A stretch of 64,000 nt of DNA from Minisyncoccota bacterium (GCA_035438505.1 DAORIM010000001.1:7808-71807); one strand, 5' to 3'. Counted from the first letter of the stretch, positions 1 through 64,000 are shown. Made by a program: numbers and translations. Notes: generated by a model not told the origin, from the sequence alone.

Positions 1-122
1 GTCGCGCTCATGGTATTCGGCGCGATAGCCCGTAATAGCTTTGCGCAGTAGTGCTGCGCGCTCCTGGGCTTCCTGGGGTATCTTTCTTGCCATACCCCTC
101 TACTCTACCTTAATCGCGGGGA

Positions 123-605
123 CTAGTAGAAGACCTTGAGTCCGCGCTCAATCCGACGAGCGTCGTCAGCACTACAGCTGTTATAGCCGTTTGCGTACAT
201 ACAGCTGTTGGCGCTGTCTCCGGTGCATACTGAAGCCCCGTTTGTCTTATAAATAGTCACCGTTGCAGAAATGCCGCCGTCCGCACACGGAATATCAAAC
301 GAGCTCGTTCTCGTTCCGCCACTCACGCTAGTAGTGACAGGAATATTTACGGCACCGCACGTAATAGTAGAGAGCGCCGAACTGTATGAAAATGCATTCT
401 GCTTCTGGTCCCAGTACAGCGCACACTCCATTGCCGAGTCTGCAGCATAAAACGCGTACTGTGACTGCCGTGCCGTAGAAGACAGCACCACCTGCTTGTA
501 CGCGATATCAAGAAGCGCCAATCCGACTGACAAAAGCACCGACGTGAGCACAACGGCGATGAGGAGAGTGAAGCCTCGATGCTGTACGTTGGTGATCATA
601 GCCAA
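123..605 (-). CDS. prepilin-type N-terminal cleavage/methylation domain protein (putative minor pilin)
   Basis: N-terminus ...QHRGFTLLIAVVLTSVLL: Gly-Phe-Thr-Leu class III leader/processing motif plus hydrophobic helix; lies in the pilin/pilD operon. Confidence 0.55.
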   Translation of the reverse strand: MAMITNVQHRGFTLLIAVVLTSVLLSVGLALLDIAYKQVVLSSTARQSQYAFYAADSAMECALYWDQKQNAFSYSSALSTITCGAVNIPVTTSVSGGTRTSSFDIPCADGGISATVTIYKTNGASVCTGDSANSCMYANGYNSCSADDARRIERGLKVFY

Positions 606-1126
606 TTATGTAAACGCTCCGTTATAACGACCGTGCGCGCAACACCCCGCTGTTCCCACGACACCGTAACCGTAAGGACAATTTCGGTGCTTGTTCCTGG
701 AACTGCCGTTACGCGTATGGTGCGCGTAAACGGCGTCTCGTTCCCGTTATTCTGTTGGTTATATAACTTTGTAGAGCTCAGGTAGAGCGGCTCTATTGTG
801 CGGCTTACAGTATTCTGCGTGGGATCTATGACGCAATTCGCCGTAACGCAGTTAGTCGATCCTACCGTGCCATCAATACCATAGAGCCACGAGCGAGGAT
901 TACCCGTGTTTAGCGTGTAAAGATAATTGCTGTCGCGAATCCCGCGCACGTACTCCACCCCTTCCTGCGCAAGCGAAGACGCAATGAGCTGGTCGCGTGC
1001 GCTTCGGGAAGCATTTAGGGACTGCTGAACCGCGTACAAGGGACCCACCATAGCCACTGCAATAACCGTAATCGCTACTAATGTTTCAACCAAGGTAAAC
1101 CCGCGCTGCTCCATGGAGTACATCAT
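596..1126 (-). CDS. prepilin-type N-terminal domain protein (putative minor pilin)
   Basis: N-terminus MEQRGFTLVETLVAITVIAV (G|FTLVE motif) followed by hydrophobic helix; translationally coupled with neighbours. Confidence 0.55.
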   Translation of the reverse strand: MMYSMEQRGFTLVETLVAITVIAVAMVGPLYAVQQSLNASRSARDQLIASSLAQEGVEYVRGIRDSNYLYTLNTGNPRSWLYGIDGTVGSTNCVTANCVIDPTQNTVSRTIEPLYLSSTKLYNQQNNGNETPFTRTIRVTAVPGTSTEIVLTVTVSWEQRGVARTVVITERLHNWL

Positions 1127-1671
1127 AGCTCGATGAGGCGCTGCGTCGCGCCGGACTGAATTGAGAACGAAGCTGACTCTCCTTCGTCAGTCGTCATGGT
1201 GCCCGACACCACGAAGGTAACCTGCGGCTGCGTCGAGTCCCCCGTCCCAACCCCGCGCACATAGAAGCGGAGTGTGTCGACGTCTATGCGTTCGTCCGTA
1301 AGGGCGACCGATGAAGAATCGTTGCACACTCCCGAGCCAATACACTGCCCGATACTTTTGTCAGCACGCAATCGGTACTGCACTTCCTCTCCCTCACTAT
1401 CCAGGAACGAAATAGTTGAGCCTCCCGCTGAACAGTTCGTAGCCCCATTGCAGGAATATTCGCTCCCTGTGCGCATTGAACGCGCCATGCTCTCGACCGC
1501 AAACGAAAGTGTTGCGGCGAGCTGGTTATTCGCCCGCGCCTGCCTATCAAGACTAATGAGCGTTAAGTACGCTCCCGTCACCACGAGCATAACCACGCTG
1601 AAAATACCGAGCGAAACGATAAGCTCTAGGAGGCTATAGCCGCGCTGTGTTGGGGTATGGATCATGGGCAT
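1123..1671 (-). CDS. prepilin-type N-terminal domain protein (putative minor pilin)
   Basis: N-terminus TQRGYSLLELIVSLGIFSVV (G|YSLLE) pilin-like leader and helix; operon context. Confidence 0.55.
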   Translation of the reverse strand: MPMIHTPTQRGYSLLELIVSLGIFSVVMLVVTGAYLTLISLDRQARANNQLAATLSFAVESMARSMRTGSEYSCNGATNCSAGGSTISFLDSEGEEVQYRLRADKSIGQCIGSGVCNDSSSVALTDERIDVDTLRFYVRGVGTGDSTQPQVTFVVSGTMTTDEGESASFSIQSGATQRLIEL

Positions 1672-2369
1672 GCGCTCGTTCCTTTTTGTACCACCGACAC
1701 TTGCCCGGCCTTTGATACCAAGACACAGCGCTCGGCAGTCTCATCCGGCGATGTTATGCGTATCGTTGCGTCCGACAATGCAACGCGATTGCTGCTGCCT
1801 GCACTGACGCCTGTTATGATCGACTGCGTATTGGGACGGAGGTATACGATATGTATCGATTCAAGACGAGTTGTCGTTTGCGCGCTGTCTGAACACTTCT
1901 CTGTACCTGAATCCTTGCCGCAGAAGCTCTTAATCTTAAAGCCATTGTTAAGCGTGCTTCTACGTACAATTTCCGTCGCATTGTTTTGAATACAGTTCCC
2001 TGGCTTCGCTTCTGGATGCGAACTCGCGACGCTTGGGTGCCCTGGACACAAACTAGGATTTCCCGTATCTCCCGGTTTTGCGGGGTTGGTGTCTGCAAAG
2101 AGGACGTAGGACGTTGGCGTTGTACGCGCAAAGCTAATGCCATACCCGGCATTCGTTGTTGCTCCTGCTGCGCGGCTCGAAATGCCGTAGGACTGCGCCT
2201 CGCGTATAGAAAATGCGATGGTATACGCGATATCAGTAAGGACGAGCGAGCGATTAAACGTCGTCTGTCCCAAAAGCGCGATGGCCGTAATGATTACGAT
2301 GATGGCGAGCACCACCAGCATCTCAACGAGTGTAAAGCCTCTTACAGGCCGATTGATAAAGGGTTCCAT
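1662..2369 (-). CDS. prepilin-type N-terminal domain protein (putative minor pilin)
   Basis: N-terminus RPVRGFTLVEMLVVLAIIVIITAIALLG, canonical type IV pilin leader; directly downstream of pilD. Confidence 0.6.
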   Translation of the reverse strand: MEPFINRPVRGFTLVEMLVVLAIIVIITAIALLGQTTFNRSLVLTDIAYTIAFSIREAQSYGISSRAAGATTNAGYGISFARTTPTSYVLFADTNPAKPGDTGNPSLCPGHPSVASSHPEAKPGNCIQNNATEIVRRSTLNNGFKIKSFCGKDSGTEKCSDSAQTTTRLESIHIVYLRPNTQSIITGVSAGSSNRVALSDATIRITSPDETAERCVLVSKAGQVSVVQKGTSACP

Positions 2370-3100
2370 TGTGTGAAAAATGCGAGCAGGTATCCAAGTG
2401 CGAGAAATGGCACGAAGGGAACCTCAATACCCATTCTATGCCCTACCGGGCGGCTAACCAATATAGCGATGCCGACAACAGCGCCGATCCAAAAGGAGAA
2501 TAAAAGTCCTGCAATAGCCTGGTATGGACCAATAAGCAGTGCGAGTGCGAGTGCGACGGGCGCGTCCCCGAGCCCCATAGCCCTGCCCCGCGAAAACGCA
2601 TGAAGTGCCCAGAAACAAAGCCCTATGGCGCCTGCCACGAGAAGCGTAAGTCCCACCTCAGAAACACTACGCGATACCAGAAGAGCGTAGACTCCTGAGA
2701 GGAGTGTGAGCAACGTGGATGCAAGAGGAGGTACAACCGTATGCCGAAGGTCATAGAGCACAATAAACGCAAGAACGCTCAGTGCAGCAAGGAACGCAAC
2801 CAGGGGAAGACCGAGTCCTAGAGAGAGGTACGAAAGTGCAAACAGAACGCCAAGTACCGTCTCCCCCGCTGCGTACATGCCCGTAACCCGCGCGCCGCAA
2901 CAGCGCGCCCTTCCGTTCGCCGTAAGCCACGAAAGCACTGGGATCAGATCACGCGCGCGCAGTGGCTCAGCGCATGAGTTGCAGCGCGAACGATCGCGCA
3001 CCCACGACTGACCGGTGTAAATGCGCTCGCTCATAACAGCAGCGAAGCTCGCAATAATCATGCCGAGGATTAGGAAGGTGAACGCAATGAGCCAGGTCAT
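2342..3100 (-). CDS. pilD: prepilin peptidase (A24 family aspartic peptidase/N-methyltransferase)
   Basis: Polytopic membrane protein; N-terminal CxxC...CC zinc-finger-like segment (CNSCAEP...ARCCGA); conserved GLGDA motif and 8 hydrophobic segments typical of PilD/PulO. Confidence 0.8.
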   Translation of the reverse strand: MTWLIAFTFLILGMIIASFAAVMSERIYTGQSWVRDRSRCNSCAEPLRARDLIPVLSWLTANGRARCCGARVTGMYAAGETVLGVLFALSYLSLGLGLPLVAFLAALSVLAFIVLYDLRHTVVPPLASTLLTLLSGVYALLVSRSVSEVGLTLLVAGAIGLCFWALHAFSRGRAMGLGDAPVALALALLIGPYQAIAGLLFSFWIGAVVGIAILVSRPVGHRMGIEVPFVPFLALGYLLAFFTQWNPLSIGL

Positions 3101-3181
3101 AGAATGTTCTATGAGTATACCGCTCTCGATACAAAAACAGCGCGTAATGCACGCGCTGTTTTTGTGACTACATGTGTATCC

Positions 3182-3652
3182 TTACGGACACGTAACGTCA
3201 CTCGCTGAAATAGCGAACGTAGTGGTTGTTGTTGATACTCCCGTTGAGTCAATGCAGAAATATTGGGTTGAAACGGACTTCAGTGGCACGGATGCGGCCC
3301 ATCCAGATCCGTTCGAGGTTACGAAACACGTTTCTGCAATGGAATCTCGTGCAGCAACGGTCTTCCCTTGTGCTACTAGTGCTGCTTCAATTTTAGGTCC
3401 TGCCTGTCCCGCAGCAGTGCCGCACACGCTGGCATAGCTGTTATTATTGGTGTCATACCAGAGCTCTCCTTCCGTGCGAGCGCTTGAAAGGTTCGACTTG
3501 ATAGCAGCGTCTGCGCCGCGGTTACGCGCGGTGTTGAGAGACGCGAGTACGACGGACGAAAGGATGCCGATGATGGCGATAACCACGAGAAGCTCGATGA
3601 GCGTGAAGCCTCGCGCGGCGGACTGAGAAGTGCGGTCTGCGGTAGTAGTCAT
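3182..3652 (-). CDS. pilA: type IV pilin (major pilin paralog 1)
   Basis: ARGFTLIELLVVIAIIGILSSVVLASLNTARNRG... canonical T4a pilin N-terminus; C-terminal Cys pair (CIDS...DVTCP) for the disulfide-bonded D-region. Confidence 0.8.
   Translation of the reverse strand: MTTTADRTSQSAARGFTLIELLVVIAIIGILSSVVLASLNTARNRGADAAIKSNLSSARTEGELWYDTNNNSYASVCGTAAGQAGPKIEAALVAQGKTVAARDSIAETCFVTSNGSGWAASVPLKSVSTQYFCIDSTGVSTTTTTFAISASDVTCP
3489..3613. repeat. 125-bp direct repeat (copy 1) covering the conserved N-terminal coding region of the tandem pilin genes
   Basis: Sequence aggttcgacttgatagcagcgtctgcgccgcggttacgcg...gagcgtgaagcc is identical here and at 4030-4154. Confidence 0.85.
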
Positions 3653-3754
3653 GTATCTACTATACCGGCAGCGGACGCAATCTCAATGAAAGATGTGGAT
3701 AGTACGAAAGAAAGCCGCAATGCGGCTTTCTTTCGCTTCTAACCGGGCTGTGGG

Positions 3755-4180
3755 TTAGCAGGCGATGTCGTCAGCGGCCGAAATGGTATCGGTGCTTGTT
3801 GTTGTTGCGTTGCCCATGTAGTCAACGCAGAAGAACTGCGTCGTGCTCTTGAGCTGGGCATTTGCTGCCCATCCAGTTGCAGTATCTTCACACTGCACAT
3901 TTGTTCCGCCTGCGTTCGTCGTTGCTGTGATGAGTCCAGCAATGTTGTTGGTGCCGGACGCACAAAGAGTCGTGTAGGTGTTGTTGTTCGAGTCATAGTA
4001 GAGCTCCGCCTGCGCGCGCGCGTTTGCGAGGTTCGACTTGATAGCAGCGTCTGCGCCGCGGTTACGCGCGGTGTTGAGAGACGCGAGTACGACGGACGAA
4101 AGGATGCCGATGATGGCGATAACCACGAGAAGCTCGATGAGCGTGAAGCCGCGGCTGGTCTTTATGTGTCCAAGTGTCAT
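3755..4180 (-). CDS. pilA: type IV pilin (major pilin paralog 2)
   Basis: SRGFTLIELLVVIAIIGILSSVVLASLNTARNRGADAAIKSNL identical to paralog 1 over ~45 aa; divergent Thr/Asn-rich C-terminal domain ending ...DDIAC. Confidence 0.8.
   Translation of the reverse strand: MTLGHIKTSRGFTLIELLVVIAIIGILSSVVLASLNTARNRGADAAIKSNLANARAQAELYYDSNNNTYTTLCASGTNNIAGLITATTNAGGTNVQCEDTATGWAANAQLKSTTQFFCVDYMGNATTTSTDTISAADDIAC
4030..4154. repeat. 125-bp direct repeat (copy 2) in second pilin gene
   Basis: Exact nucleotide identity with 3489-3613. Confidence 0.85.
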
Positions 4181-4278
4181 GAGTATAGGTAAGAATGGTA
4201 ATGCGCAGGAAGGGTACCTATCGCTTTGTGTATTGTACGACAGTACCCCTCTCCCTCCCTGCGTAATGTGGATAACGT

Positions 4279-5487
4279 CTAGGAAATCGAGCCTGCGAGG
4301 TTGTAGATCGGGATAAGCACGGACGCAAGAAGCGTACCCACACCAAGACCAAGAAGTACGATCATCATCGGCTCAATGAGGTCCACAAGCGTATCCACGG
4401 CGGTCGTAACCTCGCGCTGGTAGAACTTCGCAAGGGTCTGAAGAATATTCCCGAGCTCGCCGGTTTCCTCGCCCACGCGCACCATAGCGGTCATGATACC
4501 CGGAATCTCTGCGTGCGCTCCTAGGGCGTCTGAAATGCTCGAGCCTCCCTTCACCGCCTCAGCAACCTCCTTAAGCAGGTTTTCATAGGTCTCGCTTCCA
4601 ACCACGGACGCGGTAATCTCAACCGCCTCAACTACAGGTACACCCGAGACAAGCATTGTTGCGAAGTTGTCAGCGATGCGTGAAAGGTAGAGCTTGCGGT
4701 ACAGGTCCCCTATATACGGCACATCGAGCTTAAGACGATCGAAGAAGAGGCGTCCAGACTCCGTCTGAAGTGCGCGGTACGCGAAGAACGCAGCGACCGC
4801 CATACCGATAAGGAAGAAGAAGCCGTAGCTAACAAGGAAATCAGAGACGGCGATAACAACTGCGGTATACACCGGAATTTCCTGTCCCGAGTCTTTGAGG
4901 ATGCTTGAAATGCGCGGGATCACGAGCGTAAGCATGAGCCCCATAACCACGAAGAACACAGCGATCACGAATGCCGGGTAGATCAGCGCATTCTGCGCCT
5001 TCGTCATCACTTCGTACGTTCTATCAAGGTAGTCTGCGAGATAGCCGAACGTTTCAGAAAGCTTTCCGGACTCTTCGCCGGAACGCACCATGTTTACGTA
5101 AAAGTTTGAGAATACCTTCGGATGTCGCGCGAGCGCTTTGGAAATAGGACTTCCTCCCTGAAGATCGTCCGCAACCTGCGTCATGATCTCCGTGAGGTAC
5201 TTGTTATCAACCTCGCTCGCAAGGAGGCGGAAGATGCGGAGTGCCGAGACCTGTGCCTCGAACAGGGTCGCTATCTGGCGCGAAAGAATAACGATGTCTT
5301 TGTTCGAAACGCGCTTTAAAAAACTAATTTCAATACTGAGCGCTGACTTTTTTTCCGCAGGCTCGATCGAAGACACAATGAGTCCGCGACGCTGCAGCGT
5401 TGACACGGCAACATCCACCGAGAGCGCCTCAACGGTGCCCGCTCGTTCGTGTCCGTCTTTATCAAGTGCGTGGTAGCTGAAGAGCAT
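4279..5487 (-). CDS. pilC: type IV pilus assembly platform protein (GspF/PilC family)
   Basis: 402 aa, duplicated GspF-like domains, three TM segments, typical PilC length and position between pilT and pilA. Confidence 0.85.
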   Translation of the reverse strand: MLFSYHALDKDGHERAGTVEALSVDVAVSTLQRRGLIVSSIEPAEKKSALSIEISFLKRVSNKDIVILSRQIATLFEAQVSALRIFRLLASEVDNKYLTEIMTQVADDLQGGSPISKALARHPKVFSNFYVNMVRSGEESGKLSETFGYLADYLDRTYEVMTKAQNALIYPAFVIAVFFVVMGLMLTLVIPRISSILKDSGQEIPVYTAVVIAVSDFLVSYGFFFLIGMAVAAFFAYRALQTESGRLFFDRLKLDVPYIGDLYRKLYLSRIADNFATMLVSGVPVVEAVEITASVVGSETYENLLKEVAEAVKGGSSISDALGAHAEIPGIMTAMVRVGEETGELGNILQTLAKFYQREVTTAVDTLVDLIEPMMIVLLGLGVGTLLASVLIPIYNLAGSIS

Positions 5488-5543
5488 TACTTACTAGCTT
5501 ACGGCCTAACAAGGCAACCGGAAAGGCCTATCATTTGATAGCC

Positions 5544-6611
5544 CTAGAGATACCGCTCAAACGTCTTCGGATCGTTGGCGCGCTCGTACGCGTGTTCGAT
5601 CGTAACTTCGCCGCGGCGTACGAGTTCCGCAAGCGAACGATCCATGTCGATCATGCCTTCCTGGGAGCTGGTCTGTACCACGGTTGCAATCTCATGGGTG
5701 CGTCCCTCGCGAATAAGGTTCGCGATAGCGCTGTTGTTAATCAACAGTTCGTACGCAGGAAGCTGGCCTCCGGCGATGCGCGGAATAAGTCGCTGGGAGA
5801 AAATGCCGGCAAGGGATCCTGCTAGCTGCACGCGTACCTGGTCCTGCTGGTTTGGCGGGAACATATCGATGATACGGTCGATAGTCTGCGACGCATTGTT
5901 CGTGTGCAGGGTTGAGAGCACGAGGTGACCCGTCTCAGCTGCCGTAACGGCGCTTGAAATAGTCTCCTGGTCGCGCATCTCCCCCACCATGATCACGTTC
6001 ACGTCTTCGCGGAACGCAGACTTGAGTGCAGCTGAGAAGCTTGGCGTATCGATATGCACCTCGCGCTGGTGGATGAGCGACTTCTTCTGGTCAAAAAGAT
6101 ACTCAATAGGGTCCTCAATCGTCACGATGTGCTCTGCACGCGTTTCGTTGATGCGGTCAATAATCGTTGCAAGAGTCGTCGACTTTCCCTGTCCCACAGG
6201 ACCCACCACCAAGAAGAACCCTTGCGACCTCTGGCTGAATACCTCAAGAATCGGCGGGAGATTCAGGTCTTCAAACGATCTAATCTGGCTTGGGATGAGA
6301 CGCATCGCAATTGCGACGCCTCCCTGCACCGTATAGCCGTTAACGCGGAAGCGTGCCTTCGGGCCGTGTGCGTATGAAAAGTCTATCGCCTGCTCGGTTG
6401 AGAAAATAGCGTAGCGGCTTTCTGGAGCGAGCTCCTTGAGCATGCTTGCAGTGTTCTCCGGCGTGAGCACCGGGTGCTGCAACAGGGGCACGAGAGAACC
6501 GGCGATGCGCAGGATCGGATTGTTCCCAACTGAAAGGTGCAGATCCGAAGCACCTTCGGCAACCACAGTGTCGAGAAGCGACTTTATCTGCGGAGAAAGC
6601 TCTGCGCTCAT
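5544..6611 (-). CDS. pilT: twitching motility / pilus retraction ATPase
   Basis: 355 aa; Walker A GPVGQGKSTT, Asp box, His box, and PilT-specific AIANLIREGR motif. Confidence 0.85.
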   Translation of the reverse strand: MSAELSPQIKSLLDTVVAEGASDLHLSVGNNPILRIAGSLVPLLQHPVLTPENTASMLKELAPESRYAIFSTEQAIDFSYAHGPKARFRVNGYTVQGGVAIAMRLIPSQIRSFEDLNLPPILEVFSQRSQGFFLVVGPVGQGKSTTLATIIDRINETRAEHIVTIEDPIEYLFDQKKSLIHQREVHIDTPSFSAALKSAFREDVNVIMVGEMRDQETISSAVTAAETGHLVLSTLHTNNASQTIDRIIDMFPPNQQDQVRVQLAGSLAGIFSQRLIPRIAGGQLPAYELLINNSAIANLIREGRTHEIATVVQTSSQEGMIDMDRSLAELVRRGEVTIEHAYERANDPKTFERYL

Positions 6612-6997
6612 ACCTTTCCTTCAATGATCTTCATCGTCTCGGAAAAGACTTCAGAAGGAATCGCGGACGCCTTGATGATGTAGCCGTCTGCGCCAAACGC
6701 CTTTGCTTGCTCTATATCAGACTCCTGTCCCTGATTGGAAAGAACGATAACCTTCGTTTCCTTCTTAAGACCCTCGCGCTTAATTACCTCGAGAATTTCA
6801 AATCCCGTCATGCCAGGCATAACGATATCGAGGAGAAGCGCATCTGGTACAGGGCTTTCGCGAAGTGCCTTCAGCACTTCTTCTCCGCCCGGGAACGCGG
6901 TTACCTCATGCCCCGCCGCTTTAAACTTCACGGCGTACATGTCGAGAAGAAAGCGATCATCATCAACGAGATAGAGACGGTACGGTGCAGTAGACAT
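6608..6997 (-). CDS. single-domain response regulator (CheY-like receiver)
   Basis: LVDDD...LLLDIVMPGMTGFE...K receiver motifs (phospho-acceptor Asp, conserved Thr/Lys); no output domain; embedded between pilB and pilT. Confidence 0.75.
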   Translation of the reverse strand: MSTAPYRLYLVDDDRFLLDMYAVKFKAAGHEVTAFPGGEEVLKALRESPVPDALLLDIVMPGMTGFEILEVIKREGLKKETKVIVLSNQGQESDIEQAKAFGADGYIIKASAIPSEVFSETMKIIEGKV

Positions 6998-7009
6998 GGA
7001 AATCTAACG

Positions 7010-8758
7010 TTAGGTAGGCTCTTCTTCTTCGAGCAGTGCTTGGCCTCCCAGCGCATTCACCTCCTCGAACGGAATCAGCCCTGCTAATGCTTTCATGATA
7101 GCATCCTCGCGCATGGTCAACATACCCTTGGCGCGGGCTGCCTCATAGACGCTTTCTTCCGTAGGCTTAGTGAGTACTACGTGCTCAAGCTCTGCGTCCA
7201 TGCGCAGGAACTCAAATACCGCGAGACGTCCACGTGTACCGTTCGGACAATCTGCTGTTGGCTCAGCGCGATAGAACGTTTCAAAGGGCGGCAATTGCGC
7301 ATGAAATTCTTGTGGCAAGTCAGAGAACTCGCGCTCAAGAAGTCCGCGCATACTCTCAGTAAGCGGCACCGGCTTCCCCGCTCCCGGGCAAAGCTTGCGT
7401 ACAAGACGCTGGCCGATTGCAGCGATGAGCGTTGGAGCAATAAGGTACGGATCGACACCCATATCCACGAGACGCGGAATAACTCCTGCTGCGGTATTGG
7501 TGTGAATGGTTGAGAACACAAGGTGTCCGGTGAGCGCCGCTTGAATAGCAAGCTGCGCCGTTTCCTTGTCGCGGATCTCTCCCACCATGATGATGTCCGG
7601 GTCCTGGCGAAGAATCGAGCGCAGACCTGACGCAAAGGTGTATCCAATTTCAGGCTTCACCTGCGACTGCGCGACGCCCTTAATCTCGTACTCAACCGGG
7701 TCTTCAATAGAGACCACGTTTGCCGCTTCGCGATCAAGCTCGGAAAGCATCGAGAAGAGCGTGGTCGATTTTCCGGAACCTGTAGGACCGGCAATGAGGA
7801 CGATTCCGTACGGCTGGCGGATGATATCGCGCACCTGCGCGAGGTCTTTCTCAGAAAGGCCGACGGTCTCAAGTGTTGCTACGGACTTCGCACTATCAAG
7901 AATACGCATCACCACCTTCTCGCCTCCCTGCGTCGGGAAGGTAGAGACACGGAAATCAATTCTTCTGCCTTCAACAGTTGCTGAGAAGCGCCCGTCCTGC
8001 GGCTTGCGCTTCTCATCGAGGCGCATCTGCGAAAGGATTTTAATGCGCGCTACAACTGCTGGATGGACTTTTGCAGGAAGCTCAAGCGAGGTGTGCAGCT
8101 CGCCGTCCATACGGAAGCGCACTCGGGTCTTTTCCGGCGAAGGCTCGATATGAATATCGCTCGCACCTCCCTCAACTGCGTAGCGCAGAATCGTTGCCAC
8201 GATCTTGGTAACTGGCGCATCCGCCTTAATGTTTGTTTCGGCAGCTTCTGCAGCTGGCGTCTTCTCCGCATCAACGTCTATTGGTGCTGCAGCAGAACCC
8301 TCAAACTCTGAAAGCGCCTGCCCCACCTCGCCCGAAAGGTTTTCGTATTCCTTAAGAACGCGCTCAAAGTCTGTCTGCGATACGAGCGACAGCGTATACG
8401 GCATACCGACGCGACTTGATATAAATTGCAGTGCGTCGAGCGCTTCAATATTGTCCGGGTCCACAATACCTACTGAAAGCGCGCCGCCCTCTGCGCTCAG
8501 AGGAATGAATTGATAGTGCCGTGCGGATTCCTCAGGAATATACGCCAGCGCCTTATGATCTTTGAGCTCCGCAGGAAGCGAAGTAAATGGCATGCCGTAC
8601 TTCTCACTCGCAATGCCGTATGCCTGCGCTTCCGTTATGCCCCGCTTTTCAAGTGCGGAAAGGAGTGTGCTGCCGGGCGCACGCGACTCCGCGTCGACAC
8701 TTGCCGCGTCTTCAGCGCTGAGCACTCCTTTTTCTGTAAGCAACGCGAGAAGGTTCAT
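7010..8758 (-). CDS. pilB: type IV pilus assembly (extension) ATPase, GspE/PilB family
   Basis: 582 aa; N-terminal GSPII_E_N-like domain, Walker A GPTGSGKSTT, Asp/His boxes; longer than PilT, as expected for PilB. Confidence 0.85.
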   Translation of the reverse strand: MNLLALLTEKGVLSAEDAASVDAESRAPGSTLLSALEKRGITEAQAYGIASEKYGMPFTSLPAELKDHKALAYIPEESARHYQFIPLSAEGGALSVGIVDPDNIEALDALQFISSRVGMPYTLSLVSQTDFERVLKEYENLSGEVGQALSEFEGSAAAPIDVDAEKTPAAEAAETNIKADAPVTKIVATILRYAVEGGASDIHIEPSPEKTRVRFRMDGELHTSLELPAKVHPAVVARIKILSQMRLDEKRKPQDGRFSATVEGRRIDFRVSTFPTQGGEKVVMRILDSAKSVATLETVGLSEKDLAQVRDIIRQPYGIVLIAGPTGSGKSTTLFSMLSELDREAANVVSIEDPVEYEIKGVAQSQVKPEIGYTFASGLRSILRQDPDIIMVGEIRDKETAQLAIQAALTGHLVFSTIHTNTAAGVIPRLVDMGVDPYLIAPTLIAAIGQRLVRKLCPGAGKPVPLTESMRGLLEREFSDLPQEFHAQLPPFETFYRAEPTADCPNGTRGRLAVFEFLRMDAELEHVVLTKPTEESVYEAARAKGMLTMREDAIMKALAGLIPFEEVNALGGQALLEEEEPT

Positions 8759-8825
8759 GCGTATAGTGTAGCGTAGACTCGCGAATTAGCGGTGCGCGTA
8801 TCTCGATGCAACCGAGGACAACGCG

Positions 8826-9140
8826 CTATTCAACAACTCCAGGCAAACGAGCAAACGGATCTTCACGGCCAGCAGCTTCAGGCACGATGATGGTTTGTAT
8901 ATCAACAAGCGCAAGGAACCGAGGGTCAGAAAGAATGCTTGCATCAAAGGCAACTGGCTCCAGCTGCTCCGCAAGGATAAGGAAGCTTGCTTGCGCTTCG
9001 TTCGCAGAACTCAAGGTGTCATCAATCGATACGTTCGGCGTTGCCGGCTCACGCATCCAGATGAAATACACGCCAGCACCCACCACCACGACAACGAGGG
9101 CGATTATGGAAACTGCATTCTTAGGAAGTTTCATGGACAT
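8826..9140 (-). CDS. hypothetical membrane-anchored protein (possible pilus assembly component)
   Basis: Single N-terminal TM helix (AVSIIALVVVVVGAGVYFIW) then soluble domain; located between pilO-like and pilB; no recognisable family. Confidence 0.35.
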   Translation of the reverse strand: MSMKLPKNAVSIIALVVVVVGAGVYFIWMREPATPNVSIDDTLSSANEAQASFLILAEQLEPVAFDASILSDPRFLALVDIQTIIVPEAAGREDPFARLPGVVE

Positions 9141-9144
9141 GTAG

Positions 9145-9717
9145 TTATCGGAGCCAGTAAATACGGAACGTAATGTCGTAGGTATACACGCCTGTTTCAG
9201 AATCCTCGACTGTAAGCTCGATGATATCGAGCGGCCGCAGGCTCTGCTCTACTCCCGTAAGGAAGGTACGGAATGCCTCATAGCTTCCTGTTGCTGCTAC
9301 GGAAAGCTCAAGGGTATCCGTTGGCTCTCCTGAATCGAGGGCGAGCGTCGTCTCTTCTGCCACTGGCGCAGTGTCATCCCCCGCCGCGCTGTCTCCTTCG
9401 ATGCTGAAGTCTGAAAGCGTTACGCCGGAACGCGCAGCGAGAGAGTTGAGATCAACGATGAGCTGCACGTTATCGACGCTGTCCGGAAGAAATGCCTCAA
9501 GGCGCGCCAGCTGCTCTGCACTAAGCGAGTTGCGCTCCTGCGTAAGAGCAATTTCCTTATCCTTGAATGAGCGCGCTGCCTCAAGTGCCGTATCAAGGTC
9601 CTTAATTTCCGTTGAAAGCATCGCGATCGAGCCGCTATACGTTGGCTGCACGTATACCAGGAAGAGCGCAACTGCTGCGATTATGAAAATGACGGGAATG
9701 ATGCGTGAGCCAATCAT
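9145..9717 (-). CDS. PilO-like type IV pilus inner-membrane assembly protein
   Basis: N-terminal TM helix followed by coiled-coil (KDLDTALEAARSFKDKEIALTQERNS...) and C-terminal domain; size and order match pilM-N-O. Confidence 0.5.
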   Translation of the reverse strand: MIGSRIIPVIFIIAAVALFLVYVQPTYSGSIAMLSTEIKDLDTALEAARSFKDKEIALTQERNSLSAEQLARLEAFLPDSVDNVQLIVDLNSLAARSGVTLSDFSIEGDSAAGDDTAPVAEETTLALDSGEPTDTLELSVAATGSYEAFRTFLTGVEQSLRPLDIIELTVEDSETGVYTYDITFRIYWLR

Positions 9718-10409
9718 GGTGTTGTAGTTGTTGCGGTACGCGGTGTAGTTGTAGCTGTTGTGGGCTCGCTCACCTGAATAGGTGACGCGCTTTCAGGCAC
9801 CACAACCGTAGAATCAGGAATTCCCGGAAGCACGTCGCCAGACGTAATGAGGCGCGGATCAAGAACCGCAGTGAGCGTAAAGCCTACGGTGCCGTTCTCA
9901 TTCACCTGAATATCGGTGAAGATAGCGCGCTTGATGCGTTTCTCAGCAGCAATAGCGGCGCTTTGTGCCGCAAGCGCGTTAAAGCTGCGCGCTATGCCGT
10001 TCATCTCAATTCCTGCAGAGCGGTCTGCGTCAACTGTAAGGCCGAGGTTGCTGAAGCGCACTGTCTGGAGCGTGCGCACCTCAAGCGTGTTAAAGAATTC
10101 TGAAAGCGCCACATGGCGATCAAGAATAATCTCAACCGCATTCAAGCGATCGCGCAGTCTGATAAATCCTTCAACCGCGTCGATATCAACTTGCTGCTGC
10201 GCGGTAACCAACTCGGCTTCCTTCGTATCGCGCGCGCTCTTTAGATAGAACTCATAGCCGAACGTCGCGAGAGAAGCGACAATCGCAAGGCCAAGCGCGC
10301 CTGCGCCAAGGAGGAAGAAAATATTCGTACCGCTCTTCTGGCGCCGGAGCGTAGGTGCTACGGGCTGCTTTGGTACGAACGACGTTGGAATGGTTGGAGG
10401 AAGAGCCAC
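9714..10409 (-). CDS. PilN-like type IV pilus inner-membrane assembly protein
   Basis: Short cytoplasmic N-terminus, one TM helix (IFFLLGAGALGLAIVASLATF), coiled-coil periplasmic region; immediately downstream of pilM with 4-nt overlap of next gene. Confidence 0.5.
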   Translation of the reverse strand: MALPPTIPTSFVPKQPVAPTLRRQKSGTNIFFLLGAGALGLAIVASLATFGYEFYLKSARDTKEAELVTAQQQVDIDAVEGFIRLRDRLNAVEIILDRHVALSEFFNTLEVRTLQTVRFSNLGLTVDADRSAGIEMNGIARSFNALAAQSAAIAAEKRIKRAIFTDIQVNENGTVGFTLTAVLDPRLITSGDVLPGIPDSTVVVPESASPIQVSEPTTATTTPRTATTTTP

Positions 10410-10462
10410 AGTACTAGTATACGTAATTACTCTGCACCATGTACGGCCTTATACACAGTGTT

Positions 10463-11551
10463 CTATTCCTCTTCCTCAAGCTTGCGAAGCGCAAGACCAA
10501 CGGCAACCGCGAACTCGGGGCCAATCTGCTCGAGCACCGGACGCATAAAGGCAGGTGTTTGGGTTTTTCCGAACGGATCAGCAATGCGCACCTCGGCACC
10601 GAAGAATGTCTTTGCGTATGCCTGCAGCTCTTTCGTAACACCACCCCCGCCCGTGAGAATAAGACAGGAGACCTTCTTTCCTTTTTCAGTCTCGTACTGG
10701 CTAAGCGCGCGCTTCGCCTCTTCGAAAATGCGAGAGAACACGAGCTCTATAGACCGGCGGTCATAGGTACCCTCTTCGTTCTTAAATCCGTGCTCCTTTT
10801 TAAGCGCCTCGGCGCTCCCAACCGAAATACCAGTTGAGGTTGCAATAGTCCTCGTTACGTCTTGGCCGCCGCGCGGAATATTGTGTGAGAGCGCAACCAC
10901 GCCGTGCTCAACGACATACACCTTCGTTGCGGACGCACCGATATCAAGGACGAGCACAGGCTTCACAGGCTCGTCTACAACCGAGCGAATCGTACTGAAA
11001 ATCTCTATTTCGTAGAAGCTTGCCGCAAGCTCTGCGCCGCGCACCACGCCCTCAAGGAGAGTGAGCTCGTCGTTATGCACAGCAACGAGAAGCACCTGCA
11101 CTTTCTTTGAGGGCTCCGCTCCTTCAGGAATTGCTTCCGGGATAATAAACCAATCGAGTTGCACCTCTGAAACAGGTACCGGAATGTACTTGCGCGCCTC
11201 AAGCTCGATAACGGTCTTCTGTTCTTCAGGATTGTCGCGTCGCGGTAGCTCAACAAGCGTTAGGAGCGAGCGCGAGAACGGAATTGAAATGCCGGCATCT
11301 TTGGTTGTAACATTCGCTTCGCGCAAAAGGTCTATCAGTGTCTCGGCAATCTTTGCTGCAGGCATGTTGGTAGCCTGTCCGACCTCAACGCCTGCATACG
11401 GACCGAGTGCGAGTTCTCCGTAGGTTTCAAGAATAGCCGCGCCGCCGTCACGGCGTAGCTGCACCACCTTAAGCGAAGAAGAGCCGATATCAACACCAAT
11501 AACGCTCTTACTTTTTATGGTGCCGCCGAATAGTTTAGACAGGAACCCCAT
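10463..11551 (-). CDS. pilM: type IV pilus assembly protein PilM (actin-like ATPase fold)
   Basis: VIGVDIGSSSLKVVQL... acetate/sugar kinase-actin fold N-terminus, DIGASATKV second phosphate motif; 362 aa; head of pil operon. Confidence 0.8.
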   Translation of the reverse strand: MGFLSKLFGGTIKSKSVIGVDIGSSSLKVVQLRRDGGAAILETYGELALGPYAGVEVGQATNMPAAKIAETLIDLLREANVTTKDAGISIPFSRSLLTLVELPRRDNPEEQKTVIELEARKYIPVPVSEVQLDWFIIPEAIPEGAEPSKKVQVLLVAVHNDELTLLEGVVRGAELAASFYEIEIFSTIRSVVDEPVKPVLVLDIGASATKVYVVEHGVVALSHNIPRGGQDVTRTIATSTGISVGSAEALKKEHGFKNEEGTYDRRSIELVFSRIFEEAKRALSQYETEKGKKVSCLILTGGGGVTKELQAYAKTFFGAEVRIADPFGKTQTPAFMRPVLEQIGPEFAVAVGLALRKLEEEE

Positions 11552-12174
11552 TGCCGGGATTGTATCATGCAGGTATGGGTGTTTTATCTGCCATCCTCAA
11601 TTTTTTGTTCCCGCCGAGGCGATCTTCTTCACTTGTCGCTACTACAACTCCCCTTTCACTCGCGTCTCTCGTGCGCGAGCAAGAACTTTCGGGAAACATG
11701 GCCGCGCTGCTTCCGTACCGCAACGAGCTGGTTAAGGCATGCGTACTCGAAGCGAAGTTCCATGACAGCGCGCGAGCGCAAGAACTGCTCGGAGGCGTGC
11801 TCGCTAGCTATCTAGCGGATTTAGATGAAGATAGCTCGTCTCTCATTCTTATACCTCTTCCTCTCTCAAAGGAACGCCGAGCGAAGCGCGGATATAACCA
11901 AGCGGAACGCATCGCACGGTATACGGACATCGGTACCCTGCGTACAGACATACTAGTGCGAACTCGCGATACCGCGCCGCAGACTTCTCTGGGGAGAGAA
12001 GAACGGAAACTAAACGTTGTGGGTGCGTTTTCAGTCCAAGGAGCCATCGATCCTTCCTATACCTATATAGTGTTCGACGACGTCCTTACTACCGGCGCCA
12101 CCCTTTCCGCTGCTATGGAGGCCCTTTGGAGCGCTGGGGCGCAAAGGGTTAGAGGTGTCGCGTTGGCGCATTAG
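11551..12174 (+). CDS. comFC: ComF family protein (ComFC-like phosphoribosyltransferase-fold competence protein)
   Basis: C-terminal PRTase motif YIVFDDVLTTGATLSAAMEAL; divergent from pilM; the ORF-track start at 11551 is a TTG, an ATG at 11575 is an alternative; lacks the usual N-terminal Cys zinc finger. Confidence 0.6.
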   Translation: MPGLYHAGMGVLSAILNFLFPPRRSSSLVATTTPLSLASLVREQELSGNMAALLPYRNELVKACVLEAKFHDSARAQELLGGVLASYLADLDEDSSSLILIPLPLSKERRAKRGYNQAERIARYTDIGTLRTDILVRTRDTAPQTSLGREERKLNVVGAFSVQGAIDPSYTYIVFDDVLTTGATLSAAMEALWSAGAQRVRGVALAH

Positions 12175-12202
12175 GGACCAAATGATAAGGTAGTCCGTAC
12201 AG

Positions 12203-12288
12203 GAGACGTGGCTGAGTGGTCGAAAGTACCTCACTGCTAACGAGGCGAGCTGTAAAAGGCTCCGAGGGTTCGAATCCCTCCGTCTCCG
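12203..12288 (+). tRNA. tRNA-Ser (anticodon GCT)
   Basis: Cloverleaf: acceptor ggagacg/cgtctcc, anticodon loop ctGCTaa, long variable arm cgagctgtaaaaggctccg, T-arm gagggttcgaatccctc; CCA not encoded. Confidence 0.8.
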
Positions 12289-12319
12289 CTACACCCGGAC
12301 ACACTAGCGACGCTAGTGC

Positions 12320-12358
12320 TTCTGAAGAAGAGTCTGCCACCTTGGCAGACTCTTCTTC
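12320..12358 (+). terminator. rho-independent terminator after tRNA-Ser
   Basis: gaagaagagtctgccaccttggcagactcttcttcttttc: perfect 14-bp stem followed by T-tract. Confidence 0.6.
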
Positions 12359-12392
12359 TTTTCTACAGATACCTTTTCATACACTTACGAGC

Positions 12393-13064
12393 ATGGAATG
12401 GAACCTCTCTCCTCGCGATGCGGTAGCTCTGCAGAAAGAACTCAGGAGCCAGGTGCAGCTAACACCACTTACCATAGAACCCGAGCTTGTCGGCGGCTGC
12501 GACGTATCGATGAATCGCTTTGCGAAAGAGGGATTCGCTGGATTCGTTACACTGAGCTACCCAGAACTTTTGATTCAGGACAGCTCAGTAGTTAAAGACG
12601 TGATCCCTTTTCCTTACGTACCCGGCCTTCTCTCGTTCCGAGAGATTCCCATGCTGCTTAAAGCGTGGGAGAAGCTTGCAAAGAAACCTGACGTGCTCCT
12701 TGTGGACGGCATCGGCATAGCGCACCCCCGCAGACTCGGCATAGCATCACACCTCGGACTCGTGCTTGCTATACCAACAATTGGCTGCGCCAAGAGTGTG
12801 CTGACAGGTTCGTACGAAGAACCTGGCAACGAGCCTGGCGATTGGTCCCCTCTTGTAGACCCCAAAACGAACGAAACCATCGGCGCTGCGCTGCGCACAA
12901 AACGAAACGTAAAACCCATGTTTATATCTCCCGGACACCAAATAACGCTTACGGACGCGATTCGCGTCGTTATGGGGTGCGTAAGGAAGCACCGCCTCCC
13001 CGAACCTACACGCCAGGCGCACCTGGCTGTAAACGAGCACCGCGTAACAGATAGGGGGATCTAA
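12393..13064 (+). CDS. nfi: endonuclease V (deoxyinosine 3' endonuclease)
   Basis: Conserved motifs GGCDVS...VDGIGIAHPRRLGIASHLGLVLAIPTIGCAKS typical of Nfi; start moved to ATG at 12393 because the upstream part of the ORF overlaps the tRNA. Confidence 0.8.
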   Translation: MEWNLSPRDAVALQKELRSQVQLTPLTIEPELVGGCDVSMNRFAKEGFAGFVTLSYPELLIQDSSVVKDVIPFPYVPGLLSFREIPMLLKAWEKLAKKPDVLLVDGIGIAHPRRLGIASHLGLVLAIPTIGCAKSVLTGSYEEPGNEPGDWSPLVDPKTNETIGAALRTKRNVKPMFISPGHQITLTDAIRVVMGCVRKHRLPEPTRQAHLAVNEHRVTDRGI

Positions 13065-13100
13065 TTCGTCTGAAAGAGAAAGACCTGGTATACAAAAGGC

Positions 13101-13958
13101 ATGCACAAATTTCTTAAGATCGCGCTAATCGCGCTCCTCGTACTATTCGCTGGCATCGGCCTTCTCTTTACGGCCGTATTCGTGGCGATGCAGTTTGGTC
13201 TGCTTAACGTGCGCGGCTCGATTCTTGAGCGCAACGCCTTTTTCGTTGGCGACGCAAAAGAAGCATCCGCAAGCATTCCCGCACAACCCTGCGTTGATAC
13301 AACAAAGACAACCTGCCCTTGGAACGAGACTCCTGAGTGGGATGTAGTTGAAGGCGGCCTTACGAAGGACGCGGCAATCATTACGCGCGTTGCGCAAGAA
13401 ACAGGCGTTGAAGCGCGTCTCATTGCGGCGTCCGTTATTCCCGAGCAAATACGTTTCTTTACCGCAGAGCGCGAAGTATTCAAGCGACACTTCGAGCCGC
13501 TCAAGATCCTTGGCTCTCTTTCGCAGTTTTCCCTAGGCGTCTCGGGCATAAAGCAGGAGACCGCCCGGCTCGTTGAGCAGTACGCAAACGATCCTTCGTC
13601 TGAGTTCTATCCAGGTCCCGACGCAGCAGATCTTCTCGCATACGACAGCTCCATTGCAGACCGCGATGCAGAACTCTTTCGTCGCCTTACAGACGAAGAC
13701 AATCATTACTACTCCTATCTCTACACCGCTCTCTATCTGAAGGAAGTAATGATGCAGTGGGAGCGCGCAGGGTTCCCTGTTGAGAACGATCCGTATGCGC
13801 TCGTTACCCTATTCAACATCGGCTTTGCAAACTCCCGCCCCAACGCGCAGCCGCAGCCTGGTGGAGCTGCTATCTCAGTTGGCGGAATAACGTACACGTT
13901 TGGGCAGCTCGGAGGCGACTTCTACACCTCTACAGAACTCACGTCCGTACTTCCCTAG
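13101..13958 (+). CDS. hypothetical membrane-anchored protein
   Basis: N-terminal TM helix (IALIALLVLFAGIGLLFTAVFVAMQF), 285 aa, no recognised family. Confidence 0.4.
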   Translation: MHKFLKIALIALLVLFAGIGLLFTAVFVAMQFGLLNVRGSILERNAFFVGDAKEASASIPAQPCVDTTKTTCPWNETPEWDVVEGGLTKDAAIITRVAQETGVEARLIAASVIPEQIRFFTAEREVFKRHFEPLKILGSLSQFSLGVSGIKQETARLVEQYANDPSSEFYPGPDAADLLAYDSSIADRDAELFRRLTDEDNHYYSYLYTALYLKEVMMQWERAGFPVENDPYALVTLFNIGFANSRPNAQPQPGGAAISVGGITYTFGQLGGDFYTSTELTSVLP

Positions 13959-14235
13959 CTTCACGTTCTTCTCATGCATGCATGCGTAGTATGCGTGCAT
14001 ATGCCTACACCAAGCATTGAGACATTCCTATCTCGCAAATATCAGGATACGACCCATCCGTTTGCCCGTCGCCTTAACCAGGTGCCGATTCTTGGAGGAT
14101 TTGCACGCGCATGGATACGTACGCGCCAGCAGACCGATACCCAGTCCCTCTGGGCATCCCTGCCACCAATGGCTGCCTAGTGCTGCGAGAGCGGTATAGA
14201 ATGGAGGTAGGCCTGCGCGGCTTAACCCCAAATCT

Positions 14236-14715
14236 ATGAATACGAAGATTGTCCTTGCACTTGTTGCTATCGTGCTTATTGGCGCCCTTGCCTGGTTCGC
14301 CCTTTCACCGAATCCAGCTACCGCTCCTACTGACGGCGCTCTCGAAGAAAACACGACTTCCCAAACGGAAGCAGTTGAGGAAGACGACACGTCTGCAGTT
14401 ACGACCGTTACGCTTACCGACTCAGGATTCTCCCCGAGCTCCGTTACCATTTCCGTTGGCCAGACTGTGCGCTTCGTGAATAACTCTTCGCGCGGCATGT
14501 GGGTTGGTGCAGATGAGCACCCTACACACACTGAGTACGACGGGACCTCAACGCGCGAGCATTGCGCAGATGGCGCGAACACGACGGGAAGTTTTGATCA
14601 GTGCACCTCTGCTCCTGCAGGCGCGTCTTGGGACTACACCTTCCTAAAGTCAGGAACCTTCGGATACCACAACCATGTAGGTGCTTCGAACACGGGTACC
14701 GTGATTGTTCGGTAG
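14236..14715 (+). CDS. cupredoxin-like (plastocyanin/azurin-fold) domain protein, membrane anchored
   Basis: N-terminal TM anchor, acidic linker, C-terminal beta domain with TISVGQTVRFVNNS...H...C...GYHNH arrangement reminiscent of type-1 copper or EfeO-like cupredoxin ligands. Confidence 0.45.
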   Translation: MNTKIVLALVAIVLIGALAWFALSPNPATAPTDGALEENTTSQTEAVEEDDTSAVTTVTLTDSGFSPSSVTISVGQTVRFVNNSSRGMWVGADEHPTHTEYDGTSTREHCADGANTTGSFDQCTSAPAGASWDYTFLKSGTFGYHNHVGASNTGTVIVR

Positions 14716-14716
14716 T

Positions 14717-15088
14717 ATGACGAATCCGCTCCATCTCCCCGCGCCAGAACTTCTTCTGCGCGTTGCGCTCGCGCTTTCCTTTATCTATCCCGCGCTCTCC
14801 GCGCTCGTTGATCCGTATGCGTGGATAGGTTATTTCCCTGGCTTTCTTATTACTGCAGTCGGCGGGCACGAGCTTCTTCTATTGCACGCCTGGGGCGTAT
14901 TTGAAGTACTGCTTGCGGTCTGGGTACTGTTCGGAAAGCGGGTGTTTATTCCAAGCAGCATCATGGCGCTCGCGCTTGTGCTTGTAGTGGTTGCGAATCC
15001 TGGTCAGTTCCCTATTCTCTTCCGTGATCTCTCCATCGCGCTCGCCTCAGGAGCGCTTGCGTGGATGCACCGACCAACCCATGCGTAA
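14717..15088 (+). CDS. DoxX-family small membrane protein
   Basis: ~125 aa, four hydrophobic helices (LLLRVALALSFIYPALSAL...); start trimmed to Met5 to avoid overlapping the upstream stop. Confidence 0.45.
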   Translation: MTNPLHLPAPELLLRVALALSFIYPALSALVDPYAWIGYFPGFLITAVGGHELLLLHAWGVFEVLLAVWVLFGKRVFIPSSIMALALVLVVVANPGQFPILFRDLSIALASGALAWMHRPTHA

Positions 15089-15518
15089 TACGCGCTGCGC
15101 CGGGGGCATTGTGCTCGGAGACCATGGCACCATCGCGCTTGTTCGCCGCGATCAAGGAAGGGGCTGGACCTTTCCGAAGGGCCACATAGACGAAGGCGAG
15201 ACAGACGAGGAAGCGGCGCTTCGGGAAATCAGCGAAGAGACGGGGCTTGCGAACCTTGAATACATCGATGACCTCGGCTCGTACGAGCGGTATCGCATCA
15301 GCGCAGACGGGATTTCGGACGACAAGTCAGAACTTAAGGAAATCCATCTCTATCTCTACGCTGCGCAGCCGCATACAGCACTGTCGGCCGACAACGAAAT
15401 CGGTGCAGCAGAGTGGGTGCCGCTGCCCAAAGTTATTGATACGCTTACACACCCCAAAGACCGCGCATGGTTTACTACCGTGTTTGAGCGTGTGCGCCAA
15501 GCAGTGCAGAGAGACTAA
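15081..15518 (+). CDS. NUDIX hydrolase
   Basis: Nudix box GHIDEGETDEEAALREISEETGL (GX5EX7REUXEEXGU); start at internal ATG 15081 (8-nt overlap with the preceding gene). Confidence 0.75.
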   Translation: MRNTRCAGGIVLGDHGTIALVRRDQGRGWTFPKGHIDEGETDEEAALREISEETGLANLEYIDDLGSYERYRISADGISDDKSELKEIHLYLYAAQPHTALSADNEIGAAEWVPLPKVIDTLTHPKDRAWFTTVFERVRQAVQRD

Positions 15519-15546
15519 GAAAAAGCCCGCTTGATGCGGGCTTTTT
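15519..15546. terminator. bidirectional rho-independent terminator hairpin
   Basis: aaaaagcccgcttgatgcgggcttttt between convergent NUDIX (+) and malic enzyme (-) genes. Confidence 0.7.
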
Positions 15547-15547
15547 C

Positions 15548-16690
15548 TTATCGCACTGCTTTGGCAACTGCAGGAACCACGCGCTTATCAAGCACGTCAG
15601 GGATTATTTTATTCTTCGTTGGCTTTGCTACGAGTGCCGCAAGTGCTTTGGCGGCGCGCAGCTTTGATTCCTCCGTGATACGCGTCACTCCCTTATCAAG
15701 CGCGCCCCGAAATATTCCCGGGAACACGAGCGCGTTATTAATCTGATTCGGGAAATCAGAGCGTCCTGTTGCAACAACAAGCGCGCCTCCCCTCTTCGCC
15801 TCCTCCGGCATAATCTCTGGAATTGGATTTGAGAGCGCGAATACAATAGCGTTCGGCGCCATAGTGCTTATGTCTGCAGCTGAAACAAGATTTGGCCCTG
15901 AAACACCGATAAACACATCGCTTTCAGGGAGCACAGCATCGAGACTTCCTGAAACCTTCCTAGGATTCGTGAGCGCTGCGATTTCTTGCTTGCTCTGATT
16001 AAGATCCGGCCGGCCTTCGTAAATAGCTCCACCCCGGTCAAGCAACACGATGTCGCTAACACCTGAAAGCTTGAGAAGCTTCGCAATTGCAACGCCTGCG
16101 GCGCCTGCGCCTGAAATAACAACTTTAAGTTTCTTAAACGGCTTCCCTGCAACCGCAGCCGCATTAATGAGGCCAGCGAGCACTACGATTGCCGTGCCGT
16201 GCTGGTCGTCATGCATAACGGGAATATTGAGTCCCGCTATAAGGCGCTGCTCAATATCGAAGCATTGCGGTGCCTTAATGTCCTCGAGGTTGATACCGCC
16301 GAATCCAGGAGCAATAGCGAGCACGGTGCGTACGATTTCGTCAGGGTCCTGGGTATCAAGAACAATCGGCCAAGCATCAATGCCAGCGAGCTTGCGGAAT
16401 ATGAGTGCCTTGCCTTCCATAACTGGCAGTGCGCCATAGGGACCGATGTTTCCAAGGCCAAGCACCGCAGATCCGTCTGAAATAACCGCAACGCTGTTTT
16501 TCTTAACGGACATTTTGCGCGCGTCCTCCGGATGCGCGGAAAGATGCGCAGACGCAACGCCCACGCCAGGCGTATAGAAAAGTGAAAACGCTTCTTTTGT
16601 GGAAAGCTTTGCACGACCCTTGGTCTCTATGCGAGCACCAAGCTTTTTAAACGCGGCGAGTATTTGTGCGGATGATTGTTTTTTGGACAT
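15548..16690 (-). CDS. NAD(P)-dependent malic enzyme (short form)
   Basis: Malic-enzyme N-terminal and NAD-binding domains: FSLFYTPGV, dinucleotide fold VISGAGAAGVAIAKLL, ~380 aa. Confidence 0.8.
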   Translation of the reverse strand: MSKKQSSAQILAAFKKLGARIETKGRAKLSTKEAFSLFYTPGVGVASAHLSAHPEDARKMSVKKNSVAVISDGSAVLGLGNIGPYGALPVMEGKALIFRKLAGIDAWPIVLDTQDPDEIVRTVLAIAPGFGGINLEDIKAPQCFDIEQRLIAGLNIPVMHDDQHGTAIVVLAGLINAAAVAGKPFKKLKVVISGAGAAGVAIAKLLKLSGVSDIVLLDRGGAIYEGRPDLNQSKQEIAALTNPRKVSGSLDAVLPESDVFIGVSGPNLVSAADISTMAPNAIVFALSNPIPEIMPEEAKRGGALVVATGRSDFPNQINNALVFPGIFRGALDKGVTRITEESKLRAAKALAALVAKPTKNKIIPDVLDKRVVPAVAKAVR

Positions 16691-16752
16691 AGAAAAGACT
16701 AGAGACGCCGTGAAGCGTCTCTAGTCTATCCCACCTTTATGACATCAGCTAT

Positions 16753-18312
16753 TTATGCGGAGCACTGCTTAAGAAGCGCCGCCTTTGTTGCCGGACCAAC
16801 GAGTCCGTATGCGCTTGAAGCAGGAGTTACGATTGCTTCCTTAACCTGGAATCGCTTAATAGCGGCAAGGGTCGCAGGGCCAAAGTACCCCGTTACTTTC
16901 CCTTCTGGGTATATCTCTTTGTCCTTCGCAAGAAGAGTCTGCAGGCGCGTAACTTCGCCATTGGTTGCTTCGTCTGTTGCATCAACTGCAAGTTCGCCGG
17001 TAAACGCGGAGCAACCAGGCGCCGCAGCAACGGGTGCAGTCGGAGTTAGGGCCGCAGGAGCCGGTACTGTCGCAAGCACGGGTGTTGCAAGACCAAACGA
17101 AGCGTTAAGAGCTGTACGCGTCTGTGGACCGAACGTAGCTGCCTGCGCGAGACCCTTTGAAGCCTGGAACGCCTTAAGTGCTTCTACAGTGCACGGATTC
17201 ATGATTCCTGACACAGGGCAGACGCCAAGCGAAGCTTCGGTTCCCGGATAGAATCCAAGCTCTCGTAGTGCTGCCTGAAGTGCATAGATATCGCGAGCAG
17301 CATCGGGAGAGGTGCTTGCGGTTGATGTGGCGAGCACGTCGGTTGAGAACGTGTGTGGAAGCACCTTGCTCTCGTAGCGAGGCCTTCCCGCGGAACCGAA
17401 GAAGTCCTTTACACCAAGCGCTGTCTGGTACGCAAAGTCGTCGAAGACTTCGTTGCGTGCAGGACCGTCAGCAATACGCGGCTCATAAATGTACCCGTAC
17501 TCAACAAGAAGGCTCGGTGCCTCGCTCGTATTAAAGGCACCAACGGCAATGAGTTCCCGGCTCTCAACAATTCCCTCTGTCTCTAGTCCGAAGGAAGAGA
17601 TTGCGTTCGTTGCCTTGAGCCGCTCAAAAATTGGCTCCGCTATAGCAAGCGAGACTTCAGCGTTTCCATACATTTCGTCAGGCACGTAGATAGCTGCGCC
17701 CGAGTGCGCGCCGCGCTGGTTCGAGCCGTGTCCAAGCTCGTCGTTAAGATGGAGATGCAGTACGAGATCTACATCATTCTCGTTTGACCACTTCGATACG
17801 CCATAGAGGCGAAGCGCGACGTCTCGCGCCGCTTCGTTATGTGCCGACTGCTCTTTATCCTCGTCAACGCGTCCACGATCAAGAAGCTTGTCGTACGTCT
17901 TCTTAGCACTGTCGACGAATCGCTCGATCTTCGCTCCCTGGCGATCAAAGTATTTCTCAAAGTTGCTGTTCCAGCCTTGGTTCCCTCGTGCAACAAGCAC
18001 TTCTAAGTTGCTGTCGGTTGAAAGTTCCTTTTGGAGCCGATTCGCAATATCAACCACGAGCTCTCGCTCGTAGTACCCCATGAATTCAGCGCCGCCCTGG
18101 GAAGGTTCGTGACCGGGCATGATGAGGATGCGGACCTTCTCTCCCCCGGCTTGTGCGTCTGCATACGCTTCGGCGAGATCGTCTGCACTCATGGTTTGTT
18201 TATACGCATCGCGCGACGAACGCGACGCAGCCTCAAGGCTTGGGGCGCTGCTTGAAAACACAATGCCCGCTATAAGAGCTACAGAAAGGAGGGAGAAAAG
18301 ATTAGTACGCAT
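16753..18312 (-). CDS. N-acetylmuramoyl-L-alanine amidase (Amidase_3-like) with C-terminal peptidoglycan-binding repeats; secreted
   Basis: Signal peptide; catalytic region ILIMPGHEPSQGGAE...DLVLHLHLNDE; two PG_binding_1-like repeats (LQAALRELGFYPG..., LKAFQASKGL..., IKRFQVKEAIV). Confidence 0.6.
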   Translation of the reverse strand: MRTNLFSLLSVALIAGIVFSSSAPSLEAASRSSRDAYKQTMSADDLAEAYADAQAGGEKVRILIMPGHEPSQGGAEFMGYYERELVVDIANRLQKELSTDSNLEVLVARGNQGWNSNFEKYFDRQGAKIERFVDSAKKTYDKLLDRGRVDEDKEQSAHNEAARDVALRLYGVSKWSNENDVDLVLHLHLNDELGHGSNQRGAHSGAAIYVPDEMYGNAEVSLAIAEPIFERLKATNAISSFGLETEGIVESRELIAVGAFNTSEAPSLLVEYGYIYEPRIADGPARNEVFDDFAYQTALGVKDFFGSAGRPRYESKVLPHTFSTDVLATSTASTSPDAARDIYALQAALRELGFYPGTEASLGVCPVSGIMNPCTVEALKAFQASKGLAQAATFGPQTRTALNASFGLATPVLATVPAPAALTPTAPVAAAPGCSAFTGELAVDATDEATNGEVTRLQTLLAKDKEIYPEGKVTGYFGPATLAAIKRFQVKEAIVTPASSAYGLVGPATKAALLKQCSA

Positions 18313-18383
18313 ATAGGTCTACCGTATCACGATACGAATATCCCCAGTCTTGCAGACCGGGGATGATTTGCGTGTGAAGGCTA

Positions 18384-18797
18384 TTAGCGAATCTTCTTTG
18401 GCTTCACAAACACCTTTGCGGTGCAGGTGGCAGTGGTGCCATTCTTCCCTGTGAAGGTGAGTGGGAAGAGGTGCTTTCCTGGTACTGCGATGGAAATGCG
18501 CTGGCGGCCGTCTGCTGGCCACTCCTGATCTCCTTGTACAAGACCGGTCATCTTAACTGCGTCGTCGCTCTTCCAAACAATGGAGAGCGTGCCGCCTGAG
18601 CGCATGTGCTTTTTGGTTGCGCGCACCTCACAGGTTGGAGGAATCGGCACCATAGTGATGTTCTTAATCGAAAGCTGCACAGGTTCTGCTGCGCGTGCGG
18701 GCGATGCGACACCCAAAAGAAGAAGCGGGAGCACGAGGACGATGCTTAGGCGCATAGCGGTCTTTGTAGTCATATGTTCTATGAGAACATTCTTCAT
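18384..18797 (-). CDS. hypothetical secreted protein
   Basis: Cleavable signal peptide (LSIVLVLPLLLLGVASPARAAEP), 137 aa, no family assignment. Confidence 0.4.
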   Translation of the reverse strand: MKNVLIEHMTTKTAMRLSIVLVLPLLLLGVASPARAAEPVQLSIKNITMVPIPPTCEVRATKKHMRSGGTLSIVWKSDDAVKMTGLVQGDQEWPADGRQRISIAVPGKHLFPLTFTGKNGTTATCTAKVFVKPKKIR

Positions 18798-21026
18798 CCA
18801 AAAAGGCTAGATGCCCTCCGGAAAGCGCCAGCGCTATACTGTATGCACATGCTTCCCGAGGATCTCTTAGCAAAGCACTTTACGCGCCTTAAGCCCGACC
18901 AGAAGAAGGCGCTTGAGCGGCTTCAGATTACAACCATTCGCGACCTCCTCTACCACTTCCCTGCGCGCTACGAAGCAACGGGCCCCACGGGCACTATCGG
19001 AAGCGCAACGCCCGGGAGCGAAGTTACGCTCTACGGCACAATCCGAAAGCCTGAAGCGAAGAAGGCGTGGAAATCTAAGCGTCCTATGGGCGAAGCGTGG
19101 CTCGAAGACGCAAGCGGGCGCATGAAGCTGCGCTGGTTTTCGCAGCCCTACATAGCTAAGTCCCTTGCAGACGGGATGGTGGTGAAAGCGAGCGGCAAGA
19201 TCGCAGGGACTGAAGGAAAGATCTATCTCGCGAACCCAGAGATCGACCGCTCTCCCGTAGCACCCGAAGACGTGCACGAGTCCCTCTTCTCAGATCCTGA
19301 GTCCGGTGCGTCAATCCTCGACGATACGCTCTACGCTATCTATCCAGAATCGAAAGGCATCTCTTCGCTCTGGCTGCTGCATGCGGTTAAGCGAGCATTC
19401 GAAGCCGGGGTCCACGAAAAAATCACGGATCCTATTCCGAAAGCGATGCTTGATCGCTACAACCTACCTACGCTCGCAACCGCACTCATCTGGATGCACG
19501 CGCCCCGGAAGCTTCCGGACGCGCAAGCCGCACGTAAGCGCTTTGCCTTTGAAGAAGTTCTCGCTATCCAGCTGACCACCCAGCGACGACGCCTTGAAGC
19601 AACGCACGAGCGTGCGCTTCCCGTGCATGCAGACCGTGCGCGCCTCAAGGAATTCATGGACTCCTTCCCCTTCCCGCCAACGGATGCGCAAGCAAAATCC
19701 ATTGAGCACATTGTTGCGGACTTCGAGCGCCCGCATCCTATGCGCAGACTTCTTGAAGGAGACGTTGGAAGTGGCAAGACTGCGGTAGCGGCAGCAACGG
19801 CGTACATGGTGGCAACCTCAAAGCCGCCAGGGAGAAAAGCAGGCGCGCTTCAAGTGGCGTACATGTGCCCTACTGAAATCCTCGCAAAGCAGCACTTCTC
19901 TACCTTTGTCTCGTACTTTAAGGATCACCCAATTCCTATCGGCCTCATAACCGGGAGCGAGTGCCGGAAGTTCCCTTCAAAGGTTCCGTACGAAGAGTCA
20001 GCGAAAGTATCGCGCGCGCAGTTTGCGAAATGGGTAGCCAACGGCGAGATTCCGATTGTTATCGGCACGCATGCGCTCGTCTATAAATCGCTCGCATTTC
20101 AGAACCTCGCATACGCGATTATCGACGAGCAGCACCGCTTTGGAAAAGCGCACCGCCAAAAGCTCACCCGTAAAGACGGCGAGCTCATGCCGCACCTGCT
20201 TTCGATGACGGCGACACCTATTCCGCGCACCCTTGCACTCTCCATCTACGGCGACCTCGATCTTTCTCTTCTTGATCAGATGCCCTTGGGACGCAAACCT
20301 ATCATTACTGAAATCCTGGGTCCTGAGAAACGAGATACCGCGTATGACCGCGTTCGCGCAGAGCTCGCTCTTGGGCACCAGGCATATGTTATTTGTCCCC
20401 GGATTAACGAACCTGATCCCGCAAAGGAATTTGCCGTGCAGGCGAAGTCCGTTAAGGCGGAAGCGGAGCGGCTATCGAGGGATATCTTCCCTACCGCCTC
20501 TATCGATATCCTGCACAGCAAAATGACGCCGAAGGAAAAGGAGGATGTTATGAAGCGCTTTGAGAATAACGATGTGCAAATACTCGTCGCAACGTCCGTG
20601 GTTGAGGTTGGTGTGAATGTTCCGAACGCAACCGTAATCCTCATCGAAGGCGCAGAGCGCTTTGGTCTCGCACAGCTGCATCAGCTGCGCGGTCGCGTTA
20701 TCCGCTCTTCTAACCAGGCGTACTGCTACGTGCTCCCCGAGTCATATGGACCCGTTACCAAGGAGCGTCTCACCGCCCTCACTACTGCCAAGAATGGGTT
20801 CGAACTTGCGGAGTACGACTTAGCGCTCCGCGGAGCGGGAGAATTGTATGGCGCGCGCCAGTGGGGCGTGTCAGACATCGCCATGGAAGCTCTGAAGAAC
20901 ATAAAGATGGTTGAGGCTGCGCGCATCGAAGCCCAGCAACTCGTTGAAAAGGATCCTACCCTTTCAAAACACCCACTGCTTGCGGCGCTCGCGAAGCAAG
21001 TGGACGAGGAAGTGCATCCGGAATAG
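18774..21026 (+). CDS. recG: ATP-dependent DNA helicase RecG
   Basis: Wedge-domain N-terminus, helicase motifs GDVGSGKTAVAA, DEQHRFG, SMTATPIPRTLALSIYGDLDLS, QLHQLRGRV; true start may be an internal Met at 18843/18849 because the ORF head overlaps the upstream convergent gene. Confidence 0.85.
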   Translation: MFYENILHPKRLDALRKAPALYCMHMLPEDLLAKHFTRLKPDQKKALERLQITTIRDLLYHFPARYEATGPTGTIGSATPGSEVTLYGTIRKPEAKKAWKSKRPMGEAWLEDASGRMKLRWFSQPYIAKSLADGMVVKASGKIAGTEGKIYLANPEIDRSPVAPEDVHESLFSDPESGASILDDTLYAIYPESKGISSLWLLHAVKRAFEAGVHEKITDPIPKAMLDRYNLPTLATALIWMHAPRKLPDAQAARKRFAFEEVLAIQLTTQRRRLEATHERALPVHADRARLKEFMDSFPFPPTDAQAKSIEHIVADFERPHPMRRLLEGDVGSGKTAVAAATAYMVATSKPPGRKAGALQVAYMCPTEILAKQHFSTFVSYFKDHPIPIGLITGSECRKFPSKVPYEESAKVSRAQFAKWVANGEIPIVIGTHALVYKSLAFQNLAYAIIDEQHRFGKAHRQKLTRKDGELMPHLLSMTATPIPRTLALSIYGDLDLSLLDQMPLGRKPIITEILGPEKRDTAYDRVRAELALGHQAYVICPRINEPDPAKEFAVQAKSVKAEAERLSRDIFPTASIDILHSKMTPKEKEDVMKRFENNDVQILVATSVVEVGVNVPNATVILIEGAERFGLAQLHQLRGRVIRSSNQAYCYVLPESYGPVTKERLTALTTAKNGFELAEYDLALRGAGELYGARQWGVSDIAMEALKNIKMVEAARIEAQQLVEKDPTLSKHPLLAALAKQVDEEVHPE

Positions 21027-21048
21027 GTCTGCGATACAGTACAAGAAG

Positions 21049-21125
21049 CCACCCTTAGCTCAGTTGGTTAGAGCACGGAGCTTATACCTCCGCGGTCCTT
21101 GGTTCGAGTCCAAGAGGGTGGACCA
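21049..21125 (+). tRNA. tRNA with anticodon TAT (tRNA-Ile, UAU), CCA encoded
   Basis: Cloverleaf: acceptor ccaccct/agggtgg, D-arm gctc-agttggtta-gagc, anticodon stem cggag/ctccg with loop cTTATAc, T-arm cttgg-ttcgagt-ccaag, discriminator A + CCA. Confidence 0.6.
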
Positions 21126-21130
21126 ATGAA

Positions 21131-21162
21131 AGAAGCCGGAATCGTTTGATTCCGGCTTCTTT
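21131..21162. terminator. bidirectional terminator hairpin
   Basis: gaagccggaatcgtttgattccggcttc + T-tract, between the tRNA (+) and the end of ftsH (-). Confidence 0.65.
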
Positions 21163-21176
21163 CTATTTACGCCCTG

Positions 21177-23132
21177 CTACTTGTGCCCTGCCCCAACAAG
21201 CGACGCATCAAGGTCCGCATCAACTTCAGGAGCCTTCGGCGTAATGCCGTTCGCGATAAGAATCTTCTCGAACTCTTCGCGCTCTAGCGTCTCCACTTCG
21301 ACGAGGCGATTCGCGATAGCATCAAGCGCTCCACGGTGCTCTTCAAGCACTACGCGCGCGCGTCCCTTTGCCTCTTCAATGATGCGCGCTACTTCAGCAT
21401 CAATCTTCCCGGCAATGTCTTGGGAGTACGATGCGTCTCCGAACCGGTCAGCGGCGTATGCCACAGGACCAAGCGCGTCGCTCATGCCGTAGCGGGCAAC
21501 CATATCTCGCGCAAGCGCTGCGATAACGGCTAGGTCGTTTGAAGGACCGGTCGTAAGGTCGCCGAAGATCATTTCTTCTGCGACGTAGCCGCCGAGCGTT
21601 CCGGCGATGTCGTCGAGGAAGGACTTCCTGGATTGCATCTTCTTGTCGTCAAACGGAAGCTTGAGGGTGTATCCCGCTGCGCGTCCGCGACTAATGATCG
21701 AGATCTTATGCACTGGGTCAGCGTGCTCAAGCACGGAGCCAACGAGCGCGTGTCCCGCCTCGTGGTACGCCGTAACGCGCTTCTCCTTCTTTCCGAGGAG
21801 ATGGCTCTTGCGCTCGGGACCGAGCATAACCTTTTCAATGGAGCGAATAAGATCATACTGCGTAATCTCCTTGCGGTTCTCGCGCGCGGCAAGAATCGCG
21901 CCCTCGTTCATAAGCGAGTAGAGCTCTGCACCGGAGAATCCTGGAGTGCGCTCAGCAATTACGTCGAGCACAACGTCAGGACCAAGCGGTTTCTTGCGCG
22001 CATGCACGCCAAGAATCTCAAGACGGTCTTTGCGATCTGGAAGATCAATCGTTACGCGGCGATCAAAGCGTCCGGGACGAAGAAGTGCCGGATCAAGAAC
22101 ATCAGGACGGTTCGTTGCGGCCATAACGATAACCTTTTCAGTTGGGTCAAAGCCGTCCATCTCCACGAGGATCTGGTTGAGCGTCTGCTCGCGCTCGTCG
22201 TTCCCGCCGCCGATGCCCGTACCACGTACGCGACCCACAGCGTCGATCTCGTCAACGAAAATAATCGCGGGCGACGTGCGCTTGGCCATAAGGAAGAGGT
22301 CGCGCACGCGCGAGGCACCCACACCAACGAACATCTCCACAAACTCAGAGCCTGAGATGGAGAAGAACGGTACGCCTGCTTCGCCCGCAACTGCGCGTGC
22401 AAGAAGCGTCTTTCCCGTACCTGGCGCTCCCATAAGAAGGATGCCCTTTGGGATACGTGCGCCGATATCAAGGAACTTCTTTGGGTTCTTGAGGAAGTCG
22501 ACAATCTCAAGAAGCTCTTCCTTTGCTTCTTTCGCGCCCGCCACGTCTGAGAACATCACACGCTGAGACGTATCAGCCGGATCAATCATGCGCGCCTTCG
22601 ACTGTCCGAAGGAGAACGCCTGCATGCCGGCTCCCTTAACCTGGCGCGTTAGGAACCAGAAGAGTGCGCCGAGGAAGAGGATTGGGAGAAGAATTGGTGC
22701 GAGGTTGAAGAACCAGTACGCAAACCCGCTCTCCTTTTCAATCGTGGTGCCAACGGCAGAAAGCTGCTCGGGAGTAACGCCGTACGCCGCAAGCGTCTCC
22801 GGGAGCGCGGCTTCCGGGTCCTTCATGGACTTTCGCTCCGTGCCGTCTGCGTACGTAAGGGTAATCTCGTTCCCGCTGATATGGAGCGCAGTGATGAGCC
22901 CCGCCTTCATATCGCCCGCTATCTGCGAGAGCGGTACCTGTTCAGGCTTGTCTCCCTGCCCTACCAAGAAGGAGTACAGGCTCGTAAGGACAATGAGAAT
23001 AAGAACGGTGGAAATGAGGTTCGCGGTGAATCCTCCTCCGCCGGGCATAGGGACCTTGCCAGGGATTTTTGGTGCGCCCGGTTTCTGCTTCTTTGCTGCG
23101 GGCTTTGGAGCCGGCTTTTTGGTTGGTGCCAT
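21177..23132 (-). CDS. ftsH: ATP-dependent zinc metalloprotease FtsH
   Basis: Two N-terminal TM helices, AAA module (GPPGTGKT-like [16 protein letters not shown]), HEAGHAL zinc-binding motif. Confidence 0.9.
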
Positions 23133-23191
23133 AGTCCTCTGAGTATACGTCAGAGGCGCATTTGCCCAAATCCTGGTACCTTTTCCTATAT

Positions 23192-23638
23192 ATGAGCACG
23201 CTCATAGAAAACAAGAAGGCCCGACTTCGCTTTGAGACGCTTGAAACCTATCAAGCGGGCATTGAGCTATTTGGGTACGAGGTGAAGTCAGTCCGGAGCA
23301 AGCTCGGGAGTCTTGAGGGCGCCCGGGTGCTCGTGCGCGGGGGCGAAGCCTTCCTTGTAGGTATGACGGTGCCCGCGTATCAGCTTGCGAACGCGCCTGC
23401 GGACTACGATCCTGAGCGTCCACGCAGACTCCTCCTTTCTCGCAAGGAAATCGCGGAATTGCTTGATGCTGAATCAAAGAAGGGCTTGACAGTTGTGCCT
23501 TTTGAGGTGTATACTAGTGGGAGATACGTGAAGGCGCGCATCAATATTGTGCGCGGTAAAGGCAAAGCTGACAGACGCGAGGATCTCAAACGTCTGGAAG
23601 CAAAGAAGGATGCCGATCGCGCCATGCGCCAGAAGTAG
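23192..23638 (+). CDS. smpB: SsrA-binding protein
   Basis: IENKKARLRFETLETYQAGIELFGYEVKSVR... canonical SmpB; basic C-terminal tail; start set at Met11 of the ORF. Confidence 0.85.
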   Translation: MSTLIENKKARLRFETLETYQAGIELFGYEVKSVRSKLGSLEGARVLVRGGEAFLVGMTVPAYQLANAPADYDPERPRRLLLSRKEIAELLDAESKKGLTVVPFEVYTSGRYVKARINIVRGKGKADRREDLKRLEAKKDADRAMRQK

Positions 23639-23684
23639 TCGATCGTTCGCGTTCTGGAACCACTCTCCTGATTGGTTCCAGAAC

Positions 23685-24094
23685 GGGGGTGACCGGCTTT
23701 GACGGTCCTGTACCTTGAGAGACGTGCGACGCGGTGGAAGTGTGCTGACCACCTAAAAACGTACACACAAATACTTGCAAAGAACACTCTTGCAAGCGTG
23801 AAGTCCCCATACTTCGGTACTAAGGACTTTGCGTTCGCTTACGCGTAAAAGCTTTGCGCTTTCGCCTAAGCGACGTTCATATATTCCCGTTTCTTCAGGG
23901 GGATGTATGGGCGGAATCTTCTGAAGAATCGGTATCAAAGCTCTCCTAGGCTTTGGCTTAAAAGACAGGATTAGGCAGGAGCGTTTTCGCTGACGTTCCT
24001 ATTCTCCTGCTGAAACTTCAACGTTAGCTACGCGTCGTAGACTCGCTCTGAAGACGGGATTCGGACCGGAGTTCGACTCTCCGCACCTCCACCT
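23685..24094 (+). ncRNA. ssrA: transfer-messenger RNA (tmRNA, ssrA)
   Basis: 5' end gggggtgaccggctttgacgg pairs with 3' end cacctccacc giving a tRNA-Ala-like acceptor stem with G3:U70; 3' T-arm ccggagttcgactctccg; internal Ala-rich tag-like frame ...gac ttt gcg ttc gct tac gcg taa; directly downstream of smpB. Confidence 0.65.
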
Positions 24095-25753
24095 CATTTC
24101 ATCGGAAGGCACGAAAGTGCCTTTTCGTGTTTTATCTGTTGGCTTTTTCGAGGTTCTAACTTTTTCTAGAGTTGCAGAGAGGTCCCTTCCTTCGGTTAGA
24201 ACTTGAATTGGCTTCTCTAGCTGTAAAGTCAGTATTCCCTGCTCTAAAACATGTTCCGTACCAAGAGCTGCAATTATTGACCTTCGCTTTTGTAAGCCGC
24301 CCTCAAGAAACTCCTCTCTTGCTCTCTCAGCGAAGGTTAGAAGTCGTTCTGCATCATCAATCCAGGTCTTGAACCTCACCTCAGTAGCTTCAATGCGGTT
24401 TTTAAGCGCTCTTTCATCATCTTCAAGGCGACTGCGCTCAGTTTTATATTCATCTGAACCAATGTCTCCAACTAGTCTCATTTCGAAAAGTCTTTGGAGT
24501 CTTTCAGCCACATCCTTTCGTCTCAGTTCATGAGCATAAAGTATGGAGTCCTTGTCAGTAGCCTCCTTTTCATATTCCTTCTTGAGTTCCGCAATTGCCC
24601 ATGCGTGGAATGCAGGGGCAATTTTTATCGATGATAGAAAGTCTATAAATAGTTCCTCAAGCTTCTTCTCTTCAATTGCCTTCTGCTTGCATGTACGGAT
24701 TTTTCCAGTGCATCGGTAATACGAGTACTCATGGATATTGCCATTCTGTTGCCGTTTTATCTTCTTCTCACACGTGATTCGTGCACCACATCCTCCGCAA
24801 CGCATGAGTCCGACATAAGTGTGCATGTGCTTCTGTGGTTTGGCTGATTTGCGATCAATTATCTGCTGAACCTCATCAAACTGCTCCTTGGTTATCATTG
24901 GGGTGTGCAGACCTTTGTACCATTGGGCTATTTCTGGGTACTTTGCGGGGTATAAGTACCATCCATAGTAGAAAGGATTCCTTAATATGTTGTAGAAGCC
25001 GTGGAGTGAAATGGGCCTCGAAGAAGGGTTTCTTCTGGTCTTCTTGGCCTTTAGCCCCCACTCATTAACAGCAAGGTCATATACCTGATGAGGGGTGTAC
25101 TGACGCGAGAGTATTGCATCGAAGATCTTGCTAACGATTGTGAAGTTTGGCTCGTCAACCTCGCACTGTTCCGGACGGTCATCACGGTATTTTGTGTTTC
25201 TGTATCCTATTGGAGCAAGACACGGCCTGAAGCCTCTAAGTGCTGCTCCTCCTTGACCACGCTTAATATTTTCCCTTAGCTTTCGTATGTACTCGGTTGC
25301 CATTGCTGTTTCAATGGTTCCCATTAGCGAATTCTCTTCAGCAGAGTATTCCCGACTTGGTGTCTTAATGAGCTTTATCGCTCCAGCAATACGCAAGTCT
25401 CCGATTTTCCCTCCTTCCTCGAGATTTCTTGCAAGACGATCATAGTCCCAGCATAAAATTGCATTGGCTTTTCCAGCCTTGATGAACTCGACCATCTCCG
25501 TGAATACGGTGCGTTTGCCTGAAGTAGCAGCCGATTTCTCTTCCGAGAATTCCTTCACTACGTTATAGCCTAAATCGAAGGCTATCTTTCTCATCACACG
25601 GAGCTGGTCTTGTGTCGATTCTACAAACTCATCCTTATCTCTAGCTTCAATCGAGCGACGAGCATAGATAACGAACTTAAAGCTCGCTCTTTCATCCTCC
25701 CTCTTTAGTTTTTGGTTGTATCCAACGTCCGACATATTCTTTTTTGAAAGCAA
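23999..25753 (-). CDS. large serine recombinase (site-specific integrase)
   Basis: N-terminal resolvase catalytic domain (FVIYARRSIEARDKDEF...TQDQ), recombinase domain, Cys4 zinc ribbon (CGGCGARITC...YYRC) and coiled coil; C-terminal ~30 codons run antisense through the tmRNA 3' end. Confidence 0.8.
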   Translation of the reverse strand: MLSKKNMSDVGYNQKLKREDERASFKFVIYARRSIEARDKDEFVESTQDQLRVMRKIAFDLGYNVVKEFSEEKSAATSGKRTVFTEMVEFIKAGKANAILCWDYDRLARNLEEGGKIGDLRIAGAIKLIKTPSREYSAEENSLMGTIETAMATEYIRKLRENIKRGQGGAALRGFRPCLAPIGYRNTKYRDDRPEQCEVDEPNFTIVSKIFDAILSRQYTPHQVYDLAVNEWGLKAKKTRRNPSSRPISLHGFYNILRNPFYYGWYLYPAKYPEIAQWYKGLHTPMITKEQFDEVQQIIDRKSAKPQKHMHTYVGLMRCGGCGARITCEKKIKRQQNGNIHEYSYYRCTGKIRTCKQKAIEEKKLEELFIDFLSSIKIAPAFHAWAIAELKKEYEKEATDKDSILYAHELRRKDVAERLQRLFEMRLVGDIGSDEYKTERSRLEDDERALKNRIEATEVRFKTWIDDAERLLTFAERAREEFLEGGLQKRRSIIAALGTEHVLEQGILTLQLEKPIQVLTEGRDLSATLEKVRTSKKPTDKTRKGTFVPSDEMRWRCGESNSGPNPVFRASLRRVANVEVSAGE

Positions 25754-25895
25754 GCAGTTCGTTTGCGTCCATCTGTTCGAGAGGTGTTGTGCAGATCATG
25801 ATGAGAATCTGCACCACCTCCTCTCGTGACATGGACTCAATTTGCTTAATCATGTCTCCAACTACATAGTCTCTTAGTTCTTCGAGACTATTCAT
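25692..25895 (-). CDS. hypothetical small protein
   Basis: 67-aa ORF just upstream of the integrase; no family. Confidence 0.25.
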   Translation of the reverse strand: MNSLEELRDYVVGDMIKQIESMSREEVVQILIMICTTPLEQMDANELLAFKKEYVGRWIQPKTKEGG

Positions 25896-26156
25896 ACCTA
25901 GCAGTAGTCATGTTGTACCTTGTGGAATCGCACGACGAGCTTGCCTCCCCTATCCTTCACGAATGTCCTCTTCCTTTTCGGGAATCCAGACTCCATGAGC
26001 AGACGTTCGACAAATAGCTTCTGTGCGTTTCGTGTTAAGTGATTAGATTCTTTTGGTAAGCGTTTCATATGGAGTTTTTGGTACTCTTGACAAGTCCTGA
26101 TATTTCTATCGTATTAGGCTCGTCTCAAAAGTACATATAGTTCCATATGAATGTGT

Positions 26157-26339
26157 TCACATCTTTTCGAGGTCATACCTTAGCTCTTCAAGACGCTCCT
26201 TGGGGTCCCCATAAATGGCTTTGTAGAGGTTCAGTATGAGCAAAGCCTTGCGGTGGAGTTCCTCATCCGTTAGCTCTTCCCCAAATTCTTGGAGATAGAT
26301 TTGGTGGAAGTCGTTGAGACTGTTAGCGTCCAGTGCCAT
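26157..26339 (-). CDS. hypothetical small protein
   Basis: 60-aa acidic ORF, stop overlaps the primase-helicase start (translational coupling). Confidence 0.3.
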   Translation of the reverse strand: MALDANSLNDFHQIYLQEFGEELTDEELHRKALLILNLYKAIYGDPKERLEELRYDLEKM

Positions 26340-28279
26340 TAGAAGATTGGCTCAGTGTCCTCCTGCACGAAGTTCACCTCTTCAAGGTGGTACTTGTTCT
26401 TCTTCCCCTCCTTGTAGACTGAGAGCGAACCTTCCTCGACCATGCTTCGCAGAGCCTCTCCGATGTTGCGGCTACCCACACCAGTCTCCTCACGGACGGC
26501 CTGGATGATTTCCTCATTCGTATAGTCCTGAATTTGGAGCATGGCGGTGATTGCATCGCGAGCCTCTTCCTTCTTAGTAGTTCGCTCATCGATACTCTCG
26601 TAGCGAAGCTCTACCGGACTTCCGATAACATCTGGGTCTTGAGCAAGTACTACACGAAACTTATTCGTGTTCCGTCCACGTCTCGACTTAACGTGTTCAA
26701 CTTCCAGATTCTGTTCGGACGTCGTGCAGTCCTTCTTCTCCACGGTAATGTGTGAATCGAGACGCCCAGAGTATGCTGACGATCCGCGAAGGCTCTGTGC
26801 TCCTCCACTAGAAGCACCCATGCCGCTTTTACGATGGTGGTGAATGAACAACACAGTTGCTCCTGCTTTCGTGAATCTTTGCATGGCCTCAAGTACCTTT
26901 TGCGCTCCCTCGGCAGAGTTCTCATCTTGGGAGTGCATGGCTGCGAATGGGTCAATGATAACCAAAGCAATATTCTGCTCCTTCACAGTCTGGAGCAGAG
27001 CCTCCATGTCTTCCTTCTTGTCTACCTTGAAGCCGTTAAGGCTGTAGAAGTAAATGGGCAGGTCTTCCGAATAGCCCATCACCTCCATGCGGCGGCGTAG
27101 CTCCCACGCTCCCTGTTCTTCGTCCACGATGAGGACACTGCCTTGCTTCGTCACGAAGTTATCGAGGAAGCTTTCTCCAGCAGCCACACACTTGGCCAAG
27201 TGGAGGAGAATCCAACTCTTGCCGCAACCTGGATGGCCGCTCAGCGCAGTAATGCCTTTCTCCGGTATGAGTCCGTACACGAGAAACTCAGGACGTTCTG
27301 ACTCCGGCATGTTGAGAATGGAAGAGACTGACAGAAGCTGTCGTGTTGGAGTCGTATCAGACACTTCCTTATCAACATAGGTAGTCCCCTCACCTCCCTG
27401 GGCATGTTGCTTCTGGGCGATACCGCGAAAGATAGACTTCACCTCACTGTCTGGAAGAGGTGGATCGTTCGCTTTATCGTTCCAAGCAAGTACCGTAGGA
27501 AGTACGAAAGTGTCCCAGTCTTTGGACGGCAAGTGGTGCAGGAGCTTGCCGACATACTTCACGGTAGAGTCGTGCCTGTTCCCCTCCTTCGCTCCTCCAA
27601 CGATAGCCTCCCAATCTGTAGCCTCCTCATACTTGGCTTGTCGCCTCTCTTCGATGTCTGCAAGCCACTTCGGCATTTGCGGCAGGTCTTCCGTGATATC
27701 GAGAGGCTTAATCCATTCGTACGCTTTGCCCGTCTTCGGATGAATTGAAGGAGGGACAACCACATAACCTCCATCAGCCTTCATGTCTCCATGAATGCCG
27801 TATGCTCCGAGCGGACCAGATTTAATCTCGTCCACGAGGTATGGATAGTCGTAGAAGTAGTGCCAGCCTCCTCCGCCCGTCCTGCTAATCGCAGTTGGTG
27901 GCAGTTCGTACTTAGACGGGTCTTCATCCGATTCGAGGTCAAGCACGGCAAGGCCATGAACATATCCCGTAATCATCCCCAAGCCAGTTATTCTGTCTCC
28001 GTAGGTCTTAAACCACTGACGCATCTCATCCGGCGTGGGTGCCTTACCCTGCTGAAAGTCCTTCCATGATGGAATGACTGGGACCTTGCCATTGAGCGGG
28101 ATGACCGTTCTGCAGTCATCTAGGTATGCGAGTGCTGCTTCTAGCAATGTTTCAGAATGGGAGGTCATCTTCTGTCTTGTTATCGGCACCCTCATCCTGC
28201 TTCTCGATGATGCGCTGGATAAGATCTGATACCACTTGAGAGTTTTCCTCTCCCCAGAGAGCAGGTACCAGCACCACAC
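26339..28279 (-). CDS. bifunctional primase-polymerase (Prim-Pol) / RecA-like (RepA/AAA_25) replicative helicase
   Basis: N-terminal Prim-Pol motifs (LDLESDED acidic triad region, GGGWHYFY); central P-loop ATPase SGHPGCGKSWILLHLA with VLIVDEEQG Walker B; C-terminal winged-helix-like tail. Confidence 0.7.
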   Translation of the reverse strand: MWCWYLLSGERKTLKWYQILSSASSRSRMRVPITRQKMTSHSETLLEAALAYLDDCRTVIPLNGKVPVIPSWKDFQQGKAPTPDEMRQWFKTYGDRITGLGMITGYVHGLAVLDLESDEDPSKYELPPTAISRTGGGGWHYFYDYPYLVDEIKSGPLGAYGIHGDMKADGGYVVVPPSIHPKTGKAYEWIKPLDITEDLPQMPKWLADIEERRQAKYEEATDWEAIVGGAKEGNRHDSTVKYVGKLLHHLPSKDWDTFVLPTVLAWNDKANDPPLPDSEVKSIFRGIAQKQHAQGGEGTTYVDKEVSDTTPTRQLLSVSSILNMPESERPEFLVYGLIPEKGITALSGHPGCGKSWILLHLAKCVAAGESFLDNFVTKQGSVLIVDEEQGAWELRRRMEVMGYSEDLPIYFYSLNGFKVDKKEDMEALLQTVKEQNIALVIIDPFAAMHSQDENSAEGAQKVLEAMQRFTKAGATVLFIHHHRKSGMGASSGGAQSLRGSSAYSGRLDSHITVEKKDCTTSEQNLEVEHVKSRRGRNTNKFRVVLAQDPDVIGSPVELRYESIDERTTKKEEARDAITAMLQIQDYTNEEIIQAVREETGVGSRNIGEALRSMVEEGSLSVYKEGKKNKYHLEEVNFVQEDTEPIF

Positions 28280-28373
28280 GGACCTTGCCGTCCGGCATTA
28301 TTACGTGGGCTACTGTCACATCGTCGTTCGCGTCGAGGAAGGCCTGGACTCTGTCTGGAAACTGAATTTTCAT
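28152..28373 (-). CDS. hypothetical small protein
   Basis: 73-aa ORF overlapping the 5' end of the primase gene; weak. Confidence 0.25.
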   Translation of the reverse strand: MKIQFPDRVQAFLDANDDVTVAHVIMPDGKVRVVLVPALWGEENSQVVSDLIQRIIEKQDEGADNKTEDDLPF

Positions 28374-28531
28374 AAGACGTTATCTTTACGGAGCAGGAGC
28401 TAATTCGTCCTGAATCCTGCATTAATCGTCTCGTTAAAATGAATCGAGGTACAAAATGAAAAACCAGATTTGGAAATGAAAAATGGCTCAGTTGAGCCAT
28501 TAATTTGCTTCAGTAATTCTTGCTGTTTTCA

Positions 28532-29323
28532 TTATTTCCTATAAGGCGCTTCGTCGGTCGTAGGGTTGTAGAATCTGTATCCCTTACCAGGAACGAGCAT
28601 AAATAATTCAGTCCCTTCGATCTTTCTGGGGAGCTGGAGTTTTGTTGCATTTCGAATGAGAGATTTCGCAACCGCATCACGAATCCTCTGTTGTCCCTCC
28701 TCTCCAGGCTTCGGATTCTGCCCCATCCTTACTATGGATGCCTCTATAGCTTCGTATGGCACATAGTCCTTATGGTGTGGAGCCAGCTCATAAAGACTCC
28801 GAAAGACGGCGTAATACAGAGACTTCCTGCTTTTGAATTTGATTTCCTTTATCTTGCCAGTGGTCCCGTATTCAAATGCCCCATCTTCTCTCATTCGAAT
28901 ATACCTGTATGGAGCATATTCATCCTTCTGGCTGAACATCGTACCTGGGACTTTGGACTCGTTCTCTACGCGAACGACTGGCCGTATATCGCGGACTCGC
29001 ACGTAAAAATAATTTGGATATAGAACTACATCATCCTCATCCATGCCTGTTGGCACAAATCCATTCTTACCCTCATCCTCATTTTGGAGGTACGTAATTG
29101 CATGCTGGGATTCGAGCCAACTCAGGTAAGCAAGCCTGTTCGATTCCATGTCTTGCTCTTCTGGCTCATTGATTTCGTGAGTCCTCACAGGCAAAGGGTC
29201 GTGAGTGCCAATTTCATGCTCAGGCATATGCTGTCTGCACGAATTCCAGTACCGAACCATTTCGGCATTGTATCTACGTATATGCTCCGTGTACCTGAAT
29301 GGAATATCCATGCAATTGTGCAA
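28532..29323 (-). CDS. hypothetical protein (island)
   Basis: 263 aa, no recognisable family; intact ORF with moderate GC. Confidence 0.4.
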   Translation of the reverse strand: MHNCMDIPFRYTEHIRRYNAEMVRYWNSCRQHMPEHEIGTHDPLPVRTHEINEPEEQDMESNRLAYLSWLESQHAITYLQNEDEGKNGFVPTGMDEDDVVLYPNYFYVRVRDIRPVVRVENESKVPGTMFSQKDEYAPYRYIRMREDGAFEYGTTGKIKEIKFKSRKSLYYAVFRSLYELAPHHKDYVPYEAIEASIVRMGQNPKPGEEGQQRIRDAVAKSLIRNATKLQLPRKIEGTELFMLVPGKGYRFYNPTTDEAPYRK

Positions 29324-29454
29324 GTACTATATAGATTGCCACTTTGCACAGGAAAAAGCACCCGTGAGGGGTGCCTGTTCCGTTGAGCCATATGAAACCA
29401 TTACCGTACCCTTAAACGTCCCACGTAGAGGCACGTGGAACCTCACAAGAGGTC

Positions 29455-29916
29455 TTATGCCTCCTCTGCTGGTGGTGCTTTGGTCTTTAAGGTTCCTCCC
29501 ATGAGTTCCTTGAACTCGACTTGGCATTTCGACATGGCTGGATTGAGGGTCATCATGACCGTAAACGGTGATGTCTGACCAGCCATTATCGGGTTGTACT
29601 CTGTGAGAGCTTCCGAAGAGTTCACGAACTGTCCGTCTTCCGTGAAGGTGGTACCCACTGCCGTGACGTTCTCGATGGACTTATCACTGATGTTCTTTAC
29701 CTGGCCAGTGATATGGAAATAGCCATACTCCTTGTAGCAACGGTAGCTGATGAGTTCGAGCTTGTCTGCTCCAGTAGGTGCCGAAGCACTAGGAGTGGAT
29801 GTGGAATCGCCCATGCTTCCGAGGAAGCCAAGGACAATAAGAATGGCTACTGTAATAAGAAGTATTTTCCCTATCCGATGTTTCTTCTTCGGCTCGGGAT
29901 TAGCGGTGTCAGTCAT
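29455..29916 (-). CDS. hypothetical membrane-anchored protein
   Basis: N-terminal TM helix (ILLITVAILIVLGFLG), Ser/Thr linker, beta-rich C-terminal domain. Confidence 0.4.
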   Translation of the reverse strand: MTDTANPEPKKKHRIGKILLITVAILIVLGFLGSMGDSTSTPSASAPTGADKLELISYRCYKEYGYFHITGQVKNISDKSIENVTAVGTTFTEDGQFVNSSEALTEYNPIMAGQTSPFTVMMTLNPAMSKCQVEFKELMGGTLKTKAPPAEEA

Positions 29917-30029
29917 AATTTAAGAGGCTAAGGATTATATGGATTATTTAGCCGTCTTAGGGCTATGTGGAAAAATATATAACAATATTGAAAATTTGGA
30001 TATTGGCTTCTTGGATACACGCTTTGTGT

Positions 30030-30251
30030 ATGAAGAAGTCCACCCACACTAAAGAATATGCCGTGTTTGTGGAACGACTTAAGAATGCTCGTTTGGAGGC
30101 AGGACTGACTCAAGTACAGGTAGCGAAAAGGATTGGTCGCCCTCAATCCCATATTTCAAATATCGAAAGTGGCCAGCAGAGAGTGGATGTAATTGAACTT
30201 AAGCGATTCGCTAAGTTGTATAGAAAGGCGATGGATTACTTCTTGAAGTAG
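30030..30251 (+). CDS. XRE-family helix-turn-helix transcriptional regulator
   Basis: Cro/C1-type HTH LTQVQVAKRIGRPQSHISNIESGQQRVDVIEL; start set at internal Met (MKKSTH...). Confidence 0.65.
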   Translation: MKKSTHTKEYAVFVERLKNARLEAGLTQVQVAKRIGRPQSHISNIESGQQRVDVIELKRFAKLYRKAMDYFLK

Positions 30252-30253
30252 AA

Positions 30254-30724
30254 CTAACTTTTGATAAATTCCACCAAAAGTGATCGGTACTTGTCTTGTA
30301 ATTCTCTACTTATAAGTGAGTCTGGAATTTCTGTTAATGAGGCTTCTTCGTTGAGTAGGTCGCTACATCTATCAAAATAAAAGGCTTCTGGCGTAGCTAT
30401 AAACATATATGCGAGCTTCCATCGCTCACATATTGCTGCTGCCGTTCTCCTAATCTCATCGCTATCTAGACGAGAACGATACTTTACCTCTACCAGGAAG
30501 ACCTCTTTCGGGTCATGGGATACGAGAGCAAAGTCTGGAGCGTTTCGAATATTATCCAGTAGCTCACGATCATTTATTTGCCTGGTGTATTGCTGGAGTT
30601 CAGATACGACAGACTCATACCCAAAAGGAATGACTGTGTACTTCTCAGCATCGCGAAACATCTGCTCAAAAACCAATTCCGCAATCTTCCCTTTAATTAA
30701 CTGTTTCGAGAAGTCCTTCTGCAT
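30254..30724 (-). CDS. hypothetical protein, possible PD-(D/E)xK nuclease fold
   Basis: Motif arrangement D...DFALVSHDPKEVFLVEVKYR resembles the D-(x)n-E-x-K restriction-endonuclease-like core; downstream partner of the giant helicase operon. Confidence 0.35.
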   Translation of the reverse strand: MQKDFSKQLIKGKIAELVFEQMFRDAEKYTVIPFGYESVVSELQQYTRQINDRELLDNIRNAPDFALVSHDPKEVFLVEVKYRSRLDSDEIRRTAAAICERWKLAYMFIATPEAFYFDRCSDLLNEEASLTEIPDSLISRELQDKYRSLLVEFIKS

Positions 30725-30726
30725 AC

Positions 30727-31611
30727 CTACTTACTCTTGAAGTTATTGATGGCATAGGACAGGATGGCACCAATAATGTCTTGATTCCCTGGTTGTGTGT
30801 ACTTAACCATTTTCTGCTTAGCTTTGTTGATTTCCGAGAAATAAACTCCGTTGCTCAAGACTTGAACATCAAGGAGCTTATTGAGCTTTATGGAGAACGT
30901 CTTTCCGTCTCCCCTAAAGACAACTCTCTTATTCGTTATCACCAATTCACCAGTACCAACGGGTACGAGTCCAGTCTCGCTAACAAGGTGTCCCCTAGAA
31001 CCTCCTACCCTATAGCTAACTCCCTTTGCGATTCTAAGACTCACTCCCTGCGATCCTCCTTCGTAACGGCGCTTGATGACTTTCTCCTCAATAAGCTGCG
31101 CTGGCTCTGCCCAATAAACCTTTTCGTCCTTTTCAGTTATCAGGTTAGGCACGAAAACTTCGGGAATATTTCCCAATTGAATCTCGTTCAATAGACGAAG
31201 TCGAGCTAGCTCCTTCTTATTTTGTGCAATCTCAACATCAGATATTCCCAGATGCTTCTGGATTCGAATCAGCTCTTCTTCCTCTTCCTTCGTAATCTGC
31301 CCGTCTGACTTCGCACTCACAAGTGCGGTCTGGTATGCACCAATCTTTGCGCGCTTTGTTTCTTCGTCAGTTAAGCCCAAATCACTTTGCCTTTTCTTAA
31401 GCTCTTCGACTTCCTTATCATCCAGTACCCCATCGGCAGCCGCCTCAACAAGAGACATTTCAAATTCCTTTTTATTCAAAGACCGCTGCTTTGATTCTTT
31501 ATATTTATCTGCAATCACTTGAAATATTTTCATGGTTTTAATGTTAAGTGTTTCTAGTCCCACGGCAATACGGGAATCGAGAGCATCCATAGAACTTGCC
31601 GAGACGGCCAC
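30727..31611 (-). CDS. hypothetical protein with N-terminal acidic helical repeats and C-terminal beta domain
   Basis: Repeats KEVEELKKRQSDLGLTDEE / KEEEEELIRIQKHLGISDVE; C-terminal GVSYRVGGSRGHLVSETGLVPVGTGELVITNKRVVF... possibly bPH-like; alternative start at 31533 would remove the overlap with the upstream gene. Confidence 0.4.
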   Translation of the reverse strand: MAVSASSMDALDSRIAVGLETLNIKTMKIFQVIADKYKESKQRSLNKKEFEMSLVEAAADGVLDDKEVEELKKRQSDLGLTDEETKRAKIGAYQTALVSAKSDGQITKEEEEELIRIQKHLGISDVEIAQNKKELARLRLLNEIQLGNIPEVFVPNLITEKDEKVYWAEPAQLIEEKVIKRRYEGGSQGVSLRIAKGVSYRVGGSRGHLVSETGLVPVGTGELVITNKRVVFRGDGKTFSIKLNKLLDVQVLSNGVYFSEINKAKQKMVKYTQPGNQDIIGAILSYAINNFKSK

Positions 31612-34600
31612 TTCTTAGAATCATTCTGGAACTGCAGCGAGGACAAACCTTATCGCTTAAAACAGGCTCAGGCTTGTTAGCTCTCTCAATAATTCTTTTA
31701 CCCTTACATTGCCTACAGAACCTCCCATAGCCAGTGATAAGGGAAGAATCTCTGAAATCCTGGTCCTCTCTCACCTCCTTACACTTCGGACAGACTTTCA
31801 TCTTTCCGTTCTGCAATCCCTGAACAGTTTCGTGAATAGTATGCAGGAGAGGATTCATTCCCGACTCCTCTTTGACTAACCTGCCAAGTCGTTGATTCAG
31901 AGTCTCAATCGGGTTCTCGCCTACATTAAAGCGATTGATGCGGAGGAATTTGTATCCATAGCTCTCAAGAACTTTCTGACGATATACATCTTCGTCCGAA
32001 TAATAATTCTGATAGTTAAACTCATTGATGACATCAACATCCTTGAAATGCTCCTTGAAGCCGTCATATTCGATAACGATCTTATGTTCTCTCCCCTGTT
32101 CGCTTTGGTACGACACCAAGAAATCAACTTTATATGCTGGATGAGAATACGTTGGGTCCAATTGCTTCAAGTACTTCCCAATTTCAAATTGAGGCACGAA
32201 TTCAATTCGTTCTTTGTTGTCATTCCAGAAACTCGTTTGGTAGAACCAGTTTAAGACTTCGGCTTCCTTACCTGACTTCTGGTCTGTTTCTTCAATACCC
32301 TTCTCCTTCTTAGCCTCTTCAAGAAGGTTAAAGTAATGCCTTAGAGCATCTCCTATGGAGCCATTGAATTTATCAAGAGGCTTACTAAGTACAAAGTGTA
32401 CGCATTCTTTTCCACGACTAAAGCCCACATTCAATCGCTGAGCTTTAATCTGACCGTCCTCTTCCACATCAACATTATTGAGGTCTTTTATGAAAATGCC
32501 CCAGAGTCTATCACTATGCTCCGAAGCTACCATTGGGTAGTAGATAATGTCCCTTTCCTCACCCTGACAGGTATCAAAAGTCATTATCTTCAAATCCAGC
32601 TTCTCGAAGTAGAAATCACGTTCTGGAAGCTTATTTATCATCTCGACCAATAGTTTTTGCTGGTTGGTATGTGGGGTAATGATTCCAACGCTCATTTCTT
32701 GCCCCTCTTCCTTCATCCGTTCCAATTCGGAAATGATGAACTCTACTTCTGCCTTGTTGGAGTTTGGGTAGACTTCGTCCTCTGGGGCGGCCTCTATGTA
32801 GGAAAACTTGATTACGTCGTCAATATTCTTGCCGCGTATCTTCATTACCTGGAGACTCTCTTGATAGAAGTACTTGTTCGAGTACGAGATTATTTCCTTG
32901 TAGCCACGGAAGTGTTTCCGGAGCTGGGTCCTGTAATTGCTTATGAACTCTACAAACTCAAGAATAGATGTCTTGATATTGAACTTTTCTAGCTTAACGA
33001 GCTTTGTACCCTCCGTTGAAACGTTCTCCTTAAATGAACGCTCAAGCATATTAAGGTACTCACGATTCGTATCTGAGCGAGCTTGAGCTGCCTTGATGTT
33101 GCTGAACTGCTTCTTATCTCCAAGGATAAGTACCTTCTTTGCTCGAAGAAGTGCCGGAAATGCCTGAGCAATGCTTACCTGCGAGGCCTCATCTATGATG
33201 ACCAGGTCAAACATTTCCTCTTCAAGAGGAATATATTCTGCATAGTCTCTGATACCAGCGAGGATACACGGGAAGGCCTTCTGAAGTTTGCGGAACTGCT
33301 CTTTAGGAAACTTCTGCTTATTCTTAATAACAGCCCTTAATGCCTCAGCATCGGTTCGATTGTGCTCATAGAAATCAATAAGCCTTCCATCCAGAAGATA
33401 TGCAACCTGCGTGATTACCAATTCTTCAATATTCTTCTTCCTCAATGCGTAGTTAAGGTCAGGGATCTCTGAGAATTCTTTTGTGAGCTTCTGCCTGAGG
33501 CTTAAATATCTCAATTGCTTATCAAACAAGAATTCGTCAGAAGAAATAATCAGGTTGCTAAAGAGGCTGGAGAATTCAGCAAAATCCAGACCTGCTTTCT
33601 CAGCTGTTCTCGTGTACTTCTGGGTGAAATCTCTCAGATAAGTAGTCTCCTCTCCGGCTTTTACAAACTCTTTAAGATATTCAGTTCCGCCTTCTTCTTT
33701 CAAAAGGCGGTGAACTATTCCCACGTAATCTAATCCCGTGGAAAGTTTTGTGTTCACTTCCTCTCCAAGGGAATGTATGTAATCGAAAATGGCATATGCG
33801 TCTTTCAGTCTCTGAATTTCCTGATGAGCCATTGCTACCGGGGTGCGGAATGCTTGCCTGAAACGTAGGTCTACTTCTCCAACTTTCTTTTTCTCGAACA
33901 AAAAGCCTACGAGAAAAGCCTTAAGGCTCTCATACTCTTTAATGAAGTCAGCCAACTTCTCTATTTCTTTCTTTGAGAAGGAATCAAAAATGGCTATTGA
34001 ATCAAGTTTCTCTTTGTATATATCCTTTAGCTTCTCGATACTCTCAGAGGCGAGAGAGAGGAAGCGAATCACATTCTCATAATCCTCAACTGTACCGATA
34101 TCTTTGGAATTGACTCCAATTATTTCGAACAGCTCCTTCCCTACTTCCGAGTCGTAAGCTCCCTTAAGGAGGTTGAGCGAAGACCGTGCTTCACTAATTT
34201 CAATAGGAGCCTCTTCAAATGGAAGGGCTTCGTTAATATCAAAGGTAAGTTCTTCTGTATTTATAGAACTCTCTAGGGCGACGAGTTCTTTTACTTCTTG
34301 AATATCAATGTCTTCACAGGCCACTACTTCAGCCTCCAGGTCTTCTCTCAGTGAATTTATAGACTTCTCGATATTCCCCACGATCACCTCATGATTCTTT
34401 CTTACCGCGTGATGGTGGGTCTTAATATCCTGGTAAGTACCTTGAGCAAGAATCTTAGCGTAAGTGTTTCCTGTCTTACCGAGTCGAAGAATTGGGTTCT
34501 GGAAGTTTTCAGCATTCCTGACCTTATTAATCGTCTGGGTAATATTATTTTCAACGACATCCAGAGCTTCTTTCTTATCAGACAAAACGAGTACGGATTG

Positions 34601-36106
34601 CTCTCGAAGAACGGCATCGAAGATAATGGCCGTAATAGTGTGGCTCTTACCAGTACCAGGAGGTCCCTCAATGACTAGATACCGGCATGAGTCTTTCCTT
34701 ATTGCAGAGAGAATTTGAAGCTGTTCTGCATTAAGTGGGATAGGGCTTGAAACTACAAGCCTCTCGGTTATGTCAGTATCATCCCATTCTTTCTCTACCT
34801 CTGGATTACAGGGTTCAGGGTTGTTATAGAGGAAGTCTCCAAGCAGCTTGTTGAAAGATTCGGATAGCAATCCCCCCTCCTCGCCAAGCTGTTTAAGAAT
34901 GTCCTCGTAGTCATTTACAAGAGCCTCATCAGACTTATCGAAGAGCGCTATATAGCAGGAGTTGGTAATCCGTACAGTTGGCCCTTTCGCCACCTGGGCT
35001 TTTTCCTCAACAAATGAGACATTACCCTTCGCTTCAAAGAAGTTGATTATCTCCGTTAATATGACGGAAAGAACTTCTTGAAGGTCAGTCGTGTGCTGAG
35101 CCAGATAAATGATTCGCTCTGTAATTGTTTGAAGGTTCCCCTTTTTCCCACTAAGAACATTGTTCTCCTGGACTATATATTCCAGAGCCTTCTTGTTTAT
35201 GTATATTTGTGAATCAAACTCTAGCGAAAGCACCTCATCCTGTCTCGTTATACTTATCGGCACGTAAAATATTGGGTACTTTGCGTTACCAAAAGCAATA
35301 TCGCCAAAATAAAGGTAGAAGTCCTGCTTTTCTAAAATGCTCCTATTGCGAGACATCTCAAATATCTCCGCAAACAAATCGGCAACCTGTAGACTCTCAA
35401 AAAAGGAATTGAGTGTGCTCTTAACTTCTGAGAGTGCGAAAACGCTCTTTAGTTCTTTCTCAAGATTTACTTTCTCCTTTGCAATAAAAAGATTAAGGGT
35501 CTCAGAAACCCTGCTCTCCACTAGACGCAAGAGCACCTCGGAAAGCTCCTCTTCAACCAGAAAAATATTCCCTTCATCCCCCAATGTGAGGTTCTGTAGT
35601 GGCTTATCAAGCTTTTCAATAAACGGGTCTACCAATTCGACACGGATTGTTGCTCGTGCTGAATCAATTGCCGTATTTAAGGCAATATCGTATTCCGTTT
35701 CGTAAAGTGTACCGAGCCTCTCAATATCCTCCGCGATATTCTTTATTATTTTGTTTATCTGAGCAGCACTTATTTTTTCGACCTGAAGCTTGACCAAGTC
35801 GAGTAAATTCTTAGGTAGCTTTGTTTGATAAACACCCTTCTCTATCTTACTGAGTACATCTCTATCAAAATTCTTATTAACTAAAGACCAGACTAGCTTA
35901 TTGAAAGTTTCGTACTTTTGAAGATTCAAACCGACAAGTAAGTTGTCATTGTTCCTAAATTTAATAGCCCTACGCGGCAATTTCTTCTTGTGAAAATCGG
36001 ACTCCAAGAAGTCCATGAAGTACTTTGCTACATCCTTAAAGAAAAGGAGTCCGTTCTCGGCCGATGGAGTAGGAGTTGTTTGCATGTCTTGAGTTAATAG
36101 TACCAA
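31544..36106 (-). CDS. giant SF1 (Upf1/DNA2-like) helicase with N-terminal DUF4011-like region, C-terminal restriction-endonuclease-like (DUF559/Vsr-like) domain and topoisomerase-type C4 zinc ribbons
   Basis: 1520 aa; Walker A GPPGTGKSHT, LIIDEASQV (AAA_11), TFDTCQGEERDIIYY (AAA_12); C-terminal HKIVIEYDGFKEHF nuclease-like core; CPKCKEV...CRQCKG and CPRCSSRMILRSGRLGKFYGCSRFPYCRGT zinc ribbons; AT-rich codon usage. Confidence 0.75.
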   Translation of the reverse strand: MVLLTQDMQTTPTPSAENGLLFFKDVAKYFMDFLESDFHKKKLPRRAIKFRNNDNLLVGLNLQKYETFNKLVWSLVNKNFDRDVLSKIEKGVYQTKLPKNLLDLVKLQVEKISAAQINKIIKNIAEDIERLGTLYETEYDIALNTAIDSARATIRVELVDPFIEKLDKPLQNLTLGDEGNIFLVEEELSEVLLRLVESRVSETLNLFIAKEKVNLEKELKSVFALSEVKSTLNSFFESLQVADLFAEIFEMSRNRSILEKQDFYLYFGDIAFGNAKYPIFYVPISITRQDEVLSLEFDSQIYINKKALEYIVQENNVLSGKKGNLQTITERIIYLAQHTTDLQEVLSVILTEIINFFEAKGNVSFVEEKAQVAKGPTVRITNSCYIALFDKSDEALVNDYEDILKQLGEEGGLLSESFNKLLGDFLYNNPEPCNPEVEKEWDDTDITERLVVSSPIPLNAEQLQILSAIRKDSCRYLVIEGPPGTGKSHTITAIIFDAVLREQSVLVLSDKKEALDVVENNITQTINKVRNAENFQNPILRLGKTGNTYAKILAQGTYQDIKTHHHAVRKNHEVIVGNIEKSINSLREDLEAEVVACEDIDIQEVKELVALESSINTEELTFDINEALPFEEAPIEISEARSSLNLLKGAYDSEVGKELFEIIGVNSKDIGTVEDYENVIRFLSLASESIEKLKDIYKEKLDSIAIFDSFSKKEIEKLADFIKEYESLKAFLVGFLFEKKKVGEVDLRFRQAFRTPVAMAHQEIQRLKDAYAIFDYIHSLGEEVNTKLSTGLDYVGIVHRLLKEEGGTEYLKEFVKAGEETTYLRDFTQKYTRTAEKAGLDFAEFSSLFSNLIISSDEFLFDKQLRYLSLRQKLTKEFSEIPDLNYALRKKNIEELVITQVAYLLDGRLIDFYEHNRTDAEALRAVIKNKQKFPKEQFRKLQKAFPCILAGIRDYAEYIPLEEEMFDLVIIDEASQVSIAQAFPALLRAKKVLILGDKKQFSNIKAAQARSDTNREYLNMLERSFKENVSTEGTKLVKLEKFNIKTSILEFVEFISNYRTQLRKHFRGYKEIISYSNKYFYQESLQVMKIRGKNIDDVIKFSYIEAAPEDEVYPNSNKAEVEFIISELERMKEEGQEMSVGIITPHTNQQKLLVEMINKLPERDFYFEKLDLKIMTFDTCQGEERDIIYYPMVASEHSDRLWGIFIKDLNNVDVEEDGQIKAQRLNVGFSRGKECVHFVLSKPLDKFNGSIGDALRHYFNLLEEAKKEKGIEETDQKSGKEAEVLNWFYQTSFWNDNKERIEFVPQFEIGKYLKQLDPTYSHPAYKVDFLVSYQSEQGREHKIVIEYDGFKEHFKDVDVINEFNYQNYYSDEDVYRQKVLESYGYKFLRINRFNVGENPIETLNQRLGRLVKEESGMNPLLHTIHETVQGLQNGKMKVCPKCKEVREDQDFRDSSLITGYGRFCRQCKGKRIIERANKPEPVLSDKVCPRCSSRMILRSGRLGKFYGCSRFPYCRGTRNT

Positions 36107-36222
36107 GTTTCTTCATAATTTAACTGGGTTCTTAACATACCACTTATCCAAAAAGGCCTTATTTAAAGGCTCTCTTTAGATTTCTTTGAGGTTTTCTTTA
36201 GAAAATATCCAGATTTTCTATA

Positions 36223-36741
36223 TCAATTCTCTGGCTTCCAGGTACCTAAAACAATGTAGTAGAAGAGGCGACGTCCGAATTCAAAAAGAAGAGCTACTGC
36301 AATTAAGTAAGCGACACTATAGAGCAACACTTCAATCCAACTACCCCTTGTTAGGGCAATATCTTCAATCTCTACTGAGGGCAGAGTGTCATTGTTATAT
36401 TTCGCGTCCAGTATTTCTCTTGGTGAACTTCTTACCTCTTCCTCCCCGCACGCTATCCGTAGTGTATATCGCTGAGCATTGCTAAGGGATTCAAGGCCAA
36501 GACTCGAGCTGTACCCTGAGAGATCGATTCGCTTATCTCTAGAGGCTTGGAAAGTAGAATGGTTCCCTCCTGTGCAAATAATCCTATGGTCCACGACGAG
36601 AGAGTCAGGCTCATTCTCGTCATAGATAGCTATGAGCATTACCAGAGTCATGATTCCAAAAAGACCGATATAACCGACTTTCAAAAGTCGATACCACCAC
36701 TTTGAATTCAGGTCTGCTAATGAATGAGGCTGTTTGTTCAT
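36223..36741 (-). CDS. hypothetical membrane protein
   Basis: Two TM helices (N- and C-terminal) flanking a soluble domain; 172 aa. Confidence 0.35.
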   Translation of the reverse strand: MNKQPHSLADLNSKWWYRLLKVGYIGLFGIMTLVMLIAIYDENEPDSLVVDHRIICTGGNHSTFQASRDKRIDLSGYSSSLGLESLSNAQRYTLRIACGEEEVRSSPREILDAKYNNDTLPSVEIEDIALTRGSWIEVLLYSVAYLIAVALLFEFGRRLFYYIVLGTWKPEN

Positions 36742-36879
36742 ATCCTTGATAACTAGGATACCAAATTTCTACTTGTTAAAGCTTGTAAACGTTTATAAAC
36801 GAAAGAGGTTCAAACCAGAGAGGTGGTTTTGACGTCGTTATGATTGAATCATTGGCTTTTACGCTTTGACACCCCCTAC

Positions 36880-37020
36880 CAGCTATCCACCAAATGTAAA
36901 AAATGTGAGGCTCTGCTTTCCAGTAATGAGGTTCTAACCTCGTGAAGCCACCTCCACCGACATAGAACTATATGGCGACATATAGAAGCATAGGAGAACC
37001 GCCTCATGGGCGGTTTTCTG
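36880..37020. repeat. island repeat unit A (GAGGTTCTAACC core + downstream hairpin)
   Basis: atccaccaaatgtaaaaaatgtgagg...gaggttctaacctcgtgaagccacctccaccgacatagaactatatggcgacatatagaa then hairpin gaaccgcctcatgggcggttttc; near-identical 3' half at 37705-37770, homologous 5' half at 41176-41235. Confidence 0.7.
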
Positions 37021-37046
37021 ATTGTCTAACTACGCACATATCATTC

Positions 37047-37607
37047 CTACTCAAAGCGATGGAATGTGAACCATTTCATGGTACCTACCGGAATTCCATA
37101 CACCTCTTCAATCACAGTTCTGGGACTTCGGAGCTCAACCGAATTCCAATCCAGCCCGAGTGAGTTTGCTGTTGTCTTTAGCGCATCTTCGCTGGGACCC
37201 TCCAATTCGACATATGTTGGTATCTTCGGCCATGTATCGATATCCACCACCACGTCACCCATATGAAACGTGTACCGCTTCTTCTCCTGATGTCGGTACG
37301 CAACATAGCCAAGGCGTTCTAAGAGTGCCTCAGCGGCATCAGCGTTATCTACCTCGAACTCAATCTCTTCCGTACCTTCAGCGGTTATTTCTGTCCGGTG
37401 CTTATAGGTGAGCTTCGTTTTCCCATCACACGTACGCAGTCGGAGAATTTTATGCGCACCGTCGCGCCAGGTCATCGCATTGTCATAAATTATGCGTTCT
37501 TGAAGGAGGTATTCTCCCTTGTCCTCAGCGCCTAACTCCTCGAGTTTCTTGATAAGTTCCTCCTTATCGATCTCGAGAAACCTGACCTCGATTTCTCTGT
37601 AATTCAT
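37047..37607 (-). CDS. CYTH-domain protein (CyaB/thiamine-triphosphatase-like)
   Basis: N-terminal YREIEVRF (ExExK) motif and further acidic residues typical of CYTH triphosphate tunnel enzymes; 186 aa. Confidence 0.7.
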   Translation of the reverse strand: MNYREIEVRFLEIDKEELIKKLEELGAEDKGEYLLQERIIYDNAMTWRDGAHKILRLRTCDGKTKLTYKHRTEITAEGTEEIEFEVDNADAAEALLERLGYVAYRHQEKKRYTFHMGDVVVDIDTWPKIPTYVELEGPSEDALKTTANSLGLDWNSVELRSPRTVIEEVYGIPVGTMKWFTFHRFE

Positions 37608-37649
37608 GTCGTTAGTATAACCCTGGCTGATGGTGGCCCGAAACTATCT

Positions 37650-37795
37650 CCTACCACCCATCCACGATCCGTAAGAAGTTAGGCGAGCTGTCCTGAATCA
37701 GACAGGTTCTAACCTCGTGAAGCCACTTCCACCGACATAGAACTATATGGCGATATATAGAACAGTAGAAACCGCCTTTGAGGCGGTTTCTACCT
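37650..37795. repeat. island repeat unit B
   Basis: ...caggttctaacctcgtgaagccacttccaccgacatagaactatatggcgatatatagaa then hairpin gaaaccgcctttgaggcggtttc. Confidence 0.7.
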
Positions 37796-37816
37796 ATCTC
37801 TCGTATTGCATTAGCT

Positions 37817-38113
37817 CTACAGGTACGCCGTTTCTTCAATAAACGCCACGACAAGGCCCGGTGACGGAGAGTTCGGCTCTATAATCACTTTCTTCCCCTT
37901 TAGGGCTGCTGATAAATCATCCACTTCAAACGCAACATGCGGTGTCGTGAGGACCAGGGCGGGATACGTAGCATCAGGGTCAAACCGCATCCATTGAAGT
38001 CGGTATGGATTCGCTTCATGATCTGTAACTGTCATCTTGAGGTGAGCAAGATACATTTCATCTTTTTGTATTTCTTTCGTGGGGATCCCTGTGTGGTTGT
38101 ACTTCACCATCAA
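37817..38113 (-). CDS. VOC (glyoxalase/bleomycin-resistance) family protein
   Basis: Single beta-alpha-beta-beta-beta module, PHVAFEVDDL motif; 98 aa. Confidence 0.4.
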   Translation of the reverse strand: MMVKYNHTGIPTKEIQKDEMYLAHLKMTVTDHEANPYRLQWMRFDPDATYPALVLTTPHVAFEVDDLSAALKGKKVIIEPNSPSPGLVVAFIEETAYL

Positions 38114-38218
38114 AGTATACCAATTGCTTACGAATACCGGTTAACGCATCAAACCGCCGGAATTGGCGGTTTGATGCAACTGACAGTCCAGGGTGCCATC
38201 CCTACACGTAGCTGTTTG

Positions 38219-38881
38219 CTACATAGTGAGGTAGATCTCTCCTGCTAGTGTTTTGATTCTGTACGATTCCATTTTCGGTCCAGGCATGCCGGGCGTTCCA
38301 GATGGCATGCCAGGGAGTGCGATTCCTGATATCTCGGGTTTCTCGGTAGTGAGTGTAGCGATGACTTCGAGAGGAACGTGTCCCTCTACCACATACCCAT
38401 CGATGATAGTCGTGTGGCAGCTTTCAAGCTCTGGTCCTATGCCGTGCGTTGCTTTAATTGAAGCCAGTTCTTCGTCAGATACATTATTAACTACGACATC
38501 TGCCGACTGTGCTTCCAGTTCCGCAATGAAGCCGCCACAGCAGCTACACCCTGGCGACTTGTATACCTCCATACGCTTGCCGGCGAGTTCAGGATGATTG
38601 TCAGCGACAGTCTTTCGTTCAGGCTGCTGTGCGAAGAGCGCCAGCGACCCACTCACAAGAACTGCAGCAACAAGCCCCGCCATGATTGGTCCCCTTAATT
38701 TCTTTTGCCTGCCGTACAGGAACCAGCCGATGGCAACACCAACTACTGCCCCTATAAGGAGCATCATGGCTAATGAAAGTAGGTCATTCCCCACTGCTTC
38801 CGGATGGTCTCCGGTATGTGCAAGCGTGATGAACGGGAGCGCGTACGAGACTGCGCCTCCCAGTAGTACTTTTGCTTTCAT
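38219..38881 (-). CDS. DUF411-family metal-binding protein (CopG-like copper-resistance associated)
   Basis: N-terminal TM anchor; KSPGCSCCGGF...SCHTTIIDGYVVEGHVP signature of DUF411; start set at MKAKVLLGG. Confidence 0.7.
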   Translation of the reverse strand: MKAKVLLGGAVSYALPFITLAHTGDHPEAVGNDLLSLAMMLLIGAVVGVAIGWFLYGRQKKLRGPIMAGLVAAVLVSGSLALFAQQPERKTVADNHPELAGKRMEVYKSPGCSCCGGFIAELEAQSADVVVNNVSDEELASIKATHGIGPELESCHTTIIDGYVVEGHVPLEVIATLTTEKPEISGIALPGMPSGTPGMPGPKMESYRIKTLAGEIYLTM

Positions 38882-38882
38882 G

Positions 38883-39434
38883 CTACTGAGGCCAGACTGA
38901 AAGCCAGTCGCGCATCGTCTCAATCTCGCGCGTCTGCGAGGAGACAATATTCTTAGCAAGCTCCTTCATCTCAGTGCGTGAGGTACCGGACTCAAGCATC
39001 TGCGCCATCATCACCGCCATCTCGTGATGGACGATCATTTGCGCGATGAACTCGCGATCGAAGTCAGATGCAGCTTGGAGGGCATCTACATCCCCTTCCA
39101 TTCCCTGCATGTGCATACCACCATGGCCCATGCTTTCGGTCGGTGCCCTATCGAACCATTCCTGGTACCACTGCTGCATCTTGCCGATCTCATCCGTCTG
39201 CGCGTCGATGATCTCTTGTGAGAGCGTACGCACGCGCTCATCCTTTGAGCGTTCAAGCGCGAGCTCTGCCATCTCGATCGCCCCTTCATGGTGCGGAATC
39301 ATCTGCTCGATAAAGTGAGCGTCTACATTGCCCATACCCATGTTATTACCCGGCATGCGTGGTGCGAATGTGTAGCCGAGGACGAGTCCCGCGATTAGTG
39401 CGACTCCCGCTATCAGTACTGTTTTATTCTCCAT
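38883..39434 (-). CDS. DUF305-family protein (copper-resistance associated, periplasmic)
   Basis: Signal/anchor then duplicated HH motifs (FIEQMIPHHEGAI..., FIAQMIVHHEMAV) and Met/His-rich linker MGHGGMHMQGMEG. Confidence 0.7.
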   Translation of the reverse strand: MENKTVLIAGVALIAGLVLGYTFAPRMPGNNMGMGNVDAHFIEQMIPHHEGAIEMAELALERSKDERVRTLSQEIIDAQTDEIGKMQQWYQEWFDRAPTESMGHGGMHMQGMEGDVDALQAASDFDREFIAQMIVHHEMAVMMAQMLESGTSRTEMKELAKNIVSSQTREIETMRDWLSVWPQ

Positions 39435-39469
39435 AGTTGATACTTATCTAATAAGCAAACTAAGGAATG

Positions 39470-39859
39470 CTATGGAGCCTTCGGGTTCAAAATGCCTTGC
39501 GAGAATAGGAGGGTATACAGAGGAACGGGTACTGGTTGAGCCGAGGGAAAAGCCCGATGTCTTTTCCTCGGCGGATGAAGAAGCAAAAGTCCAGACACGA
39601 GCACCGGCACGACAAGCAAGAGCGTGATGGAGTCGAGTGTAGGCTGTGCCTGCGAAAAGCTGCCGATCAAAAGGTCCATGTCGCTGTACGACATGGTGCA
39701 AAGCGACATACCAGCTACCGACACTTCGCATCCGGAGCCATGGTCTCCGTGTACAAGGGGAAAAGCGAAGGAAAAGGTGCCGATATACAGCAGTGCTCCG
39801 AGAAGGAGGAGGCTCGTAATACGTCTTAGCCCTAGTCCCGACATGCGCATAGTGTACAC
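39470..39859 (-). CDS. hypothetical small membrane protein
   Basis: Two hydrophobic segments, HGDHGSG and Cys/Met residues; sits between DUF4396 and DUF305 genes; overlaps an alternative longer ORF in another frame, so coding status uncertain. Confidence 0.3.
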   Translation of the reverse strand: MYTMRMSGLGLRRITSLLLLGALLYIGTFSFAFPLVHGDHGSGCEVSVAGMSLCTMSYSDMDLLIGSFSQAQPTLDSITLLLVVPVLVSGLLLLHPPRKRHRAFPSAQPVPVPLYTLLFSQGILNPKAP

Positions 39860-40318
39860 CTAGTGCCCATGGTGAGCATGCACAACCGCATGCCCCTTCC
39901 CTCTGGCAATGAGCCAACGGTTGACCGGAAACGCGAACATCCCCGCGACGACTAGCGCAAGCACCATGCTCCCCCAGAACAACGGGCTCGTAAGTCCAGC
40001 ATCCATAGCGCCTGGAATAAGGAGCATGACCGCATTGTCGACAACCTCCATGATTGCTATAGAGACTGTGTCTGCAGCGAACGCTAATCCAATGGCGGCA
40101 CCGAGTGTCATCCCATGCCGTAGGAGCGGAACCATCGTGAAGAGATACCCGAAGAAGAAGGCGAGTACCACAGCGAGCAGGATAGTTTGCCCTGTTCCCC
40201 ACCCAAGTGCCGTACCGATAACAAGACCGAGTACCTCGCCAGTCGCGCAGCCAGTTAGACAGTGGAGTGTGGCACTAAAGGCTACTTTGTTGAGGCTCTG
40301 CCCATGATTGTGATCCAT
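39860..40318 (-). CDS. DUF4396-family membrane protein (metal-homeostasis associated)
   Basis: HCLTGCATGE motif at first TM helix, four TM segments, His-rich C-terminus HAVVHAHHGH. Confidence 0.6.
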   Translation of the reverse strand: MDHNHGQSLNKVAFSATLHCLTGCATGEVLGLVIGTALGWGTGQTILLAVVLAFFFGYLFTMVPLLRHGMTLGAAIGLAFAADTVSIAIMEVVDNAVMLLIPGAMDAGLTSPLFWGSMVLALVVAGMFAFPVNRWLIARGKGHAVVHAHHGH

Positions 40319-40319
40319 A

Positions 40320-40586
40320 CTAAGCGCGCTTTAGTGAGTAAACCTTCAAGATCTCCTTCGTTGCCTTACCTTCCTGTCCCTTTTTCATCTGCCCGATGAC
40401 GCAGGTACCAAGATGGCTTTCCAGGAGCTGGTCTTCTACGCCTGACAGCGCACGCTTCACGGCCGAAGTCTGCGTGATGATATCAACGCAGTAAATATCC
40501 TCTTCAATCATTTTCTTTAAACCTCGTACTTGTCCCTCTATGCGATTTAGTCGGTTTAATACCTGCTTCTTTGCTTCTGTCTTCAT
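40320..40586 (-). CDS. csoR: CsoR/RcnR-family metal-sensing transcriptional repressor
   Basis: 88 aa; LNRLNRIEGQVRGL helix, conserved Cys (YCVD) and His (ESHL, GTC) ligand positions typical of copper-sensing CsoR. Confidence 0.8.
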   Translation of the reverse strand: MKTEAKKQVLNRLNRIEGQVRGLKKMIEEDIYCVDIITQTSAVKRALSGVEDQLLESHLGTCVIGQMKKGQEGKATKEILKVYSLKRA

Positions 40587-40593
40587 GCACTCA

Positions 40594-40614
40594 ATATACC
40601 CCCATGGGGTATAT
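40594..40614. promoter_or_regulatory. CsoR-type operator (GC-tract inverted repeat) in divergent promoter region
   Basis: atataccccCATggggtatat: arms ATATACCCC / GGGGTATAT match the known CsoR operator style (TACCC...GGGTA); located between csoR (-) and the DUF305 membrane gene (+). Confidence 0.6.
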
Positions 40615-40630
40615 TGTCAAAGTCTACACA

Positions 40631-41116
40631 ATGAGTATCCTAAACACTATGGATCATCACAAAAATTACGGTCGTCTTCTTCTCATGTTCGTCCTGCACC
40701 TCATTGCCATGTACGTGCTCATGTACGCCATGGTGGATGCCTTCGGAAATATCCACCCAAACCATAATCAGTTCTATATGGCGGCGCTCATGGCAGCGCC
40801 AATGGTGGTACTCGAACTTCTCATCATGGGTTCTATGTATCCGAAAAAGAGACAGAATGTGGGGATTATTGCAGTTGGTGTATTCCTGCTAGTTTGTTCA
40901 TTCATTTTCATCAGACAGCAGGTTGCCATTGGAGATGAGCAGTTTCTTAAGTCCATGATTCCTCACCACGCTGGGGCGATACTTATGTGCGAGAAGGCAC
41001 ACCTAGAAGATCCCCAGATTAAGGAACTCTGCGGGAATATCCTTTCGGGTCAGCAGACAGAGATTGAGTGGATGACGACCAAACTCCAATCTTTAGAAAG
41101 AGGTTCTAACCAATAG
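40631..41116 (+). CDS. DUF305-family membrane protein
   Basis: Three TM helices then KSMIPHHAGAILMCEK DUF305 motif; start at ATG 40631; last six codons (gaa aga ggt tct aac caa) are a copy of the island GAGGTTCTAACC motif. Confidence 0.55.
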   Translation: MSILNTMDHHKNYGRLLLMFVLHLIAMYVLMYAMVDAFGNIHPNHNQFYMAALMAAPMVVLELLIMGSMYPKKRQNVGIIAVGVFLLVCSFIFIRQQVAIGDEQFLKSMIPHHAGAILMCEKAHLEDPQIKELCGNILSGQQTEIEWMTTKLQSLERGSNQ

Positions 41117-41169
41117 TTCACGTCCGGACTCAAAATACGTGCGCTGATTGGCTTTTGACCTCTTTCCCC

Positions 41170-41290
41170 ACTACCACTCATCCACCACTTTTAAGAAATG
41201 TGAGGACGTGCCTTGCAAGAGTGAGGTTCTAAGCTCATGAACCCAATTCCACATGGTTTCATGAAAAGGCCCTAACGGGCCTTTTTGTAT
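41170..41290. repeat. island repeat unit C
   Basis: atccaccacttttaagaaatgtgaggacgtgccttgcaagagtgaggttctaagctcatgaacccaa then hairpin aaaaggccctaacgggcctttttg. Confidence 0.6.
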
Positions 41291-41362
41291 ATACACGTCC
41301 TTATCGAGGGGAGGTTCTATTATTCTGCAGCAACCTCTCAGAATTCCCCCACCTCTCGCCTC

Positions 41363-42034
41363 TTAAGATTTATCGAGCTGGGCCAAATGATGCGAGATGT
41401 CCTCTTCTGAGGTGACTTGGTAGGCAATACCTCCAACAGCTCTAAAGGTCTCACAAGCTCCCGTGGAGTCATCTATAAGGATGCTACGTTCTACTGGGGC
41501 TGAATATTTGTTTATGTAATCTCGAAATACTTCCCCTTCGTTATCACTTTTGAACTTACCTTCGTAGTAAGAGTTACTAATATCGTCGAAGTAGTCTTTC
41601 AACTTCAAGGCAGGGACAGTAAATCGGGCGAAACTATCCATATTCACAGTTATCAAAATAGTTGTATATATCTCTCGAAGATTCCCTACAGTTTCAAGGA
41701 CATTTTTTGAAACATTCATAGTTTCTGCATCCCTTACAAAGACTTCTCATATCTCTTCGAATGGAATTCTTAGCTGCTCAGACAGGAACTGATTTACTTC
41801 TTCTGCAGTATGTTTCCCTTTCATCCACTCCTCTGCATAGCTTTTCCTTTCTTTAAAAAGGAGTGTTTGTACCTTCTCATACTGTTCTGCAGGAAGACTT
41901 CGCCAAAACCGATCATGGCAAAGTGTTCCATCAAAATCTATAAAAAGAATCGGTTTCATTTGAGTATCAAGAATATTATACAATATACTCGCTCTAGGTG
42001 GATAAACTGCTGAGATTTTCAGCAGTTTATCCAC
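41363..42034 (-). pseudogene. HAD-superfamily hydrolase interrupted by an in-frame TGA (two ORF fragments in the same frame)
   Basis: Fragment 41747-42034 has motif I ILFIDFDGTL; fragment 41363-41719 has SILIDDSTG (motif IV-like); they are in the same frame separated by TGA at 41744-41746 and 8 sense codons. Confidence 0.5.
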
Positions 42035-42166
42035 CTAGAGTTATCCTGTCAAATTCATTGCTTTTACAGGTAAACCTGTGTACATTTACTAATAGCTCAT
42101 CTACCTAGTCGCAGAAGGAGTAAAGAGACCGCCATTTATGTGGCGGTCTCGGCTTTTATACTGGTA

Positions 42167-42658
42167 CTAAATACCGTGAAAGCTCTTATATTCCTTTTCA
42201 AGCTTCCTTTTTGTGTGCGAATAAGTGACCGGGTACGCAGTCCAAGGAATTAAGTATTCTTTTCTCTTTGCGAGAACTACCAGATACTCCCAGTCTCCGA
42301 AACAGATGCAAATCCTACCTTCTGTAACTCCGTCCTTATTGACTCTCGTGTTTTCCCAAACTTTTACATATTCAGGGTAAGAGTCGCAATCATCGATAAT
42401 AGGCTTTGGCCACTTTATCCTTTCGCATCGTGATTCATCTTTAACCCGCTCAACCTCTATCTTCCCTTCTGATATGAGGTGCCAAAATGTGGCCTCCTTT
42501 CCTTCTACTTGAGGATGCTTTTTAAGACCAAGTCGAGTACCGCGAAATACTGGTCTTTTGTGCACAAAATCTGCTTGGAAAAGTTCGTAAACGGCCTCTA
42601 AATAAACATCCCAGTCGTTTCCATGGTCAACTAGCCTGATTAATTCTGGTAACTTCAT
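42167..42658 (-). CDS. hypothetical protein (partner of DUF3800 gene)
   Basis: 163 aa, 11-nt gap to upstream DUF3800 gene; no family recognised. Confidence 0.4.
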   Translation of the reverse strand: MKLPELIRLVDHGNDWDVYLEAVYELFQADFVHKRPVFRGTRLGLKKHPQVEGKEATFWHLISEGKIEVERVKDESRCERIKWPKPIIDDCDSYPEYVKVWENTRVNKDGVTEGRICICFGDWEYLVVLAKRKEYLIPWTAYPVTYSHTKRKLEKEYKSFHGI

Positions 42659-42669
42659 GATGAGAGAAA

Positions 42670-43371
42670 TTAGCCCTCAGAGTGCCAGACAAAAAGATTG
42701 AACTTATCTTCACTAGGCAGTGTCGACTTTGTGAGAGAATATTTTGACCTCTCCTGAATTCTTTCAATTACTCGCTGTTTTGCTTCGCTAGATTTAATGC
42801 CTCGATTTAGGTGAGAGACAGCGCCTATTAGCAGATCCGCTAATTGCATAATTCCAACCTCCTCTGATCTTATGATCTGCATATTTTGAACAATACGCGA
42901 ATTAAAATCATACATATTTCTTCCCAACACCTTATGTAGTTGTTTAACCTTTGCGCCGCCACGAGTATCTTTTATATCAATATAAATGTCGTAGGTATCC
43001 TGAGGACTTAAAACGGCTTTTATCATTGTGAAATACATCCTGTAGTAAAAGTCGTCATGACTCATCTCGAACTTTTGGTGATCGAGAGCCATCTTATTAG
43101 GCACAACAAGTCCCCGAAAATGCAGGTCTGGCGAATCGAAGAAATAATCTACAAGATGCAGATACATCGGAAGTTTCTTTGGAGAAATCTTGGTCCACTT
43201 GATTTCAGTCCAAGGAGATAGCCCGTATTGCGTCTTTATCTCTCTTATTCGGGTCAAAATCTCCTGCGCTGAATCCTTTGGACACCACACAGCACCCAGC
43301 ACCATCGCTGTTTGGTGATCATTTTCGAGATGACAGCTCTCATCGCAATACAGGTTGTATTTAACGGCCAT
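42670..43371 (-). CDS. DUF3800-family protein
   Basis: N-terminal YNLYCDESCH motif (DUF3800 hallmark D-E-S), 233 aa, AT-rich. Confidence 0.55.
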   Translation of the reverse strand: MAVKYNLYCDESCHLENDHQTAMVLGAVWCPKDSAQEILTRIREIKTQYGLSPWTEIKWTKISPKKLPMYLHLVDYFFDSPDLHFRGLVVPNKMALDHQKFEMSHDDFYYRMYFTMIKAVLSPQDTYDIYIDIKDTRGGAKVKQLHKVLGRNMYDFNSRIVQNMQIIRSEEVGIMQLADLLIGAVSHLNRGIKSSEAKQRVIERIQERSKYSLTKSTLPSEDKFNLFVWHSEG

Positions 43372-43621
43372 TGGGATAATGATACAGGAAATCCCATCTT
43401 GTTGCTGGTTTTAGATAAGGAGGTTCTAATCTCCCAGCCCAGTTCTGGGTACCCCGTAGGCACGTATTGGCTTTCGTGTACTCATGGTGATACCCGACTC
43501 TGGTTCGTTTGATGAGCTCCTGAATAGAAATGTCTCCTTTAAAGAGGCCTGGACTCAATTCGTTGCGACGCATAAACCGGATTAGGAACGTCTTTTCATT
43601 TGCCCATAGCGCATACAACAA
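43361..43621 (-). CDS. hypothetical small protein at distal island edge
   Basis: 86-aa ORF spanning the GC transition; weak. Confidence 0.2.
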   Translation of the reverse strand: MLYALWANEKTFLIRFMRRNELSPGLFKGDISIQELIKRTRVGYHHEYTKANTCLRGTQNWAGRLEPPYLKPATRWDFLYHYPNGR

Positions 43622-43641
43622 AACCGCCCAACGGCGGTTTT
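43618..43641. terminator. hairpin at distal island boundary
   Basis: aaaaccgcccaacggcggttttgc, same accgcc/ggcggt stem family as the hairpins following repeat units A and B. Confidence 0.5.
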
Positions 43642-43662
43642 GCTACACTCCCTATTCTTAAA

Positions 43663-44103
43663 TTATTTCTCCGCAATCTCCTTGAGCTTCTCAAGCGCCT
43701 TCGGCCACATGTCGTTAAACATATCGGCGTACTCGTCAGGAAGTCCGGAAAGGTCAACGGAGACTTCTGTACTCCCGTCCTTGTCTGTAAGGGTGTAGTT
43801 CTCAAACCCTGACGTTCCTTCCCAAGGAATCTCTTCGCCGTTCCGTATCTCCGCCTGATGCTGAAGAGAAATAAATTCCTGCGGACGATTCTCCTTTACG
43901 AGCGCTGCCATTCCGCCCTCCTTCCCTCCCTCAGGATCGGGACCAAGAAACTCCATGCGGGATCCCTCGCTCCAGTCGCCGACGAAGTAGGAACCGTGCG
44001 AGAATACTTCCGACCATTGGCGGTATGTCTCGTCTCCGAGCATAGCGTCCCACACCTTCTGGCGTGGCGCGTTGATCTGAATTTTGTAGTGTAGATCAGT
44101 CAT
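43663..44103 (-). CDS. SRPBCC-superfamily protein (AHSA1/activator-of-Hsp90-ATPase-like domain)
   Basis: ~146 aa, helix-grip fold pattern INAPRQKVWDAM...YRQW; typical stand-alone AHSA1-domain size. Confidence 0.55.
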   Translation of the reverse strand: MTDLHYKIQINAPRQKVWDAMLGDETYRQWSEVFSHGSYFVGDWSEGSRMEFLGPDPEGGKEGGMAALVKENRPQEFISLQHQAEIRNGEEIPWEGTSGFENYTLTDKDGSTEVSVDLSGLPDEYADMFNDMWPKALEKLKEIAEK

Positions 44104-44203
44104 ATGCGAAAAGCGTTAAGAGTAATCTGTAGTAAGTGTACCTGCCTCAGCATGCACTGCAATGCATACGCGCTTTCTAACTCTCTGGCCTATACTAAGA
44201 CTC

Positions 44204-45037
44204 ATGAAACTCGCCACCCTCTTCCTTGCAGTCCTCATCGGCGCTCTATCCCTCTACCTCCTGTTAAAGGAGCCGAGTAGCGACCGCGTCTGGATTCCTG
44301 AGCAGTCACGCATGGCGACGGTTACGCACGCAACGAGCTCGGTAACAATTCATAACGTGAGGAATTGGACCTACGACGAGTCATCCGTCCTTGATGCTGC
44401 ATGGACAGATCTCAAGGTTGATCCCTCTACTATTACGCGCGCATGGTTTCTTGTGGAGCCTTTCTCTGAGTTTGAAGCGGTTGGCCACACCTTCCTCTCT
44501 TTTGAGTTTAGCGACGGCACAGCCGTGTCTTTCTCAGTAGAAGCGCGCCGGGAAGAGGGCGAATCATACTCGGCAACGAAGGGCGTCTTTCGCGAGTACG
44601 AACTCTCATACCAATGGGGTCTTGAGCGCGACTTCGTAACGCGCCGTCTCGTATACCTCAACCACCCATTGCGCCTCTACCCGCTCGAGCTCTCTCCGGA
44701 AGCCGCACAGTCCCTATTCCTCTCGCTCACCCACGAGACGAACACGCTCGCACTGAGTCCACGCTTCTACAACACCCTTACGGCCAACTGTACGAACGTA
44801 CTCGCCACTATCGTTAACCGAAACTACCCCGGTACGCTTCCCTACAACATCGCCTGGAACGCAACGGGATACGCGGACCGGTACTTGATGGACCAGGGAC
44901 TGATTGCCGCTCCGAACTCTCCCGAAGAAACTATGGCCGCGCACGATCTAACCCCACACAAAGCGGATGTGGCAGCGAAGGCTACAAGCGGCCCCAAGGA
45001 CTTCAGCGCCTATCTCAGAACCCTCGTAGGTACATAA
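44204..45037 (+). CDS. DUF4105-like (Lnb N-terminal domain) membrane-anchored protein
   Basis: N-terminal TM anchor then ~250-aa domain with WFLVEPFSEF...GHTFLSFEF pattern; start set at MKLATLFLAV. Confidence 0.45.
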   Translation: MKLATLFLAVLIGALSLYLLLKEPSSDRVWIPEQSRMATVTHATSSVTIHNVRNWTYDESSVLDAAWTDLKVDPSTITRAWFLVEPFSEFEAVGHTFLSFEFSDGTAVSFSVEARREEGESYSATKGVFREYELSYQWGLERDFVTRRLVYLNHPLRLYPLELSPEAAQSLFLSLTHETNTLALSPRFYNTLTANCTNVLATIVNRNYPGTLPYNIAWNATGYADRYLMDQGLIAAPNSPEETMAAHDLTPHKADVAAKATSGPKDFSAYLRTLVGT

Positions 45038-45038
45038 G

Positions 45039-45068
45039 AAAACGGCCGCATGAATGCGGCCGTTTTCT
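45039..45068. terminator. bidirectional terminator
   Basis: gaaaacggccgcatgaatgcggccgttttctt perfect hairpin. Confidence 0.7.
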
Positions 45069-45083
45069 TAAACTCTGAGTAGC

Positions 45084-45335
45084 TTATACGCGGCGCACCA
45101 TCTTCACGATGGCAAGAAGCACAACGGCACCAAGAACGGCAACAAGGAAGCTGTAGAGGTTAAAGCCTTCAACGCCCTGCTGTCCGAAGAGGCTCATGAT
45201 CCATCCGCCAAGGACGGCACCCACGATACCGACAATAATGTCGAGAAGAAGGCCCTGCTGGCCATTCGTCTTCATGATCATTGACGCGATCCAACCTGCT
45301 AGAGCACCAAATACAATCCAGATAAGAAATTCCAT
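45084..45335 (-). CDS. GlsB/YeaQ/YmgE-family stress-response membrane protein
   Basis: 83 aa, three glycine-zipper TM helices (IVFGALAGWIASMIM..., IIVGIVGAVLGGWIMSLF). Confidence 0.65.
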   Translation of the reverse strand: MEFLIWIVFGALAGWIASMIMKTNGQQGLLLDIIVGIVGAVLGGWIMSLFGQQGVEGFNLYSFLVAVLGAVVLLAIVKMVRRV

Positions 45336-45356
45336 AGTAGTTTTTACGATTAGCTC

Positions 45357-45560
45357 TTATTGCGCACCTTCGCTACCACCCATGTCGGGTGTCGGCACTT
45401 CAACATTCACCTGCGTTGCAGGCGTGTTTCCGCCACCGTTCCCGTAGCCCGGCCACACGAAGATGGCGATGAGGGCAATTACGATAAGAAGCCCTACCGC
45501 AAGAATCCAACCGCCTGCTCCGTTATCTCCCGATCCGGGATTGTTAACGACTGTTGCCAT
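45357..45560 (-). CDS. hypothetical small membrane protein
   Basis: 67 aa, one TM helix, Gly-rich termini. Confidence 0.3.
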   Translation of the reverse strand: MATVVNNPGSGDNGAGGWILAVGLLIVIALIAIFVWPGYGNGGGNTPATQVNVEVPTPDMGGSEGAQ

Positions 45561-45699
45561 TACATTAGTGATTAGCTTCTATGCCCGTTAGTGTACGGAT
45601 CGTGCGTGAGGCCTTCATGAAGGAGACTCGTTCCCTGCTTCATGAAAGCGTCAGGACTATTTCTATATCGTTTCGAAGTACGTAATTAACGCATCACTT

Positions 45700-46125
45700 A
45701 TGAACCGAACTGGACTTATTTGGGTTGTGCTCGGCATTGTTGCCATCCTTATCCTTATCTTCGCCCTTAACCGGCCCGTAACAGAGGAAGCGATGGAGAA
45801 CACCGCGACTACGACGGCAGCCGCCTTCGACCGCGAAGCAGCACGCGCAGAAGCAGCAACTGACCTTGCAGCACTTCGCGTACGCGCAGAAGCGGGCGAA
45901 AGCTATGACGACCTCTCAACGGAGTACGCTGAGGTACGCGCAGACCTCGCCGCAGCGTATGACAACGCTGAAGGTGCTGCAGCAGAAGAATGGGCTGAGA
46001 TCCGCGCAGATTTTGACGCCTTTGAGGCTTCAGCGCGCGAAGGCACCGGAAACCTGCTTGAGGCGTTTGCTAACCTCATCTCCCGCCTTTCGGCTGATGT
46101 ACGGGTAGAAACCTCTACTGAGTAG
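45700..46125 (+). CDS. hypothetical membrane-anchored Ala/Glu-rich protein
   Basis: N-terminal TM helix (IWVVLGIVAILILIFAL) then low-complexity acidic helical region. Confidence 0.35.
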   Translation: MNRTGLIWVVLGIVAILILIFALNRPVTEEAMENTATTTAAAFDREAARAEAATDLAALRVRAEAGESYDDLSTEYAEVRADLAAAYDNAEGAAAEEWAEIRADFDAFEASAREGTGNLLEAFANLISRLSADVRVETSTE

Positions 46126-46150
46126 AAACCCATCATTTTCATGGCATTGA

Positions 46151-46176
46151 GCCCGGCGAAAGCCGGGCTTTGTGCT
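46151..46176 (+). terminator. terminator hairpin
   Basis: gagcccggcgaaagccgggctttgtgc. Confidence 0.55.
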
Positions 46177-46799
46177 TGAGTACGGCCTATTTACGTGCTA
46201 GAATCACCAATACACCACAAACCTTGAGCACACCAACTGATCGAATTCGCATAAACCGGGAGATTAGAGCCGCCCAACTCCGGGTTATAGGCGCCGAGGG
46301 AGAGAACCTCGGCGTCATAAGTACGGAAGACGCCCTTAAAGCGGCTCAAAACCTCGGTCTCGACCTCATTGAGATCTCGCCGAACGCGGTTCCGCCCGTT
46401 GCGAAAATCATGGATTATGGTAAATTCGAGTACGAGCGAAGCAAGAAAGAGAGTGCCGCCAGGGCCAAGGTAAAGGTTTCTGAAACCAAGGAGGTCCAGA
46501 TAAAGGTAGGCACAGGAGAGAACGACATGCGCCTCAAAGCCAAGAAGGCAGCCGAATGGCTCGCCGACGGGCACCGGGTGCGTGTCGAGCTCTTCCTCAA
46601 GGGCCGCTACAAGGGTATGGAGGAAGCGTTCCTCAAGACCCGGCTCGAAAAGTTCGTGCTCCTCATTCCCTATCCGTACAAGATAGCCGAGCCTATCGCG
46701 CGAGCCCCGAAGGGATTCGCCGGCATCCTCGAACGTGACGCGAAGGCAGTTGCCACCGGAACGAAGAAACCAGACAGTCCTGAACCCGAAACTACGTAA
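46170..46799 (+). CDS. infC: translation initiation factor IF-3
   Basis: INREIRAAQLRVIGAEGENLGVISTEDALKAAQNLGLDLIEISPNAVPPVAKIMDYGKFEYE... canonical IF3 N- and C-domains; true start probably a non-ATG codon near 46224 (TTG), as is common for infC. Confidence 0.8.
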   Translation: MCLSTAYLRARITNTPQTLSTPTDRIRINREIRAAQLRVIGAEGENLGVISTEDALKAAQNLGLDLIEISPNAVPPVAKIMDYGKFEYERSKKESAARAKVKVSETKEVQIKVGTGENDMRLKAKKAAEWLADGHRVRVELFLKGRYKGMEEAFLKTRLEKFVLLIPYPYKIAEPIARAPKGFAGILERDAKAVATGTKKPDSPEPETT

Positions 46800-46802
46800 A
46801 AC

Positions 46803-46994
46803 ATGAAAACGAACAAGTCATACACGAAGCGCATCAAGGTAACCCGTAACGGGGTGCTTGTTGCCCGCAAGCCGGGTCAGGACCATTTCAATGCCAAGGA
46901 GCGCGGACGCACCAAGGGCGTGAAAAGGCGTGCAAACCTCATCACGGTTCCAAAGCGCATCATCCGCCAGTTCCTCAGCAAGACAAGCGCATAA
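46803..46994 (+). CDS. rpmI: 50S ribosomal protein L35
   Basis: MKTNKSYTKRIKVTRNGVLVARKPG... basic 63-aa protein, conserved infC-rpmI-rplT order. Confidence 0.85.
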   Translation: MKTNKSYTKRIKVTRNGVLVARKPGQDHFNAKERGRTKGVKRRANLITVPKRIIRQFLSKTSA

Positions 46995-47015
46995 CTTTTA
47001 AGTAATTAATTCCGT

Positions 47016-47366
47016 ATGGCACGAGTAAAAGGAGGAGTAGCATCGGCAAAGCGCCGCCGCAACATATTGGTACGCGCCAAGGGCTTCCGTCATGGCCGCT
47101 CTACCAAGGTGCGCCTCGCGAAGGAGTCGCTGGTGCATGCGGGAAAGAACGCGTTTAACCACCGCCGCGACAAGAAGACTGACTTCCGTCAGCTTTGGAT
47201 TGTCCGCCTTAACGCGGCTATCCGCGAGCTCGGCTTCAAGTCCTACAGCACGTTTATCGCCGCAAAAGCAAAGGCAGGTGTAGAGCTCGACCGCAAGGTA
47301 CTTGCCACCCTTGCCGCTCAGGAGCCTGAGGTATTCGCTCGCGTTGCGAACAAGATTCAGGGATAA
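47016..47366 (+). CDS. rplT: 50S ribosomal protein L20
   Basis: MARVKGGVASAKRRRNILVRAKGFRHGRSTKVRLAKESL... canonical L20. Confidence 0.9.
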   Translation: MARVKGGVASAKRRRNILVRAKGFRHGRSTKVRLAKESLVHAGKNAFNHRRDKKTDFRQLWIVRLNAAIRELGFKSYSTFIAAKAKAGVELDRKVLATLAAQEPEVFARVANKIQG

Positions 47367-47382
47367 GGATTTCCCTCGAACA

Positions 47383-47411
47383 AAAAGCCCCGCATCTGCG
47401 GGGCTTTTTGT
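47383..47411. terminator. terminator hairpin (member of the conserved gccc(c)gcatctgcggg(g)c family)
   Basis: aaaaagccccgcatctgcggggctttttg between rplT (+) and the RNase J-like gene (-). Confidence 0.7.
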
Positions 47412-48800
47412 TTATATCTTCGTGACACCGTCTTTCCGAATCTCCCAAACTTCGCCCTGACTCGGCACGATAGCCTTCGCTCCAAGGAAGTCATGAATCC
47501 GCTGCGCAAGGAATCGCTGCGCTGCCGGCTCTCCTATGGAAACGAATATGGCTTTGGCGCGCGGAAGCGAACCTTGAGCGAACGCGAGCAGCCCTTCCCT
47601 ATCAGCGTGCGCAGACCAGCTCGTAAGGCTCTCAACCTTCGCGCGAACCTTAACCTCGTGTCCATCGAGCTTAACCTTCGTTGCGCCGTCTTGAAGCAGG
47701 CGACCCGGAGAGCCTGGAGCCTGGTACCCAACGATAAGGAGCGTAGTTGTAGGATCTGGAAGGTACTTCGCCTCCCACTTCCCGATACGGCCGCCATGGC
47801 TCATACCCGCGCCCGCGATAATAAGCTTCGGGCTCGGCTCTCCCGCTATAGTTTCTGAATCCTCGCGACTTGGCGTCATAGTGAGGAATGGGAAGCGGAA
47901 AATGCTCTGCTCCTTCTTCATCTCAGCCTTCGCTGCCTCGTTGAAGTATTCGCTCGCCCACTTCTCATAAATAGCCGTAACGTTAATCGCAAGCGGCGAA
48001 TCAAGGAAGACAGGAATCTTCGGAAGCTCTCCTGCTTCCATAAGGTTTGAAATTTCGTACAGCATGAGCTGCGTGCGCTCCATGGAGAATGCCGGCATGA
48101 GAATGGTTCCGCCGCGCTCTATAGCGCGCTTCAATGTGTCGCGCAGCTGCGGCACGCGCTGATCCACGTGCTCGTGCAGACGGTCTCCGTATACCGCCTC
48201 CATGATAAGTGCATCTGCGTCAGGAACCGGATCCGCGTCCCTGAGGTATGGATTTGGCGAGTTGCCAATGTCTCCCGTAAACGCAGCTGTGGTGCCGTCT
48301 GCGTCTTTCACACGCACGCTTCCGGCGCCGAGGATATGCCCGGTATCGCGCATATATATCGAAAGCCCGGGCGCTATGGTGCGCTCTTCGTTGTACGGAA
48401 TCGTCTCCACGAGTGTCAAAAGACGCTCAACATCCTCGACGCTATAAAGCGGGAGCTGGCCATAGCGCTTGGCTTCCTGCGCAAGCAAGTTAACGCTATC
48501 GCTGAGCATAAGCGCCATAAGATCGCGCGTTGCCTCGGTCATGTACGCTTTTCCTTTGAAGCCTTCTCGCACAAGCTTCGGTGCGCGGCCTATATGGTCA
48601 AGGTGCGCGTGCGTAATAACGAGCGCATCGATAGTAGAGGCGTCGTAGGGGAACGATGCGTACATACACTTAGCGCAGAAGTCTCTTCCCTGCTCAAGTC
48701 CGCAGTCTATTAAAATCTTGCCGCCTTCCGTTCCCTCAACGAGGAAATTCGAGCCAGTAACGGCTCCAGCGCCCCCATGAAATGTTACGCGGATCGCCAT
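47412..48800 (-). CDS. MBL-fold metallo-hydrolase of the beta-CASP family (RNase J-like ribonuclease)
   Basis: HAHLDHIG (HxHxDH) motif, beta-CASP insertion and C-terminal RNA-metabolising domain; 462 aa. Confidence 0.75.
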   Translation of the reverse strand: MAIRVTFHGGAGAVTGSNFLVEGTEGGKILIDCGLEQGRDFCAKCMYASFPYDASTIDALVITHAHLDHIGRAPKLVREGFKGKAYMTEATRDLMALMLSDSVNLLAQEAKRYGQLPLYSVEDVERLLTLVETIPYNEERTIAPGLSIYMRDTGHILGAGSVRVKDADGTTAAFTGDIGNSPNPYLRDADPVPDADALIMEAVYGDRLHEHVDQRVPQLRDTLKRAIERGGTILMPAFSMERTQLMLYEISNLMEAGELPKIPVFLDSPLAINVTAIYEKWASEYFNEAAKAEMKKEQSIFRFPFLTMTPSREDSETIAGEPSPKLIIAGAGMSHGGRIGKWEAKYLPDPTTTLLIVGYQAPGSPGRLLQDGATKVKLDGHEVKVRAKVESLTSWSAHADREGLLAFAQGSLPRAKAIFVSIGEPAAQRFLAQRIHDFLGAKAIVPSQGEVWEIRKDGVTKI

Positions 48801-49144
48801 ATCGTAAATCGAGCAGCGGTGTACCCGAGCGTCATACCCAGTGCGTCCATAAGCAGATCAAGCGAGGTATCGAACGCAAAATTCGCTTCCCGTTGCGCGT
48901 TAATACCAAGCTCAAACAATTCCCACCCTATCGCAATCCCAAACATAGCGCCGAGGAATACGAGCGCACGTCGCTTATCAAGCAGTGCAACGCCAAACAC
49001 CGCGACTGTAAGCCCACCGAGGAAGTGCACGAACGTATCAAGCCAGGTGTACGTCCAGTAGAGCCAGTACTCAAGCGCAACGTACTGTATGTACGCTACG
49101 AGCGAAGCGAGAACAAGAGCTGCAAGGAGCCATGCAAGACGCAT
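48785..49144 (-). CDS. hypothetical membrane protein (VanZ-like?)
   Basis: 119 aa, four hydrophobic helices; overlaps the RNase J-like gene start by 16 nt. Confidence 0.3.
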   Translation of the reverse strand: MRLAWLLAALVLASLVAYIQYVALEYWLYWTYTWLDTFVHFLGGLTVAVFGVALLDKRRALVFLGAMFGIAIGWELFELGINAQREANFAFDTSLDLLMDALGMTLGYTAARFTIWRSA

Positions 49145-49366
49145 AATACGACCACTTTAGCATGAGAAAAGCCGAGGATTTCTCCTCGGCTTTTCTCATA
49201 GAGCCGTCCCGGTGTGGCAACTTTTGTATGCCACGTGGGTGCCCGCATCGTAAGAAGCAAAGCCGCCTACGGGATATAAGGCTCCCTGGTTGAAAGCAAG
49301 TTGCGTTTATAGGACGGCTCTACACGTAGTATACCAAAATCCGGCCAGAGGCCGGATTGGTGTGGA

Positions 49367-49975
49367 CTACTCGAGAATGCCGTCGAGATTCACGTCGTAG
49401 AGGATCTGATCGCCTACGAGACGGTAGCTAATGATCTCTTCCGGAGTGAACCAGAGACTGATCTCCGTTTCCGCATTCTCGGGAGTGTCGGAGCAGTGGA
49501 TGAGGTTGCGCACTGCGCGATCATCAACTGCAGAGATTCCGTAAGAATCGATCGTGAAGTCGCCGCGGATAGTTCCGACGTCAGACGTCGATGGCTCAGT
49601 GCCTCCCGTGATCTTGGTGATTACGCCGACTGCCTGGTTTCCTTCCCACGCCATCATCACAACAGGACCCGAGGTCATGTAGCGCTCAAGCGCGCGGATA
49701 ATATCCTTTCCGTACTCAATAGGCTCCTTCTCCGCAGAAAGGCCTGCTGCAGCACGCTCAGCCGCGATGTTGGTTCCCTTCTTGATGAACCATTCGTCGT
49801 CCTTGTTGTAGTGCTTCCAGATGCGGTCGCTATCAGGAACCGCAAGCTTAAGCCCGATAAGCTTAAGGCCGGTGCGCTCAAAGCGCTTGATGATCTCTCC
49901 TACGAGAGAGCGCTGAATGCCGTCTGGCTTGATAATGACGAAGCTGCGTTCGAGTTTTGGGTGCGGAATTGGCAT
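49367..49975 (-). CDS. ndk: nucleoside diphosphate kinase (extended form)
   Basis: ERSFVIIKPDGIQRSLVGEIIKRFE... and NLIHCSD active-site His region; 202 aa with insertion/C-terminal extension. Confidence 0.7.
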   Translation of the reverse strand: MPIPHPKLERSFVIIKPDGIQRSLVGEIIKRFERTGLKLIGLKLAVPDSDRIWKHYNKDDEWFIKKGTNIAAERAAAGLSAEKEPIEYGKDIIRALERYMTSGPVVMMAWEGNQAVGVITKITGGTEPSTSDVGTIRGDFTIDSYGISAVDDRAVRNLIHCSDTPENAETEISLWFTPEEIISYRLVGDQILYDVNLDGILE

Positions 49976-50073
49976 GGAAAGTGATACTAAAAATCGCCCG
50001 AAGGCGAACTAATGGGCTGAGTATAGCGTACCCAAAGGGCCAGCACCAGGCTTCGGGACAAACGCCTTCTTCC

Positions 50074-50856
50074 TTAAAATCGCTCTGTCGGCCTCCGAGT
50101 CACAACCGTTACGCCACTCTCCTCAATGAGGATGGTGTGCTCAGAATGGGACGAAATCGAGCCGTCCTTTGAGCGGTACGTGTATCCGTCGGGCGCAAGT
50201 ATAATCGTTCCCTTGCCTGCGTTTGCGATAGGCTCAAGCGCGAGCACCATACCCTCCTTAATCTCTTCCCCGGTCCCAGGGTACCCGTAGTTTGCGATGT
50301 ACGGCTCTTCATGGACGCGCTTCCCTACGGCGTGCCCGCCGAGCACCTTTACGATAGAAACCCCGGTACCCTTGAAGGATTCGCCGATTGCGTGAGAGAT
50401 GTCGCCAATCCGTCCGCCAACGCGTGCGGCACTAATCCCGGCTTCAAGCGCGCGCTCCGTGGCTGCAATAAGGTTCTGCGCCTCCTTCGACACCTTCCCC
50501 ACGGGAACCGTAACGGCGGAGTCCGTGATGAAGCCTTTGTGCACGATGCCGAAGTCGAGCGAAACAATATCGCCTTCCTTAAGAATCCGTGCGTCCTCAT
50601 TCGGAATGCCGTGCACCACCTCTTCGTTAACAGAAACGCACAGCGCTGCAGGAAACGGACGGCGTGCACCCTCAGGCGTATAGCCCTTAAACGCTGGCTC
50701 GTCCCCGCCTTCGAGAATAAGGCGAAGCGCCTCGTCCTCAAGTGCCTGCGTAGAAACTCCTGGAGCAACCATGCGCTCAAGCTTCTCAAGGATAACGCCG
50801 AGCCTGCGACCAGACTCGATGATTCCCTCTCGCTCTTCAGGAGTGTACGCAACCAT
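50074..50856 (-). CDS. map: type I methionine aminopeptidase
   Basis: Pita-bread fold motifs VVHGIPN, DIVSLDFG, HAVG...HEEP, metal ligands D/D/H/E/E conserved; follows adk as in spc operon tail. Confidence 0.9.
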   Translation of the reverse strand: MVAYTPEEREGIIESGRRLGVILEKLERMVAPGVSTQALEDEALRLILEGGDEPAFKGYTPEGARRPFPAALCVSVNEEVVHGIPNEDARILKEGDIVSLDFGIVHKGFITDSAVTVPVGKVSKEAQNLIAATERALEAGISAARVGGRIGDISHAIGESFKGTGVSIVKVLGGHAVGKRVHEEPYIANYGYPGTGEEIKEGMVLALEPIANAGKGTIILAPDGYTYRSKDGSISSHSEHTILIEESGVTVVTRRPTERF

Positions 50857-50858
50857 AC

Positions 50859-51437
50859 TTATGCAAGTGTCGCACGAATATCAGCCTCCACTTCCTCCGG
50901 CGTCTTCGTGCCGTCGAGCGTCGTGAGGAGTCCGCGCTCCTTGAAGAACTCAAGCACGGGCGCAGTGTATGCGTCATACACGCCAAGACGTGCGGCGATC
51001 TTCTCGGGCGTAGCACTATCTGGACGGTGCTCGCTTTCCGCACGCTTTAACATTCGTGTTGTTACTTCCTCGTTCGGCACCATAAGATCAATAACCCGGT
51101 ACGGGCGCTCGAGCCAGTCCATGACGCTCGCAAAGCGCTCTGCCTGCGCAAGCGTGCGCGGATACCCGTCACACACCATACCCGCATCAGGAGCGAGTGA
51201 AAGCGCTACGTCTTCAAAGATGTAGTTAGCAAACCAGTCAGGAAGGAGCTCCCCTGCGTCATACGCTTCGCGCACGTGAGCGGCAATTGGTCCCTCGCCG
51301 TCCCGCAGCGTCTTAAAACGCTCGCCAGTTGAAAAGTGCGCCCATCCGCGCGCCTCAGCGAGGCGTTTTGCCTGGGTTCCCTTTCCTGAGCCCGGACGGC
51401 CGGTAAGGATAATAGTATTTGAAAGTGATTCTTGCAT
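50859..51437 (-). CDS. adk: adenylate kinase
   Basis: P-loop GRPGSGKGTQ, NMP-binding STGERFK, short LID; start set at internal Met (MQESLSN...). Confidence 0.8.
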   Translation of the reverse strand: MQESLSNTIILTGRPGSGKGTQAKRLAEARGWAHFSTGERFKTLRDGEGPIAAHVREAYDAGELLPDWFANYIFEDVALSLAPDAGMVCDGYPRTLAQAERFASVMDWLERPYRVIDLMVPNEEVTTRMLKRAESEHRPDSATPEKIAARLGVYDAYTAPVLEFFKERGLLTTLDGTKTPEEVEADIRATLA

Positions 51438-51476
51438 AGATATTCCTACTGTATCAGTAATGAAAGATGCGCGCAT

Positions 51477-52046
51477 TTATGCGAGCCCCAGGATCTTCGC
51501 GACCTCTTCTGAGACCTCTTCAGGGGTACGCTCCCCGTCAATATCCACGCAAGCATTCCCCTTCCTAAAGACCTCTAGGGCTTTCTCCGTAAAGCGATTG
51601 TATTCGTCGAGACGCATCTGCACACAGTGATCATCAGCACGGCCAGACTCCCCTTTGCGTGAATCGAGCCTGCGATGCACCTCTTCATCCGATATCGCGA
51701 TATTAATAACCGTAAACGGACGTTCCAAAAATTCCGACGCAGCGAAGATAAGCTCTGCTTCTTCGATCTTTCTGTTGAATCCGTCGAAGATAACGCTTTG
51801 CGCATCAGGATGCGAGAGTGCAATGCGTAGGTACAAGTACTCAACAAACCAAGGAGGCGACAACAGCCCCTGATCCATTTCAAGCCTTGTTCTTCGCCCT
51901 GCTGGAGTGTCTTCAGCAGCAATGGCGCGGAACTGGTCTCCAGAGCCGTACATCGGCCACCCAGTCCGTGCAGCAAGGATCTTGGCCTGCGTGCCCTTTC
52001 CGCTACCAGGCTTTCCGAGAAAGAATACCGTCTGCGGCGATTCCAT
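51477..52046 (-). CDS. adenylate kinase paralog (second NMP kinase directly after secY)
   Basis: P-loop GKPGSGKGTQAKILA, GSGDQFR NMP-site, short LID; ~30% identical to the downstream adk; start set at MESPQTV. Confidence 0.7.
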   Translation of the reverse strand: MESPQTVFFLGKPGSGKGTQAKILAARTGWPMYGSGDQFRAIAAEDTPAGRRTRLEMDQGLLSPPWFVEYLYLRIALSHPDAQSVIFDGFNRKIEEAELIFAASEFLERPFTVINIAISDEEVHRRLDSRKGESGRADDHCVQMRLDEYNRFTEKALEVFRKGNACVDIDGERTPEEVSEEVAKILGLA

Positions 52047-52096
52047 ACTGATTACTCTAGCATTAACGAGCAAAGCCTCCCGGAGGAGGCTTTTTT

Positions 52097-53365
52097 CTAA
52101 TACTCCCGAAGGGACGCCTGCGCGTCGATCTTCCGAATGAGGTCGAGCACCACGTTAACCACGATGAGAAGCGCGGTACCGCCGATAAGGACGGCTGTAA
52201 TGCCGGTAAGGCCCTGGATGATGAATGGGACAACCGCAACCAAGCCGAGGAAGAGCGCTCCAGGGAGCGTCACGCGGTTAACCACGTTTCCAATGAAGGT
52301 CTCGGTCTCGCGTCCTGGGCGCACGCCAGGAACAAAGGCTCCAGACTTCTGAAGATTGTCAGCCACGCGCTTGGGTTCGAAGGTGATGGAGGTGTAGAAG
52401 TACGTAAACATAACCACGAGCACGAAGTACACCGCGCCGTGCCAGTACGGGTTTGCGCTGAAAGCCTGGTATCCGGCAAGCGCACCAGCGGCTCCTGCTA
52501 CACCAACTGCCGCAAGTCCGGTAAGGACCATCTGCGGAAGAAGAAGGAGCGAGAGCGCAAAGATAATCGGCATAACACCGGCCTGCAGAAGGCGAATAGG
52601 AAGGTACGTTGGCGCAGCTGATACAGCGCCGCGTGTTGCACGGGCGTAGTTGATTGGAATCGAGCGCTCTGCCTCAGACACCAGAACAACGGCGAAGATA
52701 ATCGCAATTCCAAGAAGTGCGAAGCCTACGTATGCCGGAATGTTTGCGGCCGTTGCCGTAAACAGAAGCTGGGAAAGGCCAGCAGGAAGCGCTGCCACGA
52801 TACCAGCGAAGATAATGAGGGAAACACCGTTGCCGATGCCGAACTCGGTGATAAGCTCGCCGATCCACATAAGGAGCAATGAGCCCGCGGTAATAAGGAA
52901 TACGTTAACAGCAAAATCAAACGGTGTAAGCGTGCGCACGATTCCCTGGCTCTCCAGGAGCGAGAGGAATGCGATACCCTGAAGAATTGCGAACGGTACC
53001 GTGATAGCGCGCGCAATCGAAGTGAACTTCGTGCGTCCTGCGTCTCCTTCCTCGCTGTACATCGCCTTAACCTTTGGAATAAGGACAGTAGCGAGCTGCA
53101 TAACGATAGAAGCCGTAATGTACGGACCAACGCCGAGCATCACGATAGAAAGGTTTGCGAGCCCGCCTCCGGAGAAGATGTTGAGGAGACCGAGGAACTG
53201 ATTGTTATTGAAAAACTGTGCAAGCGCGATTGGGTCAACGCCAGGAATTGGCACCGCCGCGAGGAAGCGGAAGACTACAAAGGCACCCAGGATGAAGAGG
53301 ATCCGGTTCCTGATGACCCGATCCGAGAAGACGACCTTGAGCTTGTGAATCGCCTTTCCAATCAT
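52097..53365 (-). CDS. secY: preprotein translocase subunit SecY
   Basis: 10 TM helices, conserved plug/hinge regions; start set at MIGKAIHKLK 4 nt after the rplO stop (the longer ORF would overlap rplO). Confidence 0.9.
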   Translation of the reverse strand: MIGKAIHKLKVVFSDRVIRNRILFILGAFVVFRFLAAVPIPGVDPIALAQFFNNNQFLGLLNIFSGGGLANLSIVMLGVGPYITASIVMQLATVLIPKVKAMYSEEGDAGRTKFTSIARAITVPFAILQGIAFLSLLESQGIVRTLTPFDFAVNVFLITAGSLLLMWIGELITEFGIGNGVSLIIFAGIVAALPAGLSQLLFTATAANIPAYVGFALLGIAIIFAVVLVSEAERSIPINYARATRGAVSAAPTYLPIRLLQAGVMPIIFALSLLLLPQMVLTGLAAVGVAGAAGALAGYQAFSANPYWHGAVYFVLVVMFTYFYTSITFEPKRVADNLQKSGAFVPGVRPGRETETFIGNVVNRVTLPGALFLGLVAVVPFIIQGLTGITAVLIGGTALLIVVNVVLDLIRKIDAQASLREY

Positions 53366-53369
53366 AGGA

Positions 53370-53819
53370 CTAGAGGACGGAGCCGCCTGCGGCTTCGATT
53401 GCGGTCTTCGCAACGACCGATACGTCGCAGTCAGTAACCTTAAGCGCCTTCGTAAGGCTGCCAGCACCGAGAATCTTTACGTAGGCAATGCGGCCACCCT
53501 TCGCGCTGATGAGACCCTTCTTGTAGAGCGTCTCTGGCGTGATTGCGTCTCCTGCGGAGAATGCAGCCTCGAGCGTAGCGAGGTTAACTGGCTCGTACTC
53601 GCGGCGCTTTGCGCGCACGGTGCGGGCACGGTTCTTTCCGTGACCACGAAGCTTCGGAAGCTTCTTAAGGATGTCGCGCATCTCCGGGCGCTTCTTGTGT
53701 CCGGCACGAGCGTTCTGCCCCTTGGTACCACGACCAGAGGTCTTACCACGCTTGCCACCACGTCCTACACGAGGAGTGGTGATGCGCTGGGTCTTGGGTG
53801 CGAGAGTGTTGGACTGCAT
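53370..53819 (-). CDS. rplO: 50S ribosomal protein L15
   Basis: Gly/Arg-rich N-terminus RVGRGGKRGKTSGRGTKGQNARAG and conserved C-terminal fold. Confidence 0.85.
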   Translation of the reverse strand: MQSNTLAPKTQRITTPRVGRGGKRGKTSGRGTKGQNARAGHKKRPEMRDILKKLPKLRGHGKNRARTVRAKRREYEPVNLATLEAAFSAGDAITPETLYKKGLISAKGGRIAYVKILGAGSLTKALKVTDCDVSVVAKTAIEAAGGSVL

Positions 53820-53830
53820 AGTAAAGAGAA

Positions 53831-54460
53831 TTATCGAGCGCCTGCAGACGCAAGAGCGGCAACGGTAGCGCGCGCAATGGTGAGCTTGTTCTTGGTGCGG
53901 GTGAGGATCTTTGCAATCACGTTCGTAACACCAGCGTGCTCAAGCACGGAGCGCATTGCAGATCCTGCAACAACACCGCGGCCGGGAGACGGGATGATAG
54001 TAACAATCGAAGACGAGTACTTCACTGACACGTCGTGCGCAATGGAACCTTCTGGAGTGCGCTTAACAGTTACGAGGTGCTTCTTCGCATCGCGAACCGC
54101 CTTATCAATAGCAAGCGCGGTATCTGCACCCTTTCCAAGGCCAACGCCAACACGTCCCTTCTTGTCGCCGATAACAACCGTTACGGAGAAGGAGAAGCGG
54201 CGACCGCCGGCCATAACGCGGGCCACGCGACGAACCTCAAGCGTTGCCTGCTCAAACTCTGAGCGCTCGCGAGGGGCGCGAGGCCCGCGTCCGCGACCAC
54301 CATCACGTCCACCCGGGCCCCGTCCGCGACCACCAGGACCTCCGCTGCGGAATCCGCCACGACCGCCATCGCGGGCAGGTGCAGCAGCAGCGTCAACAAC
54401 AGGAGCTTCTGCCTCTGGTGCCTTTGCGTCGGTATTCGTGTCGAGTGTTGTATCAGTCAT
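53831..54460 (-). CDS. rpsE: 30S ribosomal protein S5 with Arg/Gly-rich N-terminal extension
   Basis: Core RVARVMAGGRRFSFSVTVVIGDKKGRVGVGLGKGADTALAIDKAV...; no rpmD (L30) between rpsE and rplO. Confidence 0.85.
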   Translation of the reverse strand: MTDTTLDTNTDAKAPEAEAPVVDAAAAPARDGGRGGFRSGGPGGRGRGPGGRDGGRGRGPRAPRERSEFEQATLEVRRVARVMAGGRRFSFSVTVVIGDKKGRVGVGLGKGADTALAIDKAVRDAKKHLVTVKRTPEGSIAHDVSVKYSSSIVTIIPSPGRGVVAGSAMRSVLEHAGVTNVIAKILTRTKNKLTIARATVAALASAGAR

Positions 54461-54463
54461 GTA

Positions 54464-54808
54464 TTAGAAAGTAAGCCCTGCTTCGCGTGCCGCGTCCGCA
54501 AGACCCTTGACCTGGCCTGCGTATCCGTAGCCTCCGCGATCAAAGACCACGGCGGTGATGCCAGCCTTCTGGGCCTTCTCCGCAATGCTCTTGCCCACGC
54601 CTGCTGCCTGCGCAGTAAGAGTGCCGCCAACCTCGCGTCCGTGTGATGCAGCAACAGTCTTTCCTGCCTCGTCGTCGATAAGCTGTGCGGACACGAACTT
54701 GTTGCTCTTAAACACCGCGAGGCGAGGACGCGCTGCGGTACCTGAAATGCGTGCGCGCACACGGTTGTGGCGGCGGTCGCGGAGTTCCTTTTTAGTGAGA
54801 GTTGCCAT
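54464..54808 (-). CDS. rplR: 50S ribosomal protein L18
   Basis: [34 protein letters not shown]... canonical L18. Confidence 0.85.
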
Positions 54809-54817
54809 ACGTAAATA

Positions 54818-55363
54818 CTAGACGGCCTTCTTGCCCTGCTTGCGGCGGATAACCTCGTTGTCGTACGCGATACCCTTTCCAAGGTATGGCTCCGGTGGCT
54901 TTACCGCGCGTACTTCAGCGGCAAACTGACCAACCTTCTGCTTGTCCGCGCCTTCAATCGTAATCGTAAGCTTCTCAACCTTAGCCTCAAGACCCTCAGG
55001 AACGGGAAGCGTAACCTGATGCGAGAAGCCGACGTTAAGCACGAGCTCGCGTCCGCGAAGCTCTGCCTTAAAGCCCACACCCTTCATAACGAGAACGCGC
55101 TTGAATGGCGTCTCAACGCCCGAGATCATCGCGCGTGCGTGCGCAGCGTAGGTTCCTGTAAGCGCGCGTGCGAGCTTGGTGTCGTTGGATGGCGTGATCA
55201 TGAGACCCTCCGGAGTAATCGCAATGGCGATTGCCTGGTGGATTGGCATCGCAAGCTGTGCCTGCGTACCCTTCACCGAAAGCACTCCACCGTCCGTAGA
55301 AACGGTTACTTTGGAAGGGATAGCGATTGGCTTCTTTGCAAGGCGGGACATAATAGAAAGCAT
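54818..55363 (-). CDS. rplF: 50S ribosomal protein L6
   Basis: Duplicated L6 alpha/beta domains; start overlaps rpsH stop (TAATG). Confidence 0.85.
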   Translation of the reverse strand: MLSIMSRLAKKPIAIPSKVTVSTDGGVLSVKGTQAQLAMPIHQAIAIAITPEGLMITPSNDTKLARALTGTYAAHARAMISGVETPFKRVLVMKGVGFKAELRGRELVLNVGFSHQVTLPVPEGLEAKVEKLTITIEGADKQKVGQFAAEVRAVKPPEPYLGKGIAYDNEVIRRKQGKKAV

Positions 55364-55752
55364 TACCAGATCTCAAAGAGATTCTCTCCGCCGCTGCGCA
55401 CCTTACGTGCTTCAGCATCCGTGAGTACACCCTTCGGTGTTGAAAGGAGGCGTGCGCCCATACCGTTCTTCACTGAGTGCGCCTCAGCTGAAGGCGTGTA
55501 AAGGCGACGTCCTGGCTTAGAAATGCGCTTTACGCCGTTGATCTTGTGGCGGCCGCGCTCGTCGTACGCGAGGACAACCTCAAACTCGTAGGGACCCTTT
55601 CCCTTCTTAACCTCAGCAACGTAGCCAAGACTCTTGAGCTTGTGTGCAATCTCCTCAACGTGCTTTGAAAACGGTACAGACACGGTGGGCTTGTTAATAG
55701 CGCCAGCGTTCTTAAGACGAATGATGAAATCTCCTACGCGATCAGTAACCAT
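55363..55752 (-). CDS. rpsH: 30S ribosomal protein S8
   Basis: MVTDRVGDFIIRLKNAG... canonical S8. Confidence 0.9.
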   Translation of the reverse strand: MVTDRVGDFIIRLKNAGAINKPTVSVPFSKHVEEIAHKLKSLGYVAEVKKGKGPYEFEVVLAYDERGRHKINGVKRISKPGRRLYTPSAEAHSVKNGMGARLLSTPKGVLTDAEARKVRSGGENLFEIW

Positions 55753-55767
55753 ACAAAAATACTGGAT

Positions 55768-56037
55768 TTACCAGGAAGCTTTCTTAACGCCCGGGATCTT
55801 GCCCTCAAGTGCGAGCTCGCGGAAAGCGATGCGGGAAAGACCGAAATCACGCATGTAGCCACGACCGCGGCCGGTAATAGCGCAGCGGTTCTTAACACGA
55901 ACCGGAGACGCATTCTTCGGAAGCTTCTGAAGACCGTCCCAATCGCCAGCAGCCTTAAGCTCCGTGCGCTTTGCAGCGTACTTGTCGGCGAGCTTAATGC
56001 GCTTTGCGTTGCGGGCGAGTTGGGATGTTTTGGCCAT
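55768..56037 (-). CDS. rpsN: 30S ribosomal protein S14 (long, non-zinc type)
   Basis: 89 aa, [13 protein letters not shown]...[25 protein letters not shown]. Confidence 0.85.
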
Positions 56038-56111
56038 AAGAAAAAAGCTCCGGGGAGCCGTTCCACCAATCTATCAGCCAGGAAGTAGGCTGTCAAATCA
56101 ATGTGGAGACC

Positions 56112-56135
56112 CCGCAGATTGCTCCGCGGGGTCAT
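56112..56135 (-). terminator. hairpin between inserted gene and rpsN
   Basis: gaccccgcagattgctccgcggggtc. Confidence 0.5.
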
Positions 56136-56139
56136 TGGT

Positions 56140-56688
56140 TTAGGCAGCGTCCTGCTTCGGGATTTGGAGGTACTTGTACACCTGGTTTGGAGGCAGGAAG
56201 TAGTTCGCAGCCCAGAATGGCTTGGTTCCTTGCTGCAGCACGAGCTGAACCCAGTACTTTTTCGCCCTCCCCTGTCCCACCATGCCCCGAAACAAAACAT
56301 GGGACGTGTGGCAGTGGGTAGCGAGTATGTCCGTGGCAAGCTCAGTGAGCTTGCTGTTGAACGCCTCCTGAATCGTGTAGGCGTCCTCTTCGGCCAGGTT
56401 AGACAGCTGAAGAAGCTCACCGTGAGTCAGATACCGCCTTTCTGGCGACACCAGCTCAAAGAGACGCTCGGCATCAATACCAGTCCCCCGCGCCTCAGCG
56501 GTGAGCGTTTCCTTCCTGGGCATCCAGAGCCGCAACTTGAAGTCTACGCGCTGCGTCTCTCGAACCCAGGAGGCTGAGAAGGCAACGCGAGCGTCGTCGA
56601 TGAGTTCTTCGACGTGACTGTGTTCGTATCCCACATCGCGGCTCGCAAACTCAAGCCACGCAGGATCGCTTTTCATCGGAGTTAACAT
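56140..56688 (-). CDS. hypothetical protein inserted within the spc ribosomal operon (between rplE and rpsN)
   Basis: 182-aa ORF with no ribosomal-protein similarity, bracketed by hairpins at 56112-56135 and 56755-56781. Confidence 0.45.
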   Translation of the reverse strand: MLTPMKSDPAWLEFASRDVGYEHSHVEELIDDARVAFSASWVRETQRVDFKLRLWMPRKETLTAEARGTGIDAERLFELVSPERRYLTHGELLQLSNLAEEDAYTIQEAFNSKLTELATDILATHCHTSHVLFRGMVGQGRAKKYWVQLVLQQGTKPFWAANYFLPPNQVYKYLQIPKQDAA

Positions 56689-56754
56689 TCGAGGTCCTTC
56701 CTGAACAAAACGTTCCTCCCCGATACTTCACCATCGAGCGGCATATGTCAAAGA

Positions 56755-56781
56755 AAAAGCCCGCATCTGCGGGCTTTTTCT
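56755..56781 (-). terminator. terminator/attenuator hairpin of the conserved family, directly after rplE
   Basis: aaaaagcccgcatctgcgggctttttc. Confidence 0.6.
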
Positions 56782-56795
56782 TTGAGTGAAGCGTA

Positions 56796-57332
56796 TTACG
56801 CCTCTTTCTTAAATGGAATGCCGAGGTGGCGGAAGAAGGCTTCTGCCTCTGGCTTGGTCTTCGCTGTTGATACAAGCGTGATAGCCATACCGAATACGTC
56901 CTTGAGGTCTTCTTCTGCAGTCTCAGGGAAGATCGTGTGATCCTTGATGCCGATGGTGAGGTTGCCCATCTCATCAACGCCCGAAATGTTGAGTCCGCGG
57001 AAGTCGCGCGTACGAGGAAGCGTGATGTGGATGAGCTTGTCGAGGAACTCGTGCATGCGTGCGCCGCGAAGTGTTACCTGAAAGCCAATGATGTCGCCTT
57101 CGCGCATCTTGAACTGGGCAATGGACTGCTTTGCTGCGCGAGGCGCTGCCTTCTGTCCGGTAACCCGGGAAAGACGATCCTCTACGAGTGCCTTCTTTGT
57201 CTTGTCAGCCTTGCCGACGCCTGAGGACACCACGATCTTCATAAGACGCGGAGATGCGTTTACGTTCGTGTAGCCAAACGACTCCTTGAGAGTGTCGAAT
57301 GCGTTTGCAAGCTTTTCTTTAGTCATCATCAT
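56796..57332 (-). CDS. rplE: 50S ribosomal protein L5
   Basis: Canonical L5 core (SPRLMKIVVSSGVG..., GLNISGVDEMGNLTIGIKDH). Confidence 0.9.
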   Translation of the reverse strand: MMMTKEKLANAFDTLKESFGYTNVNASPRLMKIVVSSGVGKADKTKKALVEDRLSRVTGQKAAPRAAKQSIAQFKMREGDIIGFQVTLRGARMHEFLDKLIHITLPRTRDFRGLNISGVDEMGNLTIGIKDHTIFPETAEEDLKDVFGMAITLVSTAKTKPEAEAFFRHLGIPFKKEA

Positions 57333-57343
57333 ACCTAAATGCG

Positions 57344-57688
57344 TTATGCGAGCGTGGAACCGCTCTTAACCGTGACGCGAACCTTCTTCCCGTCCTTGTT
57401 GGTCTCCTGCTTTACGCGGGTTCCCTTCTTCTCCTTAGGATCCTGGAGCATGACGTTTGAGATTGCGATTGCGCGTGGCTTCTCGACGATGCGGCCGGTC
57501 TGTCCGCGAGTACCGCGGCTATGGCGCTTTACGAGTGCAACACCCTCAACCACGATCTTCGCGTCTTCGCGAATCACGCGCTCAACCGTACCGGTCTTAC
57601 CCTTATCTTTTCCGGAGATAACAACGACGGTGTCGCCTTTCTTGATTTTAAACTTTGCGGTCTGGAGACCCTTTGATGCCTTGGACAT
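57344..57688 (-). CDS. rplX: 50S ribosomal protein L24
   Basis: KOW motif KIKKGDTVVVISGKDKGKTGTV. Confidence 0.85.
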   Translation of the reverse strand: MSKASKGLQTAKFKIKKGDTVVVISGKDKGKTGTVERVIREDAKIVVEGVALVKRHSRGTRGQTGRIVEKPRAIAISNVMLQDPKEKKGTRVKQETNKDGKKVRVTVKSGSTLA

Positions 57689-57699
57689 AATCGTTGCGG

Positions 57700-58077
57700 T
57701 TAGACTACTTCAGGCGCGATAGACGCGATGTTCTGCCAGCCGCGCTCGACGAGGTCGCGGGGTACAGGACCGAAGACGCGGTTCCCCTTGGGACCCATCT
57801 CCTTACCCTGCTTTTCAATAAGCACGACGGCGTTGTCGTCGAAGCGGACGTAGATGCCAGACGCACGGCGGAACGCCTTCTTCTGGCGTACGACGACTGC
57901 CTTGTAAATATCTTTCTTCTTTACTGCCTTGCGGGGCTCTGCAGTCTGGATGGATACGACTACCACGTCGCCAATCTCCGCATAGCGGCGCTTTGAGCCT
58001 CCGAGTACCTTGAACACGCGAGCGACTTTGCCGCCTGAGTTGTCGGTAACGGTGACGATTGACTGTGGCTGTACCAT
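57700..58077 (-). CDS. rplN: 50S ribosomal protein L14
   Basis: MVQPQSIVTVTDNSGGKVARVFKVLGGS... canonical L14. Confidence 0.9.
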   Translation of the reverse strand: MVQPQSIVTVTDNSGGKVARVFKVLGGSKRRYAEIGDVVVVSIQTAEPRKAVKKKDIYKAVVVRQKKAFRRASGIYVRFDDNAVVLIEKQGKEMGPKGNRVFGPVPRDLVERGWQNIASIAPEVV

Positions 58078-58088
58078 AAATAAAGAGA

Positions 58089-58331
58089 TTACTTAGCGAT
58101 CTTGAATGACTTCATCTTAGAAATCGGCGCGCACGCAACAATCGTTACCTGATCCCCCACCTTTGCCGTGTTGCCCTCGTCGTGGGCGAGGAACTTCTGG
58201 CTGCGGGTCTGGTACTTCTTGTACTTCGGGTGCTTTACGTACCGAGAGACCGAGACGGTGGCCGTGTCCTTCATCGCCGTTTTAACAACGGTTCCGCGGA
58301 ACGACTGGGGCTTTGGGGTTTTGGTATCCAT
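58089..58331 (-). CDS. rpsQ: 30S ribosomal protein S17
   Basis: FRGTVVKTAMKDTATVSV...HDEGNTAKVGDQVTIVACAPISKMKSF. Confidence 0.85.
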   Translation of the reverse strand: MDTKTPKPQSFRGTVVKTAMKDTATVSVSRYVKHPKYKKYQTRSQKFLAHDEGNTAKVGDQVTIVACAPISKMKSFKIAK

Positions 58332-58336
58332 GGTAA

Positions 58337-58537
58337 TTATGCAGCTTTGTTCTTCTGTGCGGTCTTCTCAGTGAGAAGGCGCGCGATATCCTTGCGAGTC
58401 TTAGTAAGTGCCGAAGGATCCTTTGCGCGAGCGCCTGCAGCTTCAAAGCGAAGCTTGCGAAGCTCTTCGCGCTTCTCCACGAGGAGCTTGGTGATCTCCT
58501 CTGGCTTGGTGTCCTTGAATGAAAGTTTCTTGGCCAT
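58337..58537 (-). CDS. rpmC: 50S ribosomal protein L29
   Basis: 66-aa helical protein, EELRKLRFEAA... typical L29. Confidence 0.8.
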   Translation of the reverse strand: MAKKLSFKDTKPEEITKLLVEKREELRKLRFEAAGARAKDPSALTKTRKDIARLLTEKTAQKNKAA

Positions 58538-58541
58538 AGTA

Positions 58542-58961
58542 TTAGCGGGTTATGACCGTGGTCTTAAGCGGAAGCTTTGCACCAGCGCGGCGAAGTGCAT
58601 CGCGGGCCTTAGCATCGTCCACACCATCGAGCTCAAAGAGGATGCGTCCTGGACGTACCTCGAACACGAAGTGCTTCGGATCTCCCTTACCCTTACCCAT
58701 GCCCACCTCGGCAGGCTTGTTCGTAATAGGACGGTCCGGGAAGATGCGGATCCAAAGCTTACCACCTTTACCCGTAACGCGGGTAAGCACCTTACGGGCA
58801 GCCTCGATCTGGTTTGAGGTAATGCGCGAAGGAGTCGTAGCACGTAGGCCGTAGGAACCGAACGCAACCGTAATGCCGCGAGTATCAGGACGCGCAAGAC
58901 GCTCCGGGGACTTTCGTCCGGTCTGCCACTTGCGGTGCTTAACTTTCTTTGGAAAAAGCAT
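58542..58961 (-). CDS. rplP: 50S ribosomal protein L16
   Basis: MLFPKKVKHRKWQTGR... canonical L16. Confidence 0.9.
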   Translation of the reverse strand: MLFPKKVKHRKWQTGRKSPERLARPDTRGITVAFGSYGLRATTPSRITSNQIEAARKVLTRVTGKGGKLWIRIFPDRPITNKPAEVGMGKGKGDPKHFVFEVRPGRILFELDGVDDAKARDALRRAGAKLPLKTTVITR

Positions 58962-58972
58962 AGTACGTAAAT

Positions 58973-59686
58973 TTAGCGGCGTGGGCCGTTAGTCGCAGGG
59001 CGCTCAGATGCAGGACGTGCTGCGCTCTCTGCGTTGAAGGTCTCGCCGAGGTAGATCCACACCTTGATACCGATTACGCCGTATGGAAGAAGTGCCTCCG
59101 TGTGTGCGTAGTCGATGTTTGCACGGAAGGTCTGAAGCGGAATGCGGCCGCGCTTGATCTGCTCGGTGCGGCTCATCTCAGCGCCGCCAAGGCGACCTGA
59201 AACCACGATGCGCACACCAGCAACCTCGCGAACTGCCATAACCTTTTCAACCGTCTGCTTCAGCACGCGGCGGAACGGCATGCGCTTCTCAAGACCCTCA
59301 GCAACCATGTATCCCACCACCTGGGCGCTGGTCTCCGGCTGGCGGATCTCCATGATGTCGAGCTTCACGACGGGCTTTGCTCCCGAGGCCTTTGCATGCA
59401 CGAGCTTTGTTACTTCTGTACGAAGCTTCGTTGCATTCTCGCCTGAGCGGCCGATTACGAGACCTGGGCGGGCGGTGTGAAGGATCACACGCACCTCAGC
59501 AGCACCGCGCTCGATTTCAATGTCCGAAATGTGCATCGCCTTGCCGCGCTTCTTGAAGAAGGCGCGGATCGTTGCGTCAGCCGCAAGATTATCGCGGTAT
59601 GACTTCTTATCTGCAGCGAACCAGCGGCTCTTCCAATCACGGATGATGCCGAGGCGGTGGGCGTACGGGTGGACAGTGTGAGTCAT
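58973..59686 (-). CDS. rpsC: 30S ribosomal protein S3
   Basis: KH domain and S3 C-terminal domain; Arg/Pro-rich tail. Confidence 0.9.
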   Translation of the reverse strand: MTHTVHPYAHRLGIIRDWKSRWFAADKKSYRDNLAADATIRAFFKKRGKAMHISDIEIERGAAEVRVILHTARPGLVIGRSGENATKLRTEVTKLVHAKASGAKPVVKLDIMEIRQPETSAQVVGYMVAEGLEKRMPFRRVLKQTVEKVMAVREVAGVRIVVSGRLGGAEMSRTEQIKRGRIPLQTFRANIDYAHTEALLPYGVIGIKVWIYLGETFNAESAARPASERPATNGPRR

Positions 59687-59691
59687 GGTAA

Positions 59692-60084
59692 TTACTTGGA
59701 ATCGTTCGAAAGGCGCACGATGATGCGGCTGCGGCGCTTCCGGATAGGAGCGGCACGGCCCATGGCACGAGGCATGAAGCGCACGATCATACCGGCTGAA
59801 TCAACGCGGATATCCTCGATGCGGAGGTTCTCCGTGCTCTCGCCGCGGTTCTTCGCGTTGGCAACCGCTGACTGAATAAGCTTCTTAACCGGCTCTGCGG
59901 CGCGCTTGGAAAGGAACGAAAGCTCAGCGATCGCATCTACAGCCTTCTTTCCCTTCACAAGGTCCGTTACGAGACGCACCTTGCGAGGCGACTGGTTGTA
60001 GGTATCGATAGACGCACGGATAGCCTTCTTTGCCTCCTCCTTGCGTGCCTTTGCTGGCTGCTTATGTGTTCCTACCGATGCCAT
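59692..60084 (-). CDS. rplV: 50S ribosomal protein L22
   Basis: SPRKVRLVTDLVKGKKAVDAIAELSF... with basic beta-hairpin. Confidence 0.85.
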   Translation of the reverse strand: MASVGTHKQPAKARKEEAKKAIRASIDTYNQSPRKVRLVTDLVKGKKAVDAIAELSFLSKRAAEPVKKLIQSAVANAKNRGESTENLRIEDIRVDSAGMIVRFMPRAMGRAAPIRKRRSRIIVRLSNDSK

Positions 60085-60086
60085 AC

Positions 60087-60434
60087 TTATTTCTTCTTAG
60101 GCGCTGCAGGAGCGGCCTTAGCTGCCTTAGCGGCGGTGATCTCAGCCTGCTTCTTCTTCTCTTCAAGCTGCTTCTGCATCTTACCTCCGTGGCGTACGAA
60201 CTTCTTGGTTGGCGAGAACTCGCCAAGGCGGTGTCCTACCATTTCCTCGGATACGAGGACGTCTACATGGCTCTTGCCGTTGTGCACGCCAAACGTAAAC
60301 CCAACGAACTCCGGAGGGATCTGGCTTGCGCGTGCCCACGTCTTAATGACGCCGGCATCTGACGGCTTTTTGTCCTGAATCTTCTTCATGAGCTTCAGGT
60401 CAACGTATGGGCCTTTCTTGAGTGAGCGGGACAT
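60087..60434 (-). CDS. rpsS: 30S ribosomal protein S19 with Lys/Ala-rich C-terminal extension
   Basis: [19 protein letters not shown]...[24 protein letters not shown] core; tail ...[23 protein letters not shown]. Confidence 0.85.
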
Positions 60435-60471
60435 GGATAGACAATGGAAAGCCCGCCAAGCGGGATAGATA

Positions 60472-60501
60472 GAATCTATAGGAAACGGGAGTCTATGTCA
60501 A
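60472..60501 (-). promoter_or_regulatory. candidate sigma70-type promoter for rpsS and downstream genes
   Basis: Minus strand reads TTGACA-(18 nt)-TAGATT ending ~35 nt upstream of the rpsS start. Confidence 0.3.
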
Positions 60502-60560
60502 ATAAAGGGCCAGCGTGCTAGGGTTTCCGCAGAATTGAATTCAACCCTGGGAGACTGGTT

Positions 60561-61073
60561 ATGCTGCTCAGACGAGATCTGTACCGGGTCATTACTGACG
60601 AAGACGAGCAGGAGATCGAAAGACTCTTTAAATTGGCGCTCGATCTCCGCTTTAGACTCCCTGCGTACTTGGAGGAAGTTTGGCTGGTGGCTGGAAGGAA
60701 GTACTACCCCGAATGCCACGAAACAGCTCATGCTTTTGCCCAAATCGCTGGAATTGAGGCGGTAGATGGAGAACATGTTGTGCTTACCAAGACCAACTGC
60801 TCTTCGGAGGAAGGTGATTTTGGAGCTAATTACACAACGGTTCTTCACTCTTGGAACGTGTTTGAGGTTCCGAGCGGACAAAAGTTCATTCTCGACGTTC
60901 TACCTGTATACGACTCCTCTATACTGCCCATCGTGCTTCAGGCTCCGAATCCTGCCTACTGGATTCCTAAAGACGCGCTGAGAGTTAATGCGCTCAAACA
61001 AATCCAGGAGCCGCGCATGCAACACCGAATTAAGAACCTGGCTGAGGCAATGCAAAAGGTGCTCGAGAGTTGA
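60561..61073 (+). CDS. hypothetical protein (first gene of the opposite-strand insertion in the S10 operon)
   Basis: 170 aa, no recognised family, host-like GC. Confidence 0.4.
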   Translation: MLLRRDLYRVITDEDEQEIERLFKLALDLRFRLPAYLEEVWLVAGRKYYPECHETAHAFAQIAGIEAVDGEHVVLTKTNCSSEEGDFGANYTTVLHSWNVFEVPSGQKFILDVLPVYDSSILPIVLQAPNPAYWIPKDALRVNALKQIQEPRMQHRIKNLAEAMQKVLES

Positions 61074-61936
61074 CCCCGCTCCGGCGGGGTCTTTTCCTTA
61101 GGCTATACTTCTTCTATATGATCGACCTCAACTCCCCCTCTGCCCGACGCATGGAGCTTATCGGCGCGAGCGTTCTTATTGTTATCGTCCTCGGCTTTAC
61201 CATCTGGTACATGGCCACGCACCAGGCTCCTGAGCCATACGCGCCCTTCCCGGGAACCGTTGAAGAGGTTGTAGAGACGCTTCCGCCTGAAGTGTACGAA
61301 GAACACGGCACCTACTTTGATATAGAGGCCACCTACCCCGCAGAAACGCCCCTTAAGGCGAGCGCGAGCGCTGAGGCAGATGCAGAGGCCGTATCCCTCA
61401 TGGAGGACTTCGTAGACGAGACTATTGCCGACTTCAAGCGCCAGGGCGACTTCGACAATCTCACTCCTGCTGATATCGAGCTTATGGGCCTTTCTGACAC
61501 CCGCAAGGAAAGCATCATGATCTCGTACGAAGAGTACGCAGGAGCGGATACCGTCTCCTACGTGTACACCCTCTACGTTGATACGCTTGGCGCGCATCCA
61601 AACGCCTTCTTCCGCACCTTCACCTTTGACCGCCTTTCGGGAGAAGAGCTGAAAATAAACGAGCTCTTCGTTTCCGGCTCCGACTATCTCGGGCGCCTCT
61701 CCGCTATCGCAGAGTTTGAGCTTTCAAAGTCTCTTGGAGAGTTTGCCGACATCGAGTACATCCGCCAGGGCGTCGCCAAGGATGCTATTAACTTCCAAAG
61801 CTTTGCTATAGACGGCGAGAATCTTGTTCTCGTCTTCCCGCCGTACCAGGTAGCGCCCTACGCAGCTGGCACGCAGGAAGTATCCATTCCTCTTTCTCAG
61901 CTTTCGGAGATTCTGAAGCTGGAATACCTTCCTTAA
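61070..61936 (+). CDS. membrane-anchored protein, possibly DUF4163/DUF3298 (RsiV/PdaC-like) two-domain fold
   Basis: N-terminal TM helix (LIGASVLIVIVLGFTIWYMA), acidic linker, ~230-aa extracytoplasmic region; family assignment tentative. Confidence 0.4.
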   Translation: MTPLRRGLFLRLYFFYMIDLNSPSARRMELIGASVLIVIVLGFTIWYMATHQAPEPYAPFPGTVEEVVETLPPEVYEEHGTYFDIEATYPAETPLKASASAEADAEAVSLMEDFVDETIADFKRQGDFDNLTPADIELMGLSDTRKESIMISYEEYAGADTVSYVYTLYVDTLGAHPNAFFRTFTFDRLSGEELKINELFVSGSDYLGRLSAIAEFELSKSLGEFADIEYIRQGVAKDAINFQSFAIDGENLVLVFPPYQVAPYAAGTQEVSIPLSQLSEILKLEYLP

Positions 61937-61995
61937 GTTGCGCACGGGGTACCAACAAGATACGGTACCCATAGACAGCACAGAGGAGACGAATT

Positions 61996-62202
61996 ATGTG
62001 TGAAGGATGTGGATGTGGAGACCCAGAGCCGCGCGTAAATCCTGCAAAGCTTGCGCAGGCTCGTATCAACCTCCGGAACCGCGGCATCGACACGAATGCC
62101 ATCTCCGACCCTGACTGCTACGGAACGCGTAGCCAGAAAATCGGCCGATGGTTCGGGAGACTCTGGTTCAACTTCAAGATTGCTGCCGGTTGGACCTGGT
62201 AG
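61996..62202 (+). CDS. hypothetical small Cys-rich protein
   Basis: 68 aa beginning MCEGCGCG, further Cys at DPDCYG; Trp-rich C-terminus. Confidence 0.3.
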   Translation: MCEGCGCGDPEPRVNPAKLAQARINLRNRGIDTNAISDPDCYGTRSQKIGRWFGRLWFNFKIAAGWTW

Positions 62203-62207
62203 CGAAA

Positions 62208-62279
62208 GAAAAGGCCGGAACCCTCAGGTTCCGGCCTTATCTCAATTTAAAGAAAAGCCCCGCATTCGCGGGGCTTTTC
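62208..62279. terminator. tandem terminator hairpins (second is a member of the conserved family), bidirectional between the insertion (+) and rplB (-)
   Basis: aaaaggccggaaccctcaggttccggcctt followed by gaaaagccccgcattcgcggggcttttc. Confidence 0.65.
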
Positions 62280-62280
62280 T

Positions 62281-63123
62281 TTATCGCTTCTTTCCAACCT
62301 TGCGGCGAGAAACAATAAACTTGTTCGAGTACTTCTTCGGTGTGCGGGTCTTCTGGCCCTTGCCGGTTGGACGGCCCCAGATGGACTTTGCGCGACGGAG
62401 ACCGCGTCCCTGGCGTCCTTCACCACCGCCGTGTGGGTGATCAACCGGATTCATGGCAGTACCACGCACGGTAGGGCGGATACCCTTCCAACGGCTCTTG
62501 CCGGCCTTTCCGTAGTTCTGCAGGCGCTGCTCCTCGTTGCCAACAGCACCAACGGATGCCCATGCAGACTCGATGATCTTGCGGATCTCGCTCGATGGCA
62601 TCTTTACCTGCGCGTATCCAGCGTCATGCGCAACGATCTCGCAGTAGTTTCCTGCTGAGCGTGCGATGCGTGCTCCTGCTCCTGGACGAAGCTCTACGTT
62701 GTAGATAAATGTTCCTGCTGGAATCTTCGCAAGCGGAAGGCGGTTACCCGTCTTGATCGGTGCCTTCTCAGAGATGAGGAAGGTGTCGCCAACCTTCATG
62801 TCCTTCGGAACGGTTACGTAGCGGCGCTCGCCATCAGCAAATACCGTAAGCGCAATGAATGCGGTGCGGTATGGATCGTACTCGATGGTCTCGATGCGCG
62901 CTGGAATGTCGCGCTTCTCGAGCTTGAAGTCCACGTCGCGAAGGCGGCGCTTATGGCCTCCACCCTGGTGGCGCATGGTGATGCGTCCGGCGTTGTTGCG
63001 GCCGGCCTGGTTCTTCTTCGTTGAAAGAAGCGCCTTATGTGGCTTGTCGCCTGAGAGTACGCCACGGTACGTGACGACAGTCATTGAGCGACGAGACTTT
63101 GAGGTTGGCTTGAAAGACTTCAT
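62281..63123 (-). CDS. rplB: 50S ribosomal protein L2
   Basis: Canonical L2 (GRNNAGRITMRHQGGGHKR..., RGTAMNPVDHPHGGGEG) with basic C-terminal tail. Confidence 0.9.
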   Translation of the reverse strand: MKSFKPTSKSRRSMTVVTYRGVLSGDKPHKALLSTKKNQAGRNNAGRITMRHQGGGHKRRLRDVDFKLEKRDIPARIETIEYDPYRTAFIALTVFADGERRYVTVPKDMKVGDTFLISEKAPIKTGNRLPLAKIPAGTFIYNVELRPGAGARIARSAGNYCEIVAHDAGYAQVKMPSSEIRKIIESAWASVGAVGNEEQRLQNYGKAGKSRWKGIRPTVRGTAMNPVDHPHGGGEGRQGRGLRRAKSIWGRPTGKGQKTRTPKKYSNKFIVSRRKVGKKR

Positions 63124-63134
63124 GGTAATAGAGG

Positions 63135-63509
63135 TTATGCGAGCGTGAGGGTGTCACCCTTCTTGAGGTAGACGTATGCCTTATGGCGGCGAGCGCGCGT
63201 ACCGACGCCGCGGCGTGTGCGAAGCGATACCTTCTTTGCAGGAAGATTCGCCATGCGCACCTTCGAAGGAATCACATTGAATGCCTTCTCGATAGCGTTT
63301 GCTACGTCGAGCTTGGTTGCCGTTGCCGGAACCTCAAAGACGTAAACGCCGTTCTCAGTGCCGATAAGAGCCTTTTCTGAGAACCATGGGCGCTTCAGGA
63401 TGTTCGCAATGCGCGCGTCATCCTTCTTTAGCAGACCCTCGCCCCAGGTGCGTACCCCGGACTTCTCCTTCTTTGGAGCCTTCTTGTTGTCGTTAGAGAA
63501 AAGTGCCAT
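63135..63509 (-). CDS. rplW: 50S ribosomal protein L23 with N-terminal Lys-rich extension
   Basis: Core ...LKRPWFSEKALIGTENGVYVFEV...KKGDTLT. Confidence 0.8.
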   Translation of the reverse strand: MALFSNDNKKAPKKEKSGVRTWGEGLLKKDDARIANILKRPWFSEKALIGTENGVYVFEVPATATKLDVANAIEKAFNVIPSKVRMANLPAKKVSLRTRRGVGTRARRHKAYVYLKKGDTLTLA

Positions 63510-63520
63510 AGATACGTATG

Positions 63521-64000
63521 TTATGCCTTCTTCGTAAGGCGCGCGGAGAGCTGCGGTAGCGCCTCAGCCGGATTCTCAATAACGAGGTACTTCTTCGTTA
63601 CGAGATCAACCGGGTTAAGGTTGCGCGCTTCCTCAAGCGTGAGGCTGCCAATGTTGCGGAACGACTTCGCGACGTTCGCATCCTTCTTCGCGAAGGCAAC
63701 GATTGCTGCGTTCTTGCGCTTGGTTGCGAGCTTTGCGGCACCGGAACCTGCAGCGATAGCAACGAGCATTGCCTTTGCGTCCTTAGTCTTTGGTGTTGCA
63801 AAGGAAAGCGTGTTCACGAAGAGCACCTCGCCGTCCTTCCACTTCTTCGAAAGCACTGAGGCAAACGCTGCTGCACGCATCTTGCGGTTGATCTTCACCG
63901 AGTAGTCCTTATCTGCACGAGGACCGTGGGTCACACCGCCGCCCTTCCAGATTGGAGAGCGAGTGGAGCCGTGGCGGGCGCGTCCTGTTCCCTTCTGCTT
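63521..64000 (-). CDS. rplD: 50S ribosomal protein L4 (5'-truncated by window end)
   Basis: Contains conserved SPIWKGGGVTHGPR region reading through position 63934 to the window edge. Confidence 0.8.
   Translation of the reverse strand, partial: KQKGTGRARHGSTRSPIWKGGGVTHGPRADKDYSVKINRKMRAAAFASVLSKKWKDGEVLFVNTLSFATPKTKDAKAMLVAIAAGSGAAKLATKRKNAAIVAFAKKDANVAKSFRNIGSLTLEEARNLNPVDLVTKKYLVIENPAEALPQLSARLTKKA

Follow-up and report, generated by a model that had tools for sequence, protein, structure and literature searches.

Nearly all Patescibacteria have type IV pili, which have been implicated in host attachment and DNA uptake. The locus described here raises the question of how two adjacent pilin genes come to have different leaders and different heads and to share, nucleotide for nucleotide, the segment encoding most of the filament-core helix. 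The genes lie in a window of 64,000 nt (the whole stretch of DNA that we analysed), which derives from metagenome contig Ga0119868_1000037 (JGI 3300014059) and carries on its minus strand a type IV pilus operon of an uncultured Paceibacterota (Patescibacteria/CPR); the exact sequence of one of the two pilins, pilin A, is present at NCBI under a Candidatus Paceibacterota MAG. The operon runs in the order PilB, response regulator, PilT, PilC, pilin A, pilin B, PilD and four minor pilins, and the neighbours of the pair (Peptidase_A24, T2SSF and two T2SSE proteins) are those of type IV pilin genes. Its features, all on the minus strand, are as follows.

7010–8758, minus: PilB-like ATPase (ORF and Pfam)
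6608–6997, minus: response regulator (ORF and Pfam)
5544–6611, minus: PilT-like ATPase (ORF and Pfam)
4279–5487, minus: PilC-like platform protein (T2SSF; Pfam), directly upstream of pilin A
3755–4180, minus: pilin A (ORF), PilC-proximal major-pilin candidate, 141 aa, mature 130 aa, leader MTLGHIKTSRG
4029–4150, minus: identical tract, pilin A copy (codons for Gly(−1) and Phe1–Asn39, and 2 nt of Leu40)
3705–3735, minus: terminator-like hairpin after pilin A, perfect 15-bp stem and U-rich tail (fold −29 kcal/mol, z −7.1)
3659–3686, minus: sigma-70-like promoter match TTGAGA-16-TATAGT just 5′ of the pilin B ATG (a consensus match only)
3182–3652, minus: pilin B (ORF), distal major-pilin candidate, 156 aa, mature 141 aa, leader MTTTADRTSQSAARG
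3489–3610, minus: identical tract, pilin B copy (the same 122 nt, offset by 540 nt from the pilin A copy)
3435–3613 paired with 3975–4153, minus: wider repeat of 179 nt at 91% identity, spanning the tract and the remainder of helix alpha1
3131–3165, minus: terminator-like hairpin ACAAAAACAGCGCGT/ACGCGCTGTTTTTGT after pilin B (fold −26.6 kcal/mol, z −4.5)
2342–3100, minus: prepilin peptidase (A24_N_bact and Peptidase_A24; Pfam), directly downstream of pilin B
1662–2369, 1123–1671, 596–1126 and 123–605, minus: four minor-pilin-like genes (ORF and Pfam)

The −10-like hexamers TATAGT and TATACT lie 6 nt and 1 nt upstream of the pilin ATGs (3650–3665 and 4178–4192), and neither ATG is preceded by an obvious Shine-Dalgarno sequence; as a speculation, the pilin mRNAs may be leaderless or may have very short leaders. 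Elsewhere in the window, a low-GC island at 23685–44000 (41–47% GC vs. 54–56% elsewhere) begins right at the 3′ end of the tmRNA gene (23685–24094) with a large serine recombinase (23999–25753, minus strand), and goes on to encode a Prim-Pol/AAA_25 primase-helicase (26339–28279), a 1520-aa SF1 helicase with a Top1 zinc ribbon (31544–36106), and TerB-like, CYTH, DUF411 and DUF3800 proteins; the island looks like a mobile element inserted at ssrA. Within it, the CYTH-domain gene (37047–37607) is flanked by a 59-nt direct repeat at 97% identity (36929–36987 and 37704–37762). A tRNA-Ile with anticodon TAT, which is uncommon in bacteria, was found by ARAGORN at 21049–21125.

Pilins A and B match the N_methyl family of Pfam at 34.7 and 35.5 bits (match of 1.1e-8 for pilin B) against a cut-off of 21.2. 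Both read RG followed by FTLIELLVVIAIIGIL, a class III signal-peptide signature, and both combine a short basic leader with Gly(−1), Phe(+1), Glu(+5) and a hydrophobic stretch. AlphaFold models (pLDDT 92.5 for pilin A and 86.9 for pilin B) have the same predicted topology, a lollipop made of a helix of ~50 residues and a four-stranded antiparallel sheet; by these models, both proteins fold as type IV pilins. Both genes are full length; each begins with a start codon and leader of its own and is followed by a strong terminator hairpin. The two proteins are candidates for major subunits by virtue of their small size, their content of Gly, Ala, Ser and Thr (GAST; 45–46%, and 46.1% for pilin B), their position between PilC and PilD, and their own terminators. 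Their heads align at 39% identity (E=7e-21) and share four cysteines, which are invariant across homologue alignments, so that the C-terminal domains, described as unrelated in an earlier note on this DNA, are in fact diverged relatives with the same predicted fold.

The same note had placed the two genes at 3182–4180, coordinates that exactly span the two minus-strand pilin ORFs, and had given them a perfect repeat of 125 bp; the longest perfect identity is instead 122 nt (3489–3610 = 4029–4150). The tract opens with the complete Gly(−1) codon and closes two bases into the Leu40 codon, thus encoding mature residues 1–40, about three quarters of helix alpha1, which reaches ~residue 52 in the predicted structures. 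A 121-nt pattern taken from the tract has exactly two matches in the window and zero in 100 shuffles. Sequence that diverged long ago borders the tract on either side, which makes the pair a mosaic: upstream, the leaders (MTLGHIKTSR in pilin A and MTTTADRTSQSAAR in pilin B) cannot be aligned and are essentially dissimilar, as had been claimed, except for the R-G at the cleavage site; downstream, the aligned heads retain 54% nucleotide identity. Codons for the same amino acid differ at 0 of 40 positions inside the tract and at 24 of 43 outside it (Fisher p=1.9e-9), and pS between the paralogs is 0.03 in the N-terminal segment vs. 0.77 in the head.

The pattern recurs among relatives. Our comparison set, anchored on PilC, was drawn from related Patescibacteria and comprised 80 loci each from genomes and metagenomes; all comparators are metagenome assemblies or MAGs, in which repeats can be mis-assembled. 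Among the 161 loci including the window, one major-pilin gene follows PilC in 75, two in 40, three in 12 and four in 3. When only pairs with diverged heads are considered (head identity below 0.6), perfect N-terminal runs of at least 85 nt occur in 13 of 89 within-genome pairs vs. 3 of 21,548 between-genome pairs, and such tracts are present despite diverged heads in 13 of the 58 multi-copy loci. The boundary recurs as well: a perfect tract of 85–155 nt whose start lies between −6 and +6 nt from the Gly(−1) codon is present in at least 12 genomes.

Two genome pairs in which both heads are orthologous across the pair allow paralogs and orthologs to be compared directly. For L001/L002, the N-terminal segments differ by 6 and 4 nt within the genomes vs. 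22 and 22 nt between orthologs (dS 0.12/0.06 for paralogs vs. 1.36/1.56 for orthologs); for L063/L064, the differences are 6 and 5 nt within vs. 18 and 21 nt between (dS 0.09/0.13 vs. 0.70/0.95). The N-terminal segments therefore cluster by genome and the heads by ortholog. This is the classical mark of concerted evolution by gene conversion, and it bears out the proposal of the earlier note that the assembly-critical helix evolves in concert; substitutions building up equally in the repeats of related genomes had been named beforehand as the outcome that would speak against it, and the opposite was found. In many related genomes the N-termini of the paralogs differ at 20–59 of 120 nt, and no new conversion was seen between the very close genome pairs that were compared; homogenisation in the clade is thus episodic rather than universal. 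Whole-gene near-duplicates in tandem are also present, in L035 (11305/11994) and L115 (98% head identity) and in the first two pilins of L120 (100%), with identity over more than 400 nt, which means that arrays also grow by recent duplication. In 15 of the 160 related loci a contig end lies within 200 nt of the pilin N-terminal motif (3′ ends in L038, L051, L053, L071, L085, L091, L093, L110, L122, L125, L127, L137, L138, L139 and L141). Since exact repeats of 85–155 nt probably break short-read assemblies, the copy number of tandem pilins in MAGs is probably underestimated.

The closest relatives of the window's own pair place the divergence of its heads far back. No strict head ortholog (identity at least 0.55) of either pilin was found among the first 160 loci; the ortholog partners, the sister strain L164 (GCA_964480535.1) and L165 (GCA_964511895.1), were found only via later protein searches. 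The head of pilin A is 0.71 identical to L167_2 and 0.61 to L160, vs. 0.39 to pilin B, and the nearest relatives of the pilin B head are L165_2 (0.59) and L010_2 (0.47); because each head is closer to pilins of other genomes than to the other, the two must have diverged long ago. The tract, by comparison, differs by 1 nt from L164 and at 12 or more of 120 nt from every other genome, the nearest N-terminal sequence among the 160 loci first collected having 12 differences of 120; an exact 63-mer from it had no match in a metagenome contig collection that apparently omits the window's own contig. It is 12–13 nt away from the PilC-proximal copies of relatives vs. 18 nt from B-type orthologs, which weakly suggests that pilin A was the donor and pilin B the recipient of a conversion.

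Heads, leaders and array positions are not firmly coupled in these relatives. A dozen genomes share a conserved PilC-proximal leader (MTLGHIK...) and conserved sequence upstream of it, and the heads attached to this leader are 24%–51% identical. In L168, gene P0124 carries a B-type head behind the A-type leader MTLGHIKTGRG and adjoins PilC; the contig stops 56 nt past the gene, with only a terminator before its end. L167 has an A-type head in second position, with a very different N-terminal nucleotide sequence. Between the window and L164 there are 0 differences over flanks of ~1.5 kb and ~2.9 kb, vs. 12–18% divergence in a block at ~1590–3400 that spans the pilin B head, PilD and a minor pilin, and 26% in the A–B intergenic region (3653–3754). 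This distribution indicates patchy homologous recombination in the population, and for pilin B against L164_2 the values (dN 0.065, dS 0.99) point to import of a diverged allele rather than to positive selection. Thirteen further differences from L164 fall within 50 nt of PilC (5450–5500), and a stretch of PilB (7100–7650) is 6.7% divergent.

We considered the L164 alignment as direct proof of conversion from A to B and rejected it: the low-divergence island around the pilin B copy of the tract also includes the private leader of pilin B, so that it cannot be attributed to paralog conversion alone, and the breakpoints of the mosaic do not exactly match the tract edges. Cassette-like variation between strains does exist at the pilin locus. 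The suggestion that recombination diversifies these pilins is therefore supported in part, by head types that recur behind other leaders and at other array positions and by the mosaic block over the pilin B head.

Could the identity have arisen without any exchange between the copies? The 40 residues are highly conserved over thousands of Patescibacteria pilins, and purifying selection together with codon bias might be thought to hold the nucleotides fixed; yet pairs from different genomes in which the 40 residues agree fully have a median of 15 nt differences over 120 nt, and L004_1, whose 40 residues are those of pilins A and B, is 13 nt away from their tract; hence protein conservation does not enforce nucleotide identity. 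With the N-terminal dS of orthologs at 0.7–1.6 and long perfect runs essentially confined to within-genome pairs, selection or codon bias alone is effectively refuted, and we regard it as barely credible. Only slightly less far-fetched is an assembly artefact, in which near-identical copies were homogenised by the assembler or two strain alleles of one locus were joined in tandem. The source is a metagenome contig, contigs of 15 of the 160 related loci end close to the pilin motif, and the contig of L082, from a second metagenome assembly (JGI 3300012018), breaks inside the repeat: it is 100% identical to the window over 1,156 nt, comprising pilin A, the intergenic terminator and the pilin B leader, and stops 65 nt into the second tract copy. 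That contig nevertheless reproduces the tandem layout in a second sample, and the layout, with its distinct intergenic terminator and leader, is found again in L164, which has the same two genes, and in dozens of independent assemblies. The tract copies of L164 differ from each other at 2 nt, so assemblers do keep differences within the repeat, as they also did in L015, L002 and L004 (1–6 nt); and the loss of a few SNPs would in any case leave the copies at 95% identity or more, compared with 54% for the heads.

Explanations that do invoke recombination or duplication deserve more weight. A recent tandem duplication of a single gene, followed by replacement of the leader and the head of one copy with foreign sequence, would leave the tract as a remnant of the duplication. 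The whole-gene duplicates in L035, L115 and L120, the recombination hot spot between strains at this locus and the movement of head types among leaders and array positions all lend it some plausibility; but it needs two separate replacements (leader with upstream intergenic region, and head) around an untouched 122 nt, it does not account for the same start boundary in at least 12 genomes, and in L001/L002 and L063/L064 the orthologous heads place the duplication far back while the N-termini were homogenised independently in each genome. We consider this history unlikely. Programmed variation, whether by Neisseria-like cassettes, a Moraxella-like inversion, a diversity-generating retroelement (DGR) or a deletion/duplication switch between the 122-nt repeats, is in our judgement only about half as probable as such a duplication. 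Direct repeats 540 nt apart can recombine into a fusion of leader A and head B with loss of head A, relatives have between 1 and 4 copies, and P0124 of L168 has just such a leader-A/B-type-head combination beside PilC; that contig, however, stops 56 nt past the gene, and the fusion there may not be single-copy. In the window neither pilin gene is truncated, and each has a start codon, a leader and a terminator of its own. No truncated cassette, extra pilin copy or silent cassette was found elsewhere in the 64 kb, nor was any reverse transcriptase-like ORF, and the cluster holds no significant inverted repeats apart from the terminators and no invertase or recombinase by Pfam. Pilin variation of the Neisseria pilE/pilS type was rejected on the grounds that both genes are full length with ATG and leader and that the homogenised part is the conserved helix; an invertible switch of the Moraxella tfpQ/I-Piv type, since the repeats are direct and inverted repeats and invertase are lacking from the cluster; and a DGR, since no reverse transcriptase is encoded in the window and the repeat differs from a TR/VR pair in being perfect and in its place at the 5′ end. 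A programmed form of the pilin switching that the earlier note had raised thus finds no support in this locus.

What is observed is a pair of mosaic genes whose 5′ segment has been homogenised recently, and a pattern that recurs within genomes across the clade. The explanation that we favour, and consider probable by a wide measure, is concerted evolution of the tandem pilins, with the tract homogenised by intrachromosomal gene conversion. Pilins A and B would be old tandem paralogs, as expected from heads at 39% identity with saturated synonymous sites, and the 5′ segment from Gly(−1) to residue 40 would have been recently overwritten in one copy by the other through homology-dependent, non-reciprocal recombination between direct tandem copies. 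On the 5′ side, conversion would be limited by the unalignable leaders, with the tract beginning where alignable sequence begins, at the leader/mature junction; on the 3′ side, it may be limited by decaying homology, by selection against homogenisation of the heads, or by both. The same conversion probably recurs episodically in many related lineages. Its putative outcome is a pair of pilins that are cut by one peptidase and fit one filament core and assembly machine, but show different surfaces; the two could be built into mixed filaments or into alternative filaments.

A bolder extension of gene conversion is that the helix-coding tract serves as a portable recombination handle, which would make the pilin array a self-renewing cassette system in episymbiotic Paceibacterota. 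Three processes would act jointly: conversion would keep the tract identical among tandem copies, unequal exchange would vary the number of copies and the pairing of leader/promoter with head, and DNA uptake by way of the same pilus would exchange heads between strains. Head types behind different leaders, the strain mosaic over the pilin B head and copy numbers of 1–4 are compatible with this idea, which we hold to be doubtful, though a little less so than a recent duplication. If it were true, the array would tune host attachment or phage evasion.

Among known systems, Neisseria pilE/pilS shares with our locus a conserved N-terminus with variable heads and a RecA-type non-reciprocal transfer between pilin paralogs. 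There, however, the donors are promoterless, 5′-truncated and silent, and it is the variable head that is converted, with a diversifying effect; at our locus neither copy is truncated, and it is the 5′ segment for the conserved helix that is converted, with a homogenising effect. Moraxella tfpQ/tfpI is an invertible pilin locus in which the copies lie in inverted orientation and are switched by the Piv invertase; it likewise places alternative C-terminal domains behind a common N-terminal coding segment, whereas the repeats described here are direct and come without invertase or inverted repeats. The pilA groups of Pseudomonas aeruginosa and fimA of Dichelobacter have a conserved 5′ end and strain-level alleles, mostly by single-copy allelic replacement; they resemble our locus in their hypervariable head, conserved N-terminus and flanks, and exchange of alleles between strains by recombination, but our locus differs in having several types as tandem neighbours, with homogenised 5′ ends. 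Tandem flagellin and archaellin paralogs are also closer within genomes than orthologs are between genomes in a conserved, assembly-critical segment; they belong to another filament family, and the tract in the pilins is short (85–155 nt) and sharply bounded at the signal-peptide cleavage site. General cases of concerted evolution in prokaryotes have been described (PMC6053082).

The nearest counterpart is PilE1/PilE2 of Streptococcus sanguinis, tandem major pilins of a heteropolymeric type IV pilus for which co-assembly has been demonstrated and whose differences are confined to the surface (PMC10628169, PMC6497953). In both organisms two adjacent full-length major-pilin genes, or candidates for such genes, lie in one type IV pilus operon and encode an identical alpha1 portion, comprising mature residues 1–40 in pilins A and B. 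PilE1 and PilE2 are, however, extensively identical throughout, whereas the heads of pilins A and B are only 39% identical, and co-assembly of the latter is a conjecture drawn from sequence; the evidence given here for concerted evolution at the nucleotide level comes from Paceibacterota. Closer in phylogeny, Saccharibacteria have type IV pili with small GAST-rich major pilins and roles in host binding (PMC11623550). Theirs too are Patescibacteria pili with small major pilins rich in these residues, but the two major pilins of TM7x belong to separate type IV pilus systems and loci and are not tandem paralogs with a shared tract (PMC11623550).

The shared tract is a genuine feature with firm statistical support. 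The process proposed here, gene conversion, is known, as is the gene family on which it acts; the phylum is under-studied, and the mechanism is not new. To our knowledge, the pilin repertoires of Patescibacteria have barely been described, and we found no prior description of this phenomenon in Patescibacteria in the literature searched, the absence of which is no proof of novelty. Its recurrence across the clade is modestly new, and would not surprise a specialist in pili or molecular evolution. For the Paceibacterota, the finding describes a whole clade with one to four tandem major pilins, hypervariable heads and a filament-core helix that is repeatedly homogenised at the DNA level, and it offers a concrete, testable view of how the surface of these cells could be varied with pilus assembly left intact.

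Follow-up and report, generated by a model that had tools for sequence, protein, structure and literature searches.

Related integration systems

Large serine integrases of the phage type (A118/LI, phiC31, Bxb1 and SPbeta) have Resolvase and Recombinase domains and a zinc ribbon with a long coiled-coil insert. Their attachment sites share a short core, and an outer motif is 5 bp more distant from the center in attP than in attB. The same features are seen for the large serine recombinase (LSR) of element E1, found in the window, the 64,000-nt stretch of Minisyncoccota DNA analyzed here. However, phage-type integrases target protein-coding genes, whereas the clade of E1 uses the 3' ends of tRNA and tmRNA genes. 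In this clade, unlike in the phage-type enzymes, the bacterial half-site appears to be a universally conserved feature of RNA genes, the T-arm; the integrase gene runs across attP; a further, position-locked motif is located ~65 bp from the crossover; and occupied sites appear to be reused, resulting in tandem arrays.

Islander-type islands (Williams 2002) also integrate into the 3' portion of tRNA or tmRNA genes while preserving the gene, accumulate in tandem, and have the integrase gene at the RNA-proximal end, as at the E1 locus. They copy a longer 3' segment of the gene, whereas the identity blocks at the att junctions of the E1 type are 5-10 bp long and lie at the extreme 3' end. They also carry a tyrosine integrase, in contrast to the region between 24 and 44 kb of the window, where no ORF or called gene encodes a Phage_integrase-family tyrosine recombinase.

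The tycheposons of Prochlorococcus (Hackl et al., bioRxiv 10.1101/2020.12.28.424599) are cargo or defence islands beside tRNA and tmRNA genes which, like E1, combine a site-specific recombinase with a primase/helicase replication module; as at the E1 locus, their heterogeneity is greatest beside the RNA gene. Large serine recombinases are found in a minority, but 910 of the 937 have tyrosine recombinases, and the hosts are cyanobacteria rather than the Patescibacteria that harbor the E1 clade. For the serine-recombinase tycheposons, the passages covered describe neither the architecture of the att sites nor mimicry of the T-loop nor an ORF-spanning attP. E1 adjoins a tmRNA gene and carries an LSR, a Prim-Pol/AAA_25 replication module and a Mokosh-like helicase as cargo. 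By its layout and gene modules, it is tycheposon-like.

Integrase genes that contain their own attP are known from myxophage Mx8 (intP/intX) and the fusellovirus SSV1, both encoding tyrosine recombinases. Integration there alters or splits the integrase coding sequence, and the protein made in the prophage state differs from that of the free element. A similar arrangement is found in E1, where the crossover lies inside the integrase coding sequence, and the uninterrupted form is seen on contig L001. In contrast to Mx8 and SSV1, just the last ~27 codons are exchanged here, and the codons taking their place are antisense to a tmRNA or tRNA.

In the overall model E1 (12.9 kb) was inserted at the tmRNA end by its own LSR, which would use a half-site containing the T-loop and is encoded, convergently to the tmRNA, by a gene spanning attP; earlier elements form a tandem array behind it. 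Sequence comparisons give this model a probability of roughly 80%.

The tmRNA gene and element E1

The original prediction had placed a tmRNA gene directly downstream of smpB, to be checked with ARAGORN and a covariance model. Both call a tmRNA 46 nt after the end of smpB. The match to RF00023 is full-length (model 1-374 of 374, placed at 23685-24094), with a score of 111.4 bits against a threshold of 47 (E=1e-42). An identical SmpB protein is found on 5 contigs. The predicted tRNA-Ala-like acceptor can be seen in the sequence: 5' GGGGGUG pairs with 3' CACCUCC, giving G3:U70, and ACC follows. A tag frame is also present, encoding AKNTLASVKSPYFGTKDFAFAYA followed by a stop (ARAGORN), but the tag, which starts with Ala and ends in FAYA, is not especially Ala-rich, contrary to the original prediction.

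Table 1. Features of the tmRNA locus and the adjoining elements (positions in the window)
Feature	Position	Strand	Basis or remark
smpB	23192-23638	+	Pfam SmpB 1.8e-39; 148 aa as called in the source metagenome
tmRNA gene	23685-24093	+	ARAGORN and Rfam RF00023
tmRNA tag reading frame	23777-23848	+	
tmRNA T-arm, CGGAG TTCGACT CTCCG	24067-24083	+	
GTTCGA in tmRNA T-loop	24071-24076		presumed outer motif recognized in the bacterial (B) half-site
attL core, CACCTCCACC	24084-24093	+	tmRNA acceptor 3' strand, discriminator and CC
LSR, integrated-form ORF	23999-25735	-	578 aa from ATG; alternative TTG start at 25753
Element E1, intact, 12,865 nt	24094-36958		10-bp direct repeat, low GC
E1 P' arm	24094-24210	+	same arm follows another host's tmRNA in L132
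Terminator hairpin GGCACGAAAGTGCC with T-run	24108-24121		in E1 P' arm
T-loop-like motif GAGGTTCTAAC	24150-24160	+	inverted partner at 24194-24202
67-aa ORF overlapping the integrase start	25692-25895	-	
Prim-pol/AAA_25 replication protein in E1	26339-28168		3.6e-37
Mokosh-like helicase, 1520 aa, E1 cargo	31544-36106		Pfam and PADLOC
attR of E1 (junction J1)	36805-36958	+	repeat families D1-D3, motif scan, 5-nt outward shift
P-arm T-loop look-alikes in E1 attR	36805-36815 and 36928-36938		
Excised-form integrase 3' end, …RWRW LHE VRTS LLESRASHFLHLVDSW	36876-36958	-	stop TAG at 36878-36876; translation
attR core, CACCTCCACC	36949-36958		
Remnant E2, 775 nt	36959-37733		trailer and terminator arm, CYTH, P arm, core
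E2 CYTH gene	37047-37607	-	Pfam
E2 P arm; core CACTTCCACC	37647-37723; 37724-37733		
Remnant E3	37734-41252		higher-GC metal-handling cargo: DUF411, DUF305, DUF4396, Trns_repr_metal
E3 P arm	41100-41242		ends in CCAATTCCAC; last 83 nt 94% identical to attR arm of the intact element in L132
Remnant E4	41253-43440		fossil P' arm and candidate defence pair; right end approximate
E4 fossil P' arm: hairpin; motif (+60); integrase-tail codons	41268-41281; 41310-41320; to ~41350		
E4 candidate defence pair: PDC-M04B; PDC-M04A/DUF3800	42167-42658; 42670-43371		PADLOC 4e-96 and 3e-60
Lone motif copy	43420-43430		motif scan

E1 is bounded by a 10-bp direct repeat that is identical to the 3' terminus of the tmRNA; exact copies occur in the window only at 24084 and 36949, 12,865 nt apart. 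The GC content, expected to be host-like if there were no insertion, is 0.53-0.57 outside and drops to 0.39-0.48 from 24 kb to ~44 kb, apart from a higher stretch at 38-40 kb. Other ORFs of E1 encode an HTH regulator, a TnsA-like and a TerB-like protein (Pfam and PADLOC). The 67-aa ORF has no Pfam match. It is 80-81% identical in the elements of L085 and L134, whose integrases are just 58-72% identical to that of the window, and is a candidate partner, regulator or directionality factor.

A serine-integrase island abutting the tmRNA 3' end, as originally predicted, is borne out by comparison with relatives. The same-species strain L085, whose SmpB and tmRNA are identical to those of the window, matches 100% up to 24101 and then diverges; it carries a different element at the same point, with an integrase 58% identical to that of E1. 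In the relative L129, E1 and the LSR are absent, and what lies to the right of J1/J2 in the window comes straight after the tmRNA. Another host, L132, has an independent intact element of 10,759 nt, whose P' arm at attL is the same as in E1 and whose attR arm matches junction J3 of the window (94% over the last 83 nt). The reconstructed empty site of L132 ends in …CCTCCACCA, followed by a terminator.

Excision of E1 is predicted to create an attP junction reading …GAGGTTCTAACCTCGTGAAGCCACCTCCACCTCATTTCATCGGAAGGCACG and an E1-free site reading …GACTCTCCGCACCTCCACCGACATAGAACTATATGG. The excised circular junction gave no hits in two scans of viral_contigs (core with P' arm, and P arm with core), and an E1-free site was not found in the same species, where every contig reaching the right-hand flank carries remnants. 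The only same-species contig that reaches the right end of E1, L090, carries E1. A look-up of the 291-aa right-flank protein for an empty site in the same species returned nothing on record, and a look-up of the AHSA1 protein gave four contigs, all four with remnants. A metagenome scan with the 3' 26-mer of the tmRNA found 39 loci, mostly in unrelated bacteria having plain CCACCA and then a terminator; useful information came from L129, L094 and L121 only.

The absence of the circular form from the viral_contigs scans and the presence of E2-E4 on 4/4 same-species contigs would be expected if the integrase were a domesticated or dead passenger in a fixed, immobile island. However, E1 has been replaced by a different element in a strain whose flank is ~98% identical over 11 kb, the two arms are intact, as is the reconstituted reading frame, and so are the catalytic and family-invariant residues (Y24, R26, S28, R75, R100 and R103 are all present), making an immobile island unlikely. 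From its sequence, the window LSR looks active.

The integrase clade

Relatives of the window LSR number 573 among species-representative genomes, mainly in Patescibacteria and also in Elusimicrobia, Omnitrophota and Margulisiibacteriota. The counts given for the clade are based on 80 kept loci, mostly from Patescibacteria. In 59 of these the end of the LSR ORF meets the 3' end of an RNA gene on the opposite strand (49 tRNA and 10 tmRNA genes), and in 57 of these the ORF extends 6-142 nt into that gene. Five more of the 80 loci abut a group I intron, read as belonging to intron-bearing tRNA genes.

A serine recombinase at a tmRNA had been considered less typical. The literature agrees: t(m)RNA genes were used by serine integrases in 14 of 297 cases in a systematic survey that puts the usage at 4.9%, a finding "not reported previously" and said to need proof (PMC7192596). 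Nevertheless, abutting tRNA or tmRNA genes is the habit of this clade. No description of the clade or its att architecture was found in the literature searched, so that an integrase group targeting tRNA and tmRNA ends has apparently gone undescribed.

The crossover and the P' arm

Cognate attL/attR pairs of relatives share only TCCAC, TCCAC, TCTCCACAA and CTCCA. Comparison with relatives, suggested at the outset as a means of defining the junctions, thus narrows the crossover to a site inside the attL core, probably TCCAC at 24088-24092. It falls within the final bases of the tmRNA, comprising the end of the acceptor stem and the discriminator, so that the whole RNA gene is kept and only its 3' trailer is swapped. 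Identity blocks of 5-10 bp are in keeping with the 2-bp staggered crossover of serine integrases.

The P' arm would provide the tmRNA with a new trailer and terminator, while its other strand would encode the disordered C-terminal tail of the integrase. Compared to L085, the hairpins GGCACGAAAGTGCC (window) and GGCTCGAAAGAGCC show a compensatory pair difference, A:T to T:A. The predicted tmRNA terminator in the P' arm is part of the island.

The inverted repeat noted earlier in this arm is real, its arms GTTCTAAC (24153-24160) and GTTAGAAC (24195-24202) forming 8 perfect base pairs across a 34-nt spacer. The second arm is followed by a T rather than a C. The motif GAGGTTCTAAC, allowing at most one mismatch, occurs 7 times in the window against 0.98 expected, a number reached in 0 of 100 shuffles. 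All seven copies are on the + strand inside the island array. The tmRNA-proximal arm is a T-loop-like sequence, AGGTTCKAACC, found +57 to +60 nt past the RNA gene in 54 of the 59 loci, whether the target is tmRNA or one of at least 10 tRNA species; the background is 0.17 per kb. This position, ~65 bp from the crossover, is beyond a canonical 50-bp attP. The second arm is present in ~8 of 55 loci, at two spacings (39-40 and 49-52). Of the 54 motif copies, 47 are translated as [LF]E[PL], nearly always LEP or FEP, so that conservation at the protein level retains some weight for those 47; six loci and the window read the motif DNA as VRTS.

The repeat had been proposed as a pair of recombinase half-sites. 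Its outer edges are 50 bp apart, as in a serine-integrase attP, the window has a strong excess of the motif, and similar pairs are found in L001, L085, L132, L016 and L017. If the crossover were here, the stretch 24094-24150 with the terminator would be host DNA. However, strains with identical tmRNA diverge from 24102, not 24150; the hairpin and motif travel with the integrase to the L132 host and to L001, which has no tmRNA; the direct repeat bounding E1, 60-110 nt further to the left, is the tmRNA terminus; and the second arm is mostly missing from the family. A crossover in the 24150-24202 repeat is therefore extremely improbable and is already contradicted by these comparisons. Two related proposals were rejected. 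A crossover in the palindrome GAGGTT-CT-AACCTC, with the reconstructed site TGGCTTtttCGAGGTT-CT-AACCTCGtgAAGCCA, is incompatible with the contiguity of L001, the divergence of L085 at 24102 and the presence of the same P' arm in L132. The 24153-24202 pair was also dismissed as a family-wide site for an integrase dimer, given the rarity of the second arm and its two spacings.

Probable recognition of the T-loop

With the crossover at the tmRNA terminus, the left half-site of the bacterial target would consist of the T-arm and the 3' strand of the acceptor. In the window, the start of the motif precedes the junction by 23 nt in the genuine T-loop and by 28 nt in the look-alike of the element arm. 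For five cognate attL/attR pairs, the distances from the start of GTTC to the junction in the B and P arms are 23/28, 22/27, 22/27, 24/29 and 21/26, and the 5-nt shift recurs in four further non-cognate comparisons. The motifs for the second DNA-binding domain of serine integrases are 5 bp closer to the center in attB than in attP (PMC11722253). Judged by these distances, the look-alike offset is the known attP/attB rule of serine integrases. No clear mirror image of the T-loop motif was found in the right half-sites (P' and B'), hence the rule is shown for the left half-sites only. A mirror symmetry in the reconstructed attP (TGAA/TTCA, with a T-loop-like CGAAA in the hairpin loop) was dropped and is not claimed, because the registers differ between the window and L001.

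The zinc-ribbon DNA-binding domain would read the T-loop GGTTCGA, and the look-alike GGTTCTA of the P arm, situated exactly 5 bp further out, would let the integrase tell attP from attB. This integrase group thus probably recognizes the conserved T-loop of its target RNA genes. The T-loop-like motifs might instead be inert T-arm debris of earlier recombination, since they resemble GGTTCGAAtCC minus one base and tandem insertion at RNA genes leaves fragments, at least three junction remnants being present in the window. However, the copies carry no other tRNA sequence, one is locked at +57 to +60 regardless of the target, and the P-arm copy keeps the exact 5-nt offset in every pair examined, which renders the debris explanation very unlikely.

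An integrase gene that spans attP

The Pfam domains of the LSR are Resolvase (PF00239, 1.5e-16), Recombinase (PF07508, 1.2e-8) and Zn_ribbon_recom (PF13408, 1.2e-8). Residues 218-373 show weak similarity (E=1.8e-8) to the C-terminal domain of the A118/LI integrase in the PDB (4KIS/6DNW). In the AlphaFold model, long helices (374-466) are inserted between the strands of the zinc ribbon, and the tail, residues 518-578, has a pLDDT below 50.

The LSR was predicted to read through the equivalent of ~30 codons of the tmRNA. Its stop codon does lie inside the tmRNA, and the overlap (23999-24093) is thus 95 nt, or ~31 codons, so that the last ~30 residues of the integrated form are antisense tmRNA. 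An ORF that runs into the tmRNA is a family-wide rather than a local property, because the integrase gene spans attP. The core is situated 30 codons before the stop of the integrated form, which reads …RWRCGESNSGP…. In the excised form the frame runs on for 24 conserved codons in the P arm, or 27 if counted from the first core base. Seven P arms encode [ED][VLI]RT[SC]…[HN]FL..VD.W, and in five of them the stop follows immediately after W. Between J1 and L001, 7 of the tail codons are identical, 7 are synonymous and 7 non-synonymous. On L001, a 4.4-kb linear contig encoding the homolog P0032, the hairpin, core and P arm are contiguous inside the ORF, and there is no tmRNA or tRNA. The complete gene, ending in …HFLHLVDSW and a stop, therefore exists only on the excised circle, and integration replaces the last 27 codons by antisense-tmRNA codons.

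The exchange of the C-terminus may be a passive by-product, with an integrase that is functionally complete at about residue 517 and a tail devoid of any regulatory role. The low pLDDT of the tail is consistent with this, as are the integrated-form extensions, which vary from ~2 to 47 codons depending on whatever the antisense RNA gene encodes, and the requirement that excision be performed by integrase from the integrated state. On the other hand, 57 of the 59 ORFs are open across the whole ~35-codon stretch of the P' arm, and …HFL..VD.W is kept in the seven arms despite switches of codon family (S AGC/TCG, R AGA/CGA), with its stop after W in 5/7. A purely passive exchange is accordingly possible but doubtful.

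A tandem array of remnants

The original prediction envisaged a single island. An island is present, but it consists of one intact element followed by at least three decayed older ones (E2-E4), arranged in tandem up to ~43.4 kb. In E2, 59 nt match the J1 flank at 97% identity, and the frame RWKWLHEVRTCLIQDSSPNFLRIVDGW, ending in a stop, is still open. The E3 cargo is conserved beside the tmRNA in the relatives L129 and L094. Across the core between E3 and E4, the tail of P0032 matches from 41350 to 41174 (tblastn, E=3e-10).

Each newcomer lands between the tmRNA and the earlier occupant, resulting in the order E1, E2, E3, E4 in the window. As read from the sequence, junctions J1-J3 imply at least three rounds of reuse of occupied sites. 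This speaks against the model, since attP x attL is not known as a reaction of canonical serine integrases, which are confined to attP x attB and leave attL and attR inert unless a directionality factor is present. The 86-nt junction repeats were also considered as displaced tmRNA fragments of the kind left by tyrosine integrases. This was rejected because the repeats contain no more than the last 10 nt of the tmRNA, and their T-arm-like part is offset and lacks 1 nt; Rfam, at the gathering threshold, found no partial tmRNA at these repeats.

A more far-reaching proposal, offered tentatively, is that the clade is a distinct class of serine recombinases, in which a T-loop half-site motif is combined with a lax other side, and rewriting of the C-terminus controls direction or activity. 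Tolerance of nearly any sequence on the other side would mean that an occupied site stays a target, hence the tandem arrays. Rewriting of the C-terminus would act beside the classical coiled-coil lock, …HFL..VD.W being present only in the excised state. The control may be aided by integrase-binding T-loop mimics at +57 to +60 and by the conserved 67-aa partner.

Implications

Tyrosine integrases favor tRNA and tmRNA genes whereas serine integrases apparently do not, and the reason for this difference is the question touched by the present findings. The clade of 573 relatives represents serine integrases specialized on these genes. The anatomy of their att sites suggests how this is accomplished, with the T-loop serving as the zinc-ribbon motif and the element carrying a copy at the canonical 5-bp offset. 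If this is true, the inner part of the half-site, formed by the acceptor and T-stem, should determine which tRNA is targeted, and integrases that read a universally conserved sequence could serve as tools for integration without a landing pad. Rewriting of the integrase gene by the very reaction it encodes is a simple possible route to directionality or copy-number control. In this reduced-genome host, the tmRNA end would be a growing island of defence and metal resistance, built by repeated insertions.

The tmRNA locus and the boundaries of the element

As originally predicted, the tmRNA gene lies directly downstream of smpB; it was found by ARAGORN and matches Rfam model RF00023 over its full length (111.4 bits, E=1e-42). 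The prediction that the large serine recombinase (LSR) gene reads into the tmRNA 3' end from the opposite strand also holds, the stop codon of the ORF being situated 95 nt inside the tmRNA. The GC content falls from ~0.55 to 0.39-0.48 over 24-44 kb of the window.

The smpB 3' untranslated region is paired with the first ~14 nt of the tmRNA in a hairpin at 23637-23698 (-37.3 kcal/mol, z = -6.3), and 0 of 200 shuffled sequences were as stable. It may act as the terminator of smpB or as a leader structure of the pre-tmRNA. A tRNA-Ile with the anticodon TAT (UAU), which is rare in bacteria, is found at 21049-21125; four relatives (L004, L005, L085 and L132) have the same tRNA within a few kb of their tmRNA.

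Features of the tmRNA locus and of the element array
Feature	Position	Strand	Description
smpB	23192-23638	+	end 46 nt upstream of tmRNA
tmRNA	23685-24093	+	ARAGORN; tag AKNTLASVKSPYFGTKDFAFAYA*
LSR ORF	23999-25735	-	Resolvase, Recombinase, Zn_ribbon_recom domains
Inverted repeat	24153-24160; 24195-24202		GTTCTAAC; GTTAGAAC
67-aa ORF	25692-25895	-	overlaps integrase start
E1	24094-36958		intact element
1520-aa protein	31544-36106	-	E1 cargo
E2	36959-37733		CYTH gene
E3	37734-41252		metal-handling genes (DUF411, two DUF305, DUF4396, Trns_repr_metal); GC 0.51-0.55
E4	41253 to ~43440		candidate defence pair PDC-M04A + PDC-M04B
PDC-M04 gene pair	42167-43371	-	M04A/DUF3800 4e-96, M04B 3e-60

The window contains exactly two copies of the tmRNA terminus CACCTCCACC, one at 24084-24093 and the other 12,865 nt away at 36949-36958. 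Four independent comparisons with relatives (L085, L129, L132 and L001) establish this block as the junction. L085, a strain of the same species with identical SmpB and tmRNA and ~98% identity over 11 kb, follows the window up to 24101, beyond which it carries a different element, which has a 58% identical integrase and a Phage_rep_O replication gene where the window has prim-pol. The hairpin just past the tmRNA differs between the two by a compensatory pair change (GGCACGAAAGTGCC in the window, GGCTCGAAAGAGCC in L085), suggesting that it is functional and belongs to the element. Comparison with a relative lacking the island had been proposed as a check: L129 (77-81% identity in housekeeping genes) has no LSR, and its tmRNA is joined directly to the sequence that the window has on the right-hand side of the second repeat copy. 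In L132, from another host, an intact 10,759-nt element with a 78% identical integrase has a left arm nearly the same as that of the window. Its right arm ends in …CCAATTCCAC, followed by a native-looking terminator, so that the empty site is reconstructed as …CCTCCACCA and then the terminator. In L001, a linear contig with neither tmRNA nor tRNA, the ORF of a 43% identical integrase continues across the hairpin, a short core (AGGTGG) and a homologue of the right arm of the window; the layout is that expected of attP, the site of the unintegrated element.

The blocks common to cognate integrated ends (attL and attR) are CACCTCCACC in the window, TCCAC in L132 and L005, TCTCCACAA in L006 and CTCCA in L032, which has a tRNA-Ala. 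The crossover thus falls within the final few nucleotides of the RNA gene, where the acceptor stem ends and the discriminator follows. The viral-contig scans yielded no circular junction of E1, and no E1-free site was found among the same-species contigs compared.

The inverted repeat at 24150-24202, proposed originally as a pair of recombinase half-sites, is a real repeat but is not the junction, being situated 60-110 nt inside the element. Its inverted second arm is found in only ~8 of 55 loci; the copy in the window falls in the codons of the final folded helix of the integrase.

The integrase gene across attP

The structure model of the integrase is confident to about residue 517 (…PIQVLTEGR), while pLDDT is <50 for residues 518-578. 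This tail is encoded by the tmRNA-proximal (P') arm of the element, which carries on the other strand, in order, a T-loop-like motif (V526-S529), the terminator hairpin (K538-P543, 'KGTFVP'), the core or short crossover block (R548-C551) and the antisense tmRNA. At the opposite end of E1, the minus frame leads out of the core as RWRW-LHE-VRTS-LLESRASHFLHLVDSW to a stop at 36878-36876. The same frame is still open, with the same stop, at J2 and J3, the right-hand junctions of E2 and E3. As the frame continues across the core into the far (P) arm, the integrase gene is complete only in the excised form, and integration swaps its last 27 codons.

Seven such arms (window, L001, L132, L005, L006) encode [ED][VLI]RT[SC]…[HN]FL..VD.W. 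Between J1, the junction closing E1, and L001, 7 codons are identical, 7 synonymous and 7 non-synonymous. The synonymous changes, and the Ser and Arg codon-family switches among the differences, point to selection on the C-terminal peptide of the excised form.

The 67-aa ORF is 80-81% identical in the L085 and L134 elements, where the integrase is less conserved, and 29% identical in L001. It has no Pfam match and is a candidate directionality factor or regulator.

Tandem remnants and cargo

Three older, decayed remnants follow E1, with a P arm and a degenerate core separating neighbouring remnants. E2 is a 775-nt mini-element with little beyond its CYTH-domain gene; the opening 59-nt trailer of E2 is repeated, 97% identical, immediately past its right-hand core. 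At J3, relics of an attP-like junction survive from either side, among them another terminator hairpin, a copy of the motif at +60 and, by tblastn (E=3e-10), ~30 codons of the integrase tail. Newcomers thus landed next to the tmRNA, in front of the arm left by the occupant before them. Such insertion into an occupied site is not expected from the classical model of serine integrases.

The metal cargo of E3 is also found beside the tmRNA in L129 and L094, the part at 39860-41076 with ~74% nucleotide identity, and the block looks like an old, possibly fixed island. The PDC-M04 pair of E4 is present on all four of four same-species contigs. A lone T-loop-like motif, GAGGTTCTAAT, at 43420-43430 has no recognisable core after it, and the right boundary of the array can therefore only be placed within 43434-43662. 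At the start of the 41747-42034 ORF, E4 also has a perfect inverted repeat (41992-42040), whose 22-nt arms (CTCTAGGTGGATAAACTGCTGA / TCAGCAGTTTATCCACCTAGAG) are 5 nt apart.

The 1520-aa protein of E1 combines an AAA_11/AAA_12 helicase, a REase_MTES_1575-like nuclease and Topo-I-type zinc ribbons. It matches PDC-S37 (2.5e-43), MkoC (1e-39) and MkoA (3e-32) in PADLOC and is, by these matches, a candidate single-gene Mokosh-like defence system. E1 further carries a prim-pol/helicase replication gene.

Probable mode of recognition of the RNA gene

A scan of one genome per species gave 573 relatives of the integrase, mostly from Patescibacteria (candidate phyla radiation) and some from Elusimicrobia, Omnitrophota and Margulisiibacteriota. 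Among the best-scoring 80, the 3' end of an RNA gene meets the integrase ORF on the opposite strand at 59 loci (49 tRNA, 10 tmRNA), and in 57 of these the ORF extends 6-142 nt into the RNA gene. The tRNAs are His, Asn, Lys, Gln, Ser, Ala, Gly, Leu, Arg and Ile. The C-terminal tails of most database homologs are likewise antisense tRNA or tmRNA (e.g. …MWRWGESNPRP, …WRCGESNSGP, …MWTVQDSNLRP).

In 52 of the 59 loci, the T-loop-like motif AGGTTC[T/G]AACC (<=2 substitutions) begins +57 to +60 nt beyond the RNA gene, and in two others at +49 and +67, against a background of 0.17 per kb. In 47 loci its translation is [LF]E[PL], nearly always LEP or FEP; six loci and the window use a different frame, which gives VRTS. 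That the same DNA is read in different frames argues for constraint at the DNA level. This motif is ~65 bp from the crossover, outside the canonical attP.

Closer in, alignment of attL with attR or attP forms places the start of the genuine T-loop motif of the RNA gene, GTTCGA, 21-24 nt before the junction, and the start of a look-alike in the element arm (GTTCTA, GTTCTG or TTCGA) exactly 5 nt further out. The distances in five cognate pairs (RNA gene/element arm) are 23/28, 22/27, 22/27, 24/29 and 21/26. The same shift is found in four more comparisons, of attP-form L024, L041, L057 and L049 with integrated tRNA-Asn and tRNA-Ser relatives. In all of these the shift is readable on one half-site side only, and no clear mirror motif was seen in the right-hand half-sites. 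From this geometry, the zinc-ribbon domain of the integrase would read the T-loop, which the element would mimic at the attP register. The Recombinase domain would read the T-stem and the acceptor 3' strand, thus setting tRNA specificity.

Relation to known systems and range of targets

By its domains and by the 5-bp rule, in which the outer motif is 5 bp closer to the centre in attB than in attP (PMC11722253), the enzyme belongs to the large serine integrases. E1, with its replication gene and defence cargo, behaves like tRNA/tmRNA islands and tycheposons. Of the 297 serine-integrase islands of Mageeney et al. (2020; PMC7192596), 14 used a t(m)RNA gene, which the authors described as unreported until then and in need of proof. 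Hackl et al. (bioRxiv 10.1101/2020.12.28.424599) give LSRs in 27 of 937 tycheposon-like elements, and Durrant et al. (2022) do not mention tRNA. These reports are consistent with a gap on serine integrases dedicated to t(m)RNA genes. In the literature searched, largely outside the subscription journals, no description was found of such a clade, of T-loop mimicry in attP or of a serine-integrase ORF spanning attP; an earlier description may exist.

Several of the remaining loci have an antisense tRNA T-arm at the contig end. In five more of the 80 (L023, L038, L072, L077 and L083), a group I intron adjoins the end of the integrase ORF (Rfam, 54-73 bits). We read these as intron-bearing tRNA genes that ARAGORN missed, in which case intron-containing tRNAs would also be targets of the family.

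Follow-up and report, generated by a model that had tools for sequence, protein, structure and literature searches.

The stretch of DNA analyzed in this study (the window, 64,000 nucleotides) carries the genes for FtsH, SmpB, and tmRNA, followed by a block that contains a large serine recombinase (LSR), a replication module, putative defense genes, a copper-homeostasis cluster, and repeat units (Table 1). The SmpB sequence was 69% and 66% identical to those of CPR MAGs, and Paceibacteria-like contigs were syntenic with the locus, and the host is a reduced CPR/Patescibacteria genome, in agreement with the initial annotation, which had spoken of reduced, putatively episymbiotic genomes. That annotation had also placed a block of deviant composition at 24094-43650. 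Both edges were accurate: the island starts at the last base of a tmRNA gene that is full-length and intact after integration, 24094 being the first base past the gene, and the right edge, given as approximately 43650, matches the last att-type remnant, a B'-like terminator.

Table 1. Features of the tmRNA locus and of the block downstream of it
Feature	Position	Strand	Evidence or remark
FtsH	21177-23132		upstream of tmRNA
SmpB	23162-23638		upstream of tmRNA
tmRNA gene (ssrA), integration target	23685-24093	+	ARAGORN; Rfam RF00023, 111 bits, full model
LSR, 578 aa (P0001)	23999-25735	-	Pfam Resolvase, Recombinase, Zn_ribbon_recom
attL core CACCTCCACC	24084-24093	+	acceptor-stem 3' strand, discriminator and CC; junction in empty-site contigs
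P' arm	24094-24160	+	inside 3' end of LSR ORF; GAGGTTCTAAC motif at 24150-24160
tmRNA terminator hairpin brought by P' arm	24104-24125		terminator scan
Conserved 60-aa backbone gene adjoining LSR	26157-26339	-	
PrimPol + PriCT + AAA_25 helicase, replication module	26339-28168	-	Pfam; PHROGs primase/helicase families
Backbone ORFs of 73, 231, and 153 aa	28152-29916	-	gene calls; 153-aa gene at 29455-29916
XRE-type HTH regulator	30030-30251	+	HTH_31/HTH_3; PHROGs repressors; divergent from backbone genes
Cargo of element A	30254-36085	-	GC 0.421; Pfam, PADLOC
TnsA-like endonuclease	30254-30724	-	Pfam
TerB-like protein	30727-31533	-	Pfam
1513-aa SF1 helicase with MTES_1575 REase-like domain and Top1 zinc ribbon	31544-36085	-	Pfam
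172-aa ORF, last gene of element A	36223-36741	-	gene calls
P arm c1 with attR core (36949-36958), right end of element A	36872-36958	+	minus-strand tail WRWLHEVRTSLLESRASHFLHLVDSW-stop
B'(1), native tmRNA-downstream sequence	36959-37020	+	terminator hairpin 36997-37016
CYTH/CyaB-like protein	37047-37607	-	Pfam CYTH; TIGR00318 58.5 bits vs cut-off 57.95
P arm c2 joined to B'(2)	37647-37795	+	tail WKWLHEVRTCLIQDSSPNFLRIVDGW-stop; hairpin 37769-37788
Copper-homeostasis cluster	37817-41116	both	Pfam; copper genes on -, second DUF305 on +
orf97, DUF411, CopM/DUF305, orf126, DUF4396, CsoR-family repressor	within 37817-41116	-	Pfam
Second DUF305 protein	40604-41116	+	
Junction c3	41167-41355	-	P arm fused in frame to P' arm; attP-type hybrid of two elements
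c3 P arm	41167-41252	-	tail WNWVHELRTSLLQGTSSHFLKVVDEW-stop; L049-like; nhmmer, L049 P arm 8e-22
c3 P' arm with LSR 3' remnant	41253-41355	-	..IIEPPLDKDVYIQKGPLGPFHETMW, P0009/P0013-like; blastx 7e-8
Segment D, decayed LSR element	41363-43371	-	GC 0.409; 118-aa HAD-like fragment, 95-aa ORF, PDC-M04 pair
PDC-M04B	42167-42658	-	PADLOC 3.4e-60
PDC-M04A/DUF3800	42670-43371	-	PADLOC 4.1e-96
c4, weak degenerate P-arm-like copy	43405-43440	+	frame ..GWEIRTSLSK..
B'(3)-like terminator, right limit of array	43606-43645	+	aligns to B' of L100, L059, and c1

The composition of the block was deviant, but the GC figures proposed earlier were too extreme. The flanks, claimed at approximately 60%, had a GC content of 54.5% and 55.4% (1-kb windows: mean 0.549, SD 0.016, maximum 0.603), and the supposed trough of approximately 37% over 30.0-36.2 kb had 42.1% at 30.25-36.1 kb, where the lowest 1-kb window reached 0.39. 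The value of approximately 40% for 41.3-43.4 kb was measured as 40.9% over 41.25-43.43 kb, the contrast with the flanks having been overstated, whereas the copper cassette was intermediate to high as described (50.8%, peak 0.545). Steps in GC content from 0.41 to 0.51 fell at the att junctions. The tetranucleotide profile, which had been suggested as a check, revealed that all segments deviated from the flanks far past chance: the correlations with the flanks were 0.22 and 0.06 for element A, 0.16 for the CYTH segment, 0.40 for the copper segment, and -0.13 for segment D, compared with 0.71-0.94 for length-matched flank samples used as the control (z from -6 to -73).

The left part of the block, element A (24094-36958; 12,865 bp), is bounded by the 10-bp core CACCTCCACC, a 10-mer with only two copies in the window, at 24084-24093 and 36949-36958. 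In two contigs from other samples, L125 (SRR12762311) and L126 (SRR31968663), the tmRNA gene is joined directly to 36959 with both sides 100% identical, and the same strain is thus present there without exactly 24094-36958. Empty-site alleles, on which the proposal of an island had been made to depend, therefore exist in precise form. Element A is a discrete integrative element, the sole part of the block that is demonstrably one mobile unit, and the newest unit of the stack. For element A itself, neither an excised circle nor an attP junction was observed, and the empty allele may represent a lineage that element A never reached.

The deviation of all segments from host tetranucleotide usage and the contiguity of the whole block in three assemblies would also fit a single composite element of 19.5 kb, acquired in one event, with the repeats as internal regulatory or duplicated sequences. 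However, this origin is very improbable, because it is contradicted by the allele lacking only element A, by relatives with the copper cluster alone or with none of the block, by P arms from different LSR lineages and the hybrid junction c3, and by the GC steps at the junctions. An assembly chimera of strains or elements sharing repeats is scarcely credible: although the data are metagenomic and short-read unitigs are interrupted by a 59-nt repeat (c1/c2), all of the junctions also appear in separate assemblies, with attL also found in the independent assemblies L002 and L048, c1 in L127, L128, and L129, and c2-c4 in L004, L005, L006, and L125.

The integrase of element A, whose type had been left unspecified, is an LSR. 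Its catalytic domain (PF00239, 1.5e-16) occupies residues 28-174 of the ORF, a YARRS motif lies near the N terminus, PF07508 and PF13408 are present, and the protein matched a PHROG integrase at 1.8e-56. The closest solved relative was the A118/LI serine integrase (PDB 4KIS, 6DNW), and the alignment (residues 218-373, E 1.8e-8) covers the recombinase domain and extends into the beginning of the zinc ribbon. The A118 integrase targets comK; the LSR family described here differs from it in having a C-terminal extension of approximately 60 aa, in which both the crossover and the tmRNA terminator are located. The LSR ORF continues past attL and terminates within tmRNA read in antisense, with translation running across the junction. 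In the AF2 model of the homologue P0035, a catalytic domain, a recombinase domain, a zinc ribbon, and a long coiled coil were predicted, with long antiparallel helices at 365-469 (pLDDT above 90). The folded LSR core stops approximately 45 codons short of the crossover, and the tail is predicted to be disordered in the homologue.

LSR homologues at 78%, 72%, 55%, and 53% identity all adjoin tmRNA-SmpB-FtsH, and a 40% homologue adjoins tRNA-Ala; the position and orientation of the LSR relative to tmRNA are kept down to 53% identity. Tails of the antisense-tRNA/tmRNA type end at least 65 of the 120 LSR homologues. The core common to the att sites is 10 bp for element A and only TCCAC for L049-type sites, with no long direct repeats, and no dyad symmetry of the kind usual for LSR att sites could be detected around the core. 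According to the literature (Williams 2003, cited in PMC9580842; PMC4383910), the tmRNA gene is the most used target of tyrosine integrases and tandem arrays are known there, which would suit a classic tmRNA-gene island built by tyrosine integrases since lost, with the LSR as a passenger. We give this explanation practically no credence, because no ORF of the block had a Phage_integrase match, the att arms consist of parts of the LSR gene, the placement of the LSR relative to tmRNA is conserved, and at most 10 nt of tmRNA are displaced: a permissive Rfam scan of 36000-44500 detected no tmRNA or tRNA fragment, and only 10 nt are common to both ends.

The gene content proposed in the initial annotation was otherwise largely right, in that a primase-helicase, an XRE regulator, defense-like and copper genes, and internal repeats were all found. 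The autonomous primase-helicase is a PrimPol plus AAA_25 protein with a 42% homologue in L055. Homologues of the 153-aa protein were 93% (L053) and 64% (L052) identical, the XRE regulator has homologues in L053 and L051, and conserved copies of the P' arm are present in L049, L051, L052, L053, and L055. The 60-aa gene has homologues beside the LSR in six related loci that represent five distinct elements (L049 and L080 being a single contig), with 42-62% identity. This gene had no family match in Pfam or PHROGs, and no recombination directionality factor was identified for element A; we infer only that the 60-aa gene is a candidate for such a factor.

The cargo of element A, which is absent from related elements, matched PDC-S37 (2.5e-43), MkoC (1e-39), and, weakly, PDC-S48 in PADLOC. 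Compared with Mokosh (MkoA/MkoC), the helicase core matches MkoC, but the part that resembles a nuclease is MTES_1575/PD-(D/E)xK-like, and a PLD domain was not detected. The cargo may be an anti-phage helicase-nuclease system. The 172-aa ORF had no family match in Pfam, PADLOC, or PHROGs. We consider it unlikely that element A represents a prophage, or a phage satellite that relies on a helper phage of the CPR host for packaging. It shares an integrase, an XRE regulator, and a PrimPol-helicase with PICI-like satellites and tycheposons (bioRxiv 10.1101/2020.12.28.424599), it has no conjugation genes (no Pfam family of relaxases, coupling proteins, or type IV secretion on any ORF of 24.0-43.6 kb), and its five ORFs without annotation leave room for a satellite lifestyle; nevertheless, no ORF of the block matched capsid, portal, terminase, tail, packaging, or lysis genes in Pfam or PHROGs, and IMG/VR yielded neither a relative above 33% identity nor the P-arm pattern.

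The internal repeat units reported earlier exist and are attachment-site remnants. Read in the LSR frame, each of c1-c3 encodes the final 26 codons of an LSR gene, with the same stop, and the LSR gene therefore spans attP. The three repeats are P arms, with c3 fused to a P' arm and the LSR 3' remnant of a further, decayed element D. Because they derive from at least three LSR lineages, the P arms support serial tandem acquisition; c4 is tentative because nhmmer did not recover it. A c3-type P' arm also directly follows the tmRNA gene of L070, and B'(1) matches the sequence that immediately follows tmRNA in L100, L101, and L117, which are relatives with an empty site and no LSR, as well as the sequence that follows attR in L059. 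The P-arm motif was also found in L049, L059, L119, and L130, with pS exceeding pN in 21 of 21 pairs and the TTAGAAC motif invariant at the DNA level; in L130, the LSR reads into the P arm with no tRNA nearby, which is the attP form. Since the LSR fold ends early and its tail is predicted to be disordered, this conservation may be that of DNA binding sites and not of a functional peptide. The block contains three B'-type arms, with c1 and c2 both joined to B', and its internal organization is not the one expected from simple head-to-tail stacking.

Comparison of synteny revealed that relatives hold only subsets of the block. Approximately 36 distinct contexts of the same tmRNA 3' end had no LSR trace, approximately eight had remnants, and two had a full LSR, and every occupancy state was represented: a site could be empty, carry other cargo, retain remnants without an LSR, or contain another tandem array. 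A complete 10.76-kb element with attL and attR is present in L049, and another array with three P arms in L119. The proposal of serial acquisition was thus borne out by four att-type junctions, LSR-derived arms from different lineages, subset relatives, and the allele lacking element A only, whereas the arrangement is tandem instead of nested.

The CYTH gene is trapped between two attR-type sites, and no homologue was found in any relative. In the copper cluster, CopM (NCBIfam) scored 118.5 bits against a cut-off of 90. The cluster follows tmRNA-B' in L117 and attR in L059, without an LSR and with 73-90% amino acid identity; the metal-resistance genes are therefore present as proposed but are not cargo of element A. 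In segment D, PDC-M04A and PDC-M04B are adjacent and match over nearly full profiles, which points to a candidate defense system.

These findings strongly suggest that the block is an integration hotspot directly downstream of the Patescibacteria tmRNA gene, filled stepwise by a family of LSR elements. The family would use its LSR to integrate at the very 3' end of the tmRNA gene, with attP (P-P') and attB (tmRNA-B') recombining within TCCAC or CACCTCCACC; the probable substrates are CGTGAAGCCACCTCCACCTCATTTCATCGG-type attP and CTCTCCGCACCTCCACCGACATAGAAC-type attB. Integration leaves tmRNA intact, and the new tmRNA terminator comes from the element. The end of the element next to tmRNA carries the LSR gene; the last approximately 24 codons of this gene are antisense tmRNA in the integrated state, and in the excised (attP) state the last codons come from the other end of the element, the P arm. 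Element A would replicate as a circle by means of the PrimPol-helicase under XRE control. Older elements probably lost their integrases and left att fossils, which would bracket two segments, CYTH and the copper cluster, the latter also being located beside tmRNA in LSR-free relatives.

A wider reading, which we regard as doubtful when its parts are taken jointly, concerns the swapped tail. Serine integrases of a large clade, found mainly in Patescibacteria, would target tRNA/tmRNA 3' ends, each with its own stop codon past attP; the excised element would encode the conserved tail W..V..VRTSLL..S..HFLR.VD.W, and the integrated one an arbitrary antisense-tRNA tail; and the B'-cargo-P units in the window would be cassettes of host-flank DNA that this enzyme mobilized in trans. 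If this were true, the tail swap, convergent tmRNA transcription, and the dual-use terminator would constitute a built-in sensor of whether the element is integrated, tuning integrase stability or directionality.

The stepwise-filled tmRNA hotspot resembles the tycheposons of Prochlorococcus (Hackl et al., bioRxiv 10.1101/2020.12.28.424599), which are integrative elements beside tRNA/tmRNA genes of a streamlined genome, combine a site-specific recombinase with primase/helicase genes for replication and with variable cargo (a likeness of architecture only), and form tandem arrays within islands in populations mixed for presence and absence. However, 910 of 937 tycheposons use tyrosine recombinases and leave partial tRNA repeats, and only the rest have an LSR (same preprint), whereas the family described here is wholly LSR-driven, with a 5-10 bp core, an integrase gene spanning attP, and Patescibacteria hosts. 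Tyrosine-integrase t(m)RNA islands (Islander/TIGER; 'Traffic at the tmRNA gene') share the target gene, the 3' sublocation, the preserved target, the tDNA-proximal integrase gene, tandem arrays, and sporadic distribution; unlike Islander-signature islands, the present elements have a serine integrase and no displaced tDNA fragment. Such elements had been called rarely described in reduced genomes, which holds in part: genomic islands have been reported in Patescibacteria, but without integrase or att analysis (PMC12455944). In TIGER (2020), 14 of the 297 serine integrases were located at t(m)RNA genes, and experimental proof was called for (PMC7192596).

A serine integrase at a tmRNA gene is notable in that this enzyme type is rarely linked to tRNA-like targets. 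In Staphylococcus, SCC/SCCmec elements are inserted at the 3' end of rlmH/orfX by LSRs of the Ccr type, the genes of which are not known to span attP. By analogy, the two systems would share LSR insertion at the 3' end of a conserved housekeeping gene, recombinase-less cassettes that stay att-flanked, and tandem stacking with repeated att sites between elements; in contrast to SCC/SCCmec, the target here is tmRNA and the integrase gene spans attP. The tyrosine integrase gene of SSV1, with attP inside it, is split on integration, and in the integration-dependent immunity of mycobacteriophages, which also have tyrosine integrases, the repressor loses a degradation tag. As in these systems, integration alters the product of an attP-spanning gene, and the C-termini differ between the integrated and excised states; unlike them, only approximately 25 codons of a predicted disordered LSR tail are exchanged.

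The low-GC block starts at the base directly after the tmRNA gene. It comprises a clearly bounded serine-integrase element at that gene, naturally polymorphic and termed element A (24094-36958), and then fossils of earlier insertions. The 10-mer CACCTCCACC closes the tmRNA gene at 24084-24093 and recurs at 36949-36958, with no other copy on either strand of the 64-kb window; simple arithmetic yields a chance expectation of approximately 0.1 copies. An empty site was identified on two Logan contigs of additional sequencing runs, L125 (SRR12762311, 3556 nt) and L126 (SRR31968663, 1416 nt), which were 100% identical to 40483-36949 and 38346-36949, respectively. Past 36949, both contigs continued with 100% identity into the tmRNA 3' end (24093-24063/24066), the overlap being the 10-mer only, and their extra 18-21 nt (GGACCGGAGTTCGACTCTCCG) were tmRNA sequence unlike that left of 36949. 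Because L125 and L126 join the tmRNA end to the 36949 side, the same strain occurs with 24094-36958 (12,865 bp) precisely missing. This allele was the decisive test of the initial annotation, which had proposed a mosaic island of approximately 19.5 kb (24094-43650) formed through serial or nested acquisition. Element A is therefore a separate integrative unit flanked by attL (24084-24093) and attR (36949-36958), and its integration site, both junctions, and presence/absence polymorphism were demonstrated. The attL junction reads ...CTCTCCGCACCTCCACCTCATTTCATCGG and the attB junction of the empty site ...CTCTCCGCACCTCCACCGACATAGAACTAT, and the attP junction is predicted to read ...CCTCGTGAAGCCACCTCCACCTCATTTCATCGGAAGG. 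Dyad symmetry about the cores of attP, attB, attL, and attR did not exceed chance.

Another reading of this boundary was rejected. The Logan contigs that carry CYTH, the gene between repeat copies c1 and c2, could be taken to contain a P arm (element-side att arm) and to end at 36928-36931 on account of the c1/c2 repeat; re-alignment placed the tmRNA end, namely the empty site, on them. An SRR12762311 unitig carrying ftsH-smpB-tmRNA (L001) ended at 24092, one base short of the C at 24093. That C is common to the occupied and empty alleles, and the P' arms (the other element-side arms) of the L049 and L070 type begin with A. These observations hint at a third allele with another base at 24093 in the SRR12762311 sample.

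Features of the tmRNA-linked block (window coordinates)
Feature	Position	Strand	Description
tmRNA gene, full-length	23685-24093		smpB and ftsH upstream
Large serine recombinase (LSR)	25735 to 23999	minus	Resolvase, Recombinase, and Zn_ribbon_recom domains; YARRS catalytic motif; first gene of block
Element A backbone	24.0-30.25 kb		GC 0.455-0.52; LSR, orf60, PrimPol/PriCT/AAA_25, three ORFs without assigned function, divergent XRE repressor
Element A cargo	30.25-36.9 kb		GC 0.41-0.42; TnsA-like endonuclease, TerB-like protein, 1513-aa SF1 helicase, 172-aa ORF
Repeat c1	36872-36957		repeat search; peptide WRWLHEVRTSLLESRASHFLHLVDSW, then stop
Repeat c2	37647-37732		repeat search; peptide WKWLHEVRTCLIQDSSPNFLRIVDGW, then stop
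Repeat c3	41167-41252		repeat search; peptide WNWVHELRTSLLQGTSSHFLKVVDEW, then stop
Repeat c4, weak	43405-43433		repeat search
Segment D	41253-43433		GC 0.409; decayed LSR element; keeps PDC-M04 candidate defence gene pair
Third B'-like terminator	43606-43645		right end of array

SmpB showed 69% and 66% identity to CPR MAG proteins, and the tRNA-Ile(UAU)-ftsH-smpB-tmRNA order was also found in Paceibacteria/Parcubacteria-type contigs; on the basis of this identity and recurring synteny, the host belongs to the Patescibacteria. This tRNA-Ile(UAU) gene adjoins ftsH at 21049-21125 and is kept in the CPR relatives L008-L012, L049, and L052-L054. Elsewhere in the window, gene calls of the source contig (JGI 3300014059 Ga0119868_1000037, 84 kb) placed two neighbouring adenylate-kinase genes (189 and 205 aa) in the ribosomal-protein/secY cluster, at approximately 50859-52046 on the minus strand.

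The closest solved relative of the element A LSR is the A118 integrase. The LSR ORF passes through the terminator hairpin that follows the tmRNA (24104-24125) and then runs for 31 codons antisense to the tmRNA, so that the integrated-state protein ends ...RWRCGESNSGP...SAGE; in the excised state, it is predicted to end ...DEMRWRWLHEVRTSLLESRASHFLHLVDSW. The hairpin is supplied by the element and sits within the LSR ORF, where it encodes a KGTFVP motif found in many family members. Because tmRNA termination and KGTFVP coding coincide, this sequence serves a dual use. Integration thus preserves the tmRNA and gives it a new terminator.

We then examined the internal repeats. In the minus-strand frame in which the LSR crosses the junction, each of c1, c2, and c3 encodes a 26-codon peptide with a stop at the same place. 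The same motif was encoded at the far end of the related elements L049, L059, and L119, and also directly after the LSR gene of contig L130 (protein P0035) with no adjoining tRNA or tmRNA, which is the attP configuration. The shared frame and stop, the far-end copies, and the attP form in L130 identify the repeats as P arms, each being the 3' end of an LSR gene that lies across attP. On integration, this 3' end is cut off from its gene, and antisense tmRNA sequence provides the replacement tail. Across seven P-arm copies, pS exceeded pN in all 21 pairs, and second codon positions carried half as many changes as first and third positions. At the DNA level, TTAGAAC (GGTTCTAA on the plus strand) was invariant; the GGTTCTAA motifs occurred at -19..-27 in the P arm and at +58..+66 in the P' arm, the latter in all relatives. 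Because TTAGAAC is invariant as DNA and recurs in P', the conservation of the P arm is at least partly a DNA signal. The AF2 model of P0035, a homologue with the native tail, was confident to approximately residue 508, and pLDDT was below 50 over residues 510-573. These values did not support a folded tail docking on the enzyme, and the crossover therefore falls in the coding region of a C-terminal extension that is probably disordered.

Other readings of the repeats were considered. Under a tyrosine-integrase model they would be displaced tmRNA 3' fragments; this was rejected, as alignment revealed that only the last 10 nt are common with the tmRNA, and a permissive Rfam scan of 36000-44500 detected no tmRNA or tRNA fragment. 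An sRNA or LOOT-like RNA was rejected because no Rfam match occurred within the window. The weak copy c4 was not accepted as a fourth P arm, its similarity being weak and nhmmer results lacking it. At the far end of L049, two P arms lie 130 nt apart (LSR-oriented positions of approximately 570 and 701), and L119 has three; stacked att fossils are therefore common in this LSR family.

The LSR family was surveyed with approximately 500 homologues, and C-terminal tails were compared in the 120 listed. Homologues beside tmRNA-smpB-ftsH were 78% (L049), 72% (L051), 55% (L052), and 53% (L053 and L054) identical to the element A LSR, and the ORFs of all five overlap the tmRNA 3' end by approximately 96 nt. 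The LSR of L055 (Taylorbacteria, 40% identity) overlaps the 3' end of tRNA-Ala(UGC). In at least 65 of the 120 listed homologues, the terminal peptide is an antisense translation of tRNA/tmRNA acceptor and T arms (...WRWRESNPRP, ...WTVQDSNLRP, or ...RWRCGESNSGP, for example), and a few retain a native VRT-type tail. The chief interest of these findings is a large clade of LSRs that target tRNA-type genes, from tmRNA at 53-78% identity to tRNA-Ala at 40%, with the integrase gene lying across attP. Antisense-tRNA tails in more than half of the listed homologues bear on the question of why integration favours tRNA genes. Genome engineering seeks serine integrases whose attP and attB are defined, and for this family natural attB sites are available in RNA genes that are universally conserved.

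Related elements share a backbone of LSR, 60-aa ORF, PrimPol-helicase or Phage_rep_O, approximately 155-aa gene, and XRE regulator. Their cargo varies, comprising restriction-modification genes (L049 and L052), a sigma factor with an ABC transporter (L051), or others (L053); the L049 element is complete, measures 10.76 kb, and has both junctions. Among metagenome contigs searched for the tmRNA 3' end, approximately 36 distinct contexts had no LSR trace, approximately 8 had only a remnant (a P' arm or LSR 3' remnant without a full LSR), and 2 had a full LSR; occupancy is thus sporadic. A 591-aa gene after the tmRNA of L012, considered as an LSR, proved to encode RNase J, and L012 is an empty site. 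The 153-aa backbone gene of element A (29455-29916) was 93% identical to its L053 homologue although the LSRs are only 53% identical, which indicates recent module exchange between elements.

Within the element A cargo, the 1513-aa helicase carries a PD-(D/E)xK-like domain and a zinc ribbon and resembles PADLOC PDC-S37 and MkoC. Gene annotation of the block revealed no capsid, terminase, portal, tail, lysis, relaxase, or secretion genes. Excised forms were sought in IMG/VR: searches with the LSR alone and with the P-arm pattern returned nothing, and LSR alignment returned only relatives of at most 33% identity. In the proposed mechanism, the LSR would catalyse attP x attB recombination within TCCAC/CACCTCCACC, the PrimPol-helicase would replicate the episome under XRE control, and the cargo may act against phages. 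The older elements would have lost their integrases. Transfer between cells may proceed by transformation, a helper phage, or vesicles, and orf60 (26157-26339) is a candidate directionality factor.

To the right of c1 and c2, the sequence (CGACATAGAACTATATGGCGAYATATAGAA... with an AACCGCC hairpin) is that found directly after the tmRNA in the LSR-free contigs L100, L101, and L117, and it also matches the sequence after attR of L059. It is therefore the native tmRNA-downstream arm, B', and c1 and c2 are attR sites (P-B' junctions). To the right of c3 lies a P' arm nearly identical to the one after the tmRNA in L070. This P' arm still codes for the C-terminal remains of an LSR (IIEPPLDKDVYIQKGPLGPFHETMW; blastx E 7e-8 to P0013), whose reading frame continues into the P arm of c3, which is L049-like (nhmmer 8e-22). 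Hence, c3 is a P-P' junction of two different LSR lineages. This junction and the absence of element A in L125 and L126 support the serial acquisition in a CPR genome proposed initially, and the third B'-like terminator agrees with the right end of approximately 43650.

The initial annotation had treated the copper cassette as island cargo. In L117, tmRNA-B' is followed by four unrelated genes and then DUF305-DUF4396-CsoR-DUF305 (73-90% amino acid identity), Lnb_N, and IF3, and no LSR or P arm was found in that contig. In L059, the tmRNA is followed by a 2.4-kb LSR-less remnant, P-B', and the copper cluster. On the basis of these contexts, the copper cluster belongs to a tmRNA neighbourhood shared with relatives and is not cargo of element A. 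L100 carries a copA-like ATPase in its place, and in L101 tmRNA-B' leads directly to the gene at window 45.03 kb.

Composition set the whole block apart. Flank GC was 54.5% (1-23684) and 55.4% (44104-64000), with 1-kb flank windows averaging 0.549 (sd 0.016, maximum 0.603), and GC was 0.39-0.48 across 24.1-43.6 kb, rising locally to 0.51-0.53 at 26.5-28.5 kb and to 0.54 at 38.5-40.5 kb. The fall from 60% to 37% reported initially was thus real as a contrast but smaller in magnitude. Tetranucleotide correlations with the flanks were 0.22 for the element A backbone, 0.06 for its cargo, 0.16 for CYTH, 0.40 for copper, and -0.13 for segment D, compared with 0.71-0.94 for length-matched flank pieces; every sub-segment departs strongly from the flanks. 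The copper cassette might be taken as host-native from its near-host GC, yet its correlation of 0.40 against a null of 0.90 is atypical.

Copies of B' follow c1 and c2, and a third lies near 43.6 kb, whereas simple successive attB integration predicts internal P-P' junctions and one far-end B'. The state tmRNA-B'(1)-CYTH-c2-B'(2), seen in L125 and L126, predates the arrival of element A. Repeats c1 and c2 share a 59-nt patch of 97% identity (29 nt of P and 30 nt of B'), and their remaining arms are approximately 70% alike. The three B' arms could not all be accommodated by one model of how the older events followed each other. Circles of B'-cargo-P may have been re-inserted at attL by the LSR and a directionality factor, parts of older elements may have been replaced by DNA from empty-site relatives, or short-patch gene conversion may have produced the pattern.

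Serine integrases have long been said not to use tRNA-type genes. TIGER (2020) listed 14 of 297 serine integrases at t(m)RNA genes as "not reported previously" and called for proof (PMC7192596). Classic t(m)RNA islands use the same site as element A with a different enzyme. The closest analogue in architecture and ecology is the tycheposons of Prochlorococcus, which are tRNA/tmRNA-linked, carry replication genes and cargo, and form tandem arrays with population heterogeneity; they differ in that 910 of 937 use tyrosine recombinases (bioRxiv 10.1101/2020.12.28.424599). The array may also be likened to SCC, in which LSR elements and integrase-less cassettes stack at the 3' end of a housekeeping gene, and the LSR gene spanning attP to SSV1 and integration-dependent immunity, in which attP lies within a gene. 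Patescibacteria islands have so far been counted statistically, and the survey PMC12455944, with no integrase or att-site analysis, ties none to either. The present findings provide a base-pair-resolved mechanism of island formation in a CPR/Patescibacteria genome, and the natural empty-site allele makes the island-formation claim directly testable.

Two minor observations concern regulatory sequences and RNAs. A perfect 22-nt inverted repeat with a 5-nt spacer (41992-42040) lies at the start of a 95-aa ORF and could be an operator or a terminator, and a promoter-like TTGACA-17-TAAACT (42052-42024, minus) lies upstream of the PDC-M04 pair. LOOT RNA (Rfam RF03000, 73-77 bits, gathering score 46.4), absent from the window's element, sits between cargo and the approximately 155-aa backbone gene in three related LSR elements (L049 5970-6087, L052 6228-6345, and L055 5830-5950); these elements may give genomic context to this RNA motif of unknown role.
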